Below are positions 1 through 64,000 of a stretch of 64,000 nt of DNA, piece by piece; position 1 is the first letter of the stretch, and each line of letters opens with the position of its first letter. The stretch is taken from contig CAZXAU010000001.1 in assembly GCA_964638675.1 (NCBI GenBank), forward strand, positions 56,966 through 120,965, read 5' to 3'. Both the position numbers and the translations under genes were made by a program. The notes beneath the pieces are model-generated. The model did not search any database, was not told the origin of the DNA, and saw nothing but the letters and a program-made list of their open reading frames with translations. Source of the stretch: an uncultured Lachnospiraceae bacterium (GTDB lineage Bacteria > Bacillota > Clostridia > Oscillospirales > CAG-272).

Positions 1-1
1 C

Positions 2-577
2 GCATCGATCGGTATATACGGCATAAGAAACAGACATCTGCGTTCAGGCGTTATGCTTGTGACCAATATCCCGATGATGAATCCTGATATTGTAACCGGT
101 GTTTCGCTCATGCTGCTCTTTGTCTTTATCGGCAGAGTTATTGGTTTTGCCGGTGATTCGCTGTCATTTGTAACGCTTCTGATTGCACATATCACATTTA
201 ATATTCCGTATGTTATACTCAATATTATGCCGAAGTTCAATCAGCTTGACAATTCAATAGTCGAAGCAGCGACCGATCTCGGCTGCACTCCTGCTCAGGC
301 GTTTTTTAAGGTGATATTCCCTGAGATCATGCCGGGTGTATTTTCGGGAGCGTTGATGTCCTTTACTCTTTCGCTTGACGATTTCGTAATAAGCTATTTT
401 ACAAACGGAGCTGATTTTCAGACGCTTCCGCTTTATATCTACAGCATTACCAAAAAGAATGTCAAGCCAGATATCTACGCACTTTCGACGATAATCTTTG
501 TTGTCATACTTCTGCTTCTTCTTGTGAATGCACTTCATTCAAAATCGGACAAGACTAACATTATCAGAAAAAACTGA
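2..577 (+). CDS. potC: Spermidine/putrescine ABC transporter permease PotC, 5'-truncated by the window edge
   Basis: The frame is open from base 2. The protein is multi-span and hydrophobic, with the ABC-permease EAA loop (EAATDLGCTPAQAFFKVIFPEIMPG). A PotD-type binding protein gene follows directly. Confidence 0.85.
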   Translation, partial: ASIGIYGIRNRHLRSGVMLVTNIPMMNPDIVTGVSLMLLFVFIGRVIGFAGDSLSFVTLLIAHITFNIPYVILNIMPKFNQLDNSIVEAATDLGCTPAQAFFKVIFPEIMPGVFSGALMSFTLSLDDFVISYFTNGADFQTLPLYIYSITKKNVKPDIYALSTIIFVVILLLLLVNALHSKSDKTNIIRKN

Positions 578-643
578 AATATAACAAATCAAATCATTCG
601 GAACAGATTGAACCGATATATGATTACGAAAGGAAAAAACAAA

Positions 644-1777
644 ATGAAAAATACTATCTTCAAAAGAATTTCAGCATTTGCACTTGTTCTTGTTATGATG
701 CTGTCGATGCTTGCAATGCTTCCGTCATGTTCGGTTAATGACAGAATTGATGAGAGCAAGCTCAAAGGAACTTATACCACCGACCTTAAGGGAACTACCC
801 TCAATGTTTTCAACTGGGGCGAAAATATGGCGGACGGCAGTGATGGTTCACTTGCGATAAACAAGGCATTTGAAAAGCTTACAGGAATCAAGGTTAATTA
901 TACCACCTATGAATCAAACGAAGCTCTTTACGGAAAGATCAAGGAGCAGGCTGTTTCATACGATATTATCATTCCTTCCGACTACATGATCGAGAGAATG
1001 ATCTCAGAGGGACTTGTTCAGAAGGTCAATATGGAGAACATAACGAACTACAAGTATATCGACGAGAAATACAAGGGAATGTTCTATGATCCCAACAACG
1101 AGTATTCGGTTCCTTACACCGTCGGACTTGTCGGAATCATTTACAATACGAAAATGGTTGAAGGCACGCCCGACAGCTGGTCGCTTATGTGGGATGAAAA
1201 GTATTCCGGAAAGATCCTGTCTTTCGACAACTCGAGAGATGCTTTCGGAATCGCACAGTGCTATCTCGGACTTGATGTCAATTCGACCGACAAAGCCGAT
1301 TGGGACAGAGCGGCAGAAAAGCTCAGAGAGCAGTCTCCTCTCCTTCAGGGAAGAGTAATGGATCAGATATTCCAGAAGATGGAAGGCGGAAATGCTGCAG
1401 TCGGTGCCTACTATGCCGGCGACTGTCTGACAATGATGGACAACAACGAGGATCTTGAATTCTTCTATCCGAAAGAAGGAACGAACATTTTCGTAGACGC
1501 AATGTGCATTCCTGCAAACAGCAAAAACACAAAAGCGGCAGAGATGTATATCAACTTCCTGCTTGAAGAAGAGGTTGCTGTTGCGAACTCGGAATATATC
1601 TGCTATGCTTCGCCCAACACTCTCGTTGTAAACAGCGACAGCTACTCGCTCAAGGACAACGAATATCTCTATCCGGGAGACGAAGTGCTTGAAAAGGCAC
1701 AGTACTACCACGATATCGATCCCGAGGTCAGAAAATATTTTGAAAATCTTTTCCTTGATATTACGCTCAACAAATAA
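644..1777 (+). CDS. potD: Spermidine/putrescine-binding lipoprotein PotD
   Basis: Start moved from 608 to ATG 644, which has a GAAAGGA SD. The signal peptide ends in a lipobox-like LPSC. The body resembles PotD/PotF-family binding proteins, and the gene sits in a pot operon context. Confidence 0.85.
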   Translation: MKNTIFKRISAFALVLVMMLSMLAMLPSCSVNDRIDESKLKGTYTTDLKGTTLNVFNWGENMADGSDGSLAINKAFEKLTGIKVNYTTYESNEALYGKIKEQAVSYDIIIPSDYMIERMISEGLVQKVNMENITNYKYIDEKYKGMFYDPNNEYSVPYTVGLVGIIYNTKMVEGTPDSWSLMWDEKYSGKILSFDNSRDAFGIAQCYLGLDVNSTDKADWDRAAEKLREQSPLLQGRVMDQIFQKMEGGNAAVGAYYAGDCLTMMDNNEDLEFFYPKEGTNIFVDAMCIPANSKNTKAAEMYINFLLEEEVAVANSEYICYASPNTLVVNSDSYSLKDNEYLYPGDEVLEKAQYYHDIDPEVRKYFENLFLDITLNK

Positions 1778-1903
1778 GTGATATAAATCATACAACCGAA
1801 TATCAGAGGAATATAATAACAAAAAGACCGATGTATTCTGCATTGGTCTTTATGCTGTAAGTAAAGATTTATTATCAAAAACCAATACTTGGAGGTTATA
1901 AAA

Positions 1904-3187
1904 ATGAAATACTGCGAAATGACGTCTGCCGAGCTTGAAAAAGAGTATGCGCAGGTAAAAGAAGAATACGAAAATATAAAATCACTTGGTCTGAAGCTTA
2001 ACATGGCACGCGGAAAGCCGTCACCCGAACAGCTTGCACTGACGATGCCCATGCTTTCAACGCTTACGCCCGAGGATATACTCACATCAGAGGACGGAAC
2101 CGATTGCCGCAACTACGGTGTGCTTGACGGAATTCCCGAGGCTAAAAAGCTTCTCGGTGACATGATCGGCGTATCGCCTGAAAATGTTATCGTTTACGGA
2201 AACTCAAGTCTGAATATTATGTATGATCAGATTTCCCGTCTTTACACCCACGGAACTCAGGGCGAAAAGCCGTGGGGAAAATACGAGCAGATCAAATTCC
2301 TCTGCCCGAGTCCCGGTTATGACAGACATTTCGGTGTTACCGAGCATTTCGGTTTTACCCTTATCACTGTTGCCATGACACCCGACGGACCTGACATGGA
2401 TGAAGTTGAATCGCTTGTTGCAAATGATGAAAGCATTAAGGGTATCTGGTGCGTTCCGAAATATTCAAATCCTCAGGGCTACACCTACTCATACGAGACT
2501 TCAAGACGTCTTGTATCTATGAAGACTGCCGCCAAGGATTTCAGAATATTCTGGGACAATGCATACGGTGTACATCATCTTTACGGCGATGCCGAAAAGC
2601 AGTCTGATATTCCCGAAATTCTCTCGCTTGCGGCTGAGTGCGGAAATCCCGACCGTGTATACGAATTCTGCTCGACCAGCAAGATAACCTTCCCTGGAAG
2701 CGGAATTGCGGCGATTGCTTCTTCACTTTCCAACATAACCGAGATCAGAAAACAGCTTTCCGCTCAGACTATCGGTCATGACAAGATAAATCAGCTTCGC
2801 CATGTTCGTTTTCTTAAAAATGCCGATCATCTGCGTGAAGTTATGCAAAATCATGCTGACATTCTCCGTCCGAAATTTGAAAAGGTCATTAATACCCTCG
2901 AATCTCAATTGTCCGATCTCGCTATCGGCGAATGGACATATCCTCTCGGCGGATATTTCATCTCTTTTGACTCGCTCCCCGGTTGTGCTAAACGCATAGT
3001 TGAGCTTGCCAAGAACGCCGGAATGTCACTCACCGGTGCTGGTGCGACCTATCCTTACAAAAAAGATCCCGAGGACAAAAACATAAGAATAGCACCATCT
3101 TTCCCCTCGCTCGAGGAGATCGGCAAGGCGTCCGAGCTTTTCGCCGTCTGCGTCAAGCTCGCTTCCCTTGAGAAGCTGATGAAATAG
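1904..3187 (+). CDS. Class I/II PLP-dependent aminotransferase (aspartate-aminotransferase-like, about 430 aa)
   Basis: Start at ATG 1904, 8 nt after a GGAGG; the track start at 1889 is TTG. The N-terminus (KLNMARGKPSPEQL) and the SKITFPGSG lysine region are typical of this clostridial aminotransferase family. Confidence 0.75.
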   Translation: MKYCEMTSAELEKEYAQVKEEYENIKSLGLKLNMARGKPSPEQLALTMPMLSTLTPEDILTSEDGTDCRNYGVLDGIPEAKKLLGDMIGVSPENVIVYGNSSLNIMYDQISRLYTHGTQGEKPWGKYEQIKFLCPSPGYDRHFGVTEHFGFTLITVAMTPDGPDMDEVESLVANDESIKGIWCVPKYSNPQGYTYSYETSRRLVSMKTAAKDFRIFWDNAYGVHHLYGDAEKQSDIPEILSLAAECGNPDRVYEFCSTSKITFPGSGIAAIASSLSNITEIRKQLSAQTIGHDKINQLRHVRFLKNADHLREVMQNHADILRPKFEKVINTLESQLSDLAIGEWTYPLGGYFISFDSLPGCAKRIVELAKNAGMSLTGAGATYPYKKDPEDKNIRIAPSFPSLEEIGKASELFAVCVKLASLEKLMK

Positions 3188-3211
3188 GAGTTAGTTTGTG
3201 TATAGGATATC

Positions 3212-3447
3212 GGGGGGAACTTTCTGTAGAAAGTTCCCCCCGAACTCCCTTCAAAGACTTTATTGGAGATGGGGGGTATAGGGCTTCGTTGATGTGGTGC
3301 TGATACTGTAGTTGCTTGAGACATAGCCGTCATGTGGGGCCCCTCCCCCACACGGTTGTTCAAAATTTTTGAGAGTTAATTTGTGTTAAGTAGAGTGTGG
3401 GGCTTTCTTCACTCTTTACTGAACCGTATCTCCCCTACACGGTTTTT
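3212..3447 (+). repeat. Intergenic repeat family A, copy 1 (starts 25 nt after the aminotransferase stop)
   Basis: It begins with the perfect hairpin GGGGGGAACTTTCTGTAGAAAGTTCCCCCC. It then carries the blocks CAAAGACTTTATTGGAGA, GGCTTCG, GTGGTGCTGA and TAGCCGTCATGTGGGG...CCCCACACGG. These are shared with 39806-40060 and 59393-59565 in reverse complement. Confidence 0.9.
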
Positions 3448-3549
3448 CGTAATTACTATAGCAAGTTTGTGTATATGATATATGGCTTTACATAAACAGT
3501 GATGATATACTGAAATAAATACTGTTGCAAAAGATGAAAGGAGCAGATC

Positions 3550-4155
3550 ATGAATTTTGAAAGGATCAGAAAAAATTTAGAAGACCGTGGCTATAAAGTA
3601 TCCTGCTTTGAGAGTGCAGAAGAAGCAGTAGACTACATGGACAGTCAGATCAACGGTAAAACGATCGGATTCGGCGGTTCTGTAACACTGCAGGAAATAG
3701 GACTGTACGAAAGGCTTTCTGTTCACAATGATGTTCGTTGGCATCACCGTATCCCCGAAGGGCAAACAGATAAAGAAGTACGTCTTGCGGCAAATGCGGC
3801 GGATATATATATTTCTTCTGTCAACGGTCTTGCCGAAACCGGAGAGATTATAAATATAGACGGCAGATGCAATCGTGTTTCCTCGATCTTATACGGACAC
3901 GAAAAGGTATATCTTATAGTCGGTGCGAATAAAATTGTAGAAGATTATGAAAGTGCTTTGTGGCGTGCAAGGAATATCGCCGCTCCGCTTAACGCTAAGC
4001 GTTTGGGCGTGAAAACTCCTTGTGCCGTAAAAGCAGACCGTTGTTATGACTGCAAAAGTCCGGATAGAATTTGCAGAGGTCTGTCTGTGCTTTGGTCTAA
4101 GCCTATGACCGGAGAATTTGAATTGGTGTTGATCAATGAGAAACTGGGGTATTGA
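3550..4155 (+). CDS. LUD-domain (LutC/YkgG-like) protein
   Basis: AAAGGAG SD upstream. The 201-aa protein has GKTIGFGGSVTLQEIG and a C-terminal Cys cluster (CAVKADRCYDCKSPDRIC), typical of lactate-utilization LUD-domain proteins. Confidence 0.6.
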   Translation: MNFERIRKNLEDRGYKVSCFESAEEAVDYMDSQINGKTIGFGGSVTLQEIGLYERLSVHNDVRWHHRIPEGQTDKEVRLAANAADIYISSVNGLAETGEIINIDGRCNRVSSILYGHEKVYLIVGANKIVEDYESALWRARNIAAPLNAKRLGVKTPCAVKADRCYDCKSPDRICRGLSVLWSKPMTGEFELVLINEKLGY

Positions 4156-4308
4156 ATAAAGTATGCGTGGCTATGGAAAGGTAGGTTTATAACACTCGCT
4201 TCAAATTCGAGTTTCGCTCAAAAAATGCTTTATTGTTTTCGTATGATTTATCTGCTATAATAAATACACCGAACCGGAACGGAATAATTTATACAAGGAA
4301 AATGCTGT

Positions 4309-5370
4309 ATGAAAACTATAGGAGATAATATTAAAGAATACAGACAAAAGAATAATATGACTCAAGAGCAGCTTGCAGCCTGTCTCAACGTCACATATCA
4401 GGCCGTTTCAAAATGGGAGACCGGCGTATCAAGTCCCGATTTGTCCTTGATTATTCCTATCACAAAAATCTTTCATATTTCTGCCGATGAGCTTCTCGGT
4501 GTCAACGATATAGAACCTGACAGAAGATACGAAGAGCTCAGAGCGGCTTATGATCACACTTACAAAACAGGAGATTTGGCTGAGCGTCAGAGAATATGCG
4601 AACTTGCTGTATCAGAATATCCCGGCGATATGAAATGGCTGATAAATCTCGCCTGGGTGGTTTCTAATCGTTCATTTGATTATGAAGATAACAATAGATA
4701 CATAGCTGAGCAAGAAAAAGCTATTAAATTGTTTGATGCCGTTGTAAAATACTGTAAAGATGACATTATCAGAGGGGATGCTATCGAAGGGATCACGCAA
4801 CTTCTCGGTTGGAGAGGCCGCAAGGACGAAGCGAGAAAATATGCGGAAATGCTTCCCGAAAGAGCAACGGTCACACGTGATGCGGTTTGGGAAAACATAC
4901 TGGAAGGCGATGAACTGATCCTGTTTAAACAAAAACGAATTATGAGTCATATTGAGGGCGTTCTTTGGGATCTGTCATTGATGCCTGCGGTATACACAGA
5001 CATTATGCAACAGATCGTCAGCGTGATGCTTCCGGACGGAAACTACATTCAATTCAATCATTCTTTGTATTTCGCAGTAAAAAAGAAGATCAACCATCTG
5101 CTGAAACACAAACCGAATGTTTCTGAAAATAAGATTCGGGATCTATTGATCGAAATGAAGTCGTATGCCAAATCATATGATGAAATTGTTTTCTCAAACC
5201 CCGGAGTTTACAAATATACCGCCCCGTGGTTCGACCGCATTGAAGAGGACACCCGTGAATGGCTCGAGAACGAGGGAACAACGATGACACAGGATTTCCG
5301 GGAATATCTTGATGAGCCGCAGTTTGATGATCTGCGTGATCACGACTATTTTGTTATGCTTAAGTCCTGA
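4309..5370 (+). CDS. XRE-family HTH transcriptional regulator with a helical (TPR-like) C-terminal domain
   Basis: The N-terminal HTH_3 signature is NMTQEQLAACLNVTYQAVSKWETGVSSPDLSLIIPITKIFHISADELLG. About 280 aa of helical-repeat-like sequence follow. Confidence 0.8.
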   Translation: MKTIGDNIKEYRQKNNMTQEQLAACLNVTYQAVSKWETGVSSPDLSLIIPITKIFHISADELLGVNDIEPDRRYEELRAAYDHTYKTGDLAERQRICELAVSEYPGDMKWLINLAWVVSNRSFDYEDNNRYIAEQEKAIKLFDAVVKYCKDDIIRGDAIEGITQLLGWRGRKDEARKYAEMLPERATVTRDAVWENILEGDELILFKQKRIMSHIEGVLWDLSLMPAVYTDIMQQIVSVMLPDGNYIQFNHSLYFAVKKKINHLLKHKPNVSENKIRDLLIEMKSYAKSYDEIVFSNPGVYKYTAPWFDRIEEDTREWLENEGTTMTQDFREYLDEPQFDDLRDHDYFVMLKS

Positions 5371-5423
5371 TCAAATGCCGCTTGGCATTGTTTCTCGATT
5401 GATTGTTGAGTATATATAAATTC

Positions 5424-5473
5424 ACCGCCGGGAGCGACCGATCACTCCCAGCGGTATTATTACTTATTTTTTT
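5424..5473 (+). terminator. Possible terminator after the XRE regulator gene
   Basis: Stem ACCGCCGGGAG / CTCCCAGCGGT. The T-rich tract (TTATTTTTTT) starts only about 10 nt downstream, so this is not a textbook terminator. Confidence 0.4.
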
Positions 5474-5517
5474 ACAACAAAGTTCTCAAAAACGGGATTA
5501 TAGTATATTTAAAAATT

Positions 5518-5583
5518 AAATAACAGTTATCCCCTACAGGAGGATGTTGATCCTCCCCCCCTGTAGTGGATAACTGTTATTTT
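5518..5583. repeat. Long near-perfect inverted repeat (about 23-bp arms, 8-nt loop)
   Basis: AAATAACAGTTATCCCCTACAGGAGG atgttgat CCTCCCCCCTGTAGTGGATAACTGTTATTT, flanked by A/T runs on both sides. It lies between convergent genes and could act as a bidirectional terminator. Confidence 0.7.
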
Positions 5584-5666
5584 ATACAATTTTGAGATAC
5601 GGCTTATATCAAGCCTTTTTTATATCGTTTGTGCTGTTCATCTACACATAAACAATATAAAATATT

Positions 5667-6140
5667 TTACTGCCGCTTTGAATGAATTAAATGCAGTCCT
5701 ATATGCCCTATGCCCAATATGATGGTTGCGATGATCAATGGCAGGTTACATTTGCATATGCCGATGAGCGCAGATGCAACGACCGGCAGAGTTGCTCCAG
5801 CTACGGGGATTCCCAAAAGACTGCTATAAAAATCCTGCATTCTTCTCTCGCCTGCAAAATACTTTACCCACCACAGCTCATACATGAGCATTGCGATCAA
5901 TGCCGCTATCAGGAAAAGAACTTGCGGAAAGCGGAAGCATTCCTTTTCATCGGAGAAGATCAGCATAAGCGTTGTGACAAGCACCTGACCGATACGCTCA
6001 AAGGCAAGCAAAAATTTATTTTCGTTTTTCTCGTATTCTTCGTATTTTTTCGGTTTGTTTTTTGTCCATATTATATTCGGTATTGTCAGCATCAACAGAA
6101 AGATCAGACCGATATAAGAAAACCCGAAATGCAGATTCAT
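5667..6140 (-). CDS. Hypothetical integral membrane protein (157 aa, about 4-5 TM)
   Basis: The ORF has several hydrophobic spans. I recognise no family. Confidence 0.55.
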   Translation of the reverse strand: MNLHFGFSYIGLIFLLMLTIPNIIWTKNKPKKYEEYEKNENKFLLAFERIGQVLVTTLMLIFSDEKECFRFPQVLFLIAALIAMLMYELWWVKYFAGERRMQDFYSSLLGIPVAGATLPVVASALIGICKCNLPLIIATIILGIGHIGLHLIHSKRQ

Positions 6141-6179
6141 GTTATTTTCCTTTATGTATGCAGATTGCAGATCTGTCTG

Positions 6180-7448
6180 TCAATCTTCTATATATCTGAT
6201 ATTCGCACCGACTGATTTGAGCATTCCAACGATATTGTCATATCCTCTTTCGATAAAGTGTATATCGTCAATTACAGTTGTTCCTTCTGCTGCAAGAGCG
6301 GCTATAATAATTGCACCGCCTGCACGCAAGTCTGTTGAACGAACATTTGCACCGTGCAGTTTTTCTATTCCGTGGATCGTTGCACTCGTCTGATCAACAT
6401 CTATCGATGCACCCATTCTGGTCAGCTCATCTGTATATTTGAATCGTTTCTGATATATATTTTCGATTATTTTACTGTCTCCCGGCACTAATGTGAGAAG
6501 TGCGGCAAACTGTGCCTGCATGTCGGTTGGAAATCCCGGATATGCCTGCGTTTTTATGTTGACCGGAGACAATTCTCCTTTTGTGGCATCGATGATCACG
6601 CTGTCTCCGTTTTCTTCGACGCTTATTCCTATTTCGCCGAGTTTGGCACTGATTGATTCGAGATGCTTTGGAATAACATTTTCAAGCTTAAGCACGCCTC
6701 TTGTTATTGCGGCGGCGACCATATATGTACCTGCCTCGATCATATCGGGGATAATTGCATAGCTCGAGCCTTTCAGCGATTCAACGCCTGTGATCTTAAT
6801 GGTTTCACTTCCTGCACCCTGGATCTTGGCACCGCAGGTATTAAGAAAATTCGCAAGGTCGACAATGTGCGGCTCTCTTGCTGCCGTTTCGATTATTGTC
6901 ACCCCAGGGGTGAGCACCGAGGCAAGCATAATGTTGGCTGTTCCTCCTACCGTGACAAAATCAAAATTTATTTTTGCACTGTGGAGTCCGCCTTGCTCAG
7001 TCATACCTGTGATGCGGTTTTCTTCTTCGTTTATGACAGCACCGAGTGCTCTGAAACCCTTGATATGCTGTTCTATCGGACGTTTATCGCCGAAATTACA
7101 TCCGCCGGGATATCCTATTGTTGTTTTTCCGTACCGTCCGAGCTCTGCACCCATGAGGTAGTATGACGCTCTTGTTTTTTTAAATTCCTCAATAGGAGCA
7201 CTTCCCGGCACAAGATCATCGGTGTTTATTTTGACGGTGTTCGCATTCAGCCAATCTACTTTTGCTCCCATTTTTTTTATAATAGTGAGACATATGTGAA
7301 CATCGATTATATTCGGTACATTTTCTATTATATTATCGCCCTTCGTAAGAACTGTTGCGTATATAATGGGGAGCACAGCATTTTTCATGCCGTTTATGAC
7401 AAGCGAGCCATTTAATTTATTGCCGCCGACAATTTCTATTTTACTCAT
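6180..7448 (-). CDS. murA: UDP-N-acetylglucosamine 1-carboxyvinyltransferase
   Basis: Full-length 422-aa match to the MurA pattern: MSKIEIVGGNKLNGSLVINGMKNAVLPI, the active-site loop GGCNFGDKRPIEQH, and C-terminal RAGGAIIIAALAAEGTT...ERGY. Confidence 0.95.
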   Translation of the reverse strand: MSKIEIVGGNKLNGSLVINGMKNAVLPIIYATVLTKGDNIIENVPNIIDVHICLTIIKKMGAKVDWLNANTVKINTDDLVPGSAPIEEFKKTRASYYLMGAELGRYGKTTIGYPGGCNFGDKRPIEQHIKGFRALGAVINEEENRITGMTEQGGLHSAKINFDFVTVGGTANIMLASVLTPGVTIIETAAREPHIVDLANFLNTCGAKIQGAGSETIKITGVESLKGSSYAIIPDMIEAGTYMVAAAITRGVLKLENVIPKHLESISAKLGEIGISVEENGDSVIIDATKGELSPVNIKTQAYPGFPTDMQAQFAALLTLVPGDSKIIENIYQKRFKYTDELTRMGASIDVDQTSATIHGIEKLHGANVRSTDLRAGGAIIIAALAAEGTTVIDDIHFIERGYDNIVGMLKSVGANIRYIED

Positions 7449-7543
7449 ATCGATATAACGGATGACCGTTTTCCTTTCAATTCAATGCAGTTGTCAATAT
7501 CAATATATGGAATCTGTCAAAAAATTGCTAAAATCGAAAAAAA

Positions 7544-7762
7544 TTATTTTTTTGATCTTACAAGCCAATATCCGAAAAGACCGCCGATGACCGCCGCCCC
7601 GGCAAGTATCAACGTTACTATCGATGCATCTATTCTGATAACATCTCCGACTTCTGCTGTTTGTGCAGGAACGGCGGTATCAGCATATGATGCAAGAGAC
7701 AGAGATATCAATAAAGCGAGTATCAACAGGGCAATTATTATTCCAAACGATCTGTTTTTCAT
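7544..7762 (-). CDS. Small membrane protein (72 aa; N-terminal signal/TM, C-terminal TM plus KK)
   Basis: GAAAGG SD 9 nt upstream of the ATG, two hydrophobic segments, and a position directly upstream of murA on the same strand. The overlapping + strand ORF 7485-7781 has no comparable signals. Confidence 0.5.
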   Translation of the reverse strand: MKNRSFGIIIALLILALLISLSLASYADTAVPAQTAEVGDVIRIDASIVTLILAGAAVIGGLFGYWLVRSKK

Positions 7763-8082
7763 TATTTCGTGCCTTTCATAACTGAGTTTATGGCTTAAAC
7801 AAGCTGAAACCGCCTGATTTTTAGTGTATCATGCAGTTATAGATACCAATATCGATCAATATATTACATTTGATCGCGGCGGTGAAGCTGAGCTTCGGAG
7901 AGGGCAGACAAACCCACCCACTTCATTATAACACATCTTTTCTGATAATAAAAGCCCTTTTTAAAAATATTTTTATTTTTTATATTTTTATGTAGGTATA
8001 AGTAAATAATACAGTGCCTTTCAGTGTTTGTATAAGCCCGTATCATTTTAATGTCATTTTTTTAATATTACAGCCAGATGTC

Positions 8083-8637
8083 TCAAAGCTCAATCACTCT
8101 GTCTGTAAGCATCCGGCATTCATCGGCATTGTGGGAAATAAGGATCACGGTTCCGTGTTCGCAGAGCAATATGTTTTTAATGATTTTTTCTTTAGTACGA
8201 TCGTCAATCCCGTTAAACGGTTCATCAAGCAGAAGTATATCGTGCTTGAAGGCGAGAGCACGGGCAATTGCGGCACGTCTTGCCATTCCGCCTGAAAGCT
8301 CGTGCGGCATCATGTGAAAGCAATCTTCCGAAAGACAAACCGCAGAAAGAGAGTCTTTTGCAATTTTTTCATCATCGCAGACTGACATGACATTTTCCAG
8401 AAGGTCAAATGATGAAAACAGTCTATCTTCCTGAAAAACGGCAGAAATTCTGCCGTCTGTAGAAACTACCCCTTCGCTCGGCAATTGCATACCCATGATC
8501 ATATTGAGGACTGTAGTTTTTCCGCAGCCTGACTTTCCTGTGATTGCAACCTTCTCACCGTCGGCAATAGTAAAATCAAGATTTGTGAATATATAATCTC
8601 TTCCGTAGCTTATGGATACATTTTCAAATTTTATCAC
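8083..8637 (-). CDS. ABC transporter ATP-binding protein (compact, 184 aa)
   Basis: Walker A GKSGCGKTT, signature LSGGMARR, Walker B LLLDEP, H-loop ISHN. It overlaps the upstream permease gene by 14 nt. Confidence 0.85.
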   Translation of the reverse strand: MIKFENVSISYGRDYIFTNLDFTIADGEKVAITGKSGCGKTTVLNMIMGMQLPSEGVVSTDGRISAVFQEDRLFSSFDLLENVMSVCDDEKIAKDSLSAVCLSEDCFHMMPHELSGGMARRAAIARALAFKHDILLLDEPFNGIDDRTKEKIIKNILLCEHGTVILISHNADECRMLTDRVIEL

Positions 8638-9412
8638 TTTTCTTACTTTTTCCTTTCGGTGCAGATATTCTTCCTATAATTGCTTCAAATATCAGCGAAA
8701 TAATAATGATCAGTGCAGTCAATGCAAAAAGATCGGCACTTTCAAAATTTACCTTCGCATCGTACAACAGTCCGCCTATTGAGTATTTTGTTCTGACGAG
8801 TGCTTCGGCAGAAATTCCCGCCTTCCATGCGAGACCGAAAGAGGTCAGTGCTGAGGCTGTAAAATAGCTTTTGATCTCCGGGATATAAATATATTTAATT
8901 TTCTTTCGTATGCCGAAGCCGAAAACTTTGGCAACGTCGAGCTGCTTTGCACCTATATCTGAAAATCCGACAACTATATTCCCCCATACTATCGGAATCA
9001 CTATAAGTGAAGCCGTAAAACCCGGGATCTCATTTTTGCTCATCCACAGGTAAGCAAGGATAATAAACGATGCGACCGGTGTTGATTTGATTATCGCACG
9101 CGCAGGTGCAAGCAGAGCTTTTGCCACCCCCGAAGCGAGCGAGAGCAGAGCAAACAAAGTTCCTGCTGTCAGTCCGACTATATATCCGATGATTACCCTC
9201 AAAATACTGTAAAGCAGTGATCTGAGAAAGATCTCGTTTTTGAAAAGCAGGATCAGATGGTAAAAGCAAAGCTCCGGTGATGGAAAAAGTATCTCTTTAT
9301 TTATACATAGCGATGCGATCTTCCATATTGCGATCCAGAATAAAAGGACCGCAATATATCCAATCGGTGCAGGAATATTTTTTTTATTATTTTTATGCAA
9401 ATATTTCTTCAT
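8624..9412 (-). CDS. ABC transporter permease (NitT/TauT-type)
   Basis: Six-span hydrophobic protein in an operon between the binding protein and the ATPase. Translationally coupled overlaps at both ends. Confidence 0.8.
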   Translation of the reverse strand: MKKYLHKNNKKNIPAPIGYIAVLLFWIAIWKIASLCINKEILFPSPELCFYHLILLFKNEIFLRSLLYSILRVIIGYIVGLTAGTLFALLSLASGVAKALLAPARAIIKSTPVASFIILAYLWMSKNEIPGFTASLIVIPIVWGNIVVGFSDIGAKQLDVAKVFGFGIRKKIKYIYIPEIKSYFTASALTSFGLAWKAGISAEALVRTKYSIGGLLYDAKVNFESADLFALTALIIIISLIFEAIIGRISAPKGKSKKSDKI

Positions 9413-10442
9413 CGGGGAGTTTTCCTCCGCAGAGAGAGGGTTTAAAATCGTATAACGATTTATAGAATCCGAGCAGTGATGTCTTCATTTCCTCACCGCT
9501 CAGACATACGGTCTTGCAAAGCGGAATTGCCGTTTTGGCAATCTGCTCTGAAGGGATGATGCCAAGCTCCGAAACAAGCTTTGCCGCTTCATCATTTTCT
9601 TCATTTACAAATCTGACCGATTCACGCACATCGTCAATTATATTACTTATATCTACACCCTTATCGGCAAGTGATCCTACATTTACCGCTATACAGCTTG
9701 TCATAAGCCGACATTCATCGGATGAAATATTATCAAATTCCTGTGTCATGTCGAGTGCGATGTTAAGACTGTTCTCTGATTTCGCAAGCAGTGTTGTGAC
9801 ATACGGCTGGGGAAGCATTGCAACGCTTGTCTTGCCCGAAAGCAGAATAGAGCCGACCTCTGCCGGTGTGCTGAAATATTCGATATTGACATCTTCTCCG
9901 ACAACAAGTCCGTTTTTCTCGAGAACGTACTCAAGCACGAAGCCGGGGATCAGTCCCTCTCCTGTTGCATATATTGTTTTTCCTCTGAGATCGGATACGC
10001 TTTTGACGCTGCCGTCACTGTCAATCATGTAAAGCACGCCGAGAGTGTTCACCGCCGCAATTTTATATACCCCCGCTGCCTTTACCGAGAGTACAGCCGC
10101 AAGGTTGGTCGGAATGGATACTATGTCATATTTACCGCCGATAAGGTCGGCAAGTGCTTCATCTGCCGAATCTGCAAAAACAAATTCATATCTGCCATTT
10201 TGCGTAAGCTTTGCAAGCGATATTCCCGTGGGTCCGTTCATTGCAAAGACAGACAGTTTTTCATTGGCGGTATTATTATCTGTTGTGGGTGTGGTATCGG
10301 TTGCTGCAGTGCCCTGTGTTGCGGTATCGGATGTATTATTGCCCGATGTGCTGTCGCAGGAGATCAATAATCCGCATATCAGCAGGGCAACAATTAACAG
10401 TATGCCGTATTTTTTTGTTTTTGTAGTTTTGGTCGTTTTCAT
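9393..10442 (-). CDS. ABC transporter substrate-binding lipoprotein (NMT1/THI5-like)
   Basis: Signal peptide with lipobox LLISC, a Thr/Asn-rich linker, then a binding-protein-like body. First gene of the three-gene ABC operon. Confidence 0.75.
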   Translation of the reverse strand: MKTTKTTKTKKYGILLIVALLICGLLISCDSTSGNNTSDTATQGTAATDTTPTTDNNTANEKLSVFAMNGPTGISLAKLTQNGRYEFVFADSADEALADLIGGKYDIVSIPTNLAAVLSVKAAGVYKIAAVNTLGVLYMIDSDGSVKSVSDLRGKTIYATGEGLIPGFVLEYVLEKNGLVVGEDVNIEYFSTPAEVGSILLSGKTSVAMLPQPYVTTLLAKSENSLNIALDMTQEFDNISSDECRLMTSCIAVNVGSLADKGVDISNIIDDVRESVRFVNEENDEAAKLVSELGIIPSEQIAKTAIPLCKTVCLSGEEMKTSLLGFYKSLYDFKPSLCGGKLPDEEIFA

Positions 10443-10531
10443 TTTTGTTCATCCTTTCACAAATAATCTGTGGTAAAATCGCCTGACGTTTTATATCCTG
10501 AATCGATTTTTCCCGATATATTTATATTATT

Positions 10532-11164
10532 TTATTTGACTGTTTTTATTCTGTCCTTATCCCTGACGATCGATCCGCTCTCTTCGAGCGAGGAGAGCAC
10601 TCTGTACAATGATGCCCGTCCTATTCCGAGCCGATCGGCAACTGAGGTCATTTTTTCTTCGATTATGACATATCCCTCTTCATCGACATTGCATTCACGC
10701 AAATATTTCATCACCCTGTCCTGCACGCTCGGCGAAAGATATGAATATATACGGGCATTGAGAAATCTGATCTTCCCGGAAAGCAGTTTTATGATCTTCA
10801 GACCGAATCTGCCGTCCTCTTGCACTGTCTCCTCGATGACCTGTGTCGGCAGAAAAATTATCTCTGCGTTCGATTTTGCAATAATTTCTGTCGAATGCCT
10901 GTCGCATTCCGTATACATTGAAGCAAAGCCGAAGCAGTCGGTTGCGGCAAGTATATTCAAAAGCCGCTTTTTGTCATCCTGCAAAGAATAGACTCCGCAT
11001 TTTCCCGATGCGATCAGACTGATGCCGTTCATCTGCGGAACTCTGTCGTCTTTTGCGATCTTTAATACGCTCGCATTGTCGGAAAGTCTTCCGATAGGTT
11101 TTTCACCGAGATCTGCAAAAAGCTTACATCGGCATATATTCTCTTTTATTTCGTTCTTTTCCAT
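10532..11164 (-). CDS. Crp/Fnr-family transcriptional regulator
   Basis: Start moved to ATG 11164 (MEKNEIKENICRCKLFADL). A cNMP-binding-like N-terminal domain precedes a C-terminal HTH (TSVADRLGIGRASLYRVLSSLEESG). A consensus promoter lies at 11217-11245. Confidence 0.8.
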   Translation of the reverse strand: MEKNEIKENICRCKLFADLGEKPIGRLSDNASVLKIAKDDRVPQMNGISLIASGKCGVYSLQDDKKRLLNILAATDCFGFASMYTECDRHSTEIIAKSNAEIIFLPTQVIEETVQEDGRFGLKIIKLLSGKIRFLNARIYSYLSPSVQDRVMKYLRECNVDEEGYVIIEEKMTSVADRLGIGRASLYRVLSSLEESGSIVRDKDRIKTVK

Positions 11165-11216
11165 CTTTCTTTCCAATCGGTCATTTTTAAAAAAGTGTCT
11201 TAATTGATACACTTTT

Positions 11217-11245
11217 ATTATAATACAGTATGATCGACAAGTCAA
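11217..11245 (-). promoter_or_regulatory. Sigma-A type promoter of the Crp/Fnr gene
   Basis: On the minus strand: TTGACT, a 17-nt spacer, then TATAAT. It lies about 50 nt upstream of ATG 11164. Confidence 0.7.
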
Positions 11246-11276
11246 TAGTATTTTAAAAAAAGTTTGATACAGTACG

Positions 11277-11313
11277 AAAAAAACAGACAGCACCTTTCTT
11301 TTGTGCTGTCTGT
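11277..11313 (-). terminator. Rho-independent terminator after the radical SAM gene
   Basis: On the minus strand: ACAGACAGCAC aaaagaaaggt GTGCTGTCTGT followed by TTTTTTT. Confidence 0.8.
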
Positions 11314-11347
11314 AATTATTACATCGGCTTGTCCGGATCAGAGTTTT

Positions 11348-12247
11348 TTATTTTCTGATAACACCCGTGAGATCAAACGCCGGAGTGAATGACGCCGATG
11401 ATGATGAGCTGTCCTGTGAAAAACCGTTGAACCCATAATCGCTGGCAAGCGACAGAACGCTGTCATATTCAAATGATGTGAGCTTTCTCGAAAGGGGAGG
11501 GATCATGCCTTCGATCGGCGTATATTGATTCATCAGCGAGATCAGAAATTCGTCATTTGAGAAATTGTCGTGAAGAAGCTTCATGACCGCAAGAGAGTTT
11601 TTCCTCTCTCCCGGAATTACGAGGTGTCTGACGATGACTCCCTTTTTCATGATGCCGTCGCCGTCAAGCAGAGGTTTACCCACAAAGGCTATCATTTTTT
11701 TTAGTGCATTCAGTGCCACTTCGGGATAATCCTCCGCATTTGAAAGCCTTTTTGCACTTTCGGGGAGGGCGTATTTGAAATCGGGCAGATATATATCAAC
11801 AATATCACGGAAGTATTCAAGTGTTTCATCGCTTTCATATCCTCCCGTATTGCAGATTATCGGCAATGCAAGCTCGCTTTTTATCGGTGCTATTGCATCA
11901 TATATCATCGGTGCGTAATGAGTGGGGGTGACAAGGTTTATATTATTCGCCCCTTTTTCCTTGAGTTCAAAGCAAATTTCACGTAGCCTTTGAGTGCTGA
12001 TATTCGCCCCGTACAGGCATCCCTTGGAGATCTCATGATTCTGGCAATATATACATCCGAGAGAGCATCCCGAAAAAAATATTGCCCCCGAACCTTTTTT
12101 GCCCGATATAGGCGGTTCTTCCCAAAAATGAAGTGAAGCACGGGAAATATTCAGTTTTTCTCCGACACCGCACGCACCGATGCTATTTTTTCTGTCGCCT
12201 CCACATTTTCTGGGGCAGAGCATACATTTTTCACTGTTAAAATTCAT
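11348..12247 (-). CDS. Radical SAM protein (PflX / pyruvate formate-lyase activase-related family)
   Basis: CxxxCxxC cluster motif in GCSLGCIYCQNHEIS, an additional N-terminal Cys motif (CMLCPRKCG), 299 aa. Confidence 0.75.
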   Translation of the reverse strand: MNFNSEKCMLCPRKCGGDRKNSIGACGVGEKLNISRASLHFWEEPPISGKKGSGAIFFSGCSLGCIYCQNHEISKGCLYGANISTQRLREICFELKEKGANNINLVTPTHYAPMIYDAIAPIKSELALPIICNTGGYESDETLEYFRDIVDIYLPDFKYALPESAKRLSNAEDYPEVALNALKKMIAFVGKPLLDGDGIMKKGVIVRHLVIPGERKNSLAVMKLLHDNFSNDEFLISLMNQYTPIEGMIPPLSRKLTSFEYDSVLSLASDYGFNGFSQDSSSSSASFTPAFDLTGVIRK

Positions 12248-12476
12248 TTTTTCTCCGTCTTATCTTCAAATATAGGGAATACCGTCGAGCATAGTTGTGA
12301 CTGTTTCGGATGACATTATACTTCATATTTGTGAATTAAGGGTTAATAATAAATAATTTATCGATATTTTATATTTTTTTTACAGGACATGCAAAAAGAA
12401 TTCTTTTTTATGTATTAAAATGATAGCGTAAAAAATTCTGTTAAGAAATATTATTATAATATCTTGGAGTTGTTTT

Positions 12477-13304
12477 ATGATTACAGTAGGCATTGACGTC
12501 GGCGGAAGTACGACAAAAATTGTTGGTTTTTCTTCGGATAAAACACTTATTAAACCGATTTTTGTCAAAGCAAACGATCCTGTGACTTCGATATACGGTG
12601 CGCTGGGAAGGTTCACCGTTGAAAATGGGTGTTCTCTTTCCGACATCGGCAAGATCATGATAACCGGAGTCGGCTCTTCAAAGGTTTCGGACAGTCTTTA
12701 CTCAATTCCATGCTTTCATGTCAGCGAATTTGAATCTGTCGCAAGAGGTGGAATCTATTTATCGGGGCTGGATAAGGCAATTATTGCGAGCATGGGTACC
12801 GGGACGGCACTTGTCTATGCCGAAAAAAACGGAATAAACGAATATCTCGGCGGAACGGGTGTCGGTGGAGGAACTATAGGCGGACTGTGCAAGCTTCTTC
12901 TCGGAATGTACAATATCGGTCATATATCCGAGCTTGCAGGAGAGGGCAATCTCTCCAATGTGGATCTCCGCATTTCTGATATCTCATCAGACGATAAAAA
13001 ACTCGGTCTGCCCGGGGAAATGACGGCTGCCAATTTCGGAAATGTAAGTGATATAGCATCTAAGGCAGATATTGCAATGGGAACGATCAATATTGTGATA
13101 GAAACGGTCGGAATGATGTGCATTTTCGCCGCAAGGGCTCATAACACACGTGATATTGTGCTGACAGGGCATATATCTACCATCGCACAGTCAAAGGAAA
13201 GATTTGAAATACTAAGCAAAATGTTTGACCTGAATTTTGTAATACCCGAAATGTCACAGTTTGCTACGGTTATCGGTGCGGCACTTCAGGGCACACAGGA
13301 CTGA
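12477..13304 (+). CDS. coaW: Type II pantothenate kinase
   Basis: Motifs line up with the staphylococcal type II PanK as I recall it: GIDVGGSTTKIV, MGTGTA, GGTGVGGGTIGGLCKLLL, GEMTAANFG. Length 275 aa. Confidence 0.8.
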   Translation: MITVGIDVGGSTTKIVGFSSDKTLIKPIFVKANDPVTSIYGALGRFTVENGCSLSDIGKIMITGVGSSKVSDSLYSIPCFHVSEFESVARGGIYLSGLDKAIIASMGTGTALVYAEKNGINEYLGGTGVGGGTIGGLCKLLLGMYNIGHISELAGEGNLSNVDLRISDISSDDKKLGLPGEMTAANFGNVSDIASKADIAMGTINIVIETVGMMCIFAARAHNTRDIVLTGHISTIAQSKERFEILSKMFDLNFVIPEMSQFATVIGAALQGTQD

Positions 13305-13374
13305 TAGGGAATCTTATCTTACGGATTCGGCGTCCGGGTGCTCCCCATATTATTGTGAAAGGTTAAAATAAAAA

Positions 13375-14568
13375 ATGTTCAGCGGAAAAATTCTGAATTT
13401 CTTGCTTTTCTCTGTTTTATTTGTAATGACAATACAGCTTTCCGGATGTAATGTGATAGGTTGTTATGAATCAGATGAGATTGTCATTTCTGAAGACAGT
13501 AAAATTTTTATAGTCTACGGATGCAAAGCAAGTGATTATGTAATTAAAAACGCACAAAATCTCGGAAATACACTCAAAGAGCAGACAGGAGCTTCTGTTG
13601 TTATAAAAAGCGACTGGAAATTCAACGAAAAAAACGATTTGAGGCCTGATGACAGAACGGCAGTTGTGATCCTTTACGGTGACACCGATCAGGAATTGAG
13701 CAAAAGCTGTTATGAAAGTATCCGTGAGGATGGCTTCGAGGGTTACATGGTGAAAACCACCGGAAACCATATAGTTATTTCAGCCACCACTGAAAAGTTG
13801 CTTATGTCTGCCGCTGAGGATATTATTGCAGATTATTCAAAAGAAGATCGGACTTTTGAGATCCCATGTGATAAATCGATAAAAAGTACCGAAAACAATT
13901 TTTTCTGTATTGCTGATAAAGGACAGGTCAAGGCTGATTTTGTAATTAAAGAAGGCGTCGGAGAGGATGCCCGGGCGCTGACCCGTCTTGCCGCACAGAT
14001 GATCGGAAAAAAATGCAATAAATCGGCAGATGTCTATTTCGAGGGCGAATATATTGAATCGGAAAACAACTGTATAATAGTATCGTTGGATGATATTGAT
14101 ACAGAAAACGCCGAACAGCACGAGCACATATCGAGAATAAAATGTGAAAACGGCAGATTGTATATAAGCGGCAGTGATGATGTGTCACTTCTGAGTGCGA
14201 TCTCTTCTTTCATCGGAGAAGTAATTATTAACTGTGACAGACGAGAGAACGGAGGCAATCTCTTTTATTTTCCCGAATATAGATCGATAAGTTATTCATG
14301 GAATTACCCGTTGCCGATAATACCTTCCTGTACGCTCGATAATTATATGACATCCGATGCAGTTGAGTTGCGTTTTGAATTCGGCGGAGCGACCGATCAG
14401 GTATTCAGTTCCTATTCGGATATTCTCAGGAAGATAGGTTTCAGCCTAATAGATGTTCAATCGCTCAACGAATGTGAGCTGTCTGTATTCTATAAAGACT
14501 ATACGAAGGTCTATATCAAATATTATTCAAATGATTCGAAAATCACCCTTGCCGTAACAATGGCATAA
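13375..14568 (+). CDS. Hypothetical lipoprotein (397 aa)
   Basis: Signal peptide with lipobox LSGC. No recognisable catalytic motifs. Confidence 0.6.
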   Translation: MFSGKILNFLLFSVLFVMTIQLSGCNVIGCYESDEIVISEDSKIFIVYGCKASDYVIKNAQNLGNTLKEQTGASVVIKSDWKFNEKNDLRPDDRTAVVILYGDTDQELSKSCYESIREDGFEGYMVKTTGNHIVISATTEKLLMSAAEDIIADYSKEDRTFEIPCDKSIKSTENNFFCIADKGQVKADFVIKEGVGEDARALTRLAAQMIGKKCNKSADVYFEGEYIESENNCIIVSLDDIDTENAEQHEHISRIKCENGRLYISGSDDVSLLSAISSFIGEVIINCDRRENGGNLFYFPEYRSISYSWNYPLPIIPSCTLDNYMTSDAVELRFEFGGATDQVFSSYSDILRKIGFSLIDVQSLNECELSVFYKDYTKVYIKYYSNDSKITLAVTMA

Positions 14569-14772
14569 TGGTATGACAGAGTATTAAAAGTGTTTGCATA
14601 AAAACGCAGACACTTTTTTATTTCACTTTGAAAAACTTTCGGATAAATCGAAAATATCTTGTTTACATTTAAAAAATAATGTGATATACTGTGTTGTAGT
14701 TGAGAAAAATACATTTTGAAAAAATGTTAATCGGTATCTGAGAATGCTCGGGTAAAAAGAAGGGGTGATCGT

Positions 14773-16818
14773 GTGAAAGAAATCGAATCAAAACCGTTCA
14801 GGCTTGTGTCCGACTATAAGCCTACGGGAGACCAGCCTGAGGCGATCAAAAAGCTTGTGGAGGGTATAGAAAGAGGAGATGCAATGCAGACTCTTTTGGG
14901 TGTTACAGGCTCGGGTAAGACATTCACAATGGCGAACGTTATAGCCAAGTGTAACCGTCCTGCCCTTATTCTTGCACACAACAAAACGCTTGCCGCACAG
15001 CTTTGCAGTGAATTCAAGGAATTCTTTCCTGATAATGCGGTCGAGTATTTTGTATCTTATTATGACTATTATCAGCCCGAGGCATATATTCCCGGGACAG
15101 ACAAATATATAGAAAAGGACGCCGCCGTCAATGATGAAATTGACAGACTGCGTCACAGTGCCACAACAGCCCTGATGACGAGAAGAGATGTCATTGTTGT
15201 GTCTTCGGTATCGTGTATATATTCGCTCGGAGATCCCTCAGAGTATGAAAATCAGATGCTTGAATTTTCGGTCGGTGATGAGATCAGCCGTGAGGATATC
15301 ATAGAAAAGCTGGTTGCGATAAGGTATGAACGGAATGATATAGCATTTGAGAGAAACCGCTTTCGTGTCAGGGGCGATACTCTTGAGATTTATCCTGCGG
15401 GGGGAGAAGAGCATATTGCCGTTCGCATTGAGTTTTTCGGCGATGAAATTGACAGAATATATATAATCAATACAGTGACGGGAGAGATTCTCCGTCAGCC
15501 GCTCTATTACGCAATTTTCCCTGCAAGCCACTATGTTGCATCCGAAAAGGCAAAAGAGCGTGCGCTCATTGAAATAGAAGAGGAAATGAAAGAAAGAGTT
15601 GCCGAATTTGAATCACAGGGCAAGCTTATTGAGGCTCAGAGAATCAAAGAGCGGACAAGTTATGACCTTGAAATGATCCGGGAGATCGGTTATTGTTCTG
15701 GGATCGAGAATTACTCAAGGGTAATGTCTGGAAGAGAACCGGGTTCAACCCCTTATACATTGCTCGACTTCTTCCCGGACGATTTTCTGCTTTTCATCGA
15801 TGAGTCACATGTCACGATTCCTCAGGTCAGAGCGATGAGCGGCGGCGACAGAGCGAGAAAGGAAAATCTTGTTGAATACGGCTTCAGACTTCCTTCTGCA
15901 TTTGACAACAGACCGCTCCGCTTCGATGAATTTGAAGGAAAGCTGAATCAGACAGTTTTTGTCTCAGCAACTCCTGCTGAATACGAAAAAGAGCGTTCAA
16001 CCCAGACAGCCGAACAGCTGATACGTCCGACCGGACTTGTAGATCCCGAGGTGATCGTACGTCCAATCGAAGGTCAGGTCGATGATCTGATGCATGAGAT
16101 CGATATACGCACCAAGAAGGGCGAGCGTGTGCTCGTTACGACTCTTACAACATCAATGGCGGAAGATCTTACCGAATATTTTGAAACGCACGGAATAAAG
16201 GTCAAATATATACATCACAAGGTCGAAACGATGGAGCGTAGTGAGATCCTGCGTGATCTGCGACTCGGTGTCTTTGACGTGCTTGTCGGGATAAACCTTC
16301 TCCGTGAAGGACTTGACCTGCCCGAGGTCTCGCTTGTCGCAATACTTGATGCCGATAAGGAAGGATTTCTGCGTTCCGAAACTTCGCTGATACAGACGAT
16401 AGGAAGAGCGGCAAGAAATTCGGAAGGAAAAGTCATAATGTATGCCGACAATATTACAGACTCCATGAAGGGTGCGATAGGCGAAACAAACCGCCGCCGG
16501 AAGATACAGACAGAATATAACGAATTGCACGGAATCACGCCAGAAACGATCAAGAAAGCAGTGAGAGATCTGCCCGGCTCGGATATCCTGCCGTCAATGA
16601 AAAACAAACGCACCGATAAAAATGCGGTGAACAAAAAGAATAAGAGCGCTCAAAATGACAGCTTTGATATGTTCGATATTTTTGAGGGAAAAGAACTGTC
16701 AAAGGAACAAAAGATCTCACAACTCACAAAACAGATGCGTCAGGCGGCACTGTTGCTCGAATTTGAAAAAGCGGCAGAGCTTCGTGATGCGATCAATAAA
16801 TTGAAAGCAGAAGAATGA
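14773..16818 (+). CDS. uvrB: Excinuclease ABC subunit B
   Basis: GTG start after AAGGGG. Motifs: [19 protein letters not shown] (Walker A), helicase motifs, and a C-terminal UVR domain ([16 protein letters not shown]). Confidence 0.97.
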
Positions 16819-16904
16819 CCTATAAATAAGGCGGTACGACCCTATTCGACGGAAATCGGGGATACCTGTCTTAAGGTGTAATAATCAAAAGGAAAAAATC
16901 AATA

Positions 16905-19739
16905 ATGAACAATTCGATAAAAATTAAGGGTGCAAGAGAAAATAATCTCAAAAATATAGATGTCGAAATTCCTCGTGATAAGCTTGTCGTAATTACGGGA
17001 CTCTCGGGCTCGGGAAAATCGTCACTCGCATTTGATACGATATACGCCGAAGGGCATCGCCGATTTGTGGAATCTCTCTCGTCATATGCAAGGCAGTTTC
17101 TCGGTCAGCTTGATAAGCCGGATGTCGATTTTATTGAAGGACTTTCGCCCGCAATTGCTATAGACCAGAAAACGACATCGAAAAATCCACGCTCCACGGT
17201 TGGAACTATAACAGAAATTTATGATTATCTCCGACTTTTATATGCGAGAGTCGGAACTCCGCACTGTCCGATCTGCGGCAGGGCGATAATTATGCGTACT
17301 ACCGACAGCATAATTGATGAGATTATGGATCTGCCCGAGAAGACAAGATTTGTTTTAATGGCACCTGTCGTCAAATCAAAAAAAGGTATGCACGAAAAGG
17401 TGTTTGAATCGGCGAAAAAATCGGGATATGCACGTGTAAGAGTTGACGGCTCGATATATGAGCTGACCGAAGAGATCAAACTCGACAAAAACCTCAAACA
17501 TACAATAGAGATCGTTGTTGACCGCCTTGTCATAAAAAGCGATCTCCGCCCGCGCCTTGCCGATTCGGTCGAAACTGCAATGAAGCTTGCGGACGGCTGT
17601 ATAAAGGTACTTGTAATGCCGAAGGATTCGGAGGAATACGAGCTTGATTTCAACCGCAACTACGCCTGTGAGGAGCATGGGATATCATTTCCCGAGCTTT
17701 CACCACGTATGTTTTCATTCAACAATCCGCTCGGTGCTTGCGATGAATGCTCTGGACTCGGTGAAAAGCGGATATTTTCTCCCTATCGAATGATCCCCGA
17801 TAAGTCAAAATCCCTGCGAGAGGGAGCAATACAGGTAAACGGCTTCAAGACGGTCAGCGAAAAGACATGGAACGGTCCTCTTTTCATCCTTTTGGGCAAA
17901 GATTACGGTTTTACCATAGACACTCCGCTGAATCAATTTTCAGATGAAGCAATGAATGCTCTGCTCTACGGATGTGATAAGACCTATGAATTTATAGGGG
18001 AATTTGACGGCAATAAAAAACCACGAAAGGTCAAATATGAAGGTATTGTCGGCATGATGGAGCAAAGGGCGGGAACTGGAATATTCGGCTCGCAGGAGTA
18101 TTACGATCAGTTTGTCGATGATATCCCATGTCCGAAATGCAAAGGAAAGCGACTGAAAAAGGAGCTTTTGTGCGTAACTGTCGGGGATAAAAGCATTGAT
18201 GAATTCTGCGATATGCCGATCTCACAGGCGCTTGATTTCGTCAATAATTTACAGCTCAGCCCGAGCAATCAAAAAATCGCAAAGGATATACTTACCGAAC
18301 TCAAAGCAAGGCTTAATTTCCTTTATGAAGTCGGTCTTGAATATCTGACTCTCTCAAGAAAGGCGGGAACGCTCTCGGGAGGAGAAAGCCAGAGAATACG
18401 TCTTGCAACCCAGATAGGGTCGGCTCTCATGGGGGTAATATATATACTTGACGAACCCTCGATAGGGCTGCATCAGCGTGACAATTGCAAGCTTATTGCA
18501 ACACTTAAAAAACTGCGTGATACAGGAAACACTGTGCTTGTCGTAGAACACGATGAAGAAACGATGCTCGAATCGGACTATATTATAGATATAGGACCAG
18601 GTGCAGGAGTAAACGGCGGACAGCTTGTTGCCTGCGGAACACCCAAACAGCTTATGATGTCAAAGAGATCTGTTACGGGCGATTTTCTCTCGGGCAGAAG
18701 AAAGATAGCCGTTCCCGAAACAAGAAGAGAAGGAAACGGAAAATTTCTTGAGATAAAGGGCGCATCGCTCAACAATCTGAAAAATGTCAATGTGAAAATA
18801 CCACTCGGGACTCTTACCTGTATTACCGGTGTTTCGGGTTCGGGAAAATCCTCACTCATAAACGGAACACTTTATCCCGTGCTCGCCTCTGAGCTGAACG
18901 GTGCACACACATTTCCGGGAAAGCATGATAAGATCCTCGGCATACAGCATCTTGACAAGGTTATCGCCATCGATCAAAGCCCGATAGGACGGACCCCACG
19001 TTCAAACCCTGCGACATATACAGGCGTTTTCACCGACATACGTGAGCTCTTTTCCGAAACGCCCGATGCGAAAAAGCGTGCTTATACCTCGGGAAGATTT
19101 TCTTTCAATGTGAAAGGCGGAAGATGCGAAGCATGTGAGGGAGACGGCGTGAAATGTATAGAAATGCATTTTCTTCCCGATGTATATGTCACATGCCCCG
19201 TGTGTCACGGAAAAAGATATAATATAGACACTCTCGAGTGCCGGTATAAAGGCAAAAATATATCGGATGTACTCGAAATGAGCGTAGATGAAGCGGTTGA
19301 CTTCTTCGCAAATCAGCCTAAGATCTTACGCAAAATTACAACTCTTCAGGATGTCGGACTCGGATATATAAAGCTCGGCCAGTCTGCAACCACACTTTCG
19401 GGAGGAGAAGCACAGAGAGTCAAGCTTGCAACAGAGCTGTCAAAACGTGATACCGGAAAAACAGTCTATATCCTTGACGAGCCGACAACAGGTCTGCATT
19501 CAGCCGATGTTGAAAAGCTGATAGCAATACTCGACCGCCTTGTGTCAAACGGCAACAGCGTTATTGTCATCGAGCACAACATCGATGTAATAAAAACTGC
19601 CGACTATATCATTGATATGGGACCCGAAGGCGGAAACGGCGGCGGACAGGTCGTTGCAACAGGAACGCCCGAGCAGGTCGCCGAAAACGAAAGATCACAT
19701 ACAGGGAAATGTCTGATTAAAGTGCTGGAAAAGTGCTGA
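16905..19739 (+). CDS. uvrA: Excinuclease ABC subunit A
   Basis: Two ABC ATPase modules ([25 protein letters not shown]; [16 protein letters not shown]) and zinc-finger Cys clusters. 944 aa. Confidence 0.97.
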
Positions 19740-19766
19740 AGAATCAAATTATCATATTAAATTAAT

Positions 19767-19794
19767 AAACCCTTCGAAGCCTTTCGGAGGGTTT
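19767..19794. terminator. Bidirectional terminator between uvrA and the convergent methyltransferase gene
   Basis: AAACCCTTCGAAGCCTTTCGGAGGGTTT hairpin with A/T runs on both sides. Confidence 0.7.
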
Positions 19795-19806
19795 GTTTAG
19801 TTATTA

Positions 19807-20997
19807 TTAATCAATCATTATTTTTGCGATAAAGGGCTTAACGCCGAGAAATTCGCACGACTTTGTAAATTCATCTGCCGCTTTTTTGCGCTTTTCCTGT
19901 GGGGTATTCTTATATATTGCCCGAATAATTACATTTTTTGGGGTTTCCTCTGGGTCTATAAGCTCAAATGCCGCCACTTCATAGCCTTTGCTCTCCAGTG
20001 CAAGTACACGCAGAGAATCGGTCAGTGCATCGGCGAGCTTCTGTCGCAATATTGAATGTCTTGTCACGAAAGCAAGCTCTTTACAATCGAGCTGGCGGTT
20101 AAGCTCATGGTGACAGCAGGGGGTTGATAATATGACTTTGGCCTTTAAACGTATGGCATTCATGAGTACTATATCGGTTGCGATATCGCATGCATGAAGT
20201 GAAACGACCATGTCGGCATCTTTTGTAAGCGTAAATGCCGAGATATCGCCCGATATAAAATGCATTCCCGAATATCCGAGCTTTTCGGCAAGCGAGCCGC
20301 AATAGCATATGACGTCCGATTTCAGATCTACACCGTACATATTGACCTTTCTGCCTTTTACACAGGTCAGATAGTGATAAAGAGCAAAGGTCAGATAGCT
20401 TTTTCCGCAACACAGATCACATACGGTAAGCTCACCCTCAGGCGGCAGTGAGTCGTATACATCACGCACGACCTCCAGAAATTTATTGATCTGCCTGAAT
20501 TTTGACATTTTCCTGTCAAAAACATTTCCGTTTTCGTCTGATATTCCGAGTCCGTATAGAAAATCCTTTGAGTTTGCGGCATCGATGATATACTTCTTCT
20601 GTCTGTCGTGTCCGGGAATCTCAAGCTCATACATCGACACATTTTCGTGTTTTATACGGTCAATAACAGTAACTTTGCCGTTTTTTGATATCATGACCTG
20701 GCATTCTCCGCAAAGGGTGATGATATTGCATCTTTTAAAATCATTAAGTGCCTTATTTGCAAGTACTTCGGGTGCTTCTCCTGCGGTATAATTTCTTCGC
20801 AAAGATTTTCCGTCTTTTCTGAATTCTGTATAGTTGATGAAAAGTCTGTCAGATTTCTCAAAAAGCGCCGCCTCCGCTCTCAGTATATCGTGGCTTACAG
20901 GTATCGAAAAAACGATTTTTTTAAGCGCATGTTTTTCGATGGCTTCATCAATTATTCCTTGTATCTTTTCAAATTCATTCTTCATTATTGTCAGCAC
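19807..20997 (-). CDS. Class I SAM-dependent methyltransferase (396 aa)
   Basis: A Rossmann SAM-binding motif region (VCDLCCGKSYLTFALYHYL) with an acidic loop (VDLKSDV) lies in the C-terminal half. The N-terminal domain is of unknown function. Confidence 0.7.
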   Translation of the reverse strand: MLTIMKNEFEKIQGIIDEAIEKHALKKIVFSIPVSHDILRAEAALFEKSDRLFINYTEFRKDGKSLRRNYTAGEAPEVLANKALNDFKRCNIITLCGECQVMISKNGKVTVIDRIKHENVSMYELEIPGHDRQKKYIIDAANSKDFLYGLGISDENGNVFDRKMSKFRQINKFLEVVRDVYDSLPPEGELTVCDLCCGKSYLTFALYHYLTCVKGRKVNMYGVDLKSDVICYCGSLAEKLGYSGMHFISGDISAFTLTKDADMVVSLHACDIATDIVLMNAIRLKAKVILSTPCCHHELNRQLDCKELAFVTRHSILRQKLADALTDSLRVLALESKGYEVAAFELIDPEETPKNVIIRAIYKNTPQEKRKKAADEFTKSCEFLGVKPFIAKIMID

Positions 20998-21122
20998 CTT
21001 TCGTTTTGGGCGTTTCTGTAATCTTGTCGGATATTATATCAGAAATCCGGCTCGGTTTCAATATGATATAAAAATTTTTACCGTATTGGTCTTTTATGAC
21101 CGATCGAATAACTGATTAAGGC

Positions 21123-21153
21123 AAAAAACCGCCTTGTGACGGGCGGTTTTTTT
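21123..21153 (-). terminator. Rho-independent terminator ending the four-gene minus-strand operon
   Basis: AAAAAACCGCC ttgtgac GGGCGGTTTTTTT, starting 2 nt after the stop codon of the 652-aa gene. Confidence 0.85.
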
Positions 21154-21154
21154 A

Positions 21155-23113
21155 TTAGCTGATCTGTATAGCTTTTCTCTCGGAATAGATCCGTCCGAAC
21201 TGAGTTTCGTAGACTATACGCACAGTATATGAGCCGGGATATTCATACGAAAGAGTGACTTTCCCGTTTGATATTTCATCATCGGTCAGCCTTCTTTGAT
21301 ATCTCGTTACATATGTCGATGTTTCAAGACATACTCCAATAGGCTTGCAGTTTGAATAATTCCCGAATGAAAGCACAAAGCTCTCTCCGACGGTTGCCTT
21401 TGCTTTACTGACCGCCGCATCTCCTGCCGAAGCATATTCCCACTGTATGCTATCGCTCTTTTTTTCATCCTTATATTCGAGGTATGCCGAGTATTTTCCG
21501 GTTTTCGTATGTGTGAAGCCGTATATTTTATATTTCTTTCCGTTGATCGTCTTTGTCCCTGTTTCGGATATCCTGATTCTTGCACACTCTGTTTTATCGC
21601 ATAAAATTACAAGGTATTCTGCCGATTTATCAAGAATATTGATCTGTGCGATCTCGTTCTCTTTATATACCGACATGTCTCCTTTGTCAAGTGCAAGCGA
21701 GTTGTTATAGCTCATCTTATCAAAGGAGAGTGATATGTCGGGTGACGGAATCCTTTCGGGATATGCATATCTGTAAACCGAATAAATATCGAGAAAATGG
21801 CTTTTGAAGTAGTCATATGTCACGTATGTGCGCGTCATGCAGGGTATAGCGGCTTCCGATATCTGTACATACTTTATTTTATTATCGCTGTCTCTCAGAA
21901 TATCGGTGACGATCGCCATATGACCTCCCGAAAAATCTTTTTGCGTAACGTTGCAGAGCACATCCCCGATTCGGATCTCGTTTTCCGACATATCGAGCTT
22001 TTCCATTCCGTCTATCGTCTCCCATTCATAGGTCGTATATACAAAATCCAAGCCGTATGCATAATCGATCATCGAAGAGCATACTGCTCCGTAGGGATTC
22101 CATGCGTAATATATCCACGATGAATATCCCGGGTCGAGCGGATCACGGTAATCGGATGTGTAAACAACGCTTGCCGGATTCTTTATTGCCGAAAAAAAGG
22201 TATATACTCCGACATCGATTCCGATGTACGTGTTGGTTTTTCTTACCGACGAATAAGGAAAGCCGATTATACTTTCGTTTTCTGACAACTTGTATCTCGA
22301 ATATGGGTCTGCCTGTCCGATCTTATTTTTGTCGATAAATCCGATCGTCATCCCTTCGCCGCTTGCTGTTAGGACATTGTCGCAAAAGACCGAAAGCCGT
22401 GCAAGCATATTGTTTATCCCCGGATTGCTTGGAGAATCGTGTGTCAAACCGTTTTCAAACCTCTGTACAAGTGAATCCCCTCTCCCTTTTACCAGTCGGT
22501 AATCCATCATTTCAAGATATTCTGGGGTTGAAAATTCGCTCTTTGAAGTAAAAATTCTGATATATTCGGTGTTTGCACTCGTTATAAAGGTTCTCGGTCC
22601 CATAGTATCGCCGTAGACGCAATATCTTACAAGATTCTTGTCGGCGTCATATTCAACAAGATTGGAATATGAGCAGGGATAACCCGGAAATGCAATACTG
22701 AGCGTATACATTTCGCCCGGCGAAACCTTTATATACCCGCTCCGCATCATCTCGTCGGAATCCGCTTCTCTGCCGTCAGAGCCTATTGTACCTTTTTCAA
22801 AATACCCGTCGAACAGATTGGTTTCGGGTTCTTGCGTTTCACTGTCGGTCGGTTTTATCGGAGTGATCGGTGTAATCGTGGTAATCGATGTGATTGGAAT
22901 AATCGGAGTAAGCGGCGGAATCGACGGATAGCCTTCTTCAGGCGTTTGCGTTATTCCGGGGAAAGGTATGGCGGTATGTGCTCCCGTTAAACAGAGCAAG
23001 ATAACAAGCGCTATACATACTGCGGTCAGAATCAGAGCGACAGACGGCAGAATTATTTTTTTCAATACTCCTGCGGATACCGTAACGGAAGATTGATTAT
23101 TGGAGTTGTTCAT
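21155..23113 (-). CDS. Membrane-anchored extracytoplasmic protein with a Pro/Ile/Thr linker and a putative NlpC/P60-like (papain-fold) Cys...His region
   Basis: Single N-terminal TM (ILPSVALILTAVCIALVILLCLTG) and linker PPLTPIIPITSITTITPITPIKPT. YGAVCSSMIDYAYG (Cys345) and IRIGDVLCNVTQKDFSGGHMAIVTDI (His398) lie 53 residues apart. Separated by 24 nt from the SPFH gene stop. Confidence 0.55.
   Translation of the reverse strand: MNNSNNQSSVTVSAGVLKKIILPSVALILTAVCIALVILLCLTGAHTAIPFPGITQTPEEGYPSIPPLTPIIPITSITTITPITPIKPTDSETQEPETNLFDGYFEKGTIGSDGREADSDEMMRSGYIKVSPGEMYTLSIAFPGYPCSYSNLVEYDADKNLVRYCVYGDTMGPRTFITSANTEYIRIFTSKSEFSTPEYLEMMDYRLVKGRGDSLVQRFENGLTHDSPSNPGINNMLARLSVFCDNVLTASGEGMTIGFIDKNKIGQADPYSRYKLSENESIIGFPYSSVRKTNTYIGIDVGVYTFFSAIKNPASVVYTSDYRDPLDPGYSSWIYYAWNPYGAVCSSMIDYAYGLDFVYTTYEWETIDGMEKLDMSENEIRIGDVLCNVTQKDFSGGHMAIVTDILRDSDNKIKYVQISEAAIPCMTRTYVTYDYFKSHFLDIYSVYRYAYPERIPSPDISLSFDKMSYNNSLALDKGDMSVYKENEIAQINILDKSAEYLVILCDKTECARIRISETGTKTINGKKYKIYGFTHTKTGKYSAYLEYKDEKKSDSIQWEYASAGDAAVSKAKATVGESFVLSFGNYSNCKPIGVCLETSTYVTRYQRRLTDDEISNGKVTLSYEYPGSYTVRIVYETQFGRIYSERKAIQIS
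22847..22915 (-). repeat. About seven tandem 9-bp units encoding the (P/T)-I-T linker
   Basis: On the plus strand: GGTTTTATC GGAGTGATC GGTGTAATC GTGGTAATC GATGTGATT GGAATAATC GGAGTAAGC. Confidence 0.7.
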
Positions 23114-23137
23114 ATAACATCAAATTGATCTATCCGA

Positions 23138-24454
23138 TCAGACCAAGTCGTTATCATCAAATTTGTCTCCGCATTCGGGACAGAATTTCGGAGGATTTTG
23201 CGGATCATCGGGAATCCATCCGCACTTGTTGCATCTGAATTGTCCGCTCGGACGTTTTGCACCGCATTCCGAACAGAATTTGCCGCTGTTTACATTGCCG
23301 CAAGAGCATTTCCATGTGCCGTCATTTGCCGGTTTCTTTTCACCGCAGGATGAGCAGAATTTTCCCGAATTCTCATTTCCGCATTTCGGGCATTTCCATG
23401 TGTTTTCGCTCTTTTCAGGAGCTTTTTGCTGATTTTGTGCCTGCTGCTGAGCCGCAACACCGTAGAGATTCTGTGCTGTGTTTCCGCCGGCACCCTGAGC
23501 TACGCCCATTCCCATAAATCCGAGCATTGCTCCGCCCGAGTTTGATGCGGCTGCCTTCATTGCCTCGGCTTGTGCGTCGACCATAGCCGCCGCACCCATT
23601 GATACGTCACGGTAGACCGCTTTTTTCTGAAGCTCTTTTATAAGCTTTTCATCTTCCGCCGATGCACTGACCGAGTTTACACCAAACTGTGCTATAGTTA
23701 TGCCCCGTGTTTCTGCCCATTTTTTTGAAAGCACATCGTTGAGGGCGTCGGCTATTTCAAGTGTATGCCCTGGAAGTGAGCTGTAACGGACTCCCATATC
23801 GGAGATCTTTGCGAATGCCGGCTGAAGTGCGGTGAGAAGCTCGCTTTTGAGCTGGCTGTCAATTGTCGAACGTGTATAGCTTTCACTTACATTTCCGGTG
23901 ACATTCGTATAGAAAAGTATCGGGTCTGTGATCCTGTATGAATATTCGCCGTTACATCTGATAGCGATATCGATATCAAGTCCTATGTTTTTGTCGACAA
24001 CTCTGAAAGGAACGGGTGTTGCCGTACCGTATTTGTTTCCGACTATCTCTTTTGTATTGATATAGTATACCCGCTGGTCACGTCCGGTATCTCCGCCGTA
24101 TGTGAAGCGTTTGCCTATATCCTTGAAGGTATTGAGAATACCTGTGCCCAGTTTTCCCGTAAAGATCGAGGGAGATGTTGTTGATGAGTATTTGAATTCG
24201 CCCGGTTCTGCACAAAGTTCGACTACCTTTCCGCCGTCAACGATCAGCATACACTGACCGTCGCTTACGGCAACGACCGAACCGTCGGATATTACATTAT
24301 CGCTTCCTTTTGTGTTGGAAGATCTTGAGCTTGTTTTCTTTCGTCCCTTGCAGACGAGAGTGTCCGATGACATCGAATCGCAGTAAAAATATTCCTTCCA
24401 CTGATCGGCAAGATTTCCTCCGAGTGATCCTGCAAATGCCTTGATAAGTCCCAT
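23138..24454 (-). CDS. SPFH (Band-7_1 / YdjI-like) protein with three C-terminal zinc ribbons
   Basis: AAGGAG SD. The N-terminus MGLIKAFAGSLGGNLADQWKEYFYCDS and body are typical of the YdjI / 'virion core protein' SPFH family. The C-terminus carries CPKC..CSSC, CSC..CSEC and CNKC..CPEC. Confidence 0.75.
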   Translation of the reverse strand: MGLIKAFAGSLGGNLADQWKEYFYCDSMSSDTLVCKGRKKTSSRSSNTKGSDNVISDGSVVAVSDGQCMLIVDGGKVVELCAEPGEFKYSSTTSPSIFTGKLGTGILNTFKDIGKRFTYGGDTGRDQRVYYINTKEIVGNKYGTATPVPFRVVDKNIGLDIDIAIRCNGEYSYRITDPILFYTNVTGNVSESYTRSTIDSQLKSELLTALQPAFAKISDMGVRYSSLPGHTLEIADALNDVLSKKWAETRGITIAQFGVNSVSASAEDEKLIKELQKKAVYRDVSMGAAAMVDAQAEAMKAAASNSGGAMLGFMGMGVAQGAGGNTAQNLYGVAAQQQAQNQQKAPEKSENTWKCPKCGNENSGKFCSSCGEKKPANDGTWKCSCGNVNSGKFCSECGAKRPSGQFRCNKCGWIPDDPQNPPKFCPECGDKFDDNDLV

Positions 24455-24586
24455 TGTTTTCTCCTTTTTGTTATTGGCTATTATTCTGAAATGTTGTTTT
24501 GTGGTCTTTTGCGGAAGGTTTCCCCACCTTCAAAGATTTTACGGAATGTAAATTTTACATATTGTAAAATGAAAAATGAATTTAAA

Positions 24587-25393
24587 TCAGAAATGTCCTC
24601 CGTGATGCGAGCCTCCGCCCGAATGGCCGCCTGAGCCTCCGCCCGATCTTCCGCCCGATGACGAATCGGGTTTGGGTACCTTTGTCAGGGTACTGTACAG
24701 GAAGCGGTCTCTCGATTCGGTGATCGTGATATCCCGGTTTTCAAAATATCTTGAAGCACCTCTCTGTTTTTTAACGGTGTCCATTTTGGATCTCATCGAC
24801 AGTACAACGACAAGCGAAATTACTGCCCCGATAATAAGCGATATCAGAGCGTATGTCAGACATGAGCTCATGCTTTTTCCCACAATAAATCTTTCATTTT
24901 CGCTGTTGCCCGAGAACTCGAGTGCAAGCTCGGCAAATTTCACTGCGGCACCGTCAAAATTGTTTGCACGAAGCAGCGGCATTATCGCCCCATTGAGTCT
25001 GTCGCCTTCATCGTACGTGATCTTACCGACATATTCACCGTGTCTTACATATATATCGAATGAACGGCTGATCGTTCCGAGATAGAGAAGCACTCCGCTT
25101 TCGCAATAGTTTCCGTTTAAATACATCCTCTCGGCATCGTCGTCACGTATGCTGTCATTTGAATTCACATAGTTTGTGTAATAAATTATAACAGAACAGT
25201 TGTATTTTTCATATGCTTCGTCTATAAGACGATTTATTCTGTTGGCACTTTCTGAGCTTATTGTTCCTGTATGATCGATCAGTTCTCCTTTATTATAGAT
25301 CCTCTCCTTTGTTGCAAACGAGGGGATTAAAGAGAGGGCGATCATCAATACCGCAAGAATAAGGCAATAAAATATTTTATATCTTTTTCTCAT
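24587..25393 (-). CDS. TPM-domain membrane protein (YdjH-like)
   Basis: Start moved to ATG 25393 (GAGGGGGA SD). Signal/TM, then a TPM-like domain (HTGTISSESANRINRLIDEAYEKYNCSVIIYYT ... GVLLYLG), then a TM, then a Gly/His-rich tail GGRSGGGSGGHSGGGSHHGGHF. Confidence 0.7.
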   Translation of the reverse strand: MRKRYKIFYCLILAVLMIALSLIPSFATKERIYNKGELIDHTGTISSESANRINRLIDEAYEKYNCSVIIYYTNYVNSNDSIRDDDAERMYLNGNYCESGVLLYLGTISRSFDIYVRHGEYVGKITYDEGDRLNGAIMPLLRANNFDGAAVKFAELALEFSGNSENERFIVGKSMSSCLTYALISLIIGAVISLVVVLSMRSKMDTVKKQRGASRYFENRDITITESRDRFLYSTLTKVPKPDSSSGGRSGGGSGGHSGGGSHHGGHF

Positions 25394-25403
25394 GCTGTCC
25401 CCC

Positions 25404-26492
25404 TCAAAGTATGAATATAAGAAGCAGTGACAGAAGAGCACCAATTCCTAAAGTCATGGATGCAAGCCATGCAAAAAATCTGCCGTAATCAACAGGTAGC
25501 TCACCCGAGGCTTTACCTGTCTCACCGTTCATTGCAAACTGATAATTTTTTCCTCTGTATTTCGTATTCAGCATCCACACGGGAAAGAGTGCATATATGA
25601 CACCTGAATTTGTATGCTTGATGTTTGAGGATTCTTTTATAACTCCTGTATAGCCGAGAGTGGTTTTGCGGAATTCGCCGTCAATGCTTTCAAGCATCCT
25701 GGCGTTGATCCTCGACTGAAGCTCGGACGGCTCTACATCATATTTATCGGCGTTATATCCTGCAAGATATGACGCATTGAAGGGTTCGGATCTATCGGCA
25801 TTGAACGGCTCGATAGATTCCATGAGTGCATCGTCTGTTTTTTTACTGCCGTCTGCCGGGATATTTCTGAATATGAAATTGCCTTTTCTGTAAAGTCGGA
25901 AGTAATCGGTTTTAGTGTAAATATATCTTGAATCTGACCATGTGAAAACCTTTTTCGCTCTGTATACGACTTTGGCGTCGCTATCGCAGTCGAACAGCCA
26001 GAAGGGAACATATACTCCGGTTACATTTTCGATCCTGTTTTCAGATTTAAAGGCTTTGGGAAGGAGCGGCTTTCCTTTATACAGATTTTTGAGAGCCTGT
26101 TTTGCATCCGATTTGTTCATTCTGAAGGGAATTACTATATCAGGACGGTATATTCCGCTCAGCCGTTCAGGAATCATTGCAGGATTTCCGCAATATACAC
26201 AGGTGGTTGAAGATGTGTTGGCATCGGTTATGAGCTGACCTGCACATGAAGGACAGGTGAAGACCTTGAATTTATCATCTTCTTCGCTTGTGAATTTTCT
26301 GTCTTCGCCCGGGGCTTCAAATTCATCTGCTGTATCTGCTGTATCGCCGATATCACCGACCTCTGAGCTTTCTACAAATTCCTCGATACCTATTTCACAG
26401 CCACAGTATTCACACACCATTTTATCTGATTTTCCGTCATATTCAATTTTTGCGTTACAGTGCGGGCATTTGCTGACTATCGATTCTGACAT
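25404..26492 (-). CDS. Double zinc-ribbon protein with a C-terminal TM (YdjG-like)
   Basis: Start moved to ATG 26492 (GGAG SD 7 nt upstream). Motifs CPHC..CEYC and CPSC..CVYC, the conserved IVIPF and GVYVPFWLFD motifs, and a C-terminal TM. Confidence 0.7.
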   Translation of the reverse strand: MSESIVSKCPHCNAKIEYDGKSDKMVCEYCGCEIGIEEFVESSEVGDIGDTADTADEFEAPGEDRKFTSEEDDKFKVFTCPSCAGQLITDANTSSTTCVYCGNPAMIPERLSGIYRPDIVIPFRMNKSDAKQALKNLYKGKPLLPKAFKSENRIENVTGVYVPFWLFDCDSDAKVVYRAKKVFTWSDSRYIYTKTDYFRLYRKGNFIFRNIPADGSKKTDDALMESIEPFNADRSEPFNASYLAGYNADKYDVEPSELQSRINARMLESIDGEFRKTTLGYTGVIKESSNIKHTNSGVIYALFPVWMLNTKYRGKNYQFAMNGETGKASGELPVDYGRFFAWLASMTLGIGALLSLLLIFIL

Positions 26493-26665
26493 GACAATCT
26501 CCATTCTGCCGCCGGAGCGGCGGCACAAATCATTTAGGGAATTCGCTGAGGCTACTCATCAAATCTGGGCGTGAAACAGATGAACTTCTCCATGCAGGTA
26601 AAACATATCTATCACGCTATCACCTTTCTCGAACTTTCCTTATGCGATCATTCTTTCACATTTCG

Positions 26666-26694
26666 ATTATACCACACAGTGAACGATTTGTCAA
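26666..26694 (-). promoter_or_regulatory. Consensus sigma-A promoter of the zinc-ribbon/TPM/SPFH operon
   Basis: On the minus strand: TTGACA, a 17-nt spacer, then TGgTATAAT (extended -10). This leaves a leader of about 165 nt before ATG 26492. Confidence 0.8.
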
Positions 26695-26811
26695 CAATAA
26701 TAAAAGAATGCTTACGGCATTTTTATGTTTTAATGCCAATGAAATGTTCAAAATACACCTTAAAGTGCAAATAAATCGGACATGTATTTGGAAAATATTT
26801 CAGAATTCATA

Positions 26812-26840
26812 TTGACAACAGTGAAAGAATATGGTATTAT
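26812..26840 (+). promoter_or_regulatory. Near-consensus sigma-A promoter facing the DNRLRE-protein gene
   Basis: TTGACA, a 17-nt spacer, then TGgTATTAT. It is divergent from the promoter at 26666-26694. Confidence 0.75.
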
Positions 26841-26846
26841 GATATT

Positions 26847-27015
26847 GTAGAAAAGTAACCATAGATAACTCGCAATCCCCGATGCAACGTCAGTGCTGTT
26901 GAGGTATTCTTGAATCTATATAATGCTATGGTGCGGTGAAGCATCACCGTCAGGAATATTTTTGAATAATAAGGCACATAAGCTTCGGGACTCATAGGGG
27001 ACTTATGTGCTTTTT
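26847..27015 (+). ncRNA. Candidate leader RNA / small RNA of about 170 nt, bounded by a promoter and an intrinsic terminator
   Basis: The predicted TSS is about 7 nt after the -10. There is an internal hairpin CGGTGA agca TCACCG. The terminator is GCACATAAG ...19 nt... CTTATGTGC followed by TTTTT at 27011-27015. No ORF with an RBS lies inside. Confidence 0.45.
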
Positions 27016-27214
27016 AATTTGAACTTTGGAGGAGGATACCGATCATGTACAGTATCATTAGTTATGTAAACATATTTTCAGACCGCAGGCTTCCTCTGCT
27101 TTTCCGCTCTAGTGGCATATAGATCTGAAGGCAGGATCTATATGCAAGGATACGTTATGCCGTAAATAAATTATCGAATTAACCGATCCATGAAAAACAA
27201 CGAAAGGGAGAAAT

Positions 27215-30200
27215 ATGTTCAAAAAAAGCAAAGCATTGACAGCGTTATTGCTTACTGTCGTAATACTTTTCGGTTCTGTCCTGGGTGGCGTATTCGCACT
27301 TGAATCGGACAAATTGACCAATGCATCGGATATGACATCCGTAATGCCGGGCGAGCTGTCCGGATTGACCGATTTGAGTCATGAATTCAGTGACGGAGCA
27401 GTAATCGGTAAGGTTGCGGAAGTCACCTCACTGCGTGATGAAAATGTAAAGCATTTTCGTCTTGATAACGGAACATTTGAAGCGGTCATGTATCCTTATC
27501 CGGTACATAGACAGGATTCTGACGGCGTCTGGCAGGATATCGACAATTCTCTTGCACTGAAAAACGACGGAATGCTGAAGGTTTACGCAACATCAGATTC
27601 AAGAGTGAAATTTGCGGATTCATTCAAGTCAAATTCAGAGTTGTACAGCTTGAGCGAAAACGGTTATTCGATATCGATGGCATTGATAGAAAATGAACCG
27701 TTAAGGTACACTGGAACTCTGAATGCCGGACTTGAAAATAAATCTAAGATCATCGTAAGCAGCGGTGAAAAATACTCAGCCGAAAAGGCTTTTGATTCGC
27801 TTGAGCAGGCGGCAAAGATCAATAATAAAAGCTCGGTCCTCTACTGCAATGTAAGAGCGAATACCGACATTCAATACATTTTGCAGGAAAATGACATTAA
27901 AGAGAATATAATAGTCAAAGCTCCGGGTGAAAGCTATGAATATCGCTTCGGAATTGCTCTTGAAGGGCTTACAGCCTCGCTTGATAGATCGGGCGTCATC
28001 AATCTTTATGATGCCGAAAGCGGCGAGCTGAAATATATTATGCCCGCACCATATATGTATGACATTGGCGGTGAATATTCAAATGATGTATCATATGATA
28101 TACAACAGCTTCGTGACGGCAGTTATCTGCTTACTGTAAGCGCTGATGAGAAGTGGATGAACTCAAAGGAGCGTGTATTCCCGGTTACTATAGACCCGAC
28201 ATTGACATTGCCGAGTTCAGCTTTTGACTCATATACCGATAAGTCAAATCCCGATGAAAATTACGGTCTTGATGAGAAAATGTGGGTGAGCAGCGAAAAA
28301 ACTGCATATATACATATGGCTGTTCCGAACCTTCCGGCAACCGCAACCCTAAATTCCGCAACTTTGCATGTTCCGTACTATTTTAATAAAACAACAGGAA
28401 GCTTGCTTGCCGCTGCATATCAAGTGTATGAAGTTTGGTTTGAATCTGCGATAACATATAACAACACACCGGATTGTTCAACACTATCTCTCTCAAATAC
28501 AACATTGATCGCCTCTTCGTCTGTAACTCAGGCAACCCCCGGTTGGGCTGAATTTGATATAACAAATGCGGCGGTCGATTGGTATGCTGATCCGACCACA
28601 AACTACGGAGTTGCTATCAAGAGATGGATAAGTCCGTATTCAAACAACTCGTCCGTTATTTTGAAATCGTATGAGTCAGGAAGCGATTGGGCATATATCA
28701 GCGTAAACTATATTAACTATATTCCGAGCGGTGTGTATGCATTCAGATCAAAACTCAGCAGTACCAGATGGATAAAAGTAACCGGTAATTCAGCGGGCAG
28801 TTATCTCCAACATGTCAGCTTAACAAATTTCCCTGCGGACGCTGAAGTTTTTGACCGTTCGTGTCTGTTTAAGATCTACAATGTTCCGGGTACTGTCAGA
28901 TATATTATACGCTCAATGTTGAACAATGAACTGACCTTTGATATTTCCGGAGATAAGTTTGTTACAAAAAAGATATCCAATATTGACAGCGAGGTTCCTC
29001 CGGAGGATAGCTTCTATATCAACTGGGACGGATACGGATTCAAAATACGTCCCTACTATTCCGATAAGATAGTCAATATATCTTCAACATCCAATCCGGA
29101 TCTCACAACTTTGAGCAACGCTGATGCCGGATCGGGAGCAAGATGGGAACTGGTTCAGTATACGGGCAATAGCAAGCGTGGATATACTTTAAACCCAAAT
29201 ACTATGTTTTTAAAGCCCGGAACCGAAGTAACATTAAGTACGATCGTTTGGACAACATCTATTGGCTACAATAAACCCGAAATTGTTTTGAATGACGGCT
29301 GTTCAGATGTAGCATCCCTTGCATGGAACAGAAGTACCGGTATGGGAAAACTGGTGATAAATAAAACCGGTTCGTTTGGCGGCTACATAAGAATACTCAA
29401 AGAAGAAGACCTTAGCGTATACGAGTCTTTATATTTCACCTATGCAGTCAATGTTCCGGTTTCGAGTGGTGACTATTTTGTCATGAACAAAGAAGCAGGG
29501 AAATATATGCAGTTAGATGACGGTGATGCACCGGACTTTAATAATAACGGCGGAATTGCAGAGATTCATTCATTCGACGGAGGAGATTATCAAAAATGGA
29601 CATTTACCCATTTGGGAAGTGGGTATTATAGCATAAGATCTGTTGTCACCGGTTATGCCCTCACAGTTCCGCCGGATAAAGTAACATCCGATAATGTCGA
29701 TTTGGTCTTGAAGCCGTATACCGGTTCTTATAATCAGAAATGGAAGATAACTGTTACAAATAGCGGAGCGTACAAGATCAAAGCAAAGTCATCTGAAAGC
29801 TATACAGAAAAAGATCTTGTTATGGATCTTAAGGATCCAGCATTCTCATATAACGGGCTTAGTATACGGCAGAGAGAGAATGAGGATAGTTCGAGCTATA
29901 GGGACGAGTGGATTATACGAAAATCAAATGATTACACTTTGATGTATATCGGAGATTATGTTGGAGATCCGCAAATGCCTCCTATTTTATCCGATGTAGA
30001 TACAGCATTAAGAAATAATGCCGGCATGAGCGGGTATGCCTACACCTCATTAAATGACGAAGATTTGTTAGGGTGTCTTTCAACAAGTTCAATTTTTTCT
30101 TGTATCACACACGGCGATCAATATGCACTGACAGTGTCAAACGGAATAATTACAGTAAATGATATAAACAGATTGGTGGATGGAGCCTTATCAAATTTGG

Positions 30201-30511
30201 AATTTGTCTGTCTTGGTGCTTGTTCTGTTGGAAGAGGCGGTGCCTCATCTATTAACATGGTTAATGCATTATCCGCCAAAGGCGCACAAAACGTTTTGGG
30301 TTTTAAAGAGAATGTAATAATTCCACATGCAAATCTATGGATGAAAACATTTATGGTAACTCTTTCAACCGGTTGCTCTGTAAAAGATGCTATGGCTGTT
30401 GCCGATGATGCCGTTCAACACGATATCGAATGCCTGTCTTTCGGTGAAATCACAACAAATGAAGAATATCGTTATATATGCGGATCTGATGAGATCGCCC
30501 CATGTAATTAA
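27215..30511 (+). CDS. Secreted multidomain protein: WapA/RHS-like N-terminal region, DNRLRE domain, two ricin-type beta-trefoil lectin domains, C-terminal caspase-like (His-Gly ... Cys) region
   Basis: AGGGAG SD and a signal peptide. The DNRLRE-type segment is about aa 325-500 (DSYTDKSNPDENYG...VYEVWFESAITYNNTP...GWAEFDIT). QxW repeats: YQKWTF, NQKWKI, RDEWII. The C-terminal region has SCITHGD and EFVCLGACSVG. Confidence 0.7.
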   Translation: MFKKSKALTALLLTVVILFGSVLGGVFALESDKLTNASDMTSVMPGELSGLTDLSHEFSDGAVIGKVAEVTSLRDENVKHFRLDNGTFEAVMYPYPVHRQDSDGVWQDIDNSLALKNDGMLKVYATSDSRVKFADSFKSNSELYSLSENGYSISMALIENEPLRYTGTLNAGLENKSKIIVSSGEKYSAEKAFDSLEQAAKINNKSSVLYCNVRANTDIQYILQENDIKENIIVKAPGESYEYRFGIALEGLTASLDRSGVINLYDAESGELKYIMPAPYMYDIGGEYSNDVSYDIQQLRDGSYLLTVSADEKWMNSKERVFPVTIDPTLTLPSSAFDSYTDKSNPDENYGLDEKMWVSSEKTAYIHMAVPNLPATATLNSATLHVPYYFNKTTGSLLAAAYQVYEVWFESAITYNNTPDCSTLSLSNTTLIASSSVTQATPGWAEFDITNAAVDWYADPTTNYGVAIKRWISPYSNNSSVILKSYESGSDWAYISVNYINYIPSGVYAFRSKLSSTRWIKVTGNSAGSYLQHVSLTNFPADAEVFDRSCLFKIYNVPGTVRYIIRSMLNNELTFDISGDKFVTKKISNIDSEVPPEDSFYINWDGYGFKIRPYYSDKIVNISSTSNPDLTTLSNADAGSGARWELVQYTGNSKRGYTLNPNTMFLKPGTEVTLSTIVWTTSIGYNKPEIVLNDGCSDVASLAWNRSTGMGKLVINKTGSFGGYIRILKEEDLSVYESLYFTYAVNVPVSSGDYFVMNKEAGKYMQLDDGDAPDFNNNGGIAEIHSFDGGDYQKWTFTHLGSGYYSIRSVVTGYALTVPPDKVTSDNVDLVLKPYTGSYNQKWKITVTNSGAYKIKAKSSESYTEKDLVMDLKDPAFSYNGLSIRQRENEDSSSYRDEWIIRKSNDYTLMYIGDYVGDPQMPPILSDVDTALRNNAGMSGYAYTSLNDEDLLGCLSTSSIFSCITHGDQYALTVSNGIITVNDINRLVDGALSNLEFVCLGACSVGRGGASSINMVNALSAKGAQNVLGFKENVIIPHANLWMKTFMVTLSTGCSVKDAMAVADDAVQHDIECLSFGEITTNEEYRYICGSDEIAPCN

Positions 30512-30534
30512 TTTTGAAGGAGGAATATACTGCA

Positions 30535-31500
30535 ATGAAAAAAACAATGTCAATTTTTATGCTGATCGTCATGCTGATCTCATTTTGCTCATGTGCCGTA
30601 GTTGACAATCAAACCGAGAGCGATGTGAAAACTGTTTTGAATCCGGACAACACTTTGAGCAACGTCACATGCGATCCTGCCCAGAATTTAAAGAATCTGA
30701 TCTTAGAAGTGGATTCAGGTTTCTATGATTCACTCGGCGATAATATTGAACGCAAAAACCTGATAAGTGATAAAATAGAACACTATTTTGATTCAAATGC
30801 TACTCCAAACAAGGTTTTCAATATTAATTCGGCTGAACTGAGTTTAAAGTATGATGAAAGTCTCAAATATCCGGTAGGCGATATGACTCTCGATCAGTAT
30901 TTGTTAGACGGAGATAAAGATAAAAAGATTATATTAAAGCAAGACGGTAAATTAAAAGCATTATTATATGAATTTGAAACAATTGACTTTTTGCCGACTT
31001 CTTTGGTAAAAGATATTCGTCCTTTGCTTGAGGATAAGCTTGCAAGTATTATAGACCTTACTAAATTTCAATATCTGAAAAAATCCTGCGATGATGATAG
31101 TGTGATAGATAGAGTGTGTAATTTTTTGTATTATAATATGGTTGACGGATATATGACCGATTTCGCAAGACTTGCGGTTTATGCAGATGGACAAATCGGT
31201 GCATTGGTGATCAATGATTTAGAGTCGGAAAATCTTGATTTTAAGGTAGACAAAGAAACGGAACGCAAGCTTCTGTCAGAAAAAATAAAAGATGTCTATG
31301 AAACAACGATTGCTGACAAAGAGTATATCTCATACAGGGAATCTGAAAACATAACTGCGGATATCGTAAAATATGAAGGTCAGCTCTATGTGAGGCATTA
31401 TGTTTCGGCAAGAGTCAATTATATGGGAAGTGAAATGGAAGACTGGATGAGATGTTTTTTGGTACCGCTCGATTTGATTACGGTTGACGCTGTAGAATAA
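30535..31500 (+). CDS. Hypothetical lipoprotein (321 aa)
   Basis: Start moved to ATG 30535 (AGGAGG at 30518-30523). Signal peptide MKKTMSIFMLIVMLISFCSC. It begins 23 nt after the stop of the 1098-aa gene. Confidence 0.6.
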   Translation: MKKTMSIFMLIVMLISFCSCAVVDNQTESDVKTVLNPDNTLSNVTCDPAQNLKNLILEVDSGFYDSLGDNIERKNLISDKIEHYFDSNATPNKVFNINSAELSLKYDESLKYPVGDMTLDQYLLDGDKDKKIILKQDGKLKALLYEFETIDFLPTSLVKDIRPLLEDKLASIIDLTKFQYLKKSCDDDSVIDRVCNFLYYNMVDGYMTDFARLAVYADGQIGALVINDLESENLDFKVDKETERKLLSEKIKDVYETTIADKEYISYRESENITADIVKYEGQLYVRHYVSARVNYMGSEMEDWMRCFLVPLDLITVDAVE

Positions 31501-31725
31501 AGATATGGTATCGTGAAGCAAAGCTGCTTTATGGTGCAACTGCCGATAAAGAAGCAGAGCAAATTGCAATCAAGCTTGGTGCAAAAAAAGAATTAAGCTG
31601 CCTGCTTTGATCCCCTATGATTTTGACGAATCATAGGGGATGAATTTTTATAAAGCAATATGGCTTCTTTATTCCGAAGCGATTTTTTATTTATATCAGA
31701 GCTTTTACTTTTTTTGAAAAAGCTA

Positions 31726-31753
31726 TTGACAAAGCGATAAAAATATGTATAAT
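31726..31753 (+). promoter_or_regulatory. Promoter of the TPP riboswitch-thiT unit
   Basis: TTGACA, a 16-nt spacer, then TATAAT. Confidence 0.75.
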
Positions 31754-31761
31754 TCAATTGA

Positions 31762-31850
31762 CGATACAACAGGGGTGCCTTTTGGCTGAGATGGGAAACC
31801 GAACCCTTTTAACCTGATACGGATAATGCCGGCGTAGGGAGCAATGTACC
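31762..31850 (+). promoter_or_regulatory. TPP (THI-box) riboswitch aptamer
   Basis: GGGGTGC...GCTGAGA...ACCC...AACCTGATACGGATAATGCCGGCGTAGGGA matches the conserved THI element core. A weak AT-rich hairpin plus T-run follows at about 31848-31872. A thiamine transporter gene lies downstream. Confidence 0.9.
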
Positions 31851-32029
31851 GTGAAAAATTTTTCGGTTTTTCGATCGACCTGACTGTAGATTTGTTTTTG
31901 ATTTGATTTTGCGATCGGATCTGTTCCGGGATTTTCTTTTCGGTAATAAAGTTCTGCTGCGGCTTGCCGCGGCTTTTGTTTTATTCGGGAAATAGATATA
32001 TATACTGTACCGTCAGAAAGGAATTTCTT

Positions 32030-32611
32030 ATGAACAAAAGAAATCAAAATCTATTCATCCTTGTCGAATGTGCGGCTATGATCGCTCTTTCGACCGTACT
32101 GAGCCTTTTGAAGGTAATTCAGATGCCTCTCGGCGGCTCGGTAACTCTTTTCAGTATGCTTCCTGTCTGCTTTATTTCTATAAGGCACGGTGTGAAGTGG
32201 GGACTCGGAGCTGCATTTATTTATTCTGTAGGACAGTTTTTCCTTGGCGGATCACTTGGCTGGGGACTTGATCTTACTACACTTGTGATATGTGCACTTC
32301 TTGATTACATAATCGCTTATACGGTGCTCGGTCTTTCGGGAATCTTTGCAAAAAAAGGTTCTGCCGGCATAGTTTCGGGAACTGTTATGGTTTTGGTTTT
32401 ACGTTTTGCCTGTCATTTTCTCTCAGGCGTAACCATTTGGGAACGTTTGAAGCCTTGGGAGCTTTTCGGAAAAACATTTGAGAATATGCCTGTGCTTTAC
32501 TCCTTCTGTTACAACGGTTTTTATATGATCCCCGAGATAGTTTTCACAACTGTTGCTATCATCGTACTCATAAAAATTCCCGTAATCAAAAAGCTGCTGA
32601 TCAAACAGTGA
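32030..32611 (+). CDS. thiT: Thiamine ECF transporter S component ThiT (YuaJ family)
   Basis: Start moved to ATG 32030 (AAAGGAA SD). Six-span protein beginning MNKRNQNLFILVECAAMIALSTVLSLL. It sits under TPP riboswitch control. Confidence 0.85.
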   Translation: MNKRNQNLFILVECAAMIALSTVLSLLKVIQMPLGGSVTLFSMLPVCFISIRHGVKWGLGAAFIYSVGQFFLGGSLGWGLDLTTLVICALLDYIIAYTVLGLSGIFAKKGSAGIVSGTVMVLVLRFACHFLSGVTIWERLKPWELFGKTFENMPVLYSFCYNGFYMIPEIVFTTVAIIVLIKIPVIKKLLIKQ

Positions 32612-32659
32612 ACTGCCGCCGGTAAGTGTAAAGCTATTTGAAAAATAGGGAAAATATAA

Positions 32660-32700
32660 ATGAAGCCCTGCTGTGTTTTGGCATGGCTTCATTTGTTTTA
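32660..32700 (+). terminator. Terminator of thiT
   Basis: ATGAAGCC ...13 nt... GGCTTCAT followed by TTGTTTTA. Confidence 0.7.
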
Positions 32701-32913
32701 TTTTGTGGTATTGTAAAATGAAGTTGCAATACCGGATAGAGCAAAATTTTCAAAAAAGATATCCATAGTAACAATTCTATCACAGAAGACAGAAAAGGTC
32801 AACATCTATTGAATGGAGAATGACATGAAATTGAAGTTAGTAAATTCCTTCCACCGTGGAATTTACTAATCGGAAATATTTATAAAGAGCAAGGAAATGC
32901 TTCCTTTTTTTTG

Positions 32914-32942
32914 TTGACTTTTTCAAAAAGATATGATATAAT
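32914..32942 (+). promoter_or_regulatory. Consensus-like promoter upstream of the small hydrophobic ORF / 232-aa ORF
   Basis: TTGACT, a 17-nt spacer, then TGaTATAAT. Confidence 0.7.
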
Positions 32943-33043
32943 GTAGAGAAAAAATGAAGATTAGGTGGTAATAATTGAACAAATTACCCGCTGTGCAGCC
33001 GTGATGAAAACAAGAAGATCAAATACGGCAAAGTTCCTGAGTA

Positions 33044-33250
33044 ATGGAAGAAGAATCTACACAAAAATGTATGACAATGCAGGTTGATATTTATAGTGAA
33101 GCGAATGATGGTATGATATATTATGAGCATCATTACTGTTGGAGAGTCAATGCTGCTATTCTTGCGGCTGTTGGATCAATTGTACTTATCGAATCGGGTG
33201 CAGGTGCACCCGCCGGTGTTGCAGGTTTAGGTGCATTGGTACTTGCTTAA
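33044..33250 (+). CDS. Possible small protein with a Gly/Ala-rich hydrophobic C-terminus (68 aa or shorter)
   Basis: The ORF ends in AAILAAVGSIVLIESGAGAPAGVAGLGALVLA. No convincing SD precedes any of the candidate ATGs, so coding status is uncertain. Confidence 0.3.
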   Translation: MEEESTQKCMTMQVDIYSEANDGMIYYEHHYCWRVNAAILAAVGSIVLIESGAGAPAGVAGLGALVLA

Positions 33251-33273
33251 ATCATTTCATCAAGGAGAGATTT

Positions 33274-33969
33274 ATGGGAACATTCAGAATTCAATATACA
33301 GGGAGCCCGTATTCTAAAGAGCCGAATAAAGCTTTTTTAAAGGAGATGTCGAGGCAGATTTCGGATAAACTTATTATGCTTATCGAAAATGAAGATGTAA
33401 AGAATCACGCAACGGAATTGGTTGGTCTTACTGTTCACAATCAATATTATGAGTACGCAATTCAAAAAAAGCCCGGTTCTTTAACAATGTTCGTGTCTAC
33501 TAAAGGGGCGTTCTATCTATGTAAAATCAATGTAACGTGGAGCGTTTCCGACGGTGAAAACATCTACCCATATGAAAGCATTGCTGGAAGAAGTATTCTT
33601 TTTGATGTTACAATGGAGAGATCCGAGAGAAGCAAGCTGAATTACCTGCTGCCACAGCTTTACAGTCCTGTAATCAAATCGGAGGAAAGCGGATATCCTT
33701 TTGACTATCAGATCCATTTCGGAGGACATACTTTTGTTCTGAAATTCAATCAAGACATAGATACCGAAACGATCCGAAAAAGTGCTGCAATGGCAAGAGA
33801 GCTTTATTTCTGCACCTTTTCGGAGATTCACGGATCTCCGCTGATCCGCATCGGAAAGAGTGAGATCCGCATGACCGTTTCACCGGATCGTTTGAATACA
33901 GATGTCATCATGCAAATACTCGCTATTTTCAAAAAAATACCGGGGATTCAAAGAATTACGGTTCGCTGA
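33274..33969 (+). CDS. Hypothetical cytoplasmic protein (231 aa), no recognisable family
   Basis: Start moved to ATG 33274 (AAGGAGAG SD 5 nt upstream). No signal peptide or TM. Confidence 0.6.
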   Translation: MGTFRIQYTGSPYSKEPNKAFLKEMSRQISDKLIMLIENEDVKNHATELVGLTVHNQYYEYAIQKKPGSLTMFVSTKGAFYLCKINVTWSVSDGENIYPYESIAGRSILFDVTMERSERSKLNYLLPQLYSPVIKSEESGYPFDYQIHFGGHTFVLKFNQDIDTETIRKSAAMARELYFCTFSEIHGSPLIRIGKSEIRMTVSPDRLNTDVIMQILAIFKKIPGIQRITVR

Positions 33970-34026
33970 ATATTTGATATACCACGCAGGGAATGGAAAG
34001 AAAAATGAAGAACTTGCAATGTGTGA

Positions 34027-34400
34027 GTTGCCTTAACTATACCCCAAACGATCTCAAATGATGGATTAGTATACAATCAGTATGCCTATGATAAGCTCGG
34101 ACAGCTGATCAGCGAAGACAACGGAGATGCAAATAAGAGCTACACCTATTCCTATGACAGCAGAGGAAATATTCTTGAAAAGAAAACCTATGCTTTCACC
34201 TTTGGAACGCTCGGAACAGTTCAAAAGAAGGACAGCTACGATTATACTTCAGACAGCCGGAAAGACCGTTTGACATCCTATAACGGCAACGATACCATAA
34301 ACTATGACTGCATCGGAAATTCTTCGACCTACAACAACGGTATCTCCTACTCCTTCACATGAGAAGGTCGGCAGGCGCAATCGGCGGTTAAGGAAAGCTC
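34027..34400 (+). pseudogene. Internal fragment of an RHS/YD-repeat protein gene with an in-frame TGA
   Basis: The frame-1 translation reads ...NDGLVYNQYAYDKLGQLISEDNGDANKSYTYSYDSRGNILEKKTYAFTF...DSYDYTSDSRKDRLTSYNGNDTINYDCIGNSSTYNNGISYSFT*EGRQAQSA. It has no start codon. TGA at 34360-34362 sits where such proteins have Trp (TGG). Confidence 0.8.
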
Positions 34401-34628
34401 CTTCTTTCTGTTTTTTATTATAGCAGATCTTTGGACGTTTGTCGACTCTATTCATATTATAACACTCTACTTCAACAATGTTAACGCACCTCCATATGAC
34501 TATAATAACCCATGGAAGCAAAAGATTACTTACGAGACAAGAAACACAAACTATTGATCCGTTGCTTTTCTATAATTCTGCGAATTTTTACTGTGATACC
34601 AATTAAATTCAAAGAAAGAGGTCAGATT

Positions 34629-36233
34629 ATGAAAAAAATTACAGTCTCCATACTCGTTGTTCTTATTGTTCTCATTGTTCTTCCGCTTCCTCTTACGGCA
34701 TCTGCCGGGGAAGAAAAATATGCACTTAAAAACATAACTGAGGAAGAATTCAACTGTTTGTACGGCGAAAAAGAATGCCCTGACAGTTATTTCATTCCGA
34801 TCGCTTATTACGGTTTGACTTATGATGTATACAAAGAAGCTCTTGAAAATGAAGGCAAATTCACCTATCGCTACGGAAATATCTATGTATCTAATCAGGT
34901 TATGTGTTGTGATAAAAACGGGAAGATTTCCCACAGCGTCTGCCGATGGTCATATGGTCATGGTATGGAAGATAGTGATTTTGATTGGATGAATGATCTT
35001 TCTCTTTTGCAGTTAACGTGGTTGGGCGAAAAAAACGAGGCGAATATCATGGCGTTTCTTGCTCCGTGGTGTTTATATGACGGAGAAAATTTCTATACAT
35101 GGAACGATCTTATGTCGCTTTCGATTAACGAACTTTCAAAAATTAATTATTCATTTTACGGATTCAAAACCTTTATTTCGTCTGTTAAATCAGAAATGAG
35201 TAAGCGAGGCTGGTGGAATGATGGGTACGAAGACCTCTACACCCTTCTGAAATTGCATGAGGATGATTACGACGCAGCACATAAAGGCGAAAAGTTTTAT
35301 CCCGGATTTGACGGAAGCAAGGTCTATCTTTCTGAAATATGCAGACAGGCTAATATCAAAAAAATTGAATTATATTATCAGTGTTATTTTTCCTTTGACA
35401 AAATAATTCCCGTATATAATATCGATATATATTCATTCAACCCGTATACAAAAGAGTTTGCCGATTGGTTTTTATCCGTAAAAGGAGATCTTGAAGACAG
35501 CAGCTTTAAGTTATATATGACCGAATTCTGCGAATCATTTTATTCTCCTGAATTACCTGATATAGGAGGAGAAGGTTACGGAATGTATGGTGGTATTAAT
35601 ATGGCATACTACCTTTTTGAAGGCTTTAACATAAAAGACATGTTATATGTAGAAGAATTTGCGGGAAAGGATATCGGTGGATACGGATGTTTATGGAATG
35701 TTTTCAAAGCACATAAAACCGGAATACTGACAGACGATGATGTTGCCTCGGGACTTGCAGAAAAAGCCTATATTGATCGCAGAGGAAGATTCTATCAGAG
35801 TTACTATGACCTGCTTGTAGGAGACTCGTGGTATGATCTACTCAAATCGACTCTTATGCATAACAGATATCATTTCGGCAGTGTAATTCTTTATTTGGAG
35901 TATAATGATTTTGAAAAAATGAACCGGTCTGTTGGGTGTGCATTTCGGGAGGTTTTCACAAAAGAGCAACTTGAAAGCATTGACGATCCTTATAGGGTCT
36001 ATTCAGATCTTCTCGAACTTCGAACCCTCGATTTCAATTGGGGATACACCGATTTTGGTCCCGGAGAAACCGGTTATGCAAGACTTGAGGAAAACATAAA
36101 GAATGTGAAGGCTCTTATGTCAGATCCTCCTTCGACATCGGACAGTACTGCAATATACGTTGTTATCGCACTTGCATCAATAGCTCTGTGCACCGTGGTA
36201 CTGTTCCGGAAAGGCAGATTTATTAAAGAGTAA
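34629..36233 (+). CDS. Secreted, C-terminally anchored hypothetical protein (534 aa)
   Basis: Start moved to ATG 34629 (AGAGG SD). Signal peptide ...PLTASA|GEE, an aromatic-rich body, and the C-terminus PPSTSDSTAIYVVIALASIALCTVVLFRKGRFIKE. Confidence 0.65.
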   Translation: MKKITVSILVVLIVLIVLPLPLTASAGEEKYALKNITEEEFNCLYGEKECPDSYFIPIAYYGLTYDVYKEALENEGKFTYRYGNIYVSNQVMCCDKNGKISHSVCRWSYGHGMEDSDFDWMNDLSLLQLTWLGEKNEANIMAFLAPWCLYDGENFYTWNDLMSLSINELSKINYSFYGFKTFISSVKSEMSKRGWWNDGYEDLYTLLKLHEDDYDAAHKGEKFYPGFDGSKVYLSEICRQANIKKIELYYQCYFSFDKIIPVYNIDIYSFNPYTKEFADWFLSVKGDLEDSSFKLYMTEFCESFYSPELPDIGGEGYGMYGGINMAYYLFEGFNIKDMLYVEEFAGKDIGGYGCLWNVFKAHKTGILTDDDVASGLAEKAYIDRRGRFYQSYYDLLVGDSWYDLLKSTLMHNRYHFGSVILYLEYNDFEKMNRSVGCAFREVFTKEQLESIDDPYRVYSDLLELRTLDFNWGYTDFGPGETGYARLEENIKNVKALMSDPPSTSDSTAIYVVIALASIALCTVVLFRKGRFIKE

Positions 36234-36313
36234 AGCTTTCTTTATATTTGATCAGAATTTAACAAATGTACAAGTTAATCTTAATCAGGAAAATACGAAA
36301 GGTGAAAAATAAC

Positions 36314-37387
36314 ATGAAAAAAATTCTGTCATCAGCACTTGTATTATTACTTGTTTTTTCGCTTTCGTTGGTATGTTTTGCTGAAGATGATACCATAAGC
36401 GATGAGCAAGCAAAAGATCTGTACAAAAAAATGGAAACCCTTTGGACTATGATAAATCAAAGTCCTGTTGGGAGCATGCCTGTTGATGGCTCGAAAACCG
36501 TAGTTTATTGTTTGCATAATGATTATAATGCAGCAAATAATTCACCCCCCTATCTTTTCGAGTACTATACCGTCAAAGATGAATACAATTCTTTGGAAAA
36601 AATGCAGAATAAATGGGCAGAAGTATTCACAGATGAAATAGCTTCATATGCATTTCTTCCCAACATCCATAACTTGTGTGAGTTCACAGTACATGAGGGA
36701 AAAGTATGCGTTTTTTCGATGGCGGCGTATGCTCCCGGAGATTTCGGACTTTATGATGATATTGAAGGAATTGAAAGGGAATCAGGAAAAGTTGTGTTAA
36801 AGGTAAATGTTGATAACTACCGTGACAGTACCGGCCTTGGTGATTCCGTTCAGACTCACACACTTGAAATTACAAAGGGTGACAACGGATGGCGTATCTC
36901 CGGCGGAAGCCTTATCGATCTTTTGTTCCCTGTTAAATCCGGTTACACTATGCCCGGCGAAGAAGATAGTTTGATTATAAGTGCCGCAAAAGACGGTTGC
37001 ACGCCTTACCAAGAATCGTATATTACCGAATATCAGCTTCAAGGAACTGCAAATACAAAAATAAAGGTATATCCGTATATCGATTTTGAAAATGCACTTA
37101 TTGCAAATAAAGAATCGGAAAAATGCACGCTGTCGGTCAACATTTACAGCAACAAAAAATATAATGGCAAACCTCTTCTTCTTATGGAAAATGCAACGAT
37201 CGAACTTGAATACCGGGATGAAGAATGGAATGTCGTCGGCGGAAGTTATGAAAACCTTGAACAGCACCTTGGTGTAAGTTATATTCCTCAGACATCTGAT
37301 GGTTCTGTATTTTTCGTAGTTCTCATGGTCCTCTCACTTTTATCGATCGGCGTTGTTTCGTCTGTAAAGAAAGAGGTCAGATCATAA
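36314..37387 (+). CDS. Secreted, C-terminally anchored hypothetical protein (357 aa)
   Basis: Start moved to ATG 36314 (AAAGGTGA SD). Signal peptide ...SLVCFA|EDD and the C-terminus IPQTSDGSVFFVVLMVLSLLSIGVVSSVKKEVRS. Confidence 0.65.
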   Translation: MKKILSSALVLLLVFSLSLVCFAEDDTISDEQAKDLYKKMETLWTMINQSPVGSMPVDGSKTVVYCLHNDYNAANNSPPYLFEYYTVKDEYNSLEKMQNKWAEVFTDEIASYAFLPNIHNLCEFTVHEGKVCVFSMAAYAPGDFGLYDDIEGIERESGKVVLKVNVDNYRDSTGLGDSVQTHTLEITKGDNGWRISGGSLIDLLFPVKSGYTMPGEEDSLIISAAKDGCTPYQESYITEYQLQGTANTKIKVYPYIDFENALIANKESEKCTLSVNIYSNKKYNGKPLLLMENATIELEYRDEEWNVVGGSYENLEQHLGVSYIPQTSDGSVFFVVLMVLSLLSIGVVSSVKKEVRS

Positions 37388-37513
37388 AAAAACGCCCTCA
37401 CTCCCGTTGTTCTCATTGTTCTTCCGATAACACTTACAGCATCTGCCGAGAAAGAAAAATATGCTCTTAAAAATATAACTAAGGAAGAATTCAACTATTT
37501 GTACGGCGAAAAA
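37366..37513 (+). pseudogene. Truncated, start-less duplicate of the SD and first ~45 codons of the 34629 gene
   Basis: It aligns with 34611-34772. AAAGAAAGAGGTCAGAT is shared, ATG is replaced by ATA, a 14-nt net deletion lies in the signal-peptide region, and then 91 of 102 positions are identical by hand count. Homology stops at the terminator. Confidence 0.8.
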
Positions 37514-37556
37514 ATGCGGAAATTGCAACTTGATATTGCAATTTCCGCATTTTATT
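37509..37556. terminator. Bidirectional terminator between the accessory patch and the convergent phosphoesterase gene
   Basis: AAAAAATGCGGAAATTGCAA cttgata TTGCAATTTCCGCATTTTATTTTT. Confidence 0.85.
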
Positions 37557-38679
37557 TTTCTATAAACATTTTATCATATGTTTTTCCCGAATGGTCTGTG
37601 ATCTGACAGCCTATGCCGTCTTGCTTTACTGTCAGAGCGAGGCCTTTATAGCCAACAACCTGTCCGGCATCATCCCTTACGAGCATTCCCGAAACTGCGA
37701 TAGGGCAGGGCAGAAGTCCATAGCTGTCAAGAGCTCCTTTTTTGTCCGAAAATACCGTTTTGTGAAGGTGACCCGATATCATGAGATGCGGCTTTATATT
37801 TTCACCGATAAGTTTCAGCCATTCACGGTATATATCGCCTTCGATATCAAAGGGAGGCTGATTTTTAAGGCAGAAGGGAATATGACTTATGACGATTCTG
37901 TACTCGGCAGAGCTTTCCATATACTCCGATTTTCTATTTTCAATGACTTTTTTTATAAATTCGGTTTCTGCCTTGCGGAATATATGACATACATCGGTGC
38001 TTCCGTATTCGGGATGTGAATCGGGCTTATCCTCGCCGCAGTCAAGAACGATTCCCCATATTTTCCCGAGTCTGAATGTATAATAAGGTGTTCCGTTTTC
38101 GTTTGGGGTGTAATTTTCGAGCATTTCGGCGTATCTTCCACGGAGATCATGATTTCCTCTTGAAAATATACAGGGATGCTCTCCTTTTGTTATCTCTTCG
38201 CAAAGAGCAAACATAAGATCAAAGTTTTTTATATTGTCACTGCTGTCGTTGATATCACCGTTAAGTATCAGAAGATCTATATCATCCCCGAAGTATTTTC
38301 CTGCCATAGCGGGATATTCGTAATTCCCATGCGTATCTGAGAGTATGTAAATGTTGATATCACCGTCTTTTCTGACAGGGACGAAATTGAAGGATATCTC
38401 CACGGTCTCTTCGCTCTGCGTGAAATACGGCTTTCTTTCTTTGATTTTTCTGTATCTGAGAGTGTACATACCTGCTTCATCCAGCTTTGAGATCGGAACC
38501 TTGATCTTGTGGACGAGCCCGAGCGATCTGCGTATACCACCCGAATGGTCAAAATATTCGCTGTCACCGATTTTTATACTGAGAAGAATCTCGCTCTTTG
38601 TCAGAACAATAATTTCATAATTATTTCCGCAAGCAAACACCGCAGGCGTAAAGCGTATCTCTTTAAGTTCTTTTTTCAT
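37552..38679 (-). CDS. Calcineurin-like metallophosphoesterase
   Basis: Motifs ILSDTHGN, LNGDINDS, SRGNHD, SGHLH. The start is taken as ATG 38679 (MKKELK); the alternative ATG 38691 lies inside repeat B. Confidence 0.8.
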   Translation of the reverse strand: MKKELKEIRFTPAVFACGNNYEIIVLTKSEILLSIKIGDSEYFDHSGGIRRSLGLVHKIKVPISKLDEAGMYTLRYRKIKERKPYFTQSEETVEISFNFVPVRKDGDINIYILSDTHGNYEYPAMAGKYFGDDIDLLILNGDINDSSDNIKNFDLMFALCEEITKGEHPCIFSRGNHDLRGRYAEMLENYTPNENGTPYYTFRLGKIWGIVLDCGEDKPDSHPEYGSTDVCHIFRKAETEFIKKVIENRKSEYMESSAEYRIVISHIPFCLKNQPPFDIEGDIYREWLKLIGENIKPHLMISGHLHKTVFSDKKGALDSYGLLPCPIAVSGMLVRDDAGQVVGYKGLALTVKQDGIGCQITDHSGKTYDKMFIEK

Positions 38680-38812
38680 ATTTATAACCATAGCTTTCGC
38701 ATTGCGAAAGCTTCCTTTCCTGAGGAATTGTGGCTGGTTTTGTGAAGCAAAATCGCCGCCGCGACGGCGGCGAAAGCCACAAAACGCCGTTTGAAAGATT
38801 TATCTTTCAAAC
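38680..38812 (-). repeat. Intergenic repeat family B, copy 1 (ends at the phosphoesterase start codon)
   Basis: On the minus strand: GTTTGAAAGATAAATCTTTCAAAC - GGCGTTTTGTGGCTTTCGCC - hairpin - GGCGATTTTGCTTCACAAAACCAGCC - GAAAGG - AAGCTTTCGCAATGCGAAAGC - ATGGTTATAAATATG. Confidence 0.9.
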
Positions 38813-38820
38813 TTCTCTCT

Positions 38821-39759
38821 TTATTTTGTTCTGCTCAGCTTTTCGTTTGTCCAGCTGATAATGTCGTCATATATCTGTTCTCTGTTTATCTCACTCAGAA
38901 GATCGTGCCGTGCCTCGGGGTATATGTTTGCTTCAATATCAGATATTCCGAATGATTTATATGCCGCACCGATCTTCCTGACATCCTCGCCGTACATTCC
39001 GACAGGATCATCTTCGCCCGAGAGTAATAATATAGGCAGCCCTTTGTCGGTCTTTTCATAGGTCTCATTGCTGTTTGCCCTGAGCTGAAGGGACAAAAGA
39101 GCGGCGAGTGATGAAACGGTAAGACGAAAACCGCATTTTGAGTCGGATATATATTCATCTGCTTTATTTTTATCTCTTGTAAGCCAGGCAAACGGTCTGC
39201 CCCTTTCGCATCTTGAATTGTATGAGTCGAAAATAAGCTTTTCGCAGAATTTTGAATAGCTCCTTCTTCCATTTGACTGCGCTAGGGTTTCGGCAAGTGC
39301 AAGTGCAAATCTTGCCGATGTCCGGGGCGTTCCGCTTCCGCAAATGAGTGCGGCATCAAACAATCCCTTTTTTGCACGGGATATCGCCATTCGTGCAATA
39401 AGTGATCCCGACGAGTTGCCGAAGATCACAAGCGGAAGTCCTTCATGCTCTGCCTTGATACGCTCTGCATCGTAAAGAATATCCCCGACAAGTGCATCAG
39501 CGCCCGCTTCGAGCGGAATATGTCCTAAGTCTTTAATATCTGTGACAGAATCGCCGTGTCCGATATGGTCGTGGCAAACAGATATATAGCCGTTGTCGCA
39601 GAGATGATCCATAAAAGGGACGTATCTTTTTTTATGCTCAGCCATTCCGTGAGAAATGATGAATATGCCCTTAGGCTCGGAATCGGGCATCATCTTTATG
39701 CCACGAAGGGTAGATATGTCATCGCATGACTGAATTGTGTATTCTGTAATTCTGTTCAT
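38821..39759 (-). CDS. Alpha/beta hydrolase (lysophospholipase / monoacylglycerol-lipase-like)
   Basis: HGMAEHKKRY oxyanion region, nucleophile elbow GNSSGS, and a C-terminal ARHDLL His motif. The start is probably ATG 39759 (MNRITEY) rather than the TTG at 39786. Confidence 0.8.
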   Translation of the reverse strand: MNRITEYTIQSCDDISTLRGIKMMPDSEPKGIFIISHGMAEHKKRYVPFMDHLCDNGYISVCHDHIGHGDSVTDIKDLGHIPLEAGADALVGDILYDAERIKAEHEGLPLVIFGNSSGSLIARMAISRAKKGLFDAALICGSGTPRTSARFALALAETLAQSNGRRSYSKFCEKLIFDSYNSRCERGRPFAWLTRDKNKADEYISDSKCGFRLTVSSLAALLSLQLRANSNETYEKTDKGLPILLLSGEDDPVGMYGEDVRKIGAAYKSFGISDIEANIYPEARHDLLSEINREQIYDDIISWTNEKLSRTK

Positions 39760-39805
39760 AAGCTCTCTCTGTTTTTTATAAATCAAATTCCGAATTTTTC
39801 GTATA

Positions 39806-40060
39806 GGAAGGGAAGAGGAGGGGAGGGAAGAGTGAAGAGTGAAAAGTGAAGAGGTGGATAGACCAATTAATTTTGAAAAAAATTGATAAAACGTGTGGGG
39901 GAGGGGGGCCCCACATGACGGCTACGAATCAAGCGGCTACAGCTTCAGCACCACTTCAGCGAAGCCCCATACCTTCCCTCTCCAATAAAGTCTTTGAGGG
40001 GGGAGGTGACATTTTCTGTTGAAAATGTCACCGGGGGAACTTTCTACAGAAAGTTCCCCC
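39806..40060 (-). repeat. Intergenic repeat family A, copy 2 (starts 14 nt after the rlmI-like stop)
   Basis: The reverse complement aligns block by block with 3212-3447. It has two tandem hairpins (GGGGGAACTTTCTGTAGAAAGTTCCCCC and GGTGACATTTTCAACAGAAAATGTCACC) and a pyrimidine-rich tail. Confidence 0.9.
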
Positions 40061-40073
40061 ATATTAAATCATT

Positions 40074-41309
40074 TCAAACCACACGGAAAATGTAGAATTT
40101 AAGGTATTCGGTCTCTGGCATATTCCAGAGGATCGGGTGATCGCAGGCTTGTTGCCTGCCTTCGATCTGCATAAGAGATACGCCGGCGTCCTTGGCGGCT
40201 TCGCTTAGCATTGAGCAGAAATAGCTGTCTCTCATAAAATGTGAGCAGGAGCAGGTTGCGAGATATCCGCCTCTCGGCATGGCGCGCATTGCAAGGGTGT
40301 TCAGCCTTAGATAGCCTTTATATGCATTCTTTACGGTGTCTCCCGATTTGGTAAAGGCAGGGGGATCGAGAATGATGAAGTCATAAAGCTTTTTAGAGCT
40401 GTCGACAAGCTGTTGCAGATAGTCAAACATGTCCGAGCGAACGAAATCAATATTGGTAAATCCGTTCAGTTCGGCGTTTTTGCGAGCATTTTCAAGCGCA
40501 GATGCCGATACATCGAGCGCAGTAACGCTTTTCGCACCGCCGGCACAGGCATTGAGGGCAAATGCCCCAGTGTGAGTGCATACATCGAGAACCGACGAGT
40601 TTTTTGCAATTTTACGGATTGCAAGCCGATTGTATTTCTGATCGAGAAAATAACCGGTCTTCTGTCCGTCTATATAATCGACATTGTAGAGTATCCCGTT
40701 TTCGTTTATAATGCATTTTCCGTCAGAGCTACCGAGCAGACCGTGGGCAGAGTAAAAGCCTTTGTACTTTTCCATTCCCTCGAGTAAACGTATTTCACCC
40801 TCGTTACGCTCGTAGATCACATCGATCTTCTCACCGAGCGAGGACAGCTCATCAAGCAGAGCATGATAGATAACATCTTTCCGCAGTTCAATTCCGAGTG
40901 ATAGCACTTCGCTGACAAGCACATTTCCGAAACGGTCGACAGTAAGTCCGGGGAAGCCGTCAGCTTCTCCGAAGATCAAACGGCAGCATTTGAAATCGTC
41001 TCCCGGCATCGTCTTGAATCTGTAAGATACAGCATAAGATACACGGCGTCTCCAGAATCCACCGTCAAAACGGTCATTTGCGTTTTTTGAGAGGACACGC
41101 AGGGCAATCTTTGAATTGTTGTTGTAAAATCCGCTGCCGAGATAATTACCCTTTTTACCGATAATGTCGGCAATGCAACCGTTTTCAAGCGGTAACTCTC
41201 CTTGGATGCGTTCGGCGATCTCATCACGGTAAACCCACAGATGACCGCCTTTCAGGCTTTTTTCAGCTTTTTCGCTGACAATAATTGAAGAATAAGGTCT
41301 TTGTTTCAT
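40074..41309 (-). CDS. rlmI: PUA-domain class I SAM-dependent rRNA (cytosine-C5) methyltransferase, RlmI-like
   Basis: The 411-aa protein has an N-terminal PUA-like region (GHLWVYRDEI), the SAM motif VLDVCTHTGAFAL, and ILDPPAF. Confidence 0.75.
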   Translation of the reverse strand: MKQRPYSSIIVSEKAEKSLKGGHLWVYRDEIAERIQGELPLENGCIADIIGKKGNYLGSGFYNNNSKIALRVLSKNANDRFDGGFWRRRVSYAVSYRFKTMPGDDFKCCRLIFGEADGFPGLTVDRFGNVLVSEVLSLGIELRKDVIYHALLDELSSLGEKIDVIYERNEGEIRLLEGMEKYKGFYSAHGLLGSSDGKCIINENGILYNVDYIDGQKTGYFLDQKYNRLAIRKIAKNSSVLDVCTHTGAFALNACAGGAKSVTALDVSASALENARKNAELNGFTNIDFVRSDMFDYLQQLVDSSKKLYDFIILDPPAFTKSGDTVKNAYKGYLRLNTLAMRAMPRGGYLATCSCSHFMRDSYFCSMLSEAAKDAGVSLMQIEGRQQACDHPILWNMPETEYLKFYIFRVV

Positions 41310-41352
41310 TGTTATTATATGTTTGTGTTATTTAAGAATCCTGATTTGTTGT

Positions 41353-43956
41353 TTATATGTTTTCGTCAAGCCACTTCCATCTGCTTTCGATAAAATCTCC
41401 AAGATATTTTATCTGTTTTGCATAGGTGTTGTATTGCTTGATAGACGAATCCTCACAGCCTACACGCTTGTTCAGAATATCCCACTTTTCAAAGTTGTAG
41501 TCTGCCGAGCGTTCGACAAGTGCCGAATATGTGTTGACCGTGTTTCTCATGTTTTCAAGTATGTCGTACTTGACTTCGTCCCATCTTAGCTTGAAGAGCT
41601 CACGGAAATATGGGTCGTTGATAAGATAAACCATCCAGTTATCCCAGATATAGTCGCTTGTTGTGTCTGCTGTTGCCCAGGTCGAATATGTCTTGTCATC
41701 CTTCCAGAAATTTCCGAAAGCGTTATCGAAATCCCACAGCGGCCCCATGGTGAGTTTGCCGCCTGCATCTTTTGTAAAATAACAGCTTCTTCTGAAGCAA
41801 CAGTCTATATTATAGCTGAGCTCCTGAATGATCACCCAGTCAATCAGGGCACCCATATCTATATATTCCCAATAGCCGTCGCTTGCCATGACCGATTTAT
41901 CGGCGTTTACCGTCCAATTTTTGATAAAAGCGACCTGCTCTTTTGTGAGCGTTCCCTCATCGGGGGCTTTGACCTTTACATACTTGCAAAGGGTCGTATA
42001 GAAGCAGGTTTCATTCCATACATCGGCAGACGATGTTCCGCCGATCTCAAGAAGATACCCTGTATCGGTATCGGAGCCGTTGTCGGCAAGCTCGACTCTT
42101 CCCGAATTTGCCTGAAGCTGTTCGCCCATCGTGTATACACCGACATACTCTCCGTTGAAAAAGAGGTCAACAGGGTACTGAGTCGGGGTATATGAAAGAT
42201 TTGAAAGAATTTTTCCTGCCTCGGTTGCAACGGTGTTCCTGATAAGTGATTTATCCGAATAATTCGCAAGCAGTACCCATTGTTTATGAGCCTCAAGACC
42301 GAAAACTGATACCTTTGAATCAAATTTGATCTTATACGGCTTTTTGTCCCACTTCCAGGTGGAATGCCCACGTCCTCGTATCTGTATATTTTGCAGATCT
42401 ATCTCATCAAAATACGGGCAACCGTCGGTATTCATATAAAAGGTTGCGTTTTGATATTCTTCGTTTGATTCAACCGCAGAGCCGCTCTGTGTATTGATTA
42501 CGACCACAGGAAGAGCAGAGGGCTGATAATCCGCTTTGATAAGATATCTGCTTGTCTTGCCGTTTTTGTCGGTGACATTCAGATAGCATCCGCTGTCATA
42601 AAGCAGATTGACCGTTCCATCATCGCTGAGAACCGTTTTATCAAATTCTACCTTTCCGCCGTTTGTGGCAGTGTATGTGAGTATAGCACTCTCGAGTGTA
42701 CGTGTATCAACGATGCAGTCGATCGTTGCACTCAGTACATAGCCGTCTGCACGGAAAAATATATCACGGGTGAGATTTTTATTGTTCTTTTTGAGAAGAG
42801 ATATCATTGAAAGCACCGAAGTACTCTCACCGCCGAGCACGTAGTCGCTGGGGGCAATGCCGTTCACAGAAAGAACATCCATGACCGAAACTATATCAAG
42901 CATTGAAATTCCCTCATTCCTCGGGATGCTCCATGTGATCTGAGCCTGTGCGGCATTGATTTTTATCGGAATATCGGGAAGCGTAACATTCTTGCCTGAT
43001 GAAAATGTCATTTTACATTTTTGGTCGGTGTCAATATTTATGGCTTTTTCGAGTGTGACGCCGTCAGCAAATTCAATCGAAACAGGCATACTGAAGTCAA
43101 TTTCGCTTTCGATCGTATAATTGCCCGAGAGCGTGAGCTTCGTATCGGGGTAAAGGTGCGGCAGGCACTCGTTATCAATAAGATCGAGCAATTCTTTTTC
43201 GCTGAATATCTTTATACTGTTGAAGTCAAGAACCCTTCCGTTGTATGCATACACGCGAAGATAGTAGGTCGGATTTGCGACTATCTTTTTTATTGTCGGA
43301 ATTTTGAGTGTCAGATTTTCGGCTTCGGCAAATATATTACTCGGAGAAAATTCTCCGTCGCCCTCTTCGCTGATTCGCAGTGTTCCTTCAAGGGCGGTAG
43401 ATATATAAAGCATTTCGGGCGAAAAGACACAATCCTTTATGCCGATAGTCAGAGGTCTTTCAATATTAAAGCGGCCCGAAGATATATTGATCGGTATAAT
43501 GACAGTGTCATACAGAGCAGTTGATGAAAGCATTACAGCCAATTCATCGGCGTTGAAGGGGTAGCCTACAAGTACAGTCGAGCCATCCTTTTCGTACCTG
43601 ACCTCGATCGAAATAAGCGAGCTTTTTTCTACGGCAAAGCTGTGCTTTTCTCCTGCCTCAACTATAAAATTCTTTGAAACTACATCATCTCCCGAGAGAC
43701 ATTTGAGCGTAAAGTCATATCGGACATCCGAAGTGTTTTCAACTTCGATCGTTTCGTTTCCGAGCTCGGTAATAACGCTTTCGGGTGGCTCAGGCGTTCT
43801 GAATATTGTACCTGTCTGTGAGCCGGTGACAGTAAATGAGAGCGATTCACTCGGTGGGGGATCTTCTGTATGACAGCCCGGAAAGGCGAGAATTATCAGG
43901 AGCAGAATAAGAGCAAAAACAGATATATGTCCGATCCTTGTTTTTGATTTTTTCAT
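41353..43956 (-). CDS. CotH-kinase-family protein with N-terminal signal peptide and Ig-like region
   Basis: Signal peptide ending AFPGC. The C-terminal half has typical CotH blocks (IRGRGHSTWKWDKKPYKIKF, WVLLANYSDKSLIRN, PVDLFFNGEYVGVY, LWDFDNAFG). Confidence 0.75.
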   Translation of the reverse strand: MKKSKTRIGHISVFALILLLIILAFPGCHTEDPPPSESLSFTVTGSQTGTIFRTPEPPESVITELGNETIEVENTSDVRYDFTLKCLSGDDVVSKNFIVEAGEKHSFAVEKSSLISIEVRYEKDGSTVLVGYPFNADELAVMLSSTALYDTVIIPINISSGRFNIERPLTIGIKDCVFSPEMLYISTALEGTLRISEEGDGEFSPSNIFAEAENLTLKIPTIKKIVANPTYYLRVYAYNGRVLDFNSIKIFSEKELLDLIDNECLPHLYPDTKLTLSGNYTIESEIDFSMPVSIEFADGVTLEKAINIDTDQKCKMTFSSGKNVTLPDIPIKINAAQAQITWSIPRNEGISMLDIVSVMDVLSVNGIAPSDYVLGGESTSVLSMISLLKKNNKNLTRDIFFRADGYVLSATIDCIVDTRTLESAILTYTATNGGKVEFDKTVLSDDGTVNLLYDSGCYLNVTDKNGKTSRYLIKADYQPSALPVVVINTQSGSAVESNEEYQNATFYMNTDGCPYFDEIDLQNIQIRGRGHSTWKWDKKPYKIKFDSKVSVFGLEAHKQWVLLANYSDKSLIRNTVATEAGKILSNLSYTPTQYPVDLFFNGEYVGVYTMGEQLQANSGRVELADNGSDTDTGYLLEIGGTSSADVWNETCFYTTLCKYVKVKAPDEGTLTKEQVAFIKNWTVNADKSVMASDGYWEYIDMGALIDWVIIQELSYNIDCCFRRSCYFTKDAGGKLTMGPLWDFDNAFGNFWKDDKTYSTWATADTTSDYIWDNWMVYLINDPYFRELFKLRWDEVKYDILENMRNTVNTYSALVERSADYNFEKWDILNKRVGCEDSSIKQYNTYAKQIKYLGDFIESRWKWLDENI

Positions 43957-44190
43957 AATGGTTCTAAATCTCCGTATACTTTTTTCATTCGATCTATTAT
44001 AAAATCAAGCTGATGTTTACCATAATCCATTATCGATTATAACCGATTATATCGGTCATGTCAATAGATAAAAAGTTAATAAGAAGTGAAGTTTGGGCGA
44101 AAAGAATGTATTATTGCTTTCGATATCTGTGAATTACTTGAAATTGATGATAAATATTGATTATATCAGATTATTTTTTTCAAAAAACTG

Positions 44191-44219
44191 TTTACAAAAC
44201 AAAGAGAATGTAATATAAT
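44191..44219 (+). promoter_or_regulatory. Promoter of cysS
   Basis: TTTACA, a 17-nt spacer, then TATAAT. About 175 nt upstream of ATG 44402. Confidence 0.65.
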
Positions 44220-44268
44220 GTAGGTAATTTATAATACATAAAATTCAATAAATACAAAAGGATAAAAG

Positions 44269-44401
44269 GTTTGAAAGATTAATCTTTCAAACAGCGTTTT
44301 GTGGCTTTCGCAACCGAAACGGTGGCGATTTTGCTCTGCAAAACCAGCCCCAATTCCGAAAGAAAGGAAGCTTTCGCAATGCGAAAGCTATGGTCAAAAA
44401 T
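44269..44401 (+). repeat. Intergenic repeat family B, copy 2 (ends at the cysS start codon)
   Basis: Same block order as copy 1. The palindrome is GTTTGAAAGATTAATCTTTCAAAC and the variable hairpin is ACCGAAACGGT. It ends ...GCGAAAGCTATGGTCAAAAATATG. Confidence 0.9.
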
Positions 44402-45847
44402 ATGAAGCTTTATAATTCACTTACAAGAACACGCGAGGAGTTTGTGCCGAGAGAGGAAAACAAGGTCAACATATATACGTGCGGTCCTACGGTATATCAC
44501 TTTGCACACATAGGAAATCTCAGAACATATATTATGGAGGATATTCTCGAAAAATATCTGAGACATATCGGATATGATGTCACGAGAGTAATGAACATAA
44601 CAGATGTCGGACACCTGACCAGCGATGCCGATACAGGTGAGGATAAGATGCTCAAGGGCGCAAAACGTGAGCATAAGACGGTCATGGAGATCGCCAAGTT
44701 CTATACCGACGCCTTTTTCTCCGATTGCAAAAAGCTGAACATAAAAACCCCCGACATCGTGAAGCCGGCTACCGAATGTATCGATGAATTCATCAAGGTC
44801 ATATCGTCACTCCTTGATAAGGGATATGCATATGAAGCGGGCGGAAATATCTACTTTGACACTTCAAAGCTCGAAAATTATTATGTTTTTCATAATTTTG
44901 AGGAGGAAGACCTTGAAGTCGGTGTGCGTGACGGTGTTGAGGCTGACGGAAATAAGCGGAACAAGGCGGATTTTGTACTTTGGTTTACAAAATCGAAATT
45001 TGACGATCAGGAACTCAAATGGGACAGTCCGTGGGGCGTGGGATATCCCGGATGGCATATCGAATGCTCATGCATTTCTATGAAATATCTCGGCGAATAT
45101 CTCGATATTCACTGCGGAGGCATTGATAACGCATTCCCTCACCACACCAACGAGATCGCGCAGAGCGAGGCATATCTCGGTCATAAGTGGTGCAATTATT
45201 GGTTTCACGTTCTTCACCTCAATACAAACAGCGGCAAAATGTCGAAATCAAAGGGAGAATTCCTCACTGTTTCTCTGCTTGAGGAAAAGGGCTACGATCC
45301 TATGGTATACCGTATGTTCTGCCTGCAATCTCACTATCGCAAATCGCTCGTATTTTCATGGGAGAATCTTGACAATGCAAAGATCGCATATACTAAGCTT
45401 GTTCAGAAGATCGCCGCAATAGCTGACGAGGGAGAGACAGATCCCGAAATGCTCGCAAAGCTGATATCCGATTTCAGATCGGCACTTGACAACGACCTTA
45501 ATACATCGCTTGCGATCACATCAATATACAATGTACTGAAATCGTCGGCAAACGGACATACTAAGCTTGAGGCGATCCGTATGTTTGATACAGTCCTCTC
45601 GCTCGATCTTTTGAAGGCTGCTGTAAAAATCAGAGAGGAAAACAAAAAAGCACAGTCTGAAAAGACAGATGCCGCAGAATCGGACGATCCGTTTATCCGC
45701 ATGATAAAAGAGCAGATCGAGCTTCGCAAAGCCGCAAAGAAAGCAAAGAATTATGCAGAAGCGGACAGAATAAGAAATGAGCTTGAACAAAAGGGAGTTA
45801 TCCTGACCGACACGGCACAGGGTACAGTATTTACCGTAAAAGTCTGA
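44402..45847 (+). CDS. cysS: Cysteine--tRNA ligase
   Basis: Canonical N-terminus MKLYNSLTR at ATG 44402. HIGH motif (HFAHIGNLR) and KMSKS (GKMSKSKG). 481 aa. Confidence 0.96.
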   Translation: MKLYNSLTRTREEFVPREENKVNIYTCGPTVYHFAHIGNLRTYIMEDILEKYLRHIGYDVTRVMNITDVGHLTSDADTGEDKMLKGAKREHKTVMEIAKFYTDAFFSDCKKLNIKTPDIVKPATECIDEFIKVISSLLDKGYAYEAGGNIYFDTSKLENYYVFHNFEEEDLEVGVRDGVEADGNKRNKADFVLWFTKSKFDDQELKWDSPWGVGYPGWHIECSCISMKYLGEYLDIHCGGIDNAFPHHTNEIAQSEAYLGHKWCNYWFHVLHLNTNSGKMSKSKGEFLTVSLLEEKGYDPMVYRMFCLQSHYRKSLVFSWENLDNAKIAYTKLVQKIAAIADEGETDPEMLAKLISDFRSALDNDLNTSLAITSIYNVLKSSANGHTKLEAIRMFDTVLSLDLLKAAVKIREENKKAQSEKTDAAESDDPFIRMIKEQIELRKAAKKAKNYAEADRIRNELEQKGVILTDTAQGTVFTVKV

Positions 45848-45989
45848 AAAATACATTTTTCAGACACCGTTTTGTGGCTTTCGCCTTGCGGTCTCCGCAA
45901 TCTGTACGGCAGCGATTTTGCTTCGCAAAACCAGCCCCAACTCCGGGGGAAAGGAAGCTTTCGCATAAGCGAAAGCAATGGTCATAAAA
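45844..45989 (+). repeat. Intergenic repeat family B, copy 3 (ends at the lipoprotein start codon)
   Basis: The conserved arms and the start-proximal hairpin (AAGCTTTCGCATAAGCGAAAGC) are present. The 24-nt palindrome is replaced by the hairpin CTGAAAAATACATTTTTCAG, which overlaps the cysS stop. Confidence 0.85.
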
Positions 45990-47306
45990 ATGAAAAAAAG
46001 ATTGAACCATTTATTTTCGATAACTGTTGCCGCCGCTTTGGTGATCCTGTCTGTATTGTCTCTGGCATCATGCAGTGTCATAGATGATTTTCAGCGGCTA
46101 GGTCTGCTCGGATGGCTGAATACCGGCGTAAAAAAGGGTGAAACCACGGCCACACCCACATCGGGTGTAACCGATTCGCCTTCTTCAACCCCGGGCAGCT
46201 CATCGGCCGACCTTACCATTGCGCCGTTTCCGACGGTTTTACCTGTTATTCCCCGATTTCCCGATATGCAGACGTTGTTATCGTCATTGGAACTCGATTT
46301 GACCAACGGGCGAAGTTTTATTATGTACATTTCCGATACGCCGAATGTCTATGCATTATACGGCGAAACTGTTGAAAAACAGAATTCGCTGATATCCGAA
46401 AAATTCGGATTTACGATCTCATCTCATAAGGAGAGTGCTGAGACTATAAATAAATTGGTTTCTGGCGAGGATTATTTTGCAGATCTTCTGTACATTCCGC
46501 TTTCTGAGGCTGTTTCACTTGCAAATAAAGGACTACTCATCCCATTTAATGAAGGGCAAGGAAATGGAAATGAGGAATTGTTTTATATAACGAACAGAAG
46601 CGATACTGCTTATTATGCTGTTCCCTCATTCAGCGTACCGTATGAGAGCAATATAGTGATATACTGCAACACAGATATACTTGCAAGAATGGGAAAGTAT
46701 ACCGACATCACGCAGGTGACGTCAAACGGAAGCTTTGATATCGGGCTTTTTTCACAAATGCTGAATATTTCGTCACTTCCGGAGGGAGTATGCCCTATTG
46801 TCAGTCGATTTGACAGCGGCAAGCTTGAAGGAATCTTATCGGCGGCGCAGGGATATACGGAAAGCAGTATTTCGGAGAGTGTTCTTGATGCTCTTACTGT
46901 AAAAAGCAGTGAAGATGCTCTTAGTGAATTCTATACGGGTAAGGCACTTTTCATGATTGCAGATATCTCAGATATAAGAGAGCTTTATGATTCGTATGAT
47001 TCATATGCTATATTGCCCATGCCTAAGGCAGATGCATCCGACAAGGATTATCCTTCACTGTTTGATTCGGACACTCTTTATGTTTATGCGATTCCGAAAA
47101 GTGCAGTGAATCTGTCGGCGGCAAAATCGTATATAAAGGCTCGCTGTTTCGCATCAAAATATCAGTTCAGATATGAGTTTGCCGAATCACTCTATTCGTA
47201 TTATCTCAGACAGGAGAGCTCGACAGCTCATCTCGGGGTATCACTTTTCAGCGGATTGTGTGATATTTGCGAGAATACTGAAAACACAGATGACACAGGT
47301 GAATGA
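45990..47306 (+). CDS. Hypothetical lipoprotein (solute-binding-protein-like size and context-free)
   Basis: Start at ATG 45990 (MKKRLNH). Lipobox LASC, a Ser/Thr/Pro linker, and a body of about 400 aa with no motif I can name. Confidence 0.6.
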   Translation: MKKRLNHLFSITVAAALVILSVLSLASCSVIDDFQRLGLLGWLNTGVKKGETTATPTSGVTDSPSSTPGSSSADLTIAPFPTVLPVIPRFPDMQTLLSSLELDLTNGRSFIMYISDTPNVYALYGETVEKQNSLISEKFGFTISSHKESAETINKLVSGEDYFADLLYIPLSEAVSLANKGLLIPFNEGQGNGNEELFYITNRSDTAYYAVPSFSVPYESNIVIYCNTDILARMGKYTDITQVTSNGSFDIGLFSQMLNISSLPEGVCPIVSRFDSGKLEGILSAAQGYTESSISESVLDALTVKSSEDALSEFYTGKALFMIADISDIRELYDSYDSYAILPMPKADASDKDYPSLFDSDTLYVYAIPKSAVNLSAAKSYIKARCFASKYQFRYEFAESLYSYYLRQESSTAHLGVSLFSGLCDICENTENTDDTGE

Positions 47307-47350
47307 TAAAGACACCGCAAAAAATAAATTTCTGAAGGGGAATTCCGCAT

Positions 47351-49633
47351 ATGATTTTCGACAGATTCGCTCCGTTTATAAGAGATTATATATATTCAAA
47401 CGGCTGGAAAGAGCTTCGCAGTGTACAGACACAGGCGGCGCAGATCATATTTGACAGTGAAGACAATCTTCTCATATGTTCATCTACCGCTTCGGGCAAA
47501 ACCGAGGCGGCATTTTTCCCGATAATTTCGTGCTTGTGCAACGATCCTCCGAAGGACGAGGGCTTTTCGGTGCTGTATATCGCACCGCTCAAATCGCTGA
47601 TAAACGATCAGTTTGAAAGAATGACCGATATTTTAGCCATGAGCGAGATCTCACTGACTCATTGGCATGGGGATGTCGGTGCATCGCATAAGACAAAGGC
47701 ACTGAAATCTCCTGGTGGAATATTGCAGATCACGCCGGAATCACTTGAGAGTATGCTGATAAATAGGGGAAATGATATTCCGAAGCTTTTCGGTGCACTC
47801 CGTTACATAGTGATTGATGAACTCCACGCTCTTATGGGTGCTGACAGAGGAAGACAGGTGCTTTGTCAGATCGCAAGACTTGACCGCATTCTCGGCAGAC
47901 ACCCGCGGAGGATCGGGCTTTCGGCGACAATAGGCGATAAAGAATGGGCGGCAGCATGGCTGGGCGACGGTTCGGAACGTGATACTGCGGTCACATCGTC
48001 AAACGAAGGGGATAACCGCTGGAGAATTTCAATAAATCACTTTTTTGTTCAGAATCGGAATTTCGAACAGGGAAGAGACCGGAATGATACCGCTGAAATG
48101 AATGAAAAAGGTGAAAAAAAAGAGAGCGAAATCGTTCTCCCAGATACAAAGGGCAAAAAAGCAACTGCAGATGCAGGATATGAATATATTTATGACTGCT
48201 GTAAAAACAGAAGGTGCATTGTCTTTTCCAATTCAAGAGAAGAAACTGAGTACACAACGGCAACTCTGCGTCAGATTGCAAAACGCAGAAATGACAGCGA
48301 TGATTTTCTGATCCATCACGGAAATCTGTCGGCGGCACTTCGTGAGGATGCCGAGGACAAGCTGAAGCACGACGAGCGGAAATTCACCGTATGTGCCACA
48401 GTCACTCTCGAGCTCGGAATCGATATCGGCGATCTTGAAAGGATAGTAGAGCTTGACAGTCCTAACCGTGTCAGCAGTTTTCTGCAACGAATGGGCAGAA
48501 GCGGCAGAAGGGGCGAGCCGAGCGAGATGATAACCGTGATAAGGGAGGAAGAAGCACTTCCAAATGCACCGCTCCCGCAGATAATTCCATGGTCGCTCGC
48601 AAGGGCAGTCGCTATCATCAGGCTGTATAAAGAGGAGGGATTCATCGAACCGGCATCAAAGCGAAAAATGCCGCTCTCGCTCCTGTTTCAGCAGACACTT
48701 TCGCTTCTTGCATCAATGGGAGAAATGACGGCATCAGCCCTTGCTTCAAGAATATATTCAATGCCTCCATTTGCAGAAATGCCACGTGAAATATTCAAGT
48801 CGCTTCTGAGATTTATGCTCGAAGAGGATTATCTTGAAAAGACAGAGGAAGGCGGACTTATTGTAGGACTCAAAGGAGAGCGGCTGACAAACAGTTTTAA
48901 GTTCTATGCTTCCTTCAAGGATTCTGAAGATTACACCGTTCGCTGCGGCTCGGAGGAGATAGGCACGATCAGTGCGTGTCCGCCTGTAGGTGAGCGATTC
49001 GCACTTGCAGGCAGAGCATGGGAAATCGAGGAAACAGATATCGAACGCCGTCTTATATTTGTAAAGCAGGTTGACGGCAAGCTTGAGGTCTCGTGGCCTG
49101 GGGAATACGGTGAAATTCACACAAAGCTGCTCGAATATATAAGGCTTGTTCTCAGCGAGAGGTGCAAATATCCCTTTCTGCGTCCGAATGCCGTAAACAG
49201 GCTTGATGAGGGAATCAATATTGCATTGAATGCATCGATGGATAAACGATTTCTCATTCCGCTTGGCGGCAGATCATATTGCCTGTTCCCATGGCTGGGA
49301 ACGAGGTCGTTCAATGCCATGAGAAGGATCATAGCCAAATACGCCGCCGCTATAGGAATTGCCGGGATTGAAAACGGAGGGTATTATATCACCTTTAAAA
49401 TGAGCGGAGCGAACGAGCGCAATTTTGCACACAAGCTTCTTTCGCTGATAGATAAGGACGGCGGAATTGATCCGGTCAGCCTTGTCGGTCCTGCCGAGAT
49501 CCCGATGTATGATAAATACGATTCGATCTTGCCGCACGAACTTCTCAGATATTGCTATGCACACGATAAGCTCGATGTAGACGAAGCACTTATTCGTCTT
49601 CGTCAGATCGCAAAGAGTGAAAATACTTTCTGA
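47351..49633 (+). CDS. Lhr-like DEAD/DEAH-box (SF2) helicase, 760 aa
   Basis: Motif I CSSTASGKTEAAF, motif II VIDELHAL, SAT, helicase C motifs (TVTLELGIDIGD, QRMGRSGRRG). The N-terminal Q-like region (LRSVQTQA) resembles Lhr. Confidence 0.8.
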   Translation: MIFDRFAPFIRDYIYSNGWKELRSVQTQAAQIIFDSEDNLLICSSTASGKTEAAFFPIISCLCNDPPKDEGFSVLYIAPLKSLINDQFERMTDILAMSEISLTHWHGDVGASHKTKALKSPGGILQITPESLESMLINRGNDIPKLFGALRYIVIDELHALMGADRGRQVLCQIARLDRILGRHPRRIGLSATIGDKEWAAAWLGDGSERDTAVTSSNEGDNRWRISINHFFVQNRNFEQGRDRNDTAEMNEKGEKKESEIVLPDTKGKKATADAGYEYIYDCCKNRRCIVFSNSREETEYTTATLRQIAKRRNDSDDFLIHHGNLSAALREDAEDKLKHDERKFTVCATVTLELGIDIGDLERIVELDSPNRVSSFLQRMGRSGRRGEPSEMITVIREEEALPNAPLPQIIPWSLARAVAIIRLYKEEGFIEPASKRKMPLSLLFQQTLSLLASMGEMTASALASRIYSMPPFAEMPREIFKSLLRFMLEEDYLEKTEEGGLIVGLKGERLTNSFKFYASFKDSEDYTVRCGSEEIGTISACPPVGERFALAGRAWEIEETDIERRLIFVKQVDGKLEVSWPGEYGEIHTKLLEYIRLVLSERCKYPFLRPNAVNRLDEGINIALNASMDKRFLIPLGGRSYCLFPWLGTRSFNAMRRIIAKYAAAIGIAGIENGGYYITFKMSGANERNFAHKLLSLIDKDGGIDPVSLVGPAEIPMYDKYDSILPHELLRYCYAHDKLDVDEALIRLRQIAKSENTF

Positions 49634-49795
49634 CAAAATAAAGAATCATAAGTGAAAAAATAATTGTTGTTATGTCAAAAATGCGTATGACGCTGTAAAA
49701 AGAGCCGAAAACTCTTGACAAAGAGGAATTTTGGATTTATAATCATTCATGTATTTGAATTCAGATTTAAACGGGTATTGTATTTGGGGTAAAAT

Positions 49796-51097
49796 ATGGA
49801 CGGTGTCGGGATAAAAAATGATAATCGAAGGATCGCTGTTATCGGCGGTGGAGCATCCGGACTGTTTTTTGCCTACCGTGCTTCAAAGCTCGGATGTGAT
49901 GTTGTTTTGTTTGAAAAAAACGAAAAATGCGGCCGCAAGTTAGGCATTACGGGTAAGGGAAGATGTAACCTTACGAACAACTGTCCGGTCAATGAATTCA
50001 TAGAGAATATTGTTTCAAACAAGCGTTTTTTATACAGTGCCGCACACGCCCTCTCTCCTCAGAAGGTTATGGAGATCTTCGAGGACGAGTTGCACGTTCC
50101 GCTTAAGACCGAGAGGGGAAACAGAGTGTTTCCGGTTTCGGATAAGGCAGGAGATATCGTATATGCACTCGTTCGAGGATGCGAGAAGAACGGCGTCAGG
50201 TTTATACGGGATAAAGTAACCGATATTGAATGCTCTGACGGCAGGGTCTGCGGAATTCACTGCGGGGCTAAAAAATATTCTTTCGACTGTGTTGTCGTTG
50301 CTACCGGCGGAAAATCATATCCGCTGACAGGCTCGGACGGTTCGGGATATATTCTGGCAGAGAAGCTCGGGCTGAAAATTACTGAAATCACACCCTCACT
50401 CGTTCCGCTTGTCACAAGAGAACGAGACGTCTGCGATATGATGGGGCTGTCGCTCAAAAATGTTGGACTGAGCGTACGTGATAACGAAAACGGTAAAATT
50501 GTGTTCAGCGATTTCGGAGAGATGATCTTCACACATTTTGGAATCAGCGGACCTATTGTTCTTTCTGCTTCGGCACATATGCGTCCGATTTCTAAGGGCA
50601 GGTTTTCGGTGATCATCGATCTTAAGAGTGCACTTGATGAAAAAACACTTGATGCGAGAATCCTTTCGGATTTTGAAAAGTTTAAAAACTGCGATTTCAT
50701 CAACTCACTAAAAGAGCTTTTGCCGTCAAAAATGATACCTGTTTTTGTGAAAAGGTGTTCGATTCCTGCCAATAAGAAGGTCAACTCGATAACAAAAGGC
50801 GAAAGACAGCGAATTGTCAGGCTTTTCAAGAATTTTGAATTTACTATAGACGGTACCCGACCGATATCAGAGGCGATCATCACGGCCGGCGGTGTGGAGC
50901 TTTCACAGCTTGACCCGAAAAGTATGGAGTGCAAGAGCATAAAAAATCTTTATTTTATCGGTGAAGTGCTTGATCTTGATGCCTATACCGGAGGGTTTAA
51001 TTTGCAGATAGCGTTTTGCAGTGCAAATGTTGCAGCACTCAATATTGTAAAGAAAATGACCGATATTTCACAAAATGACGGTAAAGTAGTAATATGA
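49796..51097 (+). CDS. HI0933/YhiN/BaiN-family FAD-dependent oxidoreductase
   Basis: GxGxxG motif (IAVIGGGASGLFFA), GKGRCNLTN, and the C-terminal YFIGEVLDLDAYTGGFNLQIAF typical of this family. Confidence 0.85.
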   Translation: MDGVGIKNDNRRIAVIGGGASGLFFAYRASKLGCDVVLFEKNEKCGRKLGITGKGRCNLTNNCPVNEFIENIVSNKRFLYSAAHALSPQKVMEIFEDELHVPLKTERGNRVFPVSDKAGDIVYALVRGCEKNGVRFIRDKVTDIECSDGRVCGIHCGAKKYSFDCVVVATGGKSYPLTGSDGSGYILAEKLGLKITEITPSLVPLVTRERDVCDMMGLSLKNVGLSVRDNENGKIVFSDFGEMIFTHFGISGPIVLSASAHMRPISKGRFSVIIDLKSALDEKTLDARILSDFEKFKNCDFINSLKELLPSKMIPVFVKRCSIPANKKVNSITKGERQRIVRLFKNFEFTIDGTRPISEAIITAGGVELSQLDPKSMECKSIKNLYFIGEVLDLDAYTGGFNLQIAFCSANVAALNIVKKMTDISQNDGKVVI

Positions 51098-51158
51098 TTA
51101 CTTTCATCTGCGAAAATATCGTAATTTGAGATAAATCTAACAGAAGGACTTATAAAAA

Positions 51159-51833
51159 ATGAAGCATATAAATATTGCACTCGACGGACCTGCCGGAGCC
51201 GGAAAAAGTTATTTGTGTAAGGAAATAGCGAAGCACTACGGACTTATTCATGTTGACACCGGTGCACTTTACAGAGCCATAGGGCTTTTTGTCAACAGAA
51301 GTCAGATATCAAAGGACGATAAGGAGGGAATCATTTCCTGCCTTGATAAGATTGAGCTTACGCTTTCATTTGTTGACTCTCAGCAGTGCGTAATGCTTTG
51401 CGGCGAGAATGTCAATTCGTATATCAGAACACCAGAGATATCTATGTACGCCTCGGCGGTATCAGCAATACCCGAAGTCAGGGCATTCCTTCTCGATACT
51501 CAGAGAAAAATAGCGGAAAAGGAAAGTGTCATTATGGATGGCAGAGATATCGGAACGGTCATTCTTCCCAATGCTGATGTTAAAATATTTTTGACGGCGA
51601 GCAATGAGGCGAGAGCTATGAGGAGATATACCGAGCTTTGCGAAAAAGGCATTGCCACCACTTTTGAAGATGTACTTTCCGATATAATACAGAGAGATAA
51701 ACAGGATTCAACCAGGCAGTCGGCACCTTTGAGGGCAGCAGACGATGCTGTGATCCTGGATAATTCAGGTCTTGACAGGCAACAAACTGTAGAGATGGCT
51801 ATAAAACTGATCGATGAAAATCTGATAAAATGA
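51159..51833 (+). CDS. cmk: Cytidylate kinase
   Basis: IALDGPAGAGKS P-loop, DTGALYRA and MDGRDIGT motifs. 224 aa. Confidence 0.95.
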   Translation: MKHINIALDGPAGAGKSYLCKEIAKHYGLIHVDTGALYRAIGLFVNRSQISKDDKEGIISCLDKIELTLSFVDSQQCVMLCGENVNSYIRTPEISMYASAVSAIPEVRAFLLDTQRKIAEKESVIMDGRDIGTVILPNADVKIFLTASNEARAMRRYTELCEKGIATTFEDVLSDIIQRDKQDSTRQSAPLRAADDAVILDNSGLDRQQTVEMAIKLIDENLIK

Positions 51834-52081
51834 TTTAATATTAGATATTCTATAGGTAATTTAAGTAAATATCATTGTAAAAAACGACAGAAAATGATAA
51901 TATCAATTTGATTTTTTAGCTAAAAGGGAAAAAATATTTTTTTTGTTGAAAACCCCTTTACAATATCCATTAAATTTGGTAAACTGACTGCATAGGTATT
52001 TTGAGAAATATGACTGAATCAGTATAAAAAGCAGTCACCGATCGGATTCTGATCGTAATTATATATATTAGGAGGTTCATA

Positions 52082-53221
52082 ATGAACGAAAACGAAAATT
52101 TTGCTCAGATGCTTGAAGAATCATTCAAGACTTTAAATACAGGAGATGTAGTTACGGGTACTATCAGGTCAATCGGTACAACAGAAATTACTGTTGATCT
52201 TCCCGCTAAGGTTACAGGTATCATTCCTTTTGACGAAGTTACAGACGATTCTTCTGTTAAGCTCTGCGAGCTTTACAATGAGGGAGATGAGATCTCCGCT
52301 CAGGCAATCAGAGTAAGCGATGTTGACGGTATCGCAACACTTTCCGTCAAAAAAATCAGACGTGCTGACAATTGGATCAAGATCAAAAACGGTCTCGGAA
52401 CAAAAGAGGTCTTCACCGGTAAGGTTACCGAAGTTGTTAAGGGCGGTGTTATTGTTTCGTCTAACTTTATCAAGGTATTTGTTCCCGGCGGAAAAACAGG
52501 TGTCTCCAGAGATGTTTCACTCGATACTCTCATGGGTCAGACTGTAAGATTCAGAATTATCGATATTAATGAAGAAAGAAACCGTGCTGTCGGTTCTATT
52601 CGTGATGTCGAAAGAGATGAACGCCGCGAGGAACGCCGTGCTCTTGTCGAAGAGTTCTGGAACAACATAGAGGTTGGTAAGGTTTATAACGGAACTGTTA
52701 AATCAATCGTTGATTTCGGTGCTTTCATCGATCTCGGCGGTGTTGACGGACTTGTTCACATTACTGAGCTTTCCTGGCTCCATATCAAGCATCCTTCGGA
52801 AGTCGTTGCTGTCGGCGATAAGATTGAAGTATTTGTTAAGTCATTTGACAAAGCAAAGAAACGTATTTCTCTCGGTCACAAAACAGAAGAGACTTATCCT
52901 TGGAATGTATTTATCAACAATTACGCTGTCGGCGATGTTGTTGACGTCACAATCGTAAGCATTCTCTCTTACGGTGCTTTTGCAAGAGTTATTGACGGTA
53001 TCGATGGTCTTATCCATATTTCCGAAATCGCTGACAAGAAGGTCAATGACACTAACGAAGAGCTTACCGTCGGACAGGTCGTTCAGGCGAAGATCATCAA
53101 TATAGACGACGAAAAGAAGAAGGTTTCTCTCTCTATCCGTGCTCTTATAGCACCTGCAACCGAAGAAGCTGCAGAAACTGAAGAGGTTTCTGAGGAAGTT
53201 TCAGAAGAAACAGCAGAATAA
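52082..53221 (+). CDS. rpsA: 30S ribosomal protein S1 (four S1 domains)
   Basis: Repeated S1-domain signatures (GDVVTGTI, GKVTEVVKGGVIV, GTVKSIVDFGAFIDLGGVDGLVHITE, GDVVDVTIVSILSYGAFARV). GGAGG SD upstream. Confidence 0.92.
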   Translation: MNENENFAQMLEESFKTLNTGDVVTGTIRSIGTTEITVDLPAKVTGIIPFDEVTDDSSVKLCELYNEGDEISAQAIRVSDVDGIATLSVKKIRRADNWIKIKNGLGTKEVFTGKVTEVVKGGVIVSSNFIKVFVPGGKTGVSRDVSLDTLMGQTVRFRIIDINEERNRAVGSIRDVERDERREERRALVEEFWNNIEVGKVYNGTVKSIVDFGAFIDLGGVDGLVHITELSWLHIKHPSEVVAVGDKIEVFVKSFDKAKKRISLGHKTEETYPWNVFINNYAVGDVVDVTIVSILSYGAFARVIDGIDGLIHISEIADKKVNDTNEELTVGQVVQAKIINIDDEKKKVSLSIRALIAPATEEAAETEEVSEEVSEETAE

Positions 53222-53231
53222 TCATTAATTC

Positions 53232-53266
53232 AGGTGATCCGCTTTTGCAGATCACCTGTTTTTTTG
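53232..53266 (+). terminator. Terminator of rpsA
   Basis: AGGTGATC cgcttttgca GATCACCT followed by GTTTTTTT. Confidence 0.85.
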
Positions 53267-53412
53267 CCCTTTAGAGAAAGGTCTCGGCAAAAACTTTGCT
53301 TGGAGATAAGACGTATAGCTGTACCGAATTCCTTAGCATTTTTTTCGGCTTTTCGAGAAAAGCCTTGGCAAAAGCTTTATTACCGGACAAAACATATAGT
53401 TTTACCGTAATT
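53267..53412 (+). repeat. Two degenerate tandem units of about 65 nt (family C, distantly resembling part of family A)
   Basis: The first unit is CCTTTAGAGAAAGGTCTCGGCAAAAACTTTGCTTGGAGATAAGACGTATAGCTGTACCGAATT. The second is GCTTTTCGAGAAAAGCCTTGGCAAAAGCTTTATTACCGGACAAAACATATAGTTTTACCGTAATT. Confidence 0.65.
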
Positions 53413-53416
53413 TGTG

Positions 53417-53552
53417 TCATACGATTTTTTCAAACATAAATGTTTGAAAAAAACCACCAAAAAGCAAATACTCCCGCAGATGAATGTAAACACTCATCGT
53501 ACGGGAGTATTTGCTTTTTGGTGGTCTTTCAGCATAGCTGAAAGTCGTATGA
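53417..53552. repeat. Nested four-hairpin element (closing stem plus three internal hairpins, one with a 23-bp perfect stem)
   Basis: The closing stem is TCATACGA/TCGTATGA. It encloses TTTTTTCAAACA..TGTTTGAAAAAA, then CCACCAAAAAGCAAATACTCCCG..CGGGAGTATTTGCTTTTTGGTGG, then CTTTCAGC..GCTGAAAG. Confidence 0.75.
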
Positions 53553-53600
53553 TTAATTTTTCAGTCAAGCACTTTAGGAGAAGTTTCTCGATTCCTCTTT

Positions 53601-54914
53601 TCAAAGAGGAATGGAATAATAGTTATCGCCGGCTATAATGGGAGTAGTGAAGAAAACTCTTGAGAGCTCAACGAGGGCAGCGGTGTCAGCTATGCCGGCA
53701 GTTTCATATGAAGAGTGCATAGCGAGCTGAGGCAGACCCACATCCGCAGAATTAATTGAAACCTTGGTGGTGGCAATTCCTCCGAGAGTGGAGCCGCCTG
53801 CCATATCGGATCGATTTGTATAAACCTGATATGGTATGTCGTTTTTGTTGCAGAGAAGTTTAACTACAGATTCGGAGACCGAATCTGTTGTATAACGCTG
53901 AGAAGCATTAAATTTGATTACGACACCGCCGTTGAGGGTAACACGGTTCTGTGAATCGGCGTATTCAGGGTGATTAGGATGAACTGCGTGAGCGTTGTCG
54001 CACGAAAGGAGGAAGGATGAAGCAAGAAGACAACGGAATTCCTCATCTGAAGCAGAAAGAACGATTCGGCGAAGAGTGTCAAAAAGGAATGTAGAAGCCG
54101 CACCCTGCTTGGTTGAGCTTCCCACCTCTTCGTTGTCGAAGCAGGCAAAAACAGGAACAGCTGATGAAGTGTGAGACGAAAGGAAGCCTTTGAGATTAGA
54201 GAAAGCGGATTGAAGATCGTCGAGAGATCTTGACGAAATGAATTCATCTGATGAACCCCAGATTTTTCCTTCAGAGCGGTTGTAAACGAAAAGATCCGTC
54301 CCGAGAATTTTTTCCTTGTCGACATTTGCGGCATCGGCAACTGCATCGATAATACTTTTTTTATCAGTGCCGCAGGAATAGAGCGGAACTGTATCGACAG
54401 AAGCATTGTAATTAAAGCCGGTATTGACAGAACCGTTCATGTGAATGGCTACATTGGGAATAAGGAGAATATCACGGTCAACATTGACAAGCTTGATCTC
54501 AATTCCGCTGTCGGTTTCGACAACGATTCTTCCGGCGACGGAAAGTGGTCTGTCAAGCCAGGTCGAGCAGATCATTCCACCGTAACGCTCGGTGTTGATG
54601 CGGACGAAGTCATTCCCCGAAAGCTCGCATTTGTCTTTGAGCTTGTAGCAGGGAAAATCGCTGTGCGAAGCGGCAATATTGAAGCCGGTTATCTCAGCGT
54701 TCGGAATGCGGAAAGCGATAATTGAAGAGTTGTTACGGATAACGAAGTATTTACCGCCGTTTTCAAGATTCCATTTAGAGCCTTCGCAAAGCTTGGTGTA
54801 GCCATCCGATTCGAGATAGTTTTTAATTGTATCTATAGAGTGAAAGGCACTCGGAGAAGCTTTGATAAAATCAAGAAGCTCACGGGAGAGCTCGGCGTTG
54901 TTGTATTCTTTCAT
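53601..54914 (-). CDS. M18-family aminopeptidase
   Basis: 437 aa. The N-terminus LLDFIKASPSAFHSIDTIKNYLESDGYTKL, plus AASHSDFPCYKLK, DNEEVGS and C-terminal HSSYETAG, are typical of M18 (aspartyl aminopeptidase-like) enzymes. Confidence 0.85.
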   Translation of the reverse strand: MKEYNNAELSRELLDFIKASPSAFHSIDTIKNYLESDGYTKLCEGSKWNLENGGKYFVIRNNSSIIAFRIPNAEITGFNIAASHSDFPCYKLKDKCELSGNDFVRINTERYGGMICSTWLDRPLSVAGRIVVETDSGIEIKLVNVDRDILLIPNVAIHMNGSVNTGFNYNASVDTVPLYSCGTDKKSIIDAVADAANVDKEKILGTDLFVYNRSEGKIWGSSDEFISSRSLDDLQSAFSNLKGFLSSHTSSAVPVFACFDNEEVGSSTKQGAASTFLFDTLRRIVLSASDEEFRCLLASSFLLSCDNAHAVHPNHPEYADSQNRVTLNGGVVIKFNASQRYTTDSVSESVVKLLCNKNDIPYQVYTNRSDMAGGSTLGGIATTKVSINSADVGLPQLAMHSSYETAGIADTAALVELSRVFFTTPIIAGDNYYSIPL

Positions 54915-55028
54915 ATTTTTATATGACCACCTTTCTTGTGGAATTTGGGCTGGTTTTGTGGAGCAAAATCGCTGTTACTATAACGGCGAAAGCCACGAAA
55001 CGCCGTTTGAAAGATTTATCTTTCAAAC
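54915..55028 (-). repeat. Intergenic repeat family B, copy 4 (ends at the M18 aminopeptidase start codon)
   Basis: On the minus strand: GTTTGAAAGATAAATCTTTCAAAC - GGCGTTTCGTGGCTTTCGCC - GTTATAGTAAC - AGCGATTTTGCTCCACAAAACCAGCC - CACAAGAAAGGTGG - TCATATAAAAATATG. It lacks the start-proximal hairpin. Confidence 0.9.
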
Positions 55029-55092
55029 TTATGTCATTTCGGGGAAAAGCTTATGAACAATTGTAGGTAAGTGAAAGCAGAACGAAAGAGAA

Positions 55093-55887
55093 TCAAATGC
55101 CGAGAAGCTCACGGGCATTTTTGTTTGTAAGATCAATAAGCTCGTTCAGCTCCATGCCTCGAATATTTGCGAGAAATTCTGCGGTGTGCATCATCAGAAG
55201 CGAATTGTTGATCTCACCACGATGAGGAACGGGGGTAAGATAGGGGCAATCGGTTTCAATCAGAAGTCGATCTTTTGATACGACAGCTGCTGCTTCAACA
55301 GTTTTTCTTGCATTTTTGAATGTGAGAGAACCGGAAAAAGAGATATAGAAGCCTAAATCTTCAAATTCACGAACCATCTCTGCCGATGCAGAATAGCTAT
55401 GCATGATTCCTCGAATGCCTTTGAATTCTTTGAGAATTGAAATCAGATCTCCGTGTGCTTCACGGTCGTGAATGACGACGGGAATGTCAAGGTCACGGGC
55501 GAGTGAGAGCTGAGAGCGAAACCATTTTTTTTGTGTTTCACGGTCGGTGTCATCATAATGATAATCAAGACCAATCTCACCCAGTGCCTTTGCCTTTGGG
55601 TGTGAAAGCAGCTTTGCAAGTCTTTGCAGAAACTCAGATTCGCTTTCGGATATTTTGCCTGTCTCGTGCGGATAAACACCGAGAGCCGCATAGATATTGG
55701 GATATTTCTCGCAAAGCGACAGAGTATTGATCGAATCTTCAATATCAACCGAAGCGTTGAGTATGTATTCAACACTGCCGGCGAAAAGATGCTCGAGAAG
55801 AGCATCTTTTCCGCCTTCAAGTGAATTGAATTTTTCATCATTGTAATGGGCGTGCGTGTCAAACAGCCCGGAGGATTTAAGAGACAT
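55093..55887 (-). CDS. tatD: TatD-family metal-dependent hydrolase
   Basis: FDTHAHYNDEKF, GEIGLDYHY, VIHDREAH and ETDCPYL motifs. Confidence 0.92.
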   Translation of the reverse strand: MSLKSSGLFDTHAHYNDEKFNSLEGGKDALLEHLFAGSVEYILNASVDIEDSINTLSLCEKYPNIYAALGVYPHETGKISESESEFLQRLAKLLSHPKAKALGEIGLDYHYDDTDRETQKKWFRSQLSLARDLDIPVVIHDREAHGDLISILKEFKGIRGIMHSYSASAEMVREFEDLGFYISFSGSLTFKNARKTVEAAAVVSKDRLLIETDCPYLTPVPHRGEINNSLLMMHTAEFLANIRGMELNELIDLTNKNARELLGI

Positions 55888-55909
55888 AATTTTGCCCTAT
55901 CTTTTCGCC

Positions 55910-57844
55910 TTATCTTATTCTTTCACCGAGAGGTGTTGCATCATCGAGGAAAACAACTCGTACAGTTTCCTCTCCCGATGCAAGGAGCATGCCGTTTGAT
56001 TCTTCGCCGCAAAGAGTTGCAGGCTTAAGGTTGGCAACTACTATAACCTTCTTGCCGATCAGCTCTTCGGGCTTGTAGTGCTTGGCAATGCCCGAAACTA
56101 TCTGACGTTTTTCATAACCGAGATCGACAATGATCTTGAGAAGCTTTTTAGCCTTTTTCACAGGTTCGGCAGATATGATCTTTGCAGATCTCAGTTCTAC
56201 CGATTTGAATGAGCCGTATTCGATCTGTGCTTCCTCATCTTCGGGACGGGCGGTCTCTTGCTCTGCTTGTGCTTGTGCTGCCTGTCTTGCTTCCATGTCG
56301 GCAATGAATTTTGCCTCATCTATTCTTGCGAAAAGAGCAGGTGTCATAACAATGCTCTTGCCGCTTGCAAGCTTTCCGAATGTATAGCTGTCAAGTGAGC
56401 GTTCATCGGTTGAAAGTGCGGCAAAGATTTTTTCCGCAGTCTCGGGAATAATGGGCGTGAGAAGAATTGCACTAAGACGGATAGTTTCAAGAAGATTGTA
56501 AAGAACAGTTCCGAGACGTCCCTTCTTTTCCTCGTCCTTTGCAAGCACCCAAGGGGTGGTCTCGTCAATATATTTGTTCGCGCGGCGTAAAAGCGTAAAT
56601 ACATTTTCTACGGCGTCGGCGATATGGAAGCTTTCCATGTTTTCGGTGTAAAGCTCAAGTGTTTTTTCGGCAAGGGCTTTAAGCTCGGAATCGAATTCAC
56701 CTTCTACCGAATTATCGGGAATAATTCCGCCGAAATATTTCTCGGTCATAGAAAGAGTGCGGCTGACGAGATTTCCGAGATTGTTTGCAAGGTCGGTGTT
56801 ATATCTCTTTATAAGACTTTCATAGGTGATGCTTCCGTCTTGAGCATAAGGCATTTCAGAGAGAACATAGTGACGGACGCCGTCAACTCCGAAAAGATCG
56901 GAAAGCTCATCGGCATACAAAACATTGCCTTTGGATTTGCTCATCTTGTCATTTCCGAAGAGAAGCCAAGGGTGACCAAAAACCTTTTTCGGCAACGGCT
57001 CTCCGAGTGCCATAAGGAATATCGGCCAGTATATCGTATGGAATCTTACGATGTCTTTTCCGATTATATGAACATCGGCAGGCCAGTATTTTTTGTAGCT
57101 CTCACTCGGGTTATCGATATCATATCCGATTGCCGAAATGTAGTTGGTGAGAGCGTCAAGCCAAACATAAACTACATGCTTACTGTCAAAATCCACAGGA
57201 ATACCCCATTTAAAGGAGGTTCTTGAAACGCAGAGATCCTGCAATCCGGGGAGGAGGAAATTGTTGAGCATTTCTTTTCTTCTCGAATCGGGTGCAATGA
57301 ATTCGGCGTGATCTTCATAGTATTTGATAAGCCTGTCAGCGTATTTGCTCATTCTGAATGAATACGCCTCTTCCTTGGTTTTGGTGACCTCTCTGCCGCA
57401 GTCGGGGCATTTTCCGTCCTTGAGCTGTGTTTCGGGGAAGAAGGACTCGCAAGGAACGCAATACCAGCCTTCGTATTCGGTTTTATAAATGTCACCCTGA
57501 TCGTAGAATTTTTTGAAGATCTTCTGTACGTTCTTCTCGTGATAGTCATCGGTCGTGCGGATAAAATGATCGTATGATACGTTCATTCTGTCCCAAAGCT
57601 GTTTGATGTCGCCCGAGACATTATCGACCCACTGCTTTGGTGTGATCCCGCCCGATTTTGCGAGATCTTCGATTTTTTTGCCGTGTTCGTCTGTTCCGGT
57701 GCAGAAAAAAACATCGTATCCTTGCATGCGTTTGAAACGGGCTATTGCATCTGCCATTATAGCTTCATAGGTGTTTCCGATATGCGGTTTTCTTGATGCA
57801 TAAGCTATTGCTGTTGTGATATAATATTTTCCTTTGTTTTCCAT
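55910..57844 (-). CDS. metG: Methionine--tRNA ligase with C-terminal tRNA-binding domain
   Basis: HIGN motif (PHIGNTYEAI), zinc knuckle (CVPCESF...CPDCG), KMSKS (DKMSKSKGN), and a C-terminal EMAP-like domain. Confidence 0.96.
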   Translation of the reverse strand: MENKGKYYITTAIAYASRKPHIGNTYEAIMADAIARFKRMQGYDVFFCTGTDEHGKKIEDLAKSGGITPKQWVDNVSGDIKQLWDRMNVSYDHFIRTTDDYHEKNVQKIFKKFYDQGDIYKTEYEGWYCVPCESFFPETQLKDGKCPDCGREVTKTKEEAYSFRMSKYADRLIKYYEDHAEFIAPDSRRKEMLNNFLLPGLQDLCVSRTSFKWGIPVDFDSKHVVYVWLDALTNYISAIGYDIDNPSESYKKYWPADVHIIGKDIVRFHTIYWPIFLMALGEPLPKKVFGHPWLLFGNDKMSKSKGNVLYADELSDLFGVDGVRHYVLSEMPYAQDGSITYESLIKRYNTDLANNLGNLVSRTLSMTEKYFGGIIPDNSVEGEFDSELKALAEKTLELYTENMESFHIADAVENVFTLLRRANKYIDETTPWVLAKDEEKKGRLGTVLYNLLETIRLSAILLTPIIPETAEKIFAALSTDERSLDSYTFGKLASGKSIVMTPALFARIDEAKFIADMEARQAAQAQAEQETARPEDEEAQIEYGSFKSVELRSAKIISAEPVKKAKKLLKIIVDLGYEKRQIVSGIAKHYKPEELIGKKVIVVANLKPATLCGEESNGMLLASGEETVRVVFLDDATPLGERIR

Positions 57845-57845
57845 G

Positions 57846-58778
57846 CTAATCCTGCCTTTCTCTCAGCTTTGTGAGAAGAATTTTAAAATAATCGGGAAGC
57901 TCGGATTCAAAGCTGAGCTTTTCCCCTGTTATCGGGTGAATAAAATCAATATATTTTGCGTGCAGACACTGTCCTTTAAGAATATCTGCATACTGTTTTT
58001 CAAATTTTGTATTGCCTGCACCGTAGAGCGTGTCTCCCATTACGGGGTGGCCTATCGAGAATGTGTGAACTCTGATCTGATGAGTCCGCCCTGTTTCGAG
58101 CCGCAACCTGACATAGCAAAAGCCGTCAAAGCGTTCAATGACACGGTAATGAGTTATTGCCTCTCTGCCGTCACTTACTATAGCCATTTTAAGTCGATTC
58201 TTGGGCGATCTTCCGATGTTTCCTTCAATAGTTCCCGAATCGTCCTTCAGGTTTCCGACAAGAATACTTTCATATTCTCTTCCGAATGAATGGATCTTTA
58301 TCTGCTCGGCAAGTGCCGTGTGAGCTTCATCGGTTTTGGCAATGATGAGAAGTCCGCTTGTGTCTTTATCGATACGGTGTACGATGCCCGGTCGGATGAC
58401 TCCGTTTATAGAGGAAAGACGCCCTTGCATTGCATACAGCAGTGCGTTGACGAGTGTACCGTCATAGTTTCCCGGTGCGGGGTGTACTACCATGCCTTTG
58501 GGTTTGTTTACAAGTGCGAGATAATCGTCCTCGTATACGATATCTATCGGAATATCCTCGGGAAGAGCCTTGTCGGGGATCGGATCGCTCAGCTCAAGTC
58601 TGATGATATCCCCCTGTACAGGCTTGTATTTATTATCCTTGACTTTTCCGCTGACAAGTATTCTTCCTTCTTCGTTCATTTTCTGAACAGCCGATCTCGT
58701 CAGAGAGCAAAGCTGTGAAAGATAGACATCAAGCCGTGGATTGTCAGGGGTGTCAACATTGAGTATTTCGGTCTTCAT
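57846..58778 (-). CDS. rluD: RluA/RluD-family 23S rRNA pseudouridine synthase
   Basis: N-terminal S4 domain, the catalytic HRIDKDTSGLL motif, and GRTHQIRVH. Confidence 0.92.
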   Translation of the reverse strand: MKTEILNVDTPDNPRLDVYLSQLCSLTRSAVQKMNEEGRILVSGKVKDNKYKPVQGDIIRLELSDPIPDKALPEDIPIDIVYEDDYLALVNKPKGMVVHPAPGNYDGTLVNALLYAMQGRLSSINGVIRPGIVHRIDKDTSGLLIIAKTDEAHTALAEQIKIHSFGREYESILVGNLKDDSGTIEGNIGRSPKNRLKMAIVSDGREAITHYRVIERFDGFCYVRLRLETGRTHQIRVHTFSIGHPVMGDTLYGAGNTKFEKQYADILKGQCLHAKYIDFIHPITGEKLSFESELPDYFKILLTKLRERQD

Positions 58779-59328
58779 CTATTGTATCATTTTGAGGAGC
58801 TTCTACGTTTTCTATGTTTTCGAGTGCCTTTTTTCTTTTTCTTTCTTCGATTATCTCCGATCTGATGTAAGCTATCACAAAAAGAAACGCACCGACAACA
58901 ACGCAGGCATCCGCAACATTGAAAATGTATGACCAGATCTTCGGAAATGCACAGAAATCGAGAAAATCTATAACTGTTCCGTTAAGGAAAGATTCTCCGA
59001 AAAAGCACCTGTCTATCATATTGGAAAAACCGCCGCCGACAATGAGTGAAAACGAAATGTTATAAAGCATACCCATTTTCTTCCTGTATCTTATGAGCAG
59101 GTAAACTATTACAATGAGCGTGACTATAGTCAGCGACATGAAGATCCACCTTGCCGAGCCGAGCATTCCGAATGCCGCACCTTGGTTTCTTATGTAGGTG
59201 AATCTGAATATTCCGGGTATAACGTCAATCGATTGACCGAGCGACATTCCCGAAACAACGAGATATTTTGTCAGCTGATCAATTGCTACAACCAGTATAA
59301 AAATTATTGCTGAAATTACAAGCGACAT
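58753..59328 (-). CDS. lspA: Lipoprotein signal peptidase (signal peptidase II)
   Basis: Four-TM protein with the NQGAAFG and FNVADA motifs. It overlaps rluD by 26 nt. Confidence 0.92.
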   Translation of the reverse strand: MSLVISAIIFILVVAIDQLTKYLVVSGMSLGQSIDVIPGIFRFTYIRNQGAAFGMLGSARWIFMSLTIVTLIVIVYLLIRYRKKMGMLYNISFSLIVGGGFSNMIDRCFFGESFLNGTVIDFLDFCAFPKIWSYIFNVADACVVVGAFLFVIAYIRSEIIEERKRKKALENIENVEAPQNDTIDEDRNTQC

Positions 59329-59392
59329 GAATTACCTCATAAAGGATAGTGAATAATTGAAACTAATCTGTTTTCTTGATATTTAAATTTTA

Positions 59393-59565
59393 CGTATGGG
59401 GCAGGAGATCCACATGACGGCTACAGTTCATGCAGTTACAATCTTAGCACCATTCGAGCGAAGCCACCATACACCCTACACCTCTAATAAAGTCTTTGAT
59501 GGGGGAAGGTGAAATTTTCTGTAGAAAATTTCACCGGGGGAATCATTCTACAGAAAGTTCCCCCG
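59393..59565 (-). repeat. Intergenic repeat family A, copy 3 (starts 16 nt after the ileS stop)
   Basis: The reverse complement aligns with copies 1 and 2. It has hairpins GGGGGAACTTTCTGTAGAATGATTCCCCC and GGTGAAATTTTCTACAGAAAATTTCACC, then the blocks CAAAGACTTTATTAGAGG, GGCTTCGCT and TAGCCGTCATGTGG. Confidence 0.9.
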
Positions 59566-59580
59566 TAAACCAAACACAAA

Positions 59581-62367
59581 CTATCTTTTATTGACTATGC
59601 TGTCGCAACGGTAGCAGAGGAAGCCACCGTCTTCGGTGTGAGTGCCGTTTTCGGAGTGCATCCAGCAACGGTCGCATTTGCAACCGGGTGCGGCAGTTAC
59701 GACAACTCTAACGCCGGATGTTGTGTCTATAAATGCACCCTCGGGAGCTTCGCCTTCGATAACATCTACAGCGGAAACGATAAATACTGTTCCGAGGTCA
59801 CTGCCGAAGCTGTCAAGAAGCTTCTTTATAGTGCTGTTGCAGTAGATAGTTACCTTAGCTTCAAGCGATTTGCCGATCAGTTTAGCATTTCTTGCTTCTT
59901 CAAGTGCTTTGAGAATATCATCTCTCATCTCAAAGAGTCTGTCGTAATGCTCTTCGACCTCACGGAAGTCATATTTTGCATCGGCAACAGGCATGTCGTT
60001 CAGAAGCACGTGCTTTTTGTTTTCCTCTTTGGAATGAACCATCATCTGCCAGATCTCATCCGATGTGTAGAAGAGGATCGGAGCTATAAGACGGGTGAGT
60101 GATGAGAGAACTCTGTAAAGCGTTGTTTGTGCTGCAAGACGTGTGGGCGATTTCTTATCTTCGACATAAAGACGGTCTTTTGTGATGTCGATATAAAGCT
60201 TCGACATTTCGGTCGTGCAGAAATTCACGACTGCGTGGTATACTGCATGGAATTCGTACTTGTTATATGCCTCAAGACATTCCTTGATAAGCTTATTGAG
60301 TTTTGCATTAGCCCATTTGTCTATATCAAGAAGCTGACTTTCGTCTACAGCATCATTGTCGGGATCAAATCCGTCGAGGTTGGCCATGATGATACGGGTG
60401 GTGTTTCTGATCTTTCTGTAGCTTTCTGAAAGTTGTTTGAATATATTATCCGAAACACGGACATCTACCTGATAATCGGAGGACGCAACCCAGAGACGAA
60501 CAAGGTCGGCACCGTATTTTTTAATGACATCCTCGGGCAATATCGAGTTTCCGAGCGATTTATGCATTGCTTTTCCTTCGCCGTCAACCACCCAGCCGTG
60601 AGTGAGGACCTGCTTGTAGGGCGCCCCCTGCTCTTTTGCACCGACAGCTGTCAGAAGGGAGGACTGGAACCATCCTCTGTACTGGTCTGCTCCTTCAAGA
60701 TAGAGATCGGCAGGCCACTTTTGTCCCTCTTTGCCTTCAATTACTGCGAAATGGCTTGAACCCGAATCGAACCATCCGTCAAGTGTATCGGTTTCCTTAA
60801 AGAATTCGGAGCATCCGCATTCGCACTTGAAGCCTTCGGGAAGAAGCTCTTTTTCGGGAAGATCAAACCATGCGTTCGATCCTTTTTCGGCAAATATATT
60901 TGAAATTTTCTCGATAGTTTCATCGTTGCATATCGGCTTTTTGCAGTCGGCACAGTATACAACAGGAATCGGGAGACCCCAATGACGCTGACGGGAGATG
61001 CACCAGTCGTTTCTTTCTCTGATCATCTGTTTGATGCGTTCGCCGCCCCATGCAGGAATCCACTCGACCTGTTCGCAGGCCTGAACGGCCTGATCCTTGA
61101 AGGATTCAACCGAGCAGAACCACTGAGGAGTTGCACGGAAGATTATCGGGCTCTTGCATCTCCAGCAGTGAGGATAGGAGTGAGTGACCTTCTCACTTGC
61201 GAACAGCGCACCGCTCTCCTGCATGTCGGCAAGAATAACCTCATTCGATTTCTCATAGTAAAGACCTGCATATTTTCCTGCCAGCTCGGTCTGATAACCC
61301 TTGTCATCGACAGGCACAACTATATCGATGCCGTATCTGCGTGATGTCATATAGTCATCTGCTCCGAATCCGCCGGCAGTGTGTACGCATCCCGTGCCGC
61401 TTTCCATTGTTACATAGTCGGCGTTCACTATAAGTACATCACGGTCGAGGAAGGGGTGCTCTGCAACCATATATTCGAATTCTTTACCCGGCATGGTTTT
61501 GATGATTTCATATTCATCAATATTGCCTGCCTTCATGGTCTTTGCGGCAAGTGCTTCGGCCGTGATATAGTATTCACTGCCTGCTTTTATAAGTGCATAG
61601 CTTTCATAGGGATTGAGAGCGATTGCCTGGTTGCCGGGGAGAGTCCATGTGGTTGTTGTCCATATGATGAAATATGTCGAGTCAAGCGTCGTTCCGAGCT
61701 TGCCCTTATCGTCGCTTACTTTGAATTTTACATATATGGTCGTACAGGGGTCGTCCTGATACTCTATCTCTGCCTCGGCAAGAGCGGTCTCATCCTTAGG
61801 ACACCAATAAACCGGCTTGAGCCCCTTGTAGATATAGCCCTTTTTATACATTTCACCGAAGACCTTGACTTCTCTCGCTTCAAAAGAGGGGTTCATTGTG
61901 AGGTAGGGGTGCTCCCAATCCGCAGTGACTCCGAGACGCTTGAATGATGCCATCTGGATGTCAACATAGTTTTGGGCAAATGCGTGGCATGCCGAACGGA
62001 ACTCCGGGATACTCATTTTTTTGCGGTCGAGTTTATTTTTCTTTATGATAGCCGATTCGATAGGCATTCCGTGGTTGTCCCATCCAGGGATATACGGAAC
62101 CTTGTAACCGGTCATTGATTTCGATTTGTTGATAATGTCCTTGAGGACCTTGTTCATTGCCGTTCCCATATGGATGTTACCGTTTGAGAATGGAGGACCG
62201 TCATGGAGAAGGAATGTAGGTTTTCCTTCGTTTCTTTTAAGCATTTCATTGTAAAGATCGAGCTTTTCAACTTCCTTGAGCATTCCCGGTTCACGTTCCG
62301 GAAGATTGGCTCTCATTGAAAACCCGGTTTTTGGCAAATTCAGGGTTGATGTATAATCGACTGCCAT
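59581..62367 (-). CDS. ileS: Isoleucine--tRNA ligase
   Basis: 928 aa. HIGH region (PFSNGNIHMGT), KMSKS (GKAMHKSLGN), a CP1 editing domain, and a C-terminal zinc-binding Cys pairs. Confidence 0.97.
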   Translation of the reverse strand: MAVDYTSTLNLPKTGFSMRANLPEREPGMLKEVEKLDLYNEMLKRNEGKPTFLLHDGPPFSNGNIHMGTAMNKVLKDIINKSKSMTGYKVPYIPGWDNHGMPIESAIIKKNKLDRKKMSIPEFRSACHAFAQNYVDIQMASFKRLGVTADWEHPYLTMNPSFEAREVKVFGEMYKKGYIYKGLKPVYWCPKDETALAEAEIEYQDDPCTTIYVKFKVSDDKGKLGTTLDSTYFIIWTTTTWTLPGNQAIALNPYESYALIKAGSEYYITAEALAAKTMKAGNIDEYEIIKTMPGKEFEYMVAEHPFLDRDVLIVNADYVTMESGTGCVHTAGGFGADDYMTSRRYGIDIVVPVDDKGYQTELAGKYAGLYYEKSNEVILADMQESGALFASEKVTHSYPHCWRCKSPIIFRATPQWFCSVESFKDQAVQACEQVEWIPAWGGERIKQMIRERNDWCISRQRHWGLPIPVVYCADCKKPICNDETIEKISNIFAEKGSNAWFDLPEKELLPEGFKCECGCSEFFKETDTLDGWFDSGSSHFAVIEGKEGQKWPADLYLEGADQYRGWFQSSLLTAVGAKEQGAPYKQVLTHGWVVDGEGKAMHKSLGNSILPEDVIKKYGADLVRLWVASSDYQVDVRVSDNIFKQLSESYRKIRNTTRIIMANLDGFDPDNDAVDESQLLDIDKWANAKLNKLIKECLEAYNKYEFHAVYHAVVNFCTTEMSKLYIDITKDRLYVEDKKSPTRLAAQTTLYRVLSSLTRLIAPILFYTSDEIWQMMVHSKEENKKHVLLNDMPVADAKYDFREVEEHYDRLFEMRDDILKALEEARNAKLIGKSLEAKVTIYCNSTIKKLLDSFGSDLGTVFIVSAVDVIEGEAPEGAFIDTTSGVRVVVTAAPGCKCDRCWMHSENGTHTEDGGFLCYRCDSIVNKR

Positions 62368-62521
62368 TTTTATATCTCCTTGTTTTGTAATGTTATCGGT
62401 TGTATTTATAATAGCCTATGCGGAAACTATGTCCGCACAGATCTTTCAATATCAATAAATGATCAAGTTATGCTTTTACTGCCGGCGTGATCTGCACTGA
62501 AATATCGGCGATAATCAGCGT

Positions 62522-63340
62522 TCAATCGGCATTGTCCGAAAAAAGCTTTTTGAGCTCTTCATCGGTTGAAGAACTGTTGTCAGATTCTTCAGCTGTGTTG
62601 TCCGGACTTTTAGTACTGCCATACTCATTACCGCTAACGTCGATTTCTGTCGGTTTGCTTTTCGGTCTGAGTGTCTTTGCAGGCTTAGGTCTTTTGCGTT
62701 TTATCTGACTTGAAATGGTATTCTCGATCTCCTCGTCCGAGAGTCCTGAGAATTCGCCCATTCCATGAGAAATATTTTCGGTCTGCGATTTTCCGGAATC
62801 GGAGGATGACTCAAAACCCTCTGCCGCGGAGCGAATGCTTTGCATGATCTTTGCAACAAGCTCATTGTCGCTGCGATCCCAATCCGGGTCTGCGTTTTCA
62901 GGTGCAATTTCGTTCAATTCGGAAATCTGTTTGTTGTATCTCTCAAGCATAGACGTTTTGAATTCAGATACGCTATCCATCATTGCGTGCAGTGTTGCCT
63001 TTTGTAACTTTATTTTTTCTGCAAATTCACTGATCATCACCGAGATATCCTTCTTTGCGGCGTCGGTGATTGCCTGTGCCTGAAGCTGAGCATCCGAGAT
63101 AATTCTCTCCTGAATTCGCTGAGCACTTACAAGTGCACGGTTTATGGCGTCTTCCTTGGATTCAAATTCCTCAAGTCTTGCGTTCAGTTGCAAAAGTTCT
63201 TTTTCAAGCTCGTCATTTTTCCTGTAGAGTTCTGTGTATTTTTCAACTATAAAGTCTATATGTTCATTAACCTCCGTCTGTGCATAACCTCTGAGTGCAA
63301 GCGGAAATTTTTTGTTTTTCAGTTCATGTGGAGGAAGCAT
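62522..63340 (-). CDS. divIVA: DivIVA-domain cell-division protein
   Basis: The N-terminus LPPHELKNKKFPLALRGYAQTEVNEHIDFIVEKY is the DivIVA lipid-binding domain. A coiled coil and an acidic tail follow. Confidence 0.9.
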   Translation of the reverse strand: MLPPHELKNKKFPLALRGYAQTEVNEHIDFIVEKYTELYRKNDELEKELLQLNARLEEFESKEDAINRALVSAQRIQERIISDAQLQAQAITDAAKKDISVMISEFAEKIKLQKATLHAMMDSVSEFKTSMLERYNKQISELNEIAPENADPDWDRSDNELVAKIMQSIRSAAEGFESSSDSGKSQTENISHGMGEFSGLSDEEIENTISSQIKRKRPKPAKTLRPKSKPTEIDVSGNEYGSTKSPDNTAEESDNSSSTDEELKKLFSDNAD

Positions 63341-63572
63341 TCGATTATCTCCTTAAATATTTTGTGTTGGCTGTCCGATTGTCGGGCGTCGACTCTCTGC
63401 ATTTATTCTCATTGAAATGCTTGGACAAGGACTTTTGTGTATTTTTGTGTTTAATTTACTTGTGTAATTTTTAAAATGTCTGTGTCATGTGCCGGACGAT
63501 CGACCCAAGACAGAACACAGGAGCTTTGATAAGTAATTAAAAGATGTATAAACAATGCAGATCAAAACACTG

Positions 63573-63881
63573 CTAAAATATGTTCAATATCATTAACAGC
63601 ATATTGACAAACACCGCTCCGAAGAAAAATGAAACATCTAAGGGAGAGCCAGAAAACCATCCCTTTTTTTCGATAAAAACTCTTATCGGTGCAATGAATA
63701 TTTCTGTCAGAAAAACGATAACACCGACAAAGGGACCTTCAGCGTCCGGTGTAAAAAATGACATGAGCATTCTGATAAAAAATGCTACGTCAACAATTAT
63801 GAGAAAAAAATAAATAAATGAATAAATTATCAATAACATTTTATATTCCCCGGATTTACGAATAGCTGATTCATTATTCAT
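63573..63881 (-). CDS. yggT: YggT-family membrane protein
   Basis: Small two-to-four-TM protein with ...FIRMLMSFF..., in the conserved position upstream of divIVA. The exact start (63881 or the internal Met) is uncertain. Confidence 0.8.
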   Translation of the reverse strand: MNNESAIRKSGEYKMLLIIYSFIYFFLIIVDVAFFIRMLMSFFTPDAEGPFVGVIVFLTEIFIAPIRVFIEKKGWFSGSPLDVSFFFGAVFVNMLLMILNIF

Positions 63882-64000
63882 GCTTCGGGCATAAAGAATC
63901 CCCGAAAGAACCCGCTTTTTCGGATTCTTTCGGAAATACTGTTTAAAAGCGGAATACTTTTCACATGCCCGAAGATCAATTTTCAGAAAATGATCCAGGC

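Follow-up and report, generated by a model that had tools for sequence, protein, structure and literature searches.

The systems closest to the element described here include several kinds of interspersed repeat. In Streptococcus pneumoniae and S. suis, BOX elements consist of boxA, a varying number of boxB units (n x boxB) and boxC (Croucher et al. 2011, PMC3049150), REP, BIME and REPIN sequences of E. coli and Pseudomonas occur with RAYT transposases (Bertels et al. 2017, PMC5581495), and the NTS/SRM hairpin repeats are the targets of Ssn GIY-YIG single-strand nucleases (PMC11893778). Here, we analysed a stretch of 64,000 nt (the window) in which a sequence-only reading had pointed out three copies of a structured element, family A, and had offered for it the roles of a 3′-UTR stabiliser or processing element, a 3′-UTR-derived small RNA, or a REP-like element. 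Most of the ~60 copies in the genome point against the neighbouring genes, which argues for a REP/BOX-type interspersed repeat rather than a dedicated 3′-end RNA element. We conclude that family A is probably a palindromic repeat of the REP/BIME/BOX kind, dispersed through the genome, modular in build and non-coding; within that known kind it is an undescribed family, and a comparison with Rfam yielded no match.

A covariance model recovered exactly 3 copies of family A in the window (142-166 bits), its other matches there being reverse-strand echoes of the palindromic hairpins. The copies can be aligned over ~170 nt with a mean column identity of 70%, and the resemblance among the three places is real. 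The conserved blocks TCAAAGACTTTATT, GGCTTCG, GGTGCT and TAGCCGTCATGTGG were all recovered, as were the CTCTTCACT-type tail of copies 1 and 2 and the opening hairpins, one module in copy 1 and two tandem modules in copies 2 and 3, with no T-run behind the first hairpins; the CCCCACACG/CCCCATACG variation of the closing hairpin indeed still pairs, as G-U (33 GC and 4 GU at this pair). The element extends beyond the limits first drawn for it: an additional conserved 5′ box, GTTAGTTTGTGT, lies ~8-10 nt ahead of the first hairpin, and, counted from this box, each window copy touches or contains the upstream stop codon. The folds surpass those of shuffled sequences on both strands, with z = -5.2 (sense) and -6.4 (antisense) for copy 2 and z = -2.95 for copies 1 and 3, and copies 1 and 3 are retained in same-species contigs from four other samples.

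Copy 1 (+ strand) follows an aminotransferase gene whose stop codon, TAG (3185-3187), lies 2 nt ahead of the 5′ box GTTAGTTTGTGTA, located by sequence at 3190-3202. It continues with a single hairpin module, GGGGGGAACTTTCTGTAGAAAGTTCCCCCC (3212-3241), rather than two, a third hairpin formed by a C-run and a G-run around TCAAAGACTTTATT (3247-3277, the motif at 3251-3264), a variable middle, GGCTTCG..GGTGCT..GCTTGA (3278-3323), a closing module, TAGCCGTCATGTGGGGCCCCTCCCCCACACGG, with its GC hairpin (3324-3355), and a 3′ extension (3356-3447) that ends in GGTTTTT. The extension carries a second box-like sequence, AGTTAATTTGTGTT (3374-3387), and after it a split duplicate of the closing hairpin bearing the pyrimidine heptad tail; a weak terminator-like site lies at 3397-3412. 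Copy 2 (- strand) has a degenerate 5′ box, GGTTTGAAATGATTTAAT (40063-40080), which holds the TGA stop codon of the rlmI-like gene (40074-40076), followed by two tandem hairpin modules (40005-40060), GGGGGAACTTTCTGTAGAAAGTTCCCCC at 40033-40060 and GGTGACATTTTCAACAGAAAATGTCACC at 40005-40032, and a third hairpin (39972-40003) with TCAAAGACTTTATT at 39984-39997. The variable middle and closing module span 39892-39971; the latter, TAGCCGTCATGTGGGGCCCCCCTCCCCCACACG (39892-39924), is terminator-like in appearance because TTTTATCAATTTTTTT comes next, and it is succeeded by an AT-rich 3′ extension (39806-39891) with a heptad tail of CTCTTCA/CTTTTCA units (~39806-39853). In copy 3 (- strand), the ileS stop codon, TAG (59581-59583), falls within the 5′ box GATAGTTTGTGTT (59573-59585), ahead of two tandem modules (59508-59564) at 59536-59564 and 59508-59535. 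The span 59393-59506 takes in the third hairpin, with TCAAAGACTTTATT at 59486-59499, then the variable middle and finally the closing module, TAGCCGTCATGTGGATCTCCTGCCCCATACG (59393-59423), which has no T-run behind it. The 3′ extension of this copy (59343-59392), with a second box-like AGATTAGTTTCAAT at 59356-59369, stops just short of the lspA ribosome-binding site (GAGG, 59335-59338; ATG, 59326-59328).

Genome-wide, the full unit has the order 5′ box GTTAGTTTGCGTT, hairpin module or modules, third hairpin, variable middle and GC closing hairpin CATGTGGGGCCCCTGCCCCACACG, often followed by AT-rich sequence that bears either a second box or a heptad tail (CTCTTCA); partial copies comprise only the parts from the box through the third hairpin. 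The hairpin module, whose top (TTTC-N4-GAAA) is constant and whose base varies with compensation, occurs once or several times in tandem (two modules in 26 and one in 14 of the full copies, and at least 4 at locus C15). The third hairpin displays AAAGACTTTA, its stem being predicted for most copies, and TCAAAGACTTTATT is the most conserved motif of all, with nearly invariant columns in the 40-copy alignment. The 5′ box is kept in ~28 of the 40 full copies at a constant distance from the first hairpin, and all 6 strict heptad tails of the genome lie no more than 160 nt 3′ of a same-strand copy. A coding role is ruled out by stop codons and indels. By contrast with shuffled alignments (covariation score 0.083) and with slid partners (0.053-0.063), the main hairpin scores 0.144; 95.9% of its cells across the 40 copies are paired and 7 of its 11 pairs have changed on both sides, that is, pairing of the hairpins has been maintained through two-sided changes. 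The closing-module helix is 88.7% paired, and the two strands fold equally well.

Iterated nhmmer searches identified 62 non-overlapping loci in the genome, ~40 full and 22 partial. The sequence-only reading held that the element occurs only after stop codons and always in the sense orientation, which is the case for all three window copies but fails across the genome. In spacers between genes of the same direction, 40 copies run antisense to the genes on both sides and 10 run sense (binomial p = 2.4e-5), a 4:1 bias against the direction of the flanking genes, and the remaining loci lie between divergent (7) or convergent (5) genes; the genes were called with a crude ORF caller, backed by start and Shine-Dalgarno signatures. 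At 47 of the 62 loci the 5′ end points towards the start of an opposite-strand gene, and for 37 of the 44 copies whose 5′ end faces an opposite-strand gene, a start codon with a Shine-Dalgarno sequence was present in reverse complement within 75 nt. In either orientation the box end abuts a gene boundary: in sense copies, 15 of which (3 in the window and 12 others) lie 0-25 nt past the stop codon of a gene, that codon adjoins or falls within the box, and in antisense copies the box is 0-15 nt from the Shine-Dalgarno sequence of the opposite-strand gene. Operon junctions hold copies in both orientations. The bias does not follow GC skew (24 against 19), nor is it explained by terminator-like tails, which are similarly frequent in sense and antisense copies. 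Of the roles first offered, the REP-like option is the one that gained support.

Comparison with relatives shows that copies were inserted into short intergenic spacers, including junctions that overlap or measure 1-23 nt in relatives. Because ileS and lspA overlap as ATGA in sister species G001 and G002, the whole 253-nt spacer that separates them here is new. The 255-nt argB-argD gap is filled from stop codon to ribosome-binding site by an antisense copy; the same gap measures 1 nt in G002 and 23 nt in G001, and the genes overlap in G005. The copies are old and diverged, with a mean pairwise core identity of 0.68, and a tandem duplicate accounts for the one pair that exceeds 0.86; no presence/absence difference was seen between close strains. 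Given that terminal inverted repeats were not found and target-site duplications were not recognisable, we infer transposition solely from filled versus empty junctions in distant species. Under the scenario that we favor, the repeat would have been spread by a hairpin-recognising enzyme no longer evident in the genome. The copies would be passive passengers of the operon transcript, given that neither argD nor lspA had an upstream region of its own until the element was inserted. A copy would survive where its ends leave expression undisturbed, the box supplying or adjoining the stop codon in one orientation and, in the other, forming an unstructured C/A-rich spacer from the hairpins to the ribosome-binding site. 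Effects on mRNA stability or processing would then be a by-product that varies by copy; sense copies may exert a secondary, REP-like effect on the stability of the upstream mRNA, which does not define the family.

Related elements share a compact two-hairpin core, GGGGAAACTTTTT..AAAAAGTTTCCCC then CCCCTTCAAAGACTTT. Of 151 genomes from the same taxonomic family, 68 gave covariance-model matches (30-58 bits), which spread over 46 of 97 genera, and the strict core pattern was not found in any of 400 genomes drawn from the class's other families. Alignments of these relatives contain the same hairpin and CCCCTTCAAAGACTTT, and in one genome also the closing module. Family A is an extended, species-specific version of this compact repeat, which is present in about half of the family's genera. 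Across many genera, the related elements have no fixed relation to the upstream gene: a same-strand gene precedes the element in 20 cases and an opposite-strand gene is faced in 18. Some short motifs are nearly invariant across genera and the rest of the element is at 68% identity, which suggests a constraint that a purely passive repeat would not need.

The conservation of short motifs across genera would fit a function at the DNA level, in which the hairpins would be sites of single-stranded DNA recognition or cleavage by a dedicated enzyme, the repeat being maintained thereby and not as RNA. Pairing is kept equally on both strands, with balanced G-U and A-C departures in the two main hairpins (14:20 and 9:11), and the closing module, in which CGTCAT is joined to a GC hairpin, is laid out like NTS, CGTCATTCCCGCG..GCGGGAAT (PMC11893778). 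Candidate enzymes would be a RAYT-like HUH tyrosine transposase, the type associated with REPINs, and an Ssn-type GIY-YIG nuclease, the type that acts on the Neisseria NTS/SRM; no mobilising enzyme was identified, and none of the RAYT-like, IS200 and Ssn/GIY-YIG links tested was supported. The genome does contain a decayed RAYT-like gene (C7:95560-95975), without a flanking repeat, and intact ones are present in 60 of the 151 relatives, including one in G124 located 70 nt from an element. However, these genes are often multicopy, an element flanks 1 of the 6 loci examined, and their co-occurrence with the repeat is not significant (31 genomes versus 27 expected, p = 0.24). The published SRM pattern matches 6 times, the shuffled level, with 0 matches inside family A, and the CGTCAT reading applies to only 16 of 40 copies. 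The sole small GIY-YIG protein is UPF0213-like (PDB 1zg2), is not repeat-flanked, and shows no significant co-occurrence with the repeat (Fisher p = 0.45). Overall, we regard a function at the DNA level as unlikely.

Still less probable, in our assessment, is an antisense-orientation leader for the downstream gene, which would either stabilise the 5′ end left by intercistronic cleavage or insulate neighbouring cistrons by uncoupling their translation, with two or three hairpins just upstream of the unstructured spacer and ribosome-binding site. The antisense bias and the proximity of the box to the Shine-Dalgarno sequence are what such a leader would predict, a matching arrangement exists at four loci in other genera, and in 35 of 40 copies the closing hairpin has a conserved A-C mismatch in the sense strand where the antisense strand forms a G-U pair. 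Against this, the genes that lie downstream are not related to one another, the box stands at varying distances from the ribosome-binding site, 10 copies are reversed in the same kind of spacer, and 12 lie between convergent or divergent genes.

A sense-acting 3′-UTR element, whether for stabilising or processing the mRNA upstream of it or as the source of a small RNA, has become quite improbable because it was built on the element being always sense and always after a stop. The 15 sense copies just past stop codons fit it, and their stable GC hairpins (z down to -5.2) could stop 3′ exonucleases in the manner of E. coli REP sequences (PMC5581495), but 40 of the 50 copies in same-direction spacers are antisense, most copies face a gene start, copy 3 sits within the ileS-lspA junction and not at a transcript end, T-runs or terminators are not consistent, and elements in other genera face opposite-strand genes about as often as they follow same-strand ones. 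Transcription terminators or bidirectional insulators dispersed as a repeat are the least credible option: although a T-run often stands behind the third hairpin in other genera (at six loci, for example), the closing hairpin of copy 2 scores terminator-like and convergent-gene spacers are common for the relatives' elements (12 of 34 classifiable), a T-rich stretch (5 or more T in 8 nt) follows the closing hairpin in only 12 of the 40 full copies, sense and antisense alike, and copies lie inside operons whose downstream genes require read-through.

Considered as a repeat of the REP/BIME/BOX kind, family A shares different traits with each described system. Like MITEs such as RUP and Correia elements (PMC10969869), it is small, non-autonomous and interspersed, can be co-transcribed and can supply gene-boundary signals; unlike them, it has neither terminal inverted repeats nor target-site duplications and is GC-clamped, not AT-rich. 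As with the 120-170-nt ERIC/IRU of enterobacteria and Yersinia (PMC3049150), an imperfect palindrome is inserted in transcribed intergenic regions; ERIC/IRU have orientation-dependent effects on flanking mRNA, which family A may share, and ERIC differs in lineage and in being one long palindrome bounded by terminal inverted repeats. With NTS/SRM, family A has in common an oriented, almost exclusively intergenic hairpin repeat with a conserved CGTCAT-type 5′ flank against a GC-rich stem, but it fails the SRM pattern, no repeat-flanked Ssn gene was found, and the one small GIY-YIG protein is unlinked to it. The likeness to REP/BIME/REPIN includes an excess of short GC-clamped palindromes in intergenic regions, frequently the spacers of operons, a mosaic arrangement, a very low duplication rate with old copies, and the occurrence of RAYT-like genes in the host's bacterial family. 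REPINs, however, are inverted doublets flanking a single-copy RAYT, whereas the modules of family A are tandem and direct, and the RAYT-like gene of this genome is decayed and unflanked by the repeat, those of relatives being often multicopy and not tracking it. Finally, family A has no known sequence relationship to BOX, the host of which belongs to a different phylum-level lineage; its repeated module is a 28-nt perfect hairpin, it is strongly antisense-biased and placed against ribosome-binding sites, and the similarity to an IS element proposed for the BOX terminal inverted repeats has no counterpart in it. Nevertheless, like BOX, family A is apparently dormant, with no partner enzyme identified, and is a composite, highly base-paired element, with a conserved 5′ part, variable tandem internal hairpin modules and a conserved 3′ part, which is present in tens to ~100 intergenic copies and is capable of altering gene ends.

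The best-supported reading of family A, the hairpin-rich non-coding repeat of this genome, is that it represents an old, modular, intergenic repeat of the REP/BIME/BOX kind, and probably a dormant one. The sequence-only reading had recognized three copies in the 64-kb window, following an aminotransferase gene (copy 1, 3212-3447, +), an rlmI-like gene (copy 2, 39806-40060, -) and ileS (copy 3, 59393-59565, -). All three are indeed present, align with one another over ~170 nt and are exactly those found in the window by a covariance model (142-166 bits), with the hairpins, conserved blocks and compensated closing hairpin as described and with first hairpins that, as stated, are not followed by a T-run. 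A further conserved 5' box, GTTAGTTTGTGT, located ~8-10 nt upstream of the first hairpin, had been missed. With this box counted, the upstream stop codon adjoins family A or lies inside it in 3 of 3 window copies: the TAG preceding copy 1 lies 2 nt before the box, the TGA at copy 2 falls within a degenerate box, and the TAG of ileS lies within the box of copy 3. The Rfam scan proposed earlier gave no family A match at the gathering threshold (Rfam 15), and a permissive scan of copy 2 returned only chance matches to microRNA hairpins. In the window, the only element to reach the Rfam 15 threshold is a TPP riboswitch (RF00059, 31761-31857, +), which at 64.1 bits exceeds the gathering score and precedes the ORF at 31964-32611.

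In the complete study genome (2.33 Mb, 42% G+C, 32 contigs), iterated nhmmer searches revealed 62 non-overlapping family A loci, of which 40 are full length and ~22 truncated, mostly down to the box, hairpins and third hairpin, with the 3' part missing; 60 of the 62 lie outside ORFs of at least 90 aa. The sense orientation after a stop codon, proposed as the hallmark of the family, holds for 3 of 3 copies in the window but not genome-wide: when scored against flanking genes, with ORFs called by our own simple ORF caller, 40 of the 62 loci are antisense to both neighbours, 10 sense to both, 7 between divergent genes and 5 between convergent genes (binomial p = 2.4e-5, antisense vs sense), and the full copies are distributed similarly (27, 7, 4 and 2, respectively; p = 8e-4). 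The census thus yields an antisense excess rather than a consistent sense placement, and three of the ten sense copies therefore happen to fall in the window. With only 15 of the 62 copies lying after a gene on their own strand, and 40 antisense to the genes on both sides, a 3'-UTR role is refuted as a defining property; the alternative suggestion of a REP-like element was right. Where a copy is antisense, 0-15 nt separate its 5' box from a Shine-Dalgarno sequence and start codon read in reverse complement, a signature detected in 37 of the 44 copies whose 5' end faces an opposite-strand gene and one that also validates the ORF calls of the census. A replication-strand bias does not account for the orientation, because local GC skew is not followed (24 vs 19). 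At C6:92993-93526, three copies stand in tandem, two of them 95% identical, with an intervening run of N that probably marks a gap left in the assembly because of the repeat.

The full unit opens with the 5' box, followed by one (14 copies) or two (26 copies) hairpin modules, which have a constant TTTC-N4-GAAA top and a base that occurs in several compensated versions, including GGGGGAAC, GGTGAAAT, GTGAAGC, GGTGTAAT and GGTTACAT; AAAGACTTTA is a loop sequence of family A. The modules are direct and tandem, each being itself a palindrome, and one copy, at C15:32460-32670, carries at least four of them (GGGGAGTCTTTTTGAAAAAAGTTCC repeated), which shows that module number can expand, as boxB does in BOX elements. 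Next come the third hairpin, CCCCTTCAA-AGACTTTA-TTGAAGGGG, the centre of which is the most conserved stretch of the family, a variable middle containing indels, and the closing module, GTAGCCG(T/G)CATGTGGGGCCCCTGCCCCACACGG. The AT-rich 3' extension includes, in some copies, a second box, which is a direct repeat ~20-40 nt past the closing hairpin, and, in some, CTCTTCA/CTTTTCA heptads; the 3' end has no mirror image of the 5' box. This pyrimidine-rich heptad tail is a separate, optional module: all six strict tails in the genome are located just 3' of a family A copy, on the same strand. In the window, heptad tails occupy 3395-3447 (+) and 39806-39853 (-), and others lie beside copies on contigs C1, C4, C5, C6 and C7. 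In copy 1 and at C7:28166, the 3' half of the closing hairpin is present twice, once on either side of the tail, which looks as if it had been inserted into that hairpin. At C5:116178, purine-rich heptads (TTGAGAAA x3) stand before the tail, with which they could pair.

The pairing itself is well conserved. In the main hairpin, 95.9% of cells are paired, with changes on both sides at 7 of 11 pairs, and the closing hairpin is 88.7% paired. The whole structure beats 500 of 500 shuffles on four of five measures, as well as all slid controls; the fifth measure, the count of further pair types, is reached by 26 of 500 shuffles. The model columns of the third hairpin (helix-4) are out of register (33% paired), so that this helix is taken from single-sequence folds only. 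Both strands fold equally well, with a mean minimum free energy of -58.9 vs -59.0 kcal/mol (for copy 2 against shuffles, z = -5.2 sense and -6.4 antisense), and G-U departures balance A-C departures in both main hairpins; therefore, the pairing constraint is not assignable to one RNA strand and fits DNA hairpins just as well as RNA. An intrinsic terminator was rejected, given that 5 or more T within 8 nt follow the closing hairpin in only 12 of the 40 full copies and the first hairpins in none; among the window copies, the closing hairpin of copy 2 alone attains a terminator-like score, and a weak terminator-like site is present in the 3' extension of copy 1 (3397-3412). A coding function was likewise dismissed: the conserved antisense-strand ATG opens frames broken by stops and frameshifts in most copies, and no frame is conserved.

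The core shows a mean pairwise identity of 0.68, and the sole near-identical pair is the tandem duplicate on C6, so there was no recent burst. Copies 1 and 3 are kept in same-species contigs from four other samples, and no strain polymorphism was seen, all same-species contigs examined retaining the copies. The species is present, for example, in the samples behind SRR9335148, SRR9122728, SRR9130108 and SRR13282568. In the metagenome collection, a specific two-gap pattern matched this species only; a loose pattern scan of genome contigs gave chance matches only, with 0 of 114 loci fitting the family profile. BLAST with a single copy retrieved nothing in 40 relatives, and the superfamily is seen only by the covariance model, which scores 30-58 bits in 68 of 151 genomes from the same taxonomic family (46 of 97 genera). 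Alignments and 40 fetched loci reveal a compact element in these relatives, namely, GGGGAAACTTTTTGAAAAAAGTTTCCCC, 2-4 nt, then CCCCTTCAAAAACTTT..GGGG, often with a T-run next; a single relative, G006, also has a closing module, CTCATGTGGGGACCCCTCCCCCACAACGG. In other genera, the elements lie between convergent genes in 12 cases and between divergent genes in 4, and are antisense to both neighbours in 12 and sense to both in 6, with no significant antisense excess (p = 0.24), and antisense copies are again close to a ribosome-binding site. The strict core pattern is absent in 400 genomes from ~95 other families of the class. Therefore, family A is the local, more elaborate version of a superfamily of repeats confined to one taxonomic family. 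A literature search found no relevant paper containing its motifs.

Two junctions illustrate how the repeat relates to operons. The ileS and lspA genes share an ATGA overlap in the genus's two sister species; in two further genera, the frame of ileS continues into the stop-to-stop frame holding lspA, so that any spacer there is at most a few tens of nt. In the study genome, the distance is 253 nt, with copy 3 in between; the C-terminus of ileS differs, its stop codon being the TAG within the box, and lspA starts from a GAGG-N6-ATG of its own. Similarly, the argB-argD spacer measures 1 nt and 23 nt in two relatives (G002 and G001, respectively), is replaced by an overlap in a third (G005) and reaches 255 nt in the study genome, where an antisense copy with heptad tail and box fills the stretch between the stop codon of argB and the ribosome-binding site of argD. 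Covering both orientations, the two junctions show, as judged from gene spacing across genomes, that family A entered tight operon junctions. Lacking an upstream region of their own, the downstream genes would now be expressed by read-through across the repeat, and transcription would cover the sense strand of family A at some loci and its antisense strand at the majority. Near-touching or overlapping genes can thus be pushed ~250 nt apart by an inserted repeat while their ORFs stay intact and, at one of the two junctions, the gene ends in a stop codon inside the repeat, which bears on the tolerance of operons for mobile DNA.

Among candidate mobilizing enzymes, a RAYT was rejected on flanks and co-occurrence. 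The only RAYT-like tyrosine-transposase gene of the study genome, at C7:95560-95975 (-), is a decayed remnant broken by stops and frameshifts; it has HIY where the HUH motif is expected and lacks the C-terminal tyrosine region, and its flanks contain no family A hairpins. RAYT-like genes (~170-200 aa, MENKLPxRKxxRLxxFDYS..VIMPNHIH..QRSFYDHIIR..NPxRW) are found in 60 of 151 relatives, often in multiple copies (up to 7 matches per genome), many matches reading through internal stop codons; a family A-type element lies within 100 nt of one of six inspected loci. Co-occurrence of these genes with the repeat is not significant (31 genomes vs 27 expected among 151, p = 0.24). A heptad-like TTCACTACTCACTCTTC is present at the 3' side of the C7 remnant. 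The NTS/SRM repeats are targets of Ssn, for which an SRM search pattern has been published (PMC11893778), and the closing module of family A has the same layout as NTS, with CGTCAT directly before a GC stem. This motif is read in only 16 of 40 copies, the SRM pattern gives 6 matches vs 4-7 in shuffled genomes, with 0 within family A copies, and no Ssn-type (cd10448) gene flanked by repeats is found in the genome; Ssn was accordingly rejected. The sole small GIY-YIG protein, encoded at C1:32196-32450, gives matches to the structures 1zg2 and 1ywl of UPF0213, has no adjoining repeats and was discarded as a partner because it does not co-occur with the repeat (p = 0.45). An IS200/IS605 origin fails because the only IS200-type gene, for a TnpA (Y1 transposase) at C2:117077-117432 (-), is frameshifted, with subterminal hairpins of its own unrelated to family A, and the genome has no TnpB; a phage origin fails because the specific pattern has no match in viral contigs.

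Under the reading of family A as an old REP/BIME/BOX-like repeat, it would occupy intergenic spacers and ride on operon transcripts, and copies would persist where their ends suit the neighbouring stop codon or ribosome-binding site. The 4:1 antisense bias and the near-invariance of short motifs across genera, against a background identity of 68%, suggest some constraint, which might be a protein recognition site or selection against one transcript orientation; these features hint at a putative recognition system. A bolder combination, which we regard as rather unlikely, is that the two-hairpin core shared across the taxonomic family, GGGGAAACTTTTT..AAAAAGTTTCCCC then CCCCTTCAAAGACTTT, is the recognition site of a putative hairpin-specific enzyme or host protein, and that the repeat has gained ends acting as adaptors in this species. 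Such ends might let the repeat settle at operon junctions with coupled translation while sparing expression: the box would bring a stop codon in one orientation and, in the other, an unstructured C/A-rich spacer ahead of the ribosome-binding site. If true, family A would be a Gram-positive counterpart of REPINs specialized for life inside operons, and the antisense bias a readout of the transcript strand that tolerates the fold. For annotation, the practical implication is that ~60 spacers here, and many more in about half of the genera of the taxonomic family, are best annotated as repeat DNA, not as riboswitch-like leaders, small RNAs or terminators.

When set against known systems, family A does not qualify, by the tests that define each of them, as a REPIN-RAYT system, a MITE, a terminator, an SRM repeat or a member of any Rfam family. 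It has no terminal inverted repeats, and no copy-specific target-site duplication was seen, unlike in MITEs. Its palindromes are strongly over-represented in extragenic space, as in REP/REPIN-RAYT systems, but REPIN units are inverted doublets, whereas family A modules are tandem and direct, and the known repeats flank a usually single-copy RAYT, whereas family A is not flanked by one and the RAYT-like genes of relatives are often multicopy. What family A shares with REP/BIME is its genomic habit (PMC5581495). Closest in architecture are the pneumococcal BOX elements (PMC3049150), in which tandem hairpin modules, variable in number, stand between a conserved head and a conserved tail; to these parts correspond the box, the 1, 2 or at least 4 modules, the third hairpin and the closing module of family A. 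Because family A is confined to one Clostridia-type taxonomic family, homology to boxA/B/C is unlikely, and the likeness to BOX is one of construction rather than membership. Everything found here stays within the known REP/BOX kind.

Follow-up and report, generated by a model that had tools for sequence, protein, structure and literature searches.

A pspA-independent SPFH/zinc-ribbon/TPM gene triad followed, in one predicted transcription unit, by a species-specific gene for a putative surface-polymer enzyme

Genes and transcription signals of the locus

In the 64-kb stretch of DNA that was analysed (hereafter, the window), we identified four genes on the minus strand, denoted g1 to g4 in the order of transcription, that are bracketed by a consensus promoter and an intrinsic terminator (Table 1), in agreement with what had been claimed in a previous reading of the same DNA (hereafter, the sequence-only reading). 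The promoter is of the sigma-70 type, and a perfect match of this kind would be expected by chance less than about 0.01 times in the 8.5-kb region (our own estimate). No sigmaW-type motif (TGAAAC-N15-18-CGTA) was found anywhere in the window. The predicted 5' leader has a fold of ordinary stability (z = −0.84), and an Rfam search with the leader matched no family. The terminator hairpin consists of an 11-bp stem (5 G-C pairs along with A-U pairs contributed by the flanking A- and U-tracts) and an 8-nt loop, and past it, at positions 21061-21033, the following gene has a promoter-like site.

Table 1. Features of the locus, in the order of transcription, with their positions in the window
Feature	Positions	Strand	Evidence
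Sigma-70-type promoter, TTGACA-17-TATAAT with extended −10 TG	26666..26694	-	12/12 match, best in region
5' leader, ~167 nt (inferred), GC hairpin 26508-26524 immediately 5' of the g1 Shine-Dalgarno	26493..26659	-	sequence
g1, YdjG/SamG-like, 362 aa	25404..26492	-	two CxxC...CxxC zinc ribbons; 27% match to E. gallinarum gene
g2, YdjH/SamH-like, 268 aa	24587..25393	-	PF04536, 38.3 bits (cut-off 22.1)
AT-rich imperfect palindrome in the g2-g3 gap	24536..24570	.	17-nt arms, 82% complementary
g3, YdjI/SamI-like soluble SPFH protein, 438 aa	23138..24454	-	PF13421, 64.6 bits (cut-off 24)
g4, surface-anchored multidomain protein, 652 aa	21155..23113	-	AlphaFold model and family alignment
Intrinsic terminator, hairpin and T-run	21123..21152	-	−15.2 kcal/mol, z = −3.99, 0/200 shuffles better

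The longest open reading frames of g1 and g2 span positions 25404-26528 and 24587-25444, respectively, and the likely true starts are the ATG at 26492 (GGAG with a 6-nt spacer) and the ATG at 25393 (following AGGAG), which yield proteins of the lengths given in Table 1. Gene calls made independently on further metagenome contigs from this organism gave exactly 362, 268, 438 and 652 aa for g1 to g4. The genes are separated by 10 nt (g1-g2), 132 nt (g2-g3) and 24 nt (g3-g4). No hairpin or terminator was found in the g3-g4 gap, and the earlier description of g4 as a gene appended after 24 nt, in a position for co-transcription, is borne out. Because the gap is this short and contains no terminator, g4 is predicted to be co-transcribed with the preceding genes, and the locus is predicted to constitute a single transcription unit under a housekeeping-type promoter.

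The gap between g2 and g3 contains an element that had been described as a degenerate repeat fragment. The interpretation of this element as a copy of a dispersed repeat was rejected: it is a local AT-rich palindrome of which no further copies were found in the window and which might serve as an operator or a processing site. In close relatives, the g2-g3 gap is shorter and has a different sequence.

The triad g1-g3 and its relation to pspA

[quoted passage not shown] 2024, PMC11237479); the three have been renamed SamGHI. The product of g1 carries two CxxC...CxxC zinc ribbons at its N-terminus and a TM helix at its C-terminus, with a middle domain between them, as judged by inspection of the sequence, the zinc-ribbon matches in Pfam all being sub-threshold (top match Zn_Ribbon_TF, 25.7 bits vs. 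a cut-off of 29). In g2, the TPM domain lies between an N-terminal signal or TM segment and a second TM helix, and the C-terminal tail is rich in Gly and His; the 268-aa protein from the independent gene call likewise matches TPM_phosphatase. In the g3 protein, a linker rich in Gln and Ala joins a Band_7_1 domain to three C-terminal CxxC...CxxC zinc ribbons (residues 355-429; the DZR match in Pfam is sub-threshold), with no TM segment read from its sequence. The identification of the first three genes with ydjG-ydjH-ydjI, in both order and architecture, thus fits the published descriptions and withstands the Pfam search, in which the Band_7_1 and TPM_phosphatase matches both exceed their cut-offs (Table 1). 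The characteristic features of a SamGHI module, namely, an SPFH protein with Band_7_1 and ZnRs, a TPM membrane protein and a TM protein with two ZnRs, are all present. [quoted passage not shown]

We further searched for relatives of g3. All 8000 candidates scored (8000/8000) had E ≤ 0.001, and among the 120 best matches listed, identity was mostly 60-70%. A g3 relative is encoded in 553 genome loci, of which the best 80, in reference genomes, were examined. Across the surveyed loci, no genes other than members of the g1 and g2 families recur in the neighbourhood of the SPFH gene, with g1 homologues adjoining it in most of these loci; a majority of the 88 scored SPFH loci show the adjacent, co-directional association of g1, g2 and g3. 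The triad is an ordinary member of a very widespread SPFH/zinc-ribbon/TPM triad of Bacillota. In triads of Clostridia, Enterococcus and Lysinibacillus (e.g., E. gallinarum pK205-4a-A, PML87_RS12925-12935), the proteins are homologous to those of the locus (35-82% identity for g3; for g1, full-length identity of 27%, E = 2 × 10−58, to the E. gallinarum gene flanked by those for SPFH and TPM), and the genes are tightly packed on one strand with no adjacent pspA. These triads differ from the locus in that the SPFH gene usually comes first (SPFH > ZnR > TPM in most close relatives) and in that none includes a g4 homologue. In some Lachnospiraceae loci and in a distant Monoglobus relative, a Tim44-like protein replaces a detectable TPM gene.

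The search for PspA employed a single sequence as the probe, checked by Pfam alone (142 bits on PF04012), which a very divergent IM30 could escape. With this probe, nothing better than E = 0.5 was obtained either in the six-frame translation of the window or within ~9 kb of the SPFH gene in the 80 closest loci (0/80; best 80 of 553). The sequence-only reading was therefore right that pspA does not precede the first three genes; the survey and the Enterococcus triad, which RefSeq already annotates as SPFH/hypothetical/TPM without pspA, show that this layout is not unusual. Since triads in Clostridia and other non-Bacillus lineages normally lack an adjacent pspA, its absence here is the default state. 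The operon itself is of small import, as a further instance of a module that thousands of genomes already contain. Nevertheless, the overwhelming lack of pspA next to the SPFH/zinc-ribbon/TPM triad outside Bacillus agrees with the recent result that SamGHI has PspA-independent roles in B. subtilis, and the triad merits study as a system of its own rather than as an accessory of PspA.

In B. subtilis, the formation of membrane foci by YdjI requires YdjG and YdjH (Scholz et al. 2021, PMC8581546). The model in which G and H bring I to the membrane and I restrains G-H signalling comes from this species only (PMC8581546; 10.64898/2026.02.06.704340). By analogy, g1 (tail-anchored, with cytoplasmic zinc ribbons) and g2 (TPM, with a cytoplasmic Gly/His tail) would recruit the soluble g3 protein to the membrane, where it might scaffold or restrain an envelope-stress-sensing complex; such a recruitment and scaffold role of g3 in this locus is suggested by the B. 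subtilis precedent.

The g4 protein and its domain family

As previously noted, the fourth protein is 652 aa long and anchored at its N-terminus. In the AlphaFold model, a TM helix (residues 14-43) is followed by a disordered Pro/Thr linker, a beta-sandwich (~100-210), a central alpha/beta domain (~222-462) and two Ig-like domains (~470-652), the latter supported by Ig/FN3 fold matches. Searches with g4 produced no match in Pfam and NCBIfam or in PHROG, and the central domain had no match in the PDB by sequence. Alignment of the g4 family (n = 129) shows that Cys345 and His398 are invariant (129/129 for each) and that Glu420 is conserved in 125/129 sequences. In the model, Cys345 belongs to helix 340-353, His398 immediately precedes strand 399-407, and Glu420 lies in strand 413-421, so that the Cys, the His and the polar third residue follow one another, and are placed within the secondary structure, as in the papain fold. 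The catalytic residues of the CHAP and NlpC/P60 domains (PF05257, PF00877) are arranged likewise, a helical Cys preceding a His that opens a beta-strand and an acidic residue in the strand thereafter, and the Cys-His spacing of 53 residues in g4 is similar to that in NlpC/P60. The Pfam alignment to CHAP (residues 342-420) covers exactly the Cys345-Glu420 region; it is, however, below every significance threshold (13.4 bits vs. a cut-off of 26, E = 0.11), and comparison with single CHAP and NlpC/P60 sequences using hhalign detected nothing significant. Furthermore, the g4 domain differs from these domains in having an extra N-terminal subdomain of ~120 residues with an invariant PYSS motif. Foldseek comparison of the central domain (model pLDDT of 71) to the PDB produced weak matches to IdeS/Mac-1 and NlpC/P60 (8er5) at E of 0.4-2.5 (best 0.38), and comparison to viral structure models produced several matches to CHAP, endolysin and NlpC-P60 domains at E of 0.03-0.5. 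The suggestion that g4 may encode a hydrolase is borne out in that a Cys-His hydrolase is plausible, and the resemblance to CHAP is weak.

A far closer relationship was found with gp26 of crAss001 (AXQ62669.1, annotated as ‘hyaluronidase’ with the note ‘Phage tail/CHAP domain’). The g4 domain matches this protein in Foldseek at E = 1.2 × 10−6, and the domain family aligns with residues 441-654 of gp26 in hhalign over 202 columns, with a probability of 99.6% and E = 2.6 × 10−24; members of the family match gp26 at E = 4 × 10−40 and 5 × 10−31. The PYSS motif (PYTS in gp26), the Cys, the His and the Glu are all kept. From these sequence and model comparisons, the homology between the central domain of g4 and the gp26 C-terminal region is clear. 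The remaining parts of the two proteins differ: gp26 has a tail-fibre N-terminus (Mtd_N and PHROG tail-fibre matches), whereas g4 has the membrane anchor, the beta-sandwich domain and the two Ig-like domains.

The family comprises ~290 members, is unnamed and has no Pfam entry; it is common to lipoproteins of surface-polysaccharide biosynthesis clusters, crAss001 gp26 and a few surface proteins of Clostridia. Relatives of ~420 aa are encoded inside surface-polysaccharide gene clusters, and the closest homologues of g4 carry lipoprotein-type LSGC/LAGC motifs. Most likely, g4 cleaves or edits a cell-surface polymer, which may be peptidoglycan or a glycopolymer that is capsule-like or associated with the wall.

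Is g4 part of the module?

Comparison of the neighbourhoods shows that g4 and the triad are distributed independently of each other. Homologues of g4 are present in none of the SPFH loci examined (0/80; best 80 of 553), and all four of its close homologues occur in unrelated contexts, adjoined by hpf, by a MacB-type ABC transporter or by a sortase and a thioesterase. The genes downstream of other triads are heterogeneous and appear to be a random assortment; in a relative with 70% identity in the SPFH protein, a terminator directly follows the SPFH gene and the next gene is on the opposite strand, and in a relative with 82% identity, there is a hairpin and no open reading frame starts within 80 nt. 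The four-gene layout was found in this one species only. It is also present in the metagenome samples SRR9335148 and SRR9122728, where the SPFH protein is 100% identical to that in the window; because these represent the same sequence from the same organism, they do not constitute independent conservation. The proposal that the triad and g4 form a module thus fails, the unrelated distribution of g4 being the very observation that the sequence-only reading had named as evidence against it, and g4 is a species-specific downstream neighbour that shares the promoter and terminator rather than a component of a conserved module. We estimate the probability that the locus is an ordinary pspA-independent triad joined, in one transcription unit, by a species-specific gene for a surface-polymer enzyme at roughly three in four.

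The 24-nt gap, the shared promoter and terminator, the lack of an internal terminator and the recurrence of the layout in the two additional samples are also compatible with the four genes acting as one unit: the SamGHI-like scaffold would control, localise or be co-induced with g4, coupling envelope stress to polymer remodelling. An extracytoplasmic location is predicted both for g4 and for the TPM domain of g2, which has a signal-like segment at its N-terminus, and contact between them would thus be topologically possible. However, the lack of co-occurrence (0/80 SPFH loci and 0/4 close g4 homologues), the terminator that follows the SPFH gene in close relatives, the unrelated genes after other triads and the origin of both extra samples from the same organism make this explanation unlikely. 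The lack of conservation may be compatible with g4 and the triad being functionally linked in this lineage alone, and we consider it similarly doubtful that, in this lineage, a SamGHI-like module has captured a surface CHAP-like enzyme as a co-expressed effector, which would couple scaffold assembly to polymer editing or cleavage.

Transcription of g4 might instead be independent, from its own promoter within the 3' end of g3 or through RNA processing, with the adjacency purely positional. A weak promoter-like site (9/12) is located at 23123-23096, a Shine-Dalgarno sequence is recognisable before g1, g2 and g3 but not before g4, and homologues of g4 elsewhere are free-standing genes. The site overlaps the g4 start codon, however, and therefore its transcript would miss the start; because there is no terminator, nor any hairpin, between g3 and g4, read-through from the consensus promoter is very likely, and we give independent transcription a low chance, about the same as that of the functional unit. 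Far more improbable is the possibility that g4 is a phage-derived remnant (a prophage tail-fibre or lysin module) and not a cellular surface enzyme, despite the homology of its central domain to the crAss001 tail protein, the long N-terminal extension of one family member (P0012) and a faint Phage_capsid match in one member. There are no phage genes nearby, the neighbours being uvrA, uvrB, a methyltransferase gene and the triad, and the GC content of g4 is similar to that of its neighbours; the membrane anchor, the lipoprotein-type motifs of its closest homologues and the lack of a PHROG match likewise argue against a phage origin, and most members of the family are cellular genes in polysaccharide loci.

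The unannotated family of g4 is the more interesting by-product of the analysis: if its members act on capsular polymers, the tailoring of the capsule by the host would be linked to the recognition or degradation of capsules by a gut phage.

Anatomy and signals of the four-gene operon

The sequence-only reading described four minus-strand genes between a consensus promoter and a terminator, and this description is accurate: the reading frames, the promoter and the hairpin are all present (see the table). In transcriptional order, these are g1 (a zinc-ribbon protein with a TM segment), g2 (a TPM-domain protein), g3 (an SPFH protein) and g4 (an N-terminally anchored protein). From their likely starts, g1 and g2 have 362 and 268 aa; these lengths, together with 438 aa for g3 and 652 aa for g4, recur exactly in independent gene calls for the same locus on other metagenome contigs. 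The promoter was the top match within the scanned 8.5-kb region, and the stability of the terminator hairpin (-15.2 kcal/mol, z = -4.0) was equalled by 0 of 200 shuffles. A promoter-like site at 21061-21033, beyond the terminator, would serve the next gene, which encodes a Methyltransf_32 protein. The intergenic gaps measure 10 nt (g1-g2), 132 nt (g2-g3) and 24 nt (g3-g4). The start of g4 lacks an obvious Shine-Dalgarno sequence, and no terminator-like structure was found in the 24-nt gap before it; transcription from the operon promoter very probably runs on into g4.

A search for a sigmaW promoter motif was negative. The operon leader (~167 nt) matched no family in an Rfam scan of the whole window, in which a TPP riboswitch was the only match, and its fold is of unexceptional stability. 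Directly 5' of the g1 Shine-Dalgarno sequence, the leader contains a 7-bp all-GC hairpin (GCCGCCG-CTC-CGGCGGC), which is not a terminator because no T-run stands behind it, and which may affect translation initiation. The element in the g2-g3 gap that had been taken for a degenerate repeat fragment is instead an imperfect, AT-rich palindrome whose 17-nt arms are 82% complementary. A dispersed repeat was rejected, as the element is unique within the window; it is also not present in the shorter g2-g3 gaps of close relatives, and may serve as an operator or as a site of processing.

Upstream of the operon, a near-consensus promoter (11/12, with TG) points away from it and is followed, after a leader of ~370 nt, by a gene for a secreted 1098-aa protein with an unusual combination of CBM96, ricin-type lectin and C-terminal CHAT (caspase-like) domains. 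A 9-bp inverted repeat, GCACATAAG...CTTATGTGC, lies in the intergenic DNA shared by these divergent promoters and the 1098-aa gene.

Features of the operon, of the g4 protein and of neighbouring DNA (window positions unless stated otherwise)
Feature	Position	Strand	Remark
Promoter TTGACA-17-TATAAT, extended -10 TG	26694-26666	minus	perfect match
Four ORFs	21155-26528	minus	ORF reading; fill the interval
Leader hairpin	26508-26524	minus	
g1, likely true start	ATG 26492	minus	Shine-Dalgarno GGAG 6 nt upstream
g2, likely true start	ATG 25393	minus	Shine-Dalgarno present
g2-g3 palindrome	24536-24570		
g3	23138-24454	minus	
g4	21155-23113	minus	
Terminator	21152-21123	minus	11-bp hairpin and T-run, 3' of g4
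g4 TM helix	residues 14-43		AlphaFold
g4 disordered Pro/Thr linker	to ~residue 96		AlphaFold
g4 beta-sandwich	residues ~100-210		AlphaFold
g4 central alpha/beta domain	residues ~215-465		AlphaFold; 21719-22450 for ~222-462
g4 two Ig-like domains			AlphaFold; main source of PDB fold matches
g4-family sites	21719-22450; loci L089, L092, L099, L100; L096 3678-6230		L codes are loci outside the window
Near-consensus promoter	26812-26840	plus	
9-bp inverted repeat	26965-27010	minus	
1098-aa protein gene	27215-30511	plus	
TPP riboswitch RF00059	31761-31857	plus	64.1 bits; upstream of ORF 31964-32611

The SPFH, zinc-ribbon and TPM genes and their distribution

Pfam assigned g2 to TPM_phosphatase (38.3 bits, cut-off 22.1) and g3 to Band_7_1 (64.6 bits, cut-off 24), and the top match of g1, slightly sub-threshold, was Zn_Ribbon_TF, the family to which Popp et al. 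2022 assigned YdjG. In g1, two CxxC...CxxC ribbons are accompanied by a hydrophobic helix at the C-terminus; the terminal tail of g2 is rich in Gly and His, and the C-terminus of g3 carries three further zinc ribbons. For the B. subtilis operon, Ravi et al. 2024 (PMC11237479) describe a band-7 protein with a C-terminal zinc ribbon, a protein with two zinc ribbons, an uncharacterized domain and a TM segment, and a TPM protein with a low-complexity segment. Comparison with g1-g3 shows the same domain architectures, and this likeness of architecture supports the proposal that the three proteins are YdjG/H/I-like (renamed SamGHI). Searches of PDB sequences with g2 and g3 returned no informative relatives. 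By extension from the B. subtilis work, g1 and g2 would anchor g3 at the membrane, where g3 would scaffold or restrain a stress-sensing complex.

The sequence-only reading had pointed out the absence of pspA. Relatives of g3 are extremely common (8000 of 8000 candidates scored at E <= 0.001), and the best 120 listed are mostly 60-70% identical. A survey of one genome per GTDB species gave 553 loci with a relative, of which the best 80, mostly from Clostridia but also from Lysinibacillus, Treponema and others, were taken with ~9 kb of flank. As a probe we used a single B. subtilis PspA sequence, accepted on its Pfam score of 142 bits to PF04012; in HMMER searches with filters off, against six-frame translations of the window and of these best 80 of 553 loci, it matched nothing better than E = 0.5. 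Clustering of neighbours within ~6 kb yielded only three recurrent families, namely the SPFH, zinc-ribbon and TPM proteins. In the RefSeq-annotated Enterococcus gallinarum replicon NZ_CP116511, genes for an SPFH, a hypothetical and a TPM-domain protein stand in this order between dnaX and the gene of a PLP enzyme, with no pspA; the gene in the middle is homologous to g1 over the full length (E = 2e-58). Taken together, these findings indicate that a triad without pspA is the usual state in the closest relatives. Such a self-standing module is consistent with the preprint of Baur et al. 2026, which reports that PspA is not needed for the SamGHI developmental phenotype. We conclude that g1-g3 belongs, as an ordinary member, to a known and very common module.

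To establish gene order, HMMs built from the neighbour clusters were scored on 88 SPFH-carrying loci. SPFH > ZnR > TPM was the commonest triad order among the closest relatives (30/88), 14 loci had SPFH > ZnR, and 13 had ZnR > TPM > SPFH, the order of B. subtilis and of the window; these 13 take in the window itself, two contigs of the same organism and the closest relatives (70-82% identity). SPFH stood alone at 25 of the 88 loci, some of them truncated contigs, and six had other layouts. Since both complete orders occur, the module has been rearranged at least once. A Tim44-like/ZnR protein comes next at some of the SPFH > ZnR loci. In some Lachnospiraceae (L014, 11463-12245), where no TPM gene was detected, the gene behind the zinc-ribbon gene encodes a Tim44-like protein of ~250 aa that ends in a zinc ribbon. 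In Monoglobus (L098, 3999-4985), the SPFH gene has a TIM44-like gene as its immediate upstream neighbour. The Tim44-like protein may therefore be an alternative third scaffold partner.

The fourth gene as a neighbour of the triad

The proposal of an unusual arrangement in which g4 is functionally fused to the triad was not supported, as the two have unrelated distributions. By tblastn, a g4 homologue was found at 0 of the 80 SPFH loci (best 80 of 553). Conversely, a search of 5.8 billion proteins gave only four close homologues of g4 (35-42% identity), and none of the four (0/4) has an SPFH, TPM or zinc-ribbon gene nearby; their neighbourhoods contain hpf and proline-biosynthesis genes, a MacB/FtsX ABC transporter, or a sortase and an acyl-ACP thioesterase. 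In relatives with 70% SPFH identity, an intrinsic terminator and then an opposite-strand gene lie directly 3' of the SPFH gene, and in the 82% relative a hairpin follows the SPFH gene, the last 80 nt of the contig being free of ORF starts. Same-strand genes closely 3' of other triads share no kinship, and encode a Wzy_C/GT28 fusion, an MFS transporter, a GGDEF protein, a WYL regulator, an endonuclease, a class II tRNA synthetase and a MatE transporter. The four-gene layout was seen again in two other samples, which represent the same organism, since their SPFH protein is identical to that of the window. Horizontal acquisition of g4, judged by base composition, was dropped as a candidate, the GC content being unremarkable. 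The position of g4 behind the triad looks accidental, a matter of local gene order and not the mark of a system, and g4 is a lineage-specific neighbour of a common module.

The Cys-His-Glu family of the fourth gene

The part that merits further study is the unannotated family to which g4 belongs. A profile of the g4 central domain retrieved 287 proteins that lack any Pfam domain; most are ~420 aa long. Across 129 aligned sequences, Cys345, His398 and a PYS motif are invariant, Glu420 is present in 125 of 129 sequences, and PYSS is conserved. In the AlphaFold model of g4 (mean pLDDT 74), the Cys lies within a helix, the His just before a strand and the Glu in the following strand, the same layout as in the papain fold. 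These ~290 proteins constitute a Cys-His-Glu family without a Pfam entry. About half of the ~420-aa members have a lipobox-like motif, and the closest g4 homologues have LSGC/LAGC lipoprotein motifs at the position of LTGA in g4.

Membership of the central domain in CHAP/NlpC-P60 is plausible, though every match fell short of significance. Pfam CHAP matched g4 residues 342-420 at E = 0.11 (13.4 bits, cut-off 26), and Amidase_6 matched another family member at E = 0.15. With Foldseek, the central domain gave nothing significant in the PDB (IdeS and NlpC/P60 at E >= 0.4) and CHAP, endolysin and NlpC-P60 models in BFVD at E = 0.03-0.5; the full model matched PDB entries only through its Ig/FN3 tandem, and is therefore uninformative on the enzyme domain. 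The family profile had no match among PDB sequences at E <= 10. In hhalign, the 129-sequence alignment reached 0.6-1.5% probability (not significant) when compared with one LysK-CHAP and one MepS sequence, with the motifs in register, vs. 0.04-0.25% for shuffled controls.

The family is homologous to the C-terminal region of gp26, a tail protein of phage crAss001. hhalign of the family against gp26 residues 441-654 gave a probability of 99.6%, with Cys, His and Glu conserved, and Foldseek matched the g4 domain to gp26 at E = 1.2e-6. Only more typical family members reach gp26 directly by tblastn (E = 4e-40 and 5e-31), and the g4 central domain itself had no tblastn match in phages. The GenBank record of gp26 carries the remark 'Phage tail/CHAP domain', and its N-terminus is of tail-fibre type. 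PHROGs had no family for g4, P0010 or the g4-family member P0012, and a literature search found nothing on the function of gp26.

All four of the ~420-aa cellular members looked up (4/4) lie inside surface-polysaccharide (capsule/exopolysaccharide) biosynthesis clusters, which contain LicD, glycosyltransferases, a Wzx-type Polysacc_synt protein, Wzy_C or EpsG, ATP-grasp enzymes, acyltransferases and PEP mutase. We infer surface glycopolymers to be the target of the family, and g4 to be a surface-anchored member with this kind of activity; peptidoglycan is a possible substrate too. Judged from its context, g4 would be co-transcribed with the triad, functionally independent of it, and would hydrolyse or edit a surface polymer.

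Follow-up and report, generated by a model that had tools for sequence, protein, structure and literature searches.

A predicted Sec-exported lectin-peptidase of an uncultured Lachnospiraceae bacterium with exchanged C-terminal tips, an RHS-toxin-type front end and a putative cognate lipoprotein

Among the RHS/WapA toxins of Bacillota, Streptococcus suis WapA is described as having a Sec signal and two domains, an uncharacterised N-terminal one and DNRLRE, ahead of its RHS repeats (PMC12704120, in its account of WapA), and WapA-CT1 combines these features with a polymorphic C-terminal tip and an adjoining cognate protective gene for a cytoplasmic protein. C-terminal caspase-like toxin tips of Sec-exported polymorphic toxins have already been published as well; in the relevant passages of Zhang, de Souza, Anantharaman, Iyer and Aravind (2012, PMC3482391), Tox-Caspase is a C-terminal-most caspase-fold His/Cys peptidase with the immunity families Imm36 and Imm57, and tips from several peptidase clans replace one another on a single scaffold. 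Within the searched part of that text, the term “DNRLRE” was not found, and “ricin” occurs three times, in the passage shown not in connection with lectin modules. The ABP systems of Gram-positive bacteria are also Sec-secreted, diffusible polymorphic toxins of Bacillota and combine, according to the part of PMC13460014 that introduces them, a toxin with a co-secreted serine protease and an immunity protein in the cytoplasm.

CHAT enzymes such as SAVED-CHAT (8tl0) and the Craspase TPR-CHAT/Csx29 are cytoplasmic, signal-activated defence proteases of 470–730 residues. Envelope-acting effectors paired with lipoprotein or membrane-anchored immunity proteins are known from the T6SS (Tae–Tai) and the T7SS (TelC–TipC), while pairs of a protease gene and a dedicated inhibitor gene behind it also occur outside warfare, as in staphopain–staphostatin and SpeB–Spi.

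The locus described here lies on the plus strand of a 64,000-nucleotide stretch of DNA from an uncultured Lachnospiraceae bacterium (GCA_964638675.1 CAZXAU010000001.1:56966-120965), referred to as the window, and all features below are given in plus-strand positions counted from its first letter. A gene at 27215..30511, recognised by its open reading frame, domain matches and 64 homologs, encodes a predicted secreted lectin-peptidase of 1098 aa (P0001). In description, not in sequence, P0001 resembles S. suis WapA-CT1 in all the components named above, protective neighbour included. Unlike the RHS/WapA toxins, it has no RHS/YD repeats, RHS core, LysM or DUF6531, but two β-trefoils and an Ig-like spacer instead; its tip, a predicted peptidase, has its probable site of action outside the target cell, and its protective gene is predicted to encode a lipoprotein. 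With Tox-Caspase it shares Sec export and a C-terminal-most caspase-fold His/Cys peptidase, and its family shares the exchange of peptidase clans on one scaffold, whereas its partner lipoprotein matches no Pfam family. In comparison with the ABP systems, the protease is the tip itself and the partner is again the lipoprotein. The best structural matches of the tip are CHAT proteases and gingipains, which have a His-Gly ... Cys dyad in common with it; unlike the known CHAT enzymes, it is a minimal domain of 190 aa on a secreted lectin scaffold. Like Tae–Tai, TelC–TipC and staphopain–staphostatin, the pair would consist of an extracytoplasmic enzyme and an adjoining protective protein of the same compartment, with the inhibitor predicted to occlude the active site, as in such protease–inhibitor and envelope effector pairs. 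Unlike Tae–Tai and TelC–TipC, P0001 has a plain Sec signal, no T6SS or T7SS marker and a caspase-fold peptidase as effector, and its partner family differs from all three sets of partners in being unrelated by sequence to any solved protein. On balance, we consider it probable that P0001 is a polymorphic, Sec-exported protease effector that works extracellularly, is targeted by its lectins and has a lipoprotein as cognate inhibitor; its activity, toxicity and binding are predictions.

The open reading frame starts with ATG, preceded by GAAAGGGAG, and its N-terminus reads as a Sec-type signal peptide, MFKKSKALTALLLTVVILFGSVLGGVFA followed by LE (aa 1–28, 27215..27298), with a positive n-region, a hydrophobic core and a VFA/LE cleavage site; a comparable leader is present in all paralogs of the same genome. 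Together with the downstream lipoprotein gene (30535–31500), the P0001 gene is predicted to be a co-transcribed two-gene operon, closed by a terminator-like hairpin of 14 pairs with a T run (31610..31641). A candidate promoter-like site, TTGACA-17-TATTAT with an upstream TG and 11 of 12 consensus positions, lies at 26812..26840, about 375 nt upstream of the start codon; across the region, the total count of promoter-like sites was not above shuffled expectation.

The front end is composed of two domains. The first (aa 60–335, 27392..28219), assigned from a structure model and from homology to RHS front ends, is predicted to be an all-β, galactose-mutarotase-like supersandwich (pLDDT 87.3, pTM 0.82). 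Its best structural matches are a chondroitinase C-domain (9o3q) and a mutarotase-like protein (3mwx), with a best Z of 10.7 and an rmsd of 3.5–3.7 across 177–179 residues; a Foldseek search with the same model gave no match at E≤1e-3. The second (aa 336–502, 28220..28720) is a DNRLRE/CBM96-like β-sandwich according to profile matches, scoring 65 bits against NCBIfam NF033679 (cut-off 34; aa 338–495) and 50.1 bits against Pfam CBM96 (PF24517, cut-off 26). Its best match of known structure is the “DNRLRE domain-containing protein” 8wab (E 3.3e-5), and CBM96 is matched in 20 of the 28 family members. The defining property of CBM96 is the binding of alginate or another glycan (PMC9971899), and membership of P0001 in this family denotes homology.

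An earlier sequence-only reading had likened the first ~500 residues to the N-terminal portion of WapA/RHS toxins and had placed a DNRLRE-type domain at about aa 325–500; both proposals held. It had also suggested a search for full-length RHS genes in the same genome, where a 2081-aa protein was found that shares aa ~65–500 and continues with RHS repeats (E 2.6e-24) before ending in a GIY-YIG tip. The own-genome paralogs with this front end end in RHS plus GIY-YIG, in RHS or in Peptidase_M23, and RHS repeats scored above the cut-off in all four long front-end reading frames tested from relatives. Across aa 60–335, P0001 is 44–58% identical to its family members and 39–41% to the own-genome RHS paralogs. 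As judged by this homology, supersandwich and DNRLRE domain are common by descent to P0001 and RHS toxins of its bacterial family. P0001 itself is not an RHS protein and has the front end alone in common with them, because it shows no PF05593 match even at E≤1 and no RHS core; in the same Pfam scan (E≤1), no wall-binding repeats of the LysM or CWB type were found after the front end. RHS repeats are carried, for instance, by the own-genome paralog L009.

Two β-trefoils follow. The second (aa 748–905, 29456..29929) is a ricin-type lectin with 71.8 bits against RicinB_lectin_2 (PF14200, cut-off 25.6), a family matched in 28/28 members, and with E 4.4e-36 against ThreeFoil (3pg0). The clean QxW triplets reported for it earlier were all located, YQKWTF at aa 792–797, NQKWKI at 840–845 and RDEWII at 896–901. 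The first (aa 503–655, 28721..29179) had been called ricin-type, too; it is degenerate, with neither a Pfam match nor a QxW motif, and profile comparison supports this part of the proposal as far as homology goes: over 136 columns, hhalign aligns its family profile with trefoil 2 at a probability of 95.3% (E 2.1e-8), as against 0.2% and 0.1% in two controls, and its span matches the ricin B lectin 9s11 with E 0.013. It thus appears homologous to trefoil 2, while its sugar binding is doubtful. The spacer in between (aa 656–747, 29180..29455) is probably Ig-like (Big_2-like), as suggested by relatives; P0001 gave no Pfam match in this span; the homolog L034 has Big_2 in the corresponding position (E 8.8e-6), as does one of the 28 family members. 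Host or dietary glycoproteins would be equally suitable targets for ricin-type lectins and CBM-like domains, which counts against an effector aimed at bacteria.

The ~190-aa C-terminal region had been left as “of unknown family”; instead, it is a predicted clan-CD (CHAT/caspase-like) cysteine peptidase (aa 906–1098, 29930..30508). The sequence evidence for CHAT (PF12770) amounts to 24.5 bits, barely above the gathering cut-off of 24, the family being detected at E≤1e-3 in only 3 of 28 members, and the tip profile compared with the solved CHAT structure 8tl0 gave a non-significant E of 0.34. With the tip model (pLDDT 89.2), Foldseek returned 235 matches at E≤1e-3, and those listed are all CHAT proteases, caspases, gingipains or separase, led by SAVED-CHAT 8tl0 (E 1.9e-8, TMq 0.62), the Craspase TPR-CHAT, caspases and gingipains (TMq 0.70–0.72). 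In clan CD, the catalytic His and Cys each usually lie just after a β-strand. Correspondingly, the predicted dyad, His966 (codon 30110–30112) and Cys1003 (codon 30221–30223), follows strands 60–64 and 97–101 of the tip model, and H966, G967 and C1003 are invariant in 15/15 CHAT-type tip sequences. Model and alignment agree that the tip has a caspase-hemoglobinase fold with an intact His966/Cys1003 dyad, from which we infer an active peptidase. The Pfam scan of P0001 showed nothing resembling a membrane-translocation domain. It counts against a role in competition that the harm done by an extracellular protease to a Gram-positive competitor is not obvious.

Near-identical scaffolds carry unrelated tips. 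Full-length homologs of the same architecture, from many metagenome contigs, are 38–49% identical to P0001, and the 28 aligned ones comprise 14 CHAT-like tips, six papain-like tips (NWCWAA...GGH), six zinc metalloprotease tips (HExxH) and two others. Homolog P0014 (CHAT) and homolog P0018 (papain-like) are 98–100% identical over aa 1–750, 36–46% over trefoil 2 and 12–14% over the tip; P0025 and P0023 are about 100% identical up to aa 850 and 10–18% thereafter. A front-end tree was built from 44 domains (31 lectin-peptidase rows, 11 RHS rows; midpoint root, a clade being one side of a starred branch). Tip types are intermixed on it, and the CHAT label needs nine changes, of which starred branches force at least five. 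A conserved N-terminal part with recombined C-terminal tips, the mark of a polymorphic system in the sense of Zhang et al. 2012, is therefore found, and the P0001 family behaves, as far as its sequences indicate, as an RHS-less polymorphic toxin system would.

The second gene of the operon (30535..31500) begins 23 nt past the P0001 stop codon, with the ribosome-binding site GAAGGAGG and a lipobox (..ISFCSC), and encodes a 321-aa lipoprotein (P0066) that is predicted, by adjacency and a complex model in addition to these features, to be the cognate inhibitor or immunity protein. Its family, of ~300 aa and with 151 cluster representatives at E≤1e-3, was previously unnamed; P0066 matched no Pfam family, 0/60 relatives match any shared one, and 50/60 have a lipobox-like motif. 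The family profile matches the gene directly after the own-genome ricin-CHAT paralog with 54.7 bits, as against 6.5 for the best of 300 shuffles, and the gene directly after a homolog in another genome (G001) with 31.5 bits, as against 9.3 for shuffles. Searching from the lipoprotein side revealed a CHAT-tipped homolog directly upstream in loci L041 and L042, and in 11 family genomes a CHAT-type tip reading frame lies immediately upstream of 8 of the 15 testable lipoprotein genes (two being fragments); two more stand in an array behind a CHAT-type tip gene, four are solitary, and one follows a 416-aa front-end-only reading frame. At G099:C7, three lipoprotein paralogs are arrayed behind one effector.

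In the majority of the loci examined, the family thus immediately follows a CHAT-type tip. The pairing of CHAT tip and lipoprotein is not universal, which counts against the proposed cognate inhibitor: besides the four solitary genes and the one behind the front-end-only frame, the CHAT-type gene of G029 is followed by a 315-aa membrane-anchored protein without detectable family similarity (4.3 bits; shuffles reach 7.4), and in the metagenome locus L043 the lipoprotein gene is split and no effector precedes it within 2.8 kb. Behind metalloprotease tips (L015, L016), the downstream lipoproteins lack a P0066-family body; the 229-aa gene after L016 gave no match to this family, and the gene after L015 is cut at 107 aa, with its signal region alone matching. 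By position and covariation, the downstream lipoprotein changes with the tip, and protection is predicted. With swapped tips and a cognate downstream gene, the polymorphic-toxin locus proposed from the sequence alone is borne out as a polymorphic-toxin-like system.

Complex models of tip and lipoprotein reached ipSAE values of 0.83, 0.83 and 0.82, compared with 0.01 for the best of three controls; the score expresses model confidence, with alignments supplied by the analyst. Of 80 solved complexes, 58 reach the ipSAE mark applied, as do 2 of 110 mismatched pairs. Partner pLDDT is 84, and at least 91% of contacts are shared between the runs. Since the lipoprotein has no solved relative by sequence, the model is unlikely to have reproduced a known complex. 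The modelled interface takes in tip residues 66 and 103, i.e., His966 and Cys1003. It counts against an inhibitor that the lipoprotein could instead be a dock or a substrate.

In the proposed mechanism, the two-domain front end would most likely hold P0001 on a glycan-rich surface, either the cell wall or the target, and the two trefoil lectins, parted by the Ig-like spacer, would add glycan targeting, as their fold families suggest. The C-terminal 190 residues, a minimal clan-CD peptidase, would serve as the active tip. On the outer face of the producer's membrane, the lipoprotein may plug the peptidase active site, as conserved adjacency and complex model indicate, and could in this way protect the cell that makes it, along with kin. 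The most likely role, and the least certain step of this mechanism, would be to attack, outside the cell, the surface glycoproteins of competitors in a gut community. P0001 and its lipoprotein look like a swappable weapon-and-antidote cassette. More tentatively, as a possibility we would not yet favour, P0001 may be the founding example of an undescribed, RHS-less class of Sec-exported polymorphic effectors of gut Clostridia, in which a lectin scaffold presents interchangeable peptidase tips (caspase-like, papain-like, zinc) to the glycosylated surfaces of rivals and a new family of immunity lipoproteins plugs the clan-CD site from outside the membrane. If so, solitary and arrayed lipoprotein genes elsewhere would be acquired defences against the effectors of neighbours.

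Four glycan-binding-type modules, gingipains among the best structural matches of the tip and a Pfam scan without a translocation-like domain would also fit a protease that is directed at host or dietary glycoproteins and serves in colonisation or nutrient acquisition, comparable to gingipains or mucin-degrading proteases; the lectins would then bind Gal/GalNAc-type glycans on mucins or food glycoproteins, and the lipoprotein would shield the producer's surface proteins or keep the enzyme latent until release, protease–inhibitor gene pairs being known outside warfare. We regard this as rather unlikely in view of the recombinational tip swaps between near-identical scaffolds, which are typical of conflict systems, the tip-matched lipoproteins with their three-paralog array and solitary genes, and the own-genome use of the same front end for nuclease-tipped RHS toxins and an M23 tip. 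Characterised M23 enzymes are peptidoglycan hydrolases, and if this also applies here, the M23 and nuclease-tipped RHS paralogs point to bacterial targets. Adjacency and a predicted complex show association, not inhibition, and the Pfam scan of P0001 showed no wall-anchor motif; the lipoprotein might accordingly be a membrane dock or maturation partner of a protease that is tethered to the surface and, in a clostripain-like housekeeping role, processes surface proteins of the producer itself. This is improbable, since the modelled interface covers both catalytic residues, blocking substrate access beyond mere tethering, and housekeeping leaves unexplained both the swap to unrelated peptidase classes on the same scaffold and the patchy distribution, the tip alone having turned up in 6 of 61 related genomes. 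According to the relevant passage of Zhang et al. 2012 (PMC3482391), the majority of caspase-like domains of polymorphic toxins are releasing peptidases, and the domain could on this precedent act in auto-processing only, with the lectin scaffold as the functional product. Given that it is the C-terminal-most domain with nothing beyond it to release, that it is swapped for papain-like and zinc peptidases, that a dedicated partner is modelled onto its active site and that the same source, where it discusses them, treats C-terminal-most copies as toxins, we consider this very improbable.

Finally, the sequence-only reading had seen in P0001 and an RHS fragment at 34027–34400, 3.5 kb downstream, a polymorphic-toxin locus remodelled into a glycan-targeted secreted effector. 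An RHS locus would then have been remodelled in place, with lectins and a protease taking over the RHS shell and the fragment as the leftover. The front end common to RHS toxins and the proximity of the fragment speak for this; it is nevertheless scarcely credible. All 31 lectin-peptidase front ends form one starred clade (99/99) with all 11 RHS rows outside, so that P0001 groups with the lectin-peptidases of other organisms and not with the RHS genes of its own genome. The architecture, kept in its entirety among the same-architecture homologs, is old because these stand at 38–49% identity in many metagenome contigs. Nor is the fragment linked to the gene, as had been proposed: it lies outside the operon, and the terminator, an independent promoter, a TPP riboswitch, a ThiT-like gene and one more reading frame intervene. 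The fragment itself is real (PF05593, 26.6 bits, above the cut-off, at 34087–34194), although its decayed 111-aa frame stops at 34362 (34027..34362) and not at 34400. At 64% aa and 77% nt identity, it corresponds to about aa 1558–1664 of an own-genome RHS gene, where the RHS shell of this other paralog ends; it has no tip, and its frame ends in TGA where the intact paralog has Trp in the FTWEGRQ motif.

P0001, the secreted lectin-peptidase of the window, is encoded at 27215-30511 (+) by 1098 open codons beginning with an ATG behind a purine-rich ribosome-binding site, and the protein opens with what reads as a Sec signal peptide. The DNRLRE domain and the second of two ricin-type modules proposed in a sequence-only reading were recovered by curated profiles above cut-off (DNRLRE/CBM96 at aa 336-495, NCBIfam 65 bits vs. 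34 and Pfam 50.1 vs. 26; trefoil 2 at aa ~750-905, Pfam 71.8 bits vs. 25.6), with the three QxW motifs of the latter located at aa 792-797, 840-845 and 896-901. CHAT is matched marginally at aa 975-1070 (24.5 bits vs. a cut-off of 24). For the unnamed segments, the alignment of the family (28 homologs) was cut up and subjected to profile-profile comparison. Residues 503-655 matched trefoil 2 with a probability of 95.3% (E 2.1e-8, 136 columns), compared with 0.2% and 0.1% for two controls; thus, judged by its profile, this segment is a genuine though degenerate trefoil (trefoil 1), and the proposed first ricin module holds as a homolog of trefoil 2 that lacks QxW motifs. Residues 656-747 gave no profile match of their own; Big_2 occupies the equivalent position in relatives (1/28 in the Pfam scan of the family).

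The C-terminal tip has a caspase fold with a conserved dyad. Its AlphaFold2 model (aa 901-1098, 15 sequences; pLDDT 89.2, pTM 0.87) matched 235 chains of solved structures at E<=1e-3, with CHAT proteases, caspases, gingipains and separase among the matches listed, and His966, Gly967 and Cys1003, each situated just after a core strand of the model, are kept in all 15 tips; an active protease is the probable nature of the tip. For the N-terminal domain (aa 60-335, 29 sequences; pLDDT 87.3), Foldseek returned zero matches at E<=1e-3. VIA-align gave a best Z of 10.7, which is only moderately higher than the usual background of 7-8, and Z>=8 in 71 chains, the list comprising galactose-mutarotase-like supersandwich domains of polysaccharide lyases, mutarotases and glycosidases. 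At the fold level, the modelled domain would, thus, resemble a supersandwich, a likeness of moderate strength.

The 28 aligned homologs share ~900 conserved N-terminal residues, and their last ~190-250 split into classes, namely CHAT-like tips with a [ST]HG ... C motif (14/28), papain-like tips with NWCWAA ... GGH (6/28), HExxH tips (6/28) and others (2/28); Pfam names some of these tips, as CHAT (three), Reprolysin_5 and Peptidase_C39_2 (two each), and Peptidase_M10, Peptidase_C70 and DUF3289 (one each). Tips are exchanged within the family. In a maximum-likelihood, midpoint-rooted tree of 44 front-end domains, the tip classes are mixed, with CHAT requiring nine changes, at least five of which are forced by starred branches. 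Two mosaic pairs show recent exchange: between P0014 (CHAT) and P0018 (papain-like), identity is 98-100% for aa 1-750, falling to 36-46% in trefoil 2 and to 12-14% in the tip, while P0025 (M10) and P0023 are ~100% identical up to aa 850 and 10-18% thereafter. Since these pairs diverge from trefoil 2 or from aa 850, the swapped unit is either "trefoil 2 plus tip" or the tip alone; a 430-aa paralog in the genome containing the window, consisting of a signal peptide, ricin and a CHAT-like tip and nothing else, has the same make-up as the former. The tip-swapped proteins constitute a natural set, some 98-100% identical up to the swap point, with the recombination junction at the second lectin module.

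The front end of P0001 is homologous to that of RHS toxins. Besides the 430-aa protein, a search of the own genome (2.33 Mb, 32 contigs) with P0001 yielded five of its six further matches: a 2081-aa protein in which a P0001-like region (aa ~65-500) is followed by RHS repeats and a GIY-YIG tip, the start of an RHS gene interrupted by a contig end, a 1267-aa protein after which RHS ORFs come, a protein with Peptidase_M23 at its C-terminal end, and a 1154-aa protein whose C-terminal end is unassigned, with only a weak, sub-threshold ricin match. The front end is present in 17/60 related genomes (18/61 counting the own genome; 14/36 in the same family), and all four long front-end ORFs fetched from relatives carry RHS repeats above cut-off. 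From the own-genome RHS paralogs and these four ORFs it follows that the RHS/WapA-like front end proposed in the sequence-only reading was correctly recognised. It also agrees with the printed description of Streptococcus suis WapA-CT1, which gives a Sec signal, an unknown N-domain and DNRLRE (PMC12704120). A DNRLRE match was also present in a B. subtilis genome used as a control run.

Several further RHS- and DNRLRE-bearing regions were noted in the own genome. Contig C25 (22.4 kb) is dense in RHS, with two front-end genes and RHS ORFs of 1009 and 580 aa with an internal duplicate; a stray RHS fragment with a 100-aa frame lies at C18:41635-41937; and at C3:7640-8500, a 286-aa ORF starting 5 nt past the RHS-GIY-YIG toxin gene is a candidate immunity gene. 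DNRLRE was found at C2:204490-204978 and C6:118496-118987 (87 and 83 bits) in large ORFs of 1225 and 1069 aa, respectively, to which P0001 gave no match in the own-genome search, so that DNRLRE occurs there also without the supersandwich domain.

This homology might be explained by remodelling in place of an RHS gene, for which an RHS fragment downstream of P0001 had been taken as a sign. This origin is contradicted by the front-end tree, in which a starred branch (99/99) separates all 31 lectin-peptidase proteins, P0001 among them, from all 11 RHS rows, including those of the own genome, together with the lower identity of the P0001 front-end domain to the own RHS paralogs (39-41%) than to family members of other organisms (44-58%). 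Nor does the fragment belong to P0001: in the piece at 34027-34362, which corresponds to the end of the shell in the paralog on contig C3 (64% aa, 77% nt), a TGA stands in place of the Trp of that paralog, and there is no tip. The fragment is separated from the operon by a terminator-like hairpin (31610-31641) and, right past the operon, an independent unit (31726-32611) comprising a consensus promoter (31726-31753; 12/12 positions), a TPP riboswitch (31761-31857; 64.1 bits vs. 54.3) and a ThiT/YuaJ-type thiamine transporter gene (Pfam E 2.2e-28), followed by one more ORF. The P0001 locus is evidence that the front end of RHS toxins can be reused as a module, in RHS-less effectors too.

Twenty-three bases past the P0001 stop, after GAAGGAGG, begins a 321-aa ORF (30535-31500, +) with a lipoprotein signal (..ISFCSC). 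Each lipoprotein used as a query in word-based homolog searches returned only itself, and 60 related genomes yielded none in a single-protein search; relatives were obtained by a full HMMER scan of 1.84 billion representatives and a profile search of genomes. The scan gave 151 relatives at E<=1e-3 (119 at E<=1e-10), mostly of 285-320 aa, and a lipobox-like motif is present in 50/60 aligned ones. These have no Pfam family in common, NCBIfam offered nothing close to a cut-off, and the profile has no solved relatives except signal-peptide matches. DUF4901 was matched only in the own-genome paralog P0065 (31.3 bits) and in 0/60 relatives; an ESM Atlas cluster at rank 6, with DUF4901 in 24% of its members, is a lead only, and the literature searched does not mention DUF4901. 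By pairwise phmmer among four downstream proteins, the pair from the window and own-genome contig C6 is clear (0/300 shuffles as high), that of genome G001 marginal (reached by 9-10/300 shuffles), and similarity of that of G029 absent.

The adjacency of this lipoprotein to CHAT-type tips is conserved. Run on genes 3' of other such tips, the family profile matched a 321-aa lipoprotein directly behind the own-genome ricin-CHAT paralog with 54.7 bits (highest of 300 shuffles, 6.5) and a 308-aa lipoprotein behind the G001 homolog (31.5 bits; shuffles, 9.3), but not the 315-aa membrane protein behind the CHAT-type gene of G029 (4.3 bits). A search from the lipoprotein side (seven-row alignment) covered one genome locus and two metagenome loci; a CHAT-tipped homolog lies directly upstream in the genome locus L041 and in the metagenome locus L042, where it is full-length (1113 aa), while at the metagenome locus L043 the lipoprotein gene is split, and the 2.8 kb upstream of it contain no effector. 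The lipoprotein was detected in at least 12/120 genomes of the same bacterial family, such counts being lower bounds because 19 candidates per genome were scored and the second own-genome copy was missed. Among 15 lipoprotein genes in 11 of these genomes (one more, at a contig end, being left out), a CHAT-type tip ORF is immediately upstream of eight (in two cases as fragments only), two belong to an array behind a CHAT-type tip gene, one follows a 416-aa front-end-only ORF, and four are solitary. The lipoproteins encoded directly behind two metalloprotease-like-tipped homologs lack the body of the family: one, complete at 229 aa, gave zero matches to the family alignment, and in the other, interrupted at 107 aa, the match is confined to the signal region.

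Two of these loci have a particular make-up. On G099:C7 (L051 and L062), three lipoprotein paralogs come after a single CHAT-tipped gene, the first two separated by a 211-aa ORF, in a run that resembles a poly-immunity array. The front-end-only ORF on G073:C13 (L052:228-2457) ends within the DNRLRE region, with the lipoprotein gene 8 nt on, and looks like a deletion derivative that has lost lectins and tip.

A predicted complex of the tip and lipoprotein aa 40-321, built on the alignments of both families, reached ipSAE values of 0.83, 0.83 and 0.82 (three controls: 0.00, 0.00 and 0.01), with a partner pLDDT of 84 and at least 91% contact agreement between runs. In the calibration of the tool, the ipSAE mark was reached by 58/80 solved complexes vs. 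2/110 mismatched pairs, counts that apply only roughly here because custom alignments were used. Given that no solved structure is related to the lipoprotein profile, the model is unlikely to have reproduced a known complex. The confident interface takes in tip residues 66 and 103, i.e., His966 and Cys1003, so that the model supports binding of the lipoprotein at the active site of the tip. The two proteins offer a testable effector-inhibitor pair, in which the caspase-fold protease is minimal (190 aa) and the lipoprotein (~300 aa) is without known relatives; should the latter prove to be an inhibitor, it would represent a new class of protein inhibitor for clan-CD peptidases.

Little is known of the weapons that Gram-positive anaerobes of the gut use against other bacteria, in comparison with those of Gram-negative species. 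We infer that the P0001-lipoprotein system serves bacterial competition, whereby lectins and front end would direct the enzyme to glycan-bearing surfaces and the lipoprotein would inhibit the protease on the outer face of the membrane. A serious rival is a protease aimed at host or diet, whose inhibitor would protect the producer itself. Conflict is favoured over such a nutritional role by the pattern of tip exchange, by the three-lipoprotein array of G099 together with the solitary lipoprotein genes, and by the own-genome front end also bearing nuclease-tipped RHS toxins and an M23 peptidase tip. A comparative-genomic catalogue describes, at the C-terminus of Sec-exported polymorphic toxins, tips of the caspase-like, papain-like and metallopeptidase kinds and gives Imm36 and Imm57 as immunity families of Tox-Caspase (PMC3482391). 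The literature searched contains neither the lectin scaffold devoid of RHS repeats nor this reuse of the front end of RHS toxins, nor the partner family of lipoproteins; supplementary files and tables (Zhang et al. 2012) may list similar architectures.

Only two DNA sequencing runs contained 0.05-0.07 of the sampled words, and no RNA runs were listed. Regarding the surroundings of the operon, the ~375-nt leader of P0001 contains a 9-bp hairpin with a T run (~26975-27020) and a 25-codon ORF (27045-27122) after a strong GGAGGAGGA site, which could be a leader peptide or attenuator; Rfam gave nothing at gathering score for this leader. The 276-codon ORF at 33139-33969, directly upstream of the RHS fragment, with an internal Met (MGTFRIQY...) as its likely start, has no family match and no paralog in the own genome; it may be an orphan immunity gene. 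Two ORFs of unknown family occupy 34512-37513, the first (573 aa) bearing a signal peptide and, at its C-terminal end, a membrane anchor, the second (373 aa) with a sub-threshold match to an IseA-like endopeptidase inhibitor (E 0.0014; 19.1 bits vs. 29.9); a short repeat of aa 62-87 of the former lies at ~37436-37513 (85% identity). Upstream, a divergent cluster (23138-26528, -) encodes an SPFH/Band-7 protein with a double zinc ribbon, a TPM-domain protein and a zinc-ribbon protein, and the UvrA gene is located at 16905-19739 (+).
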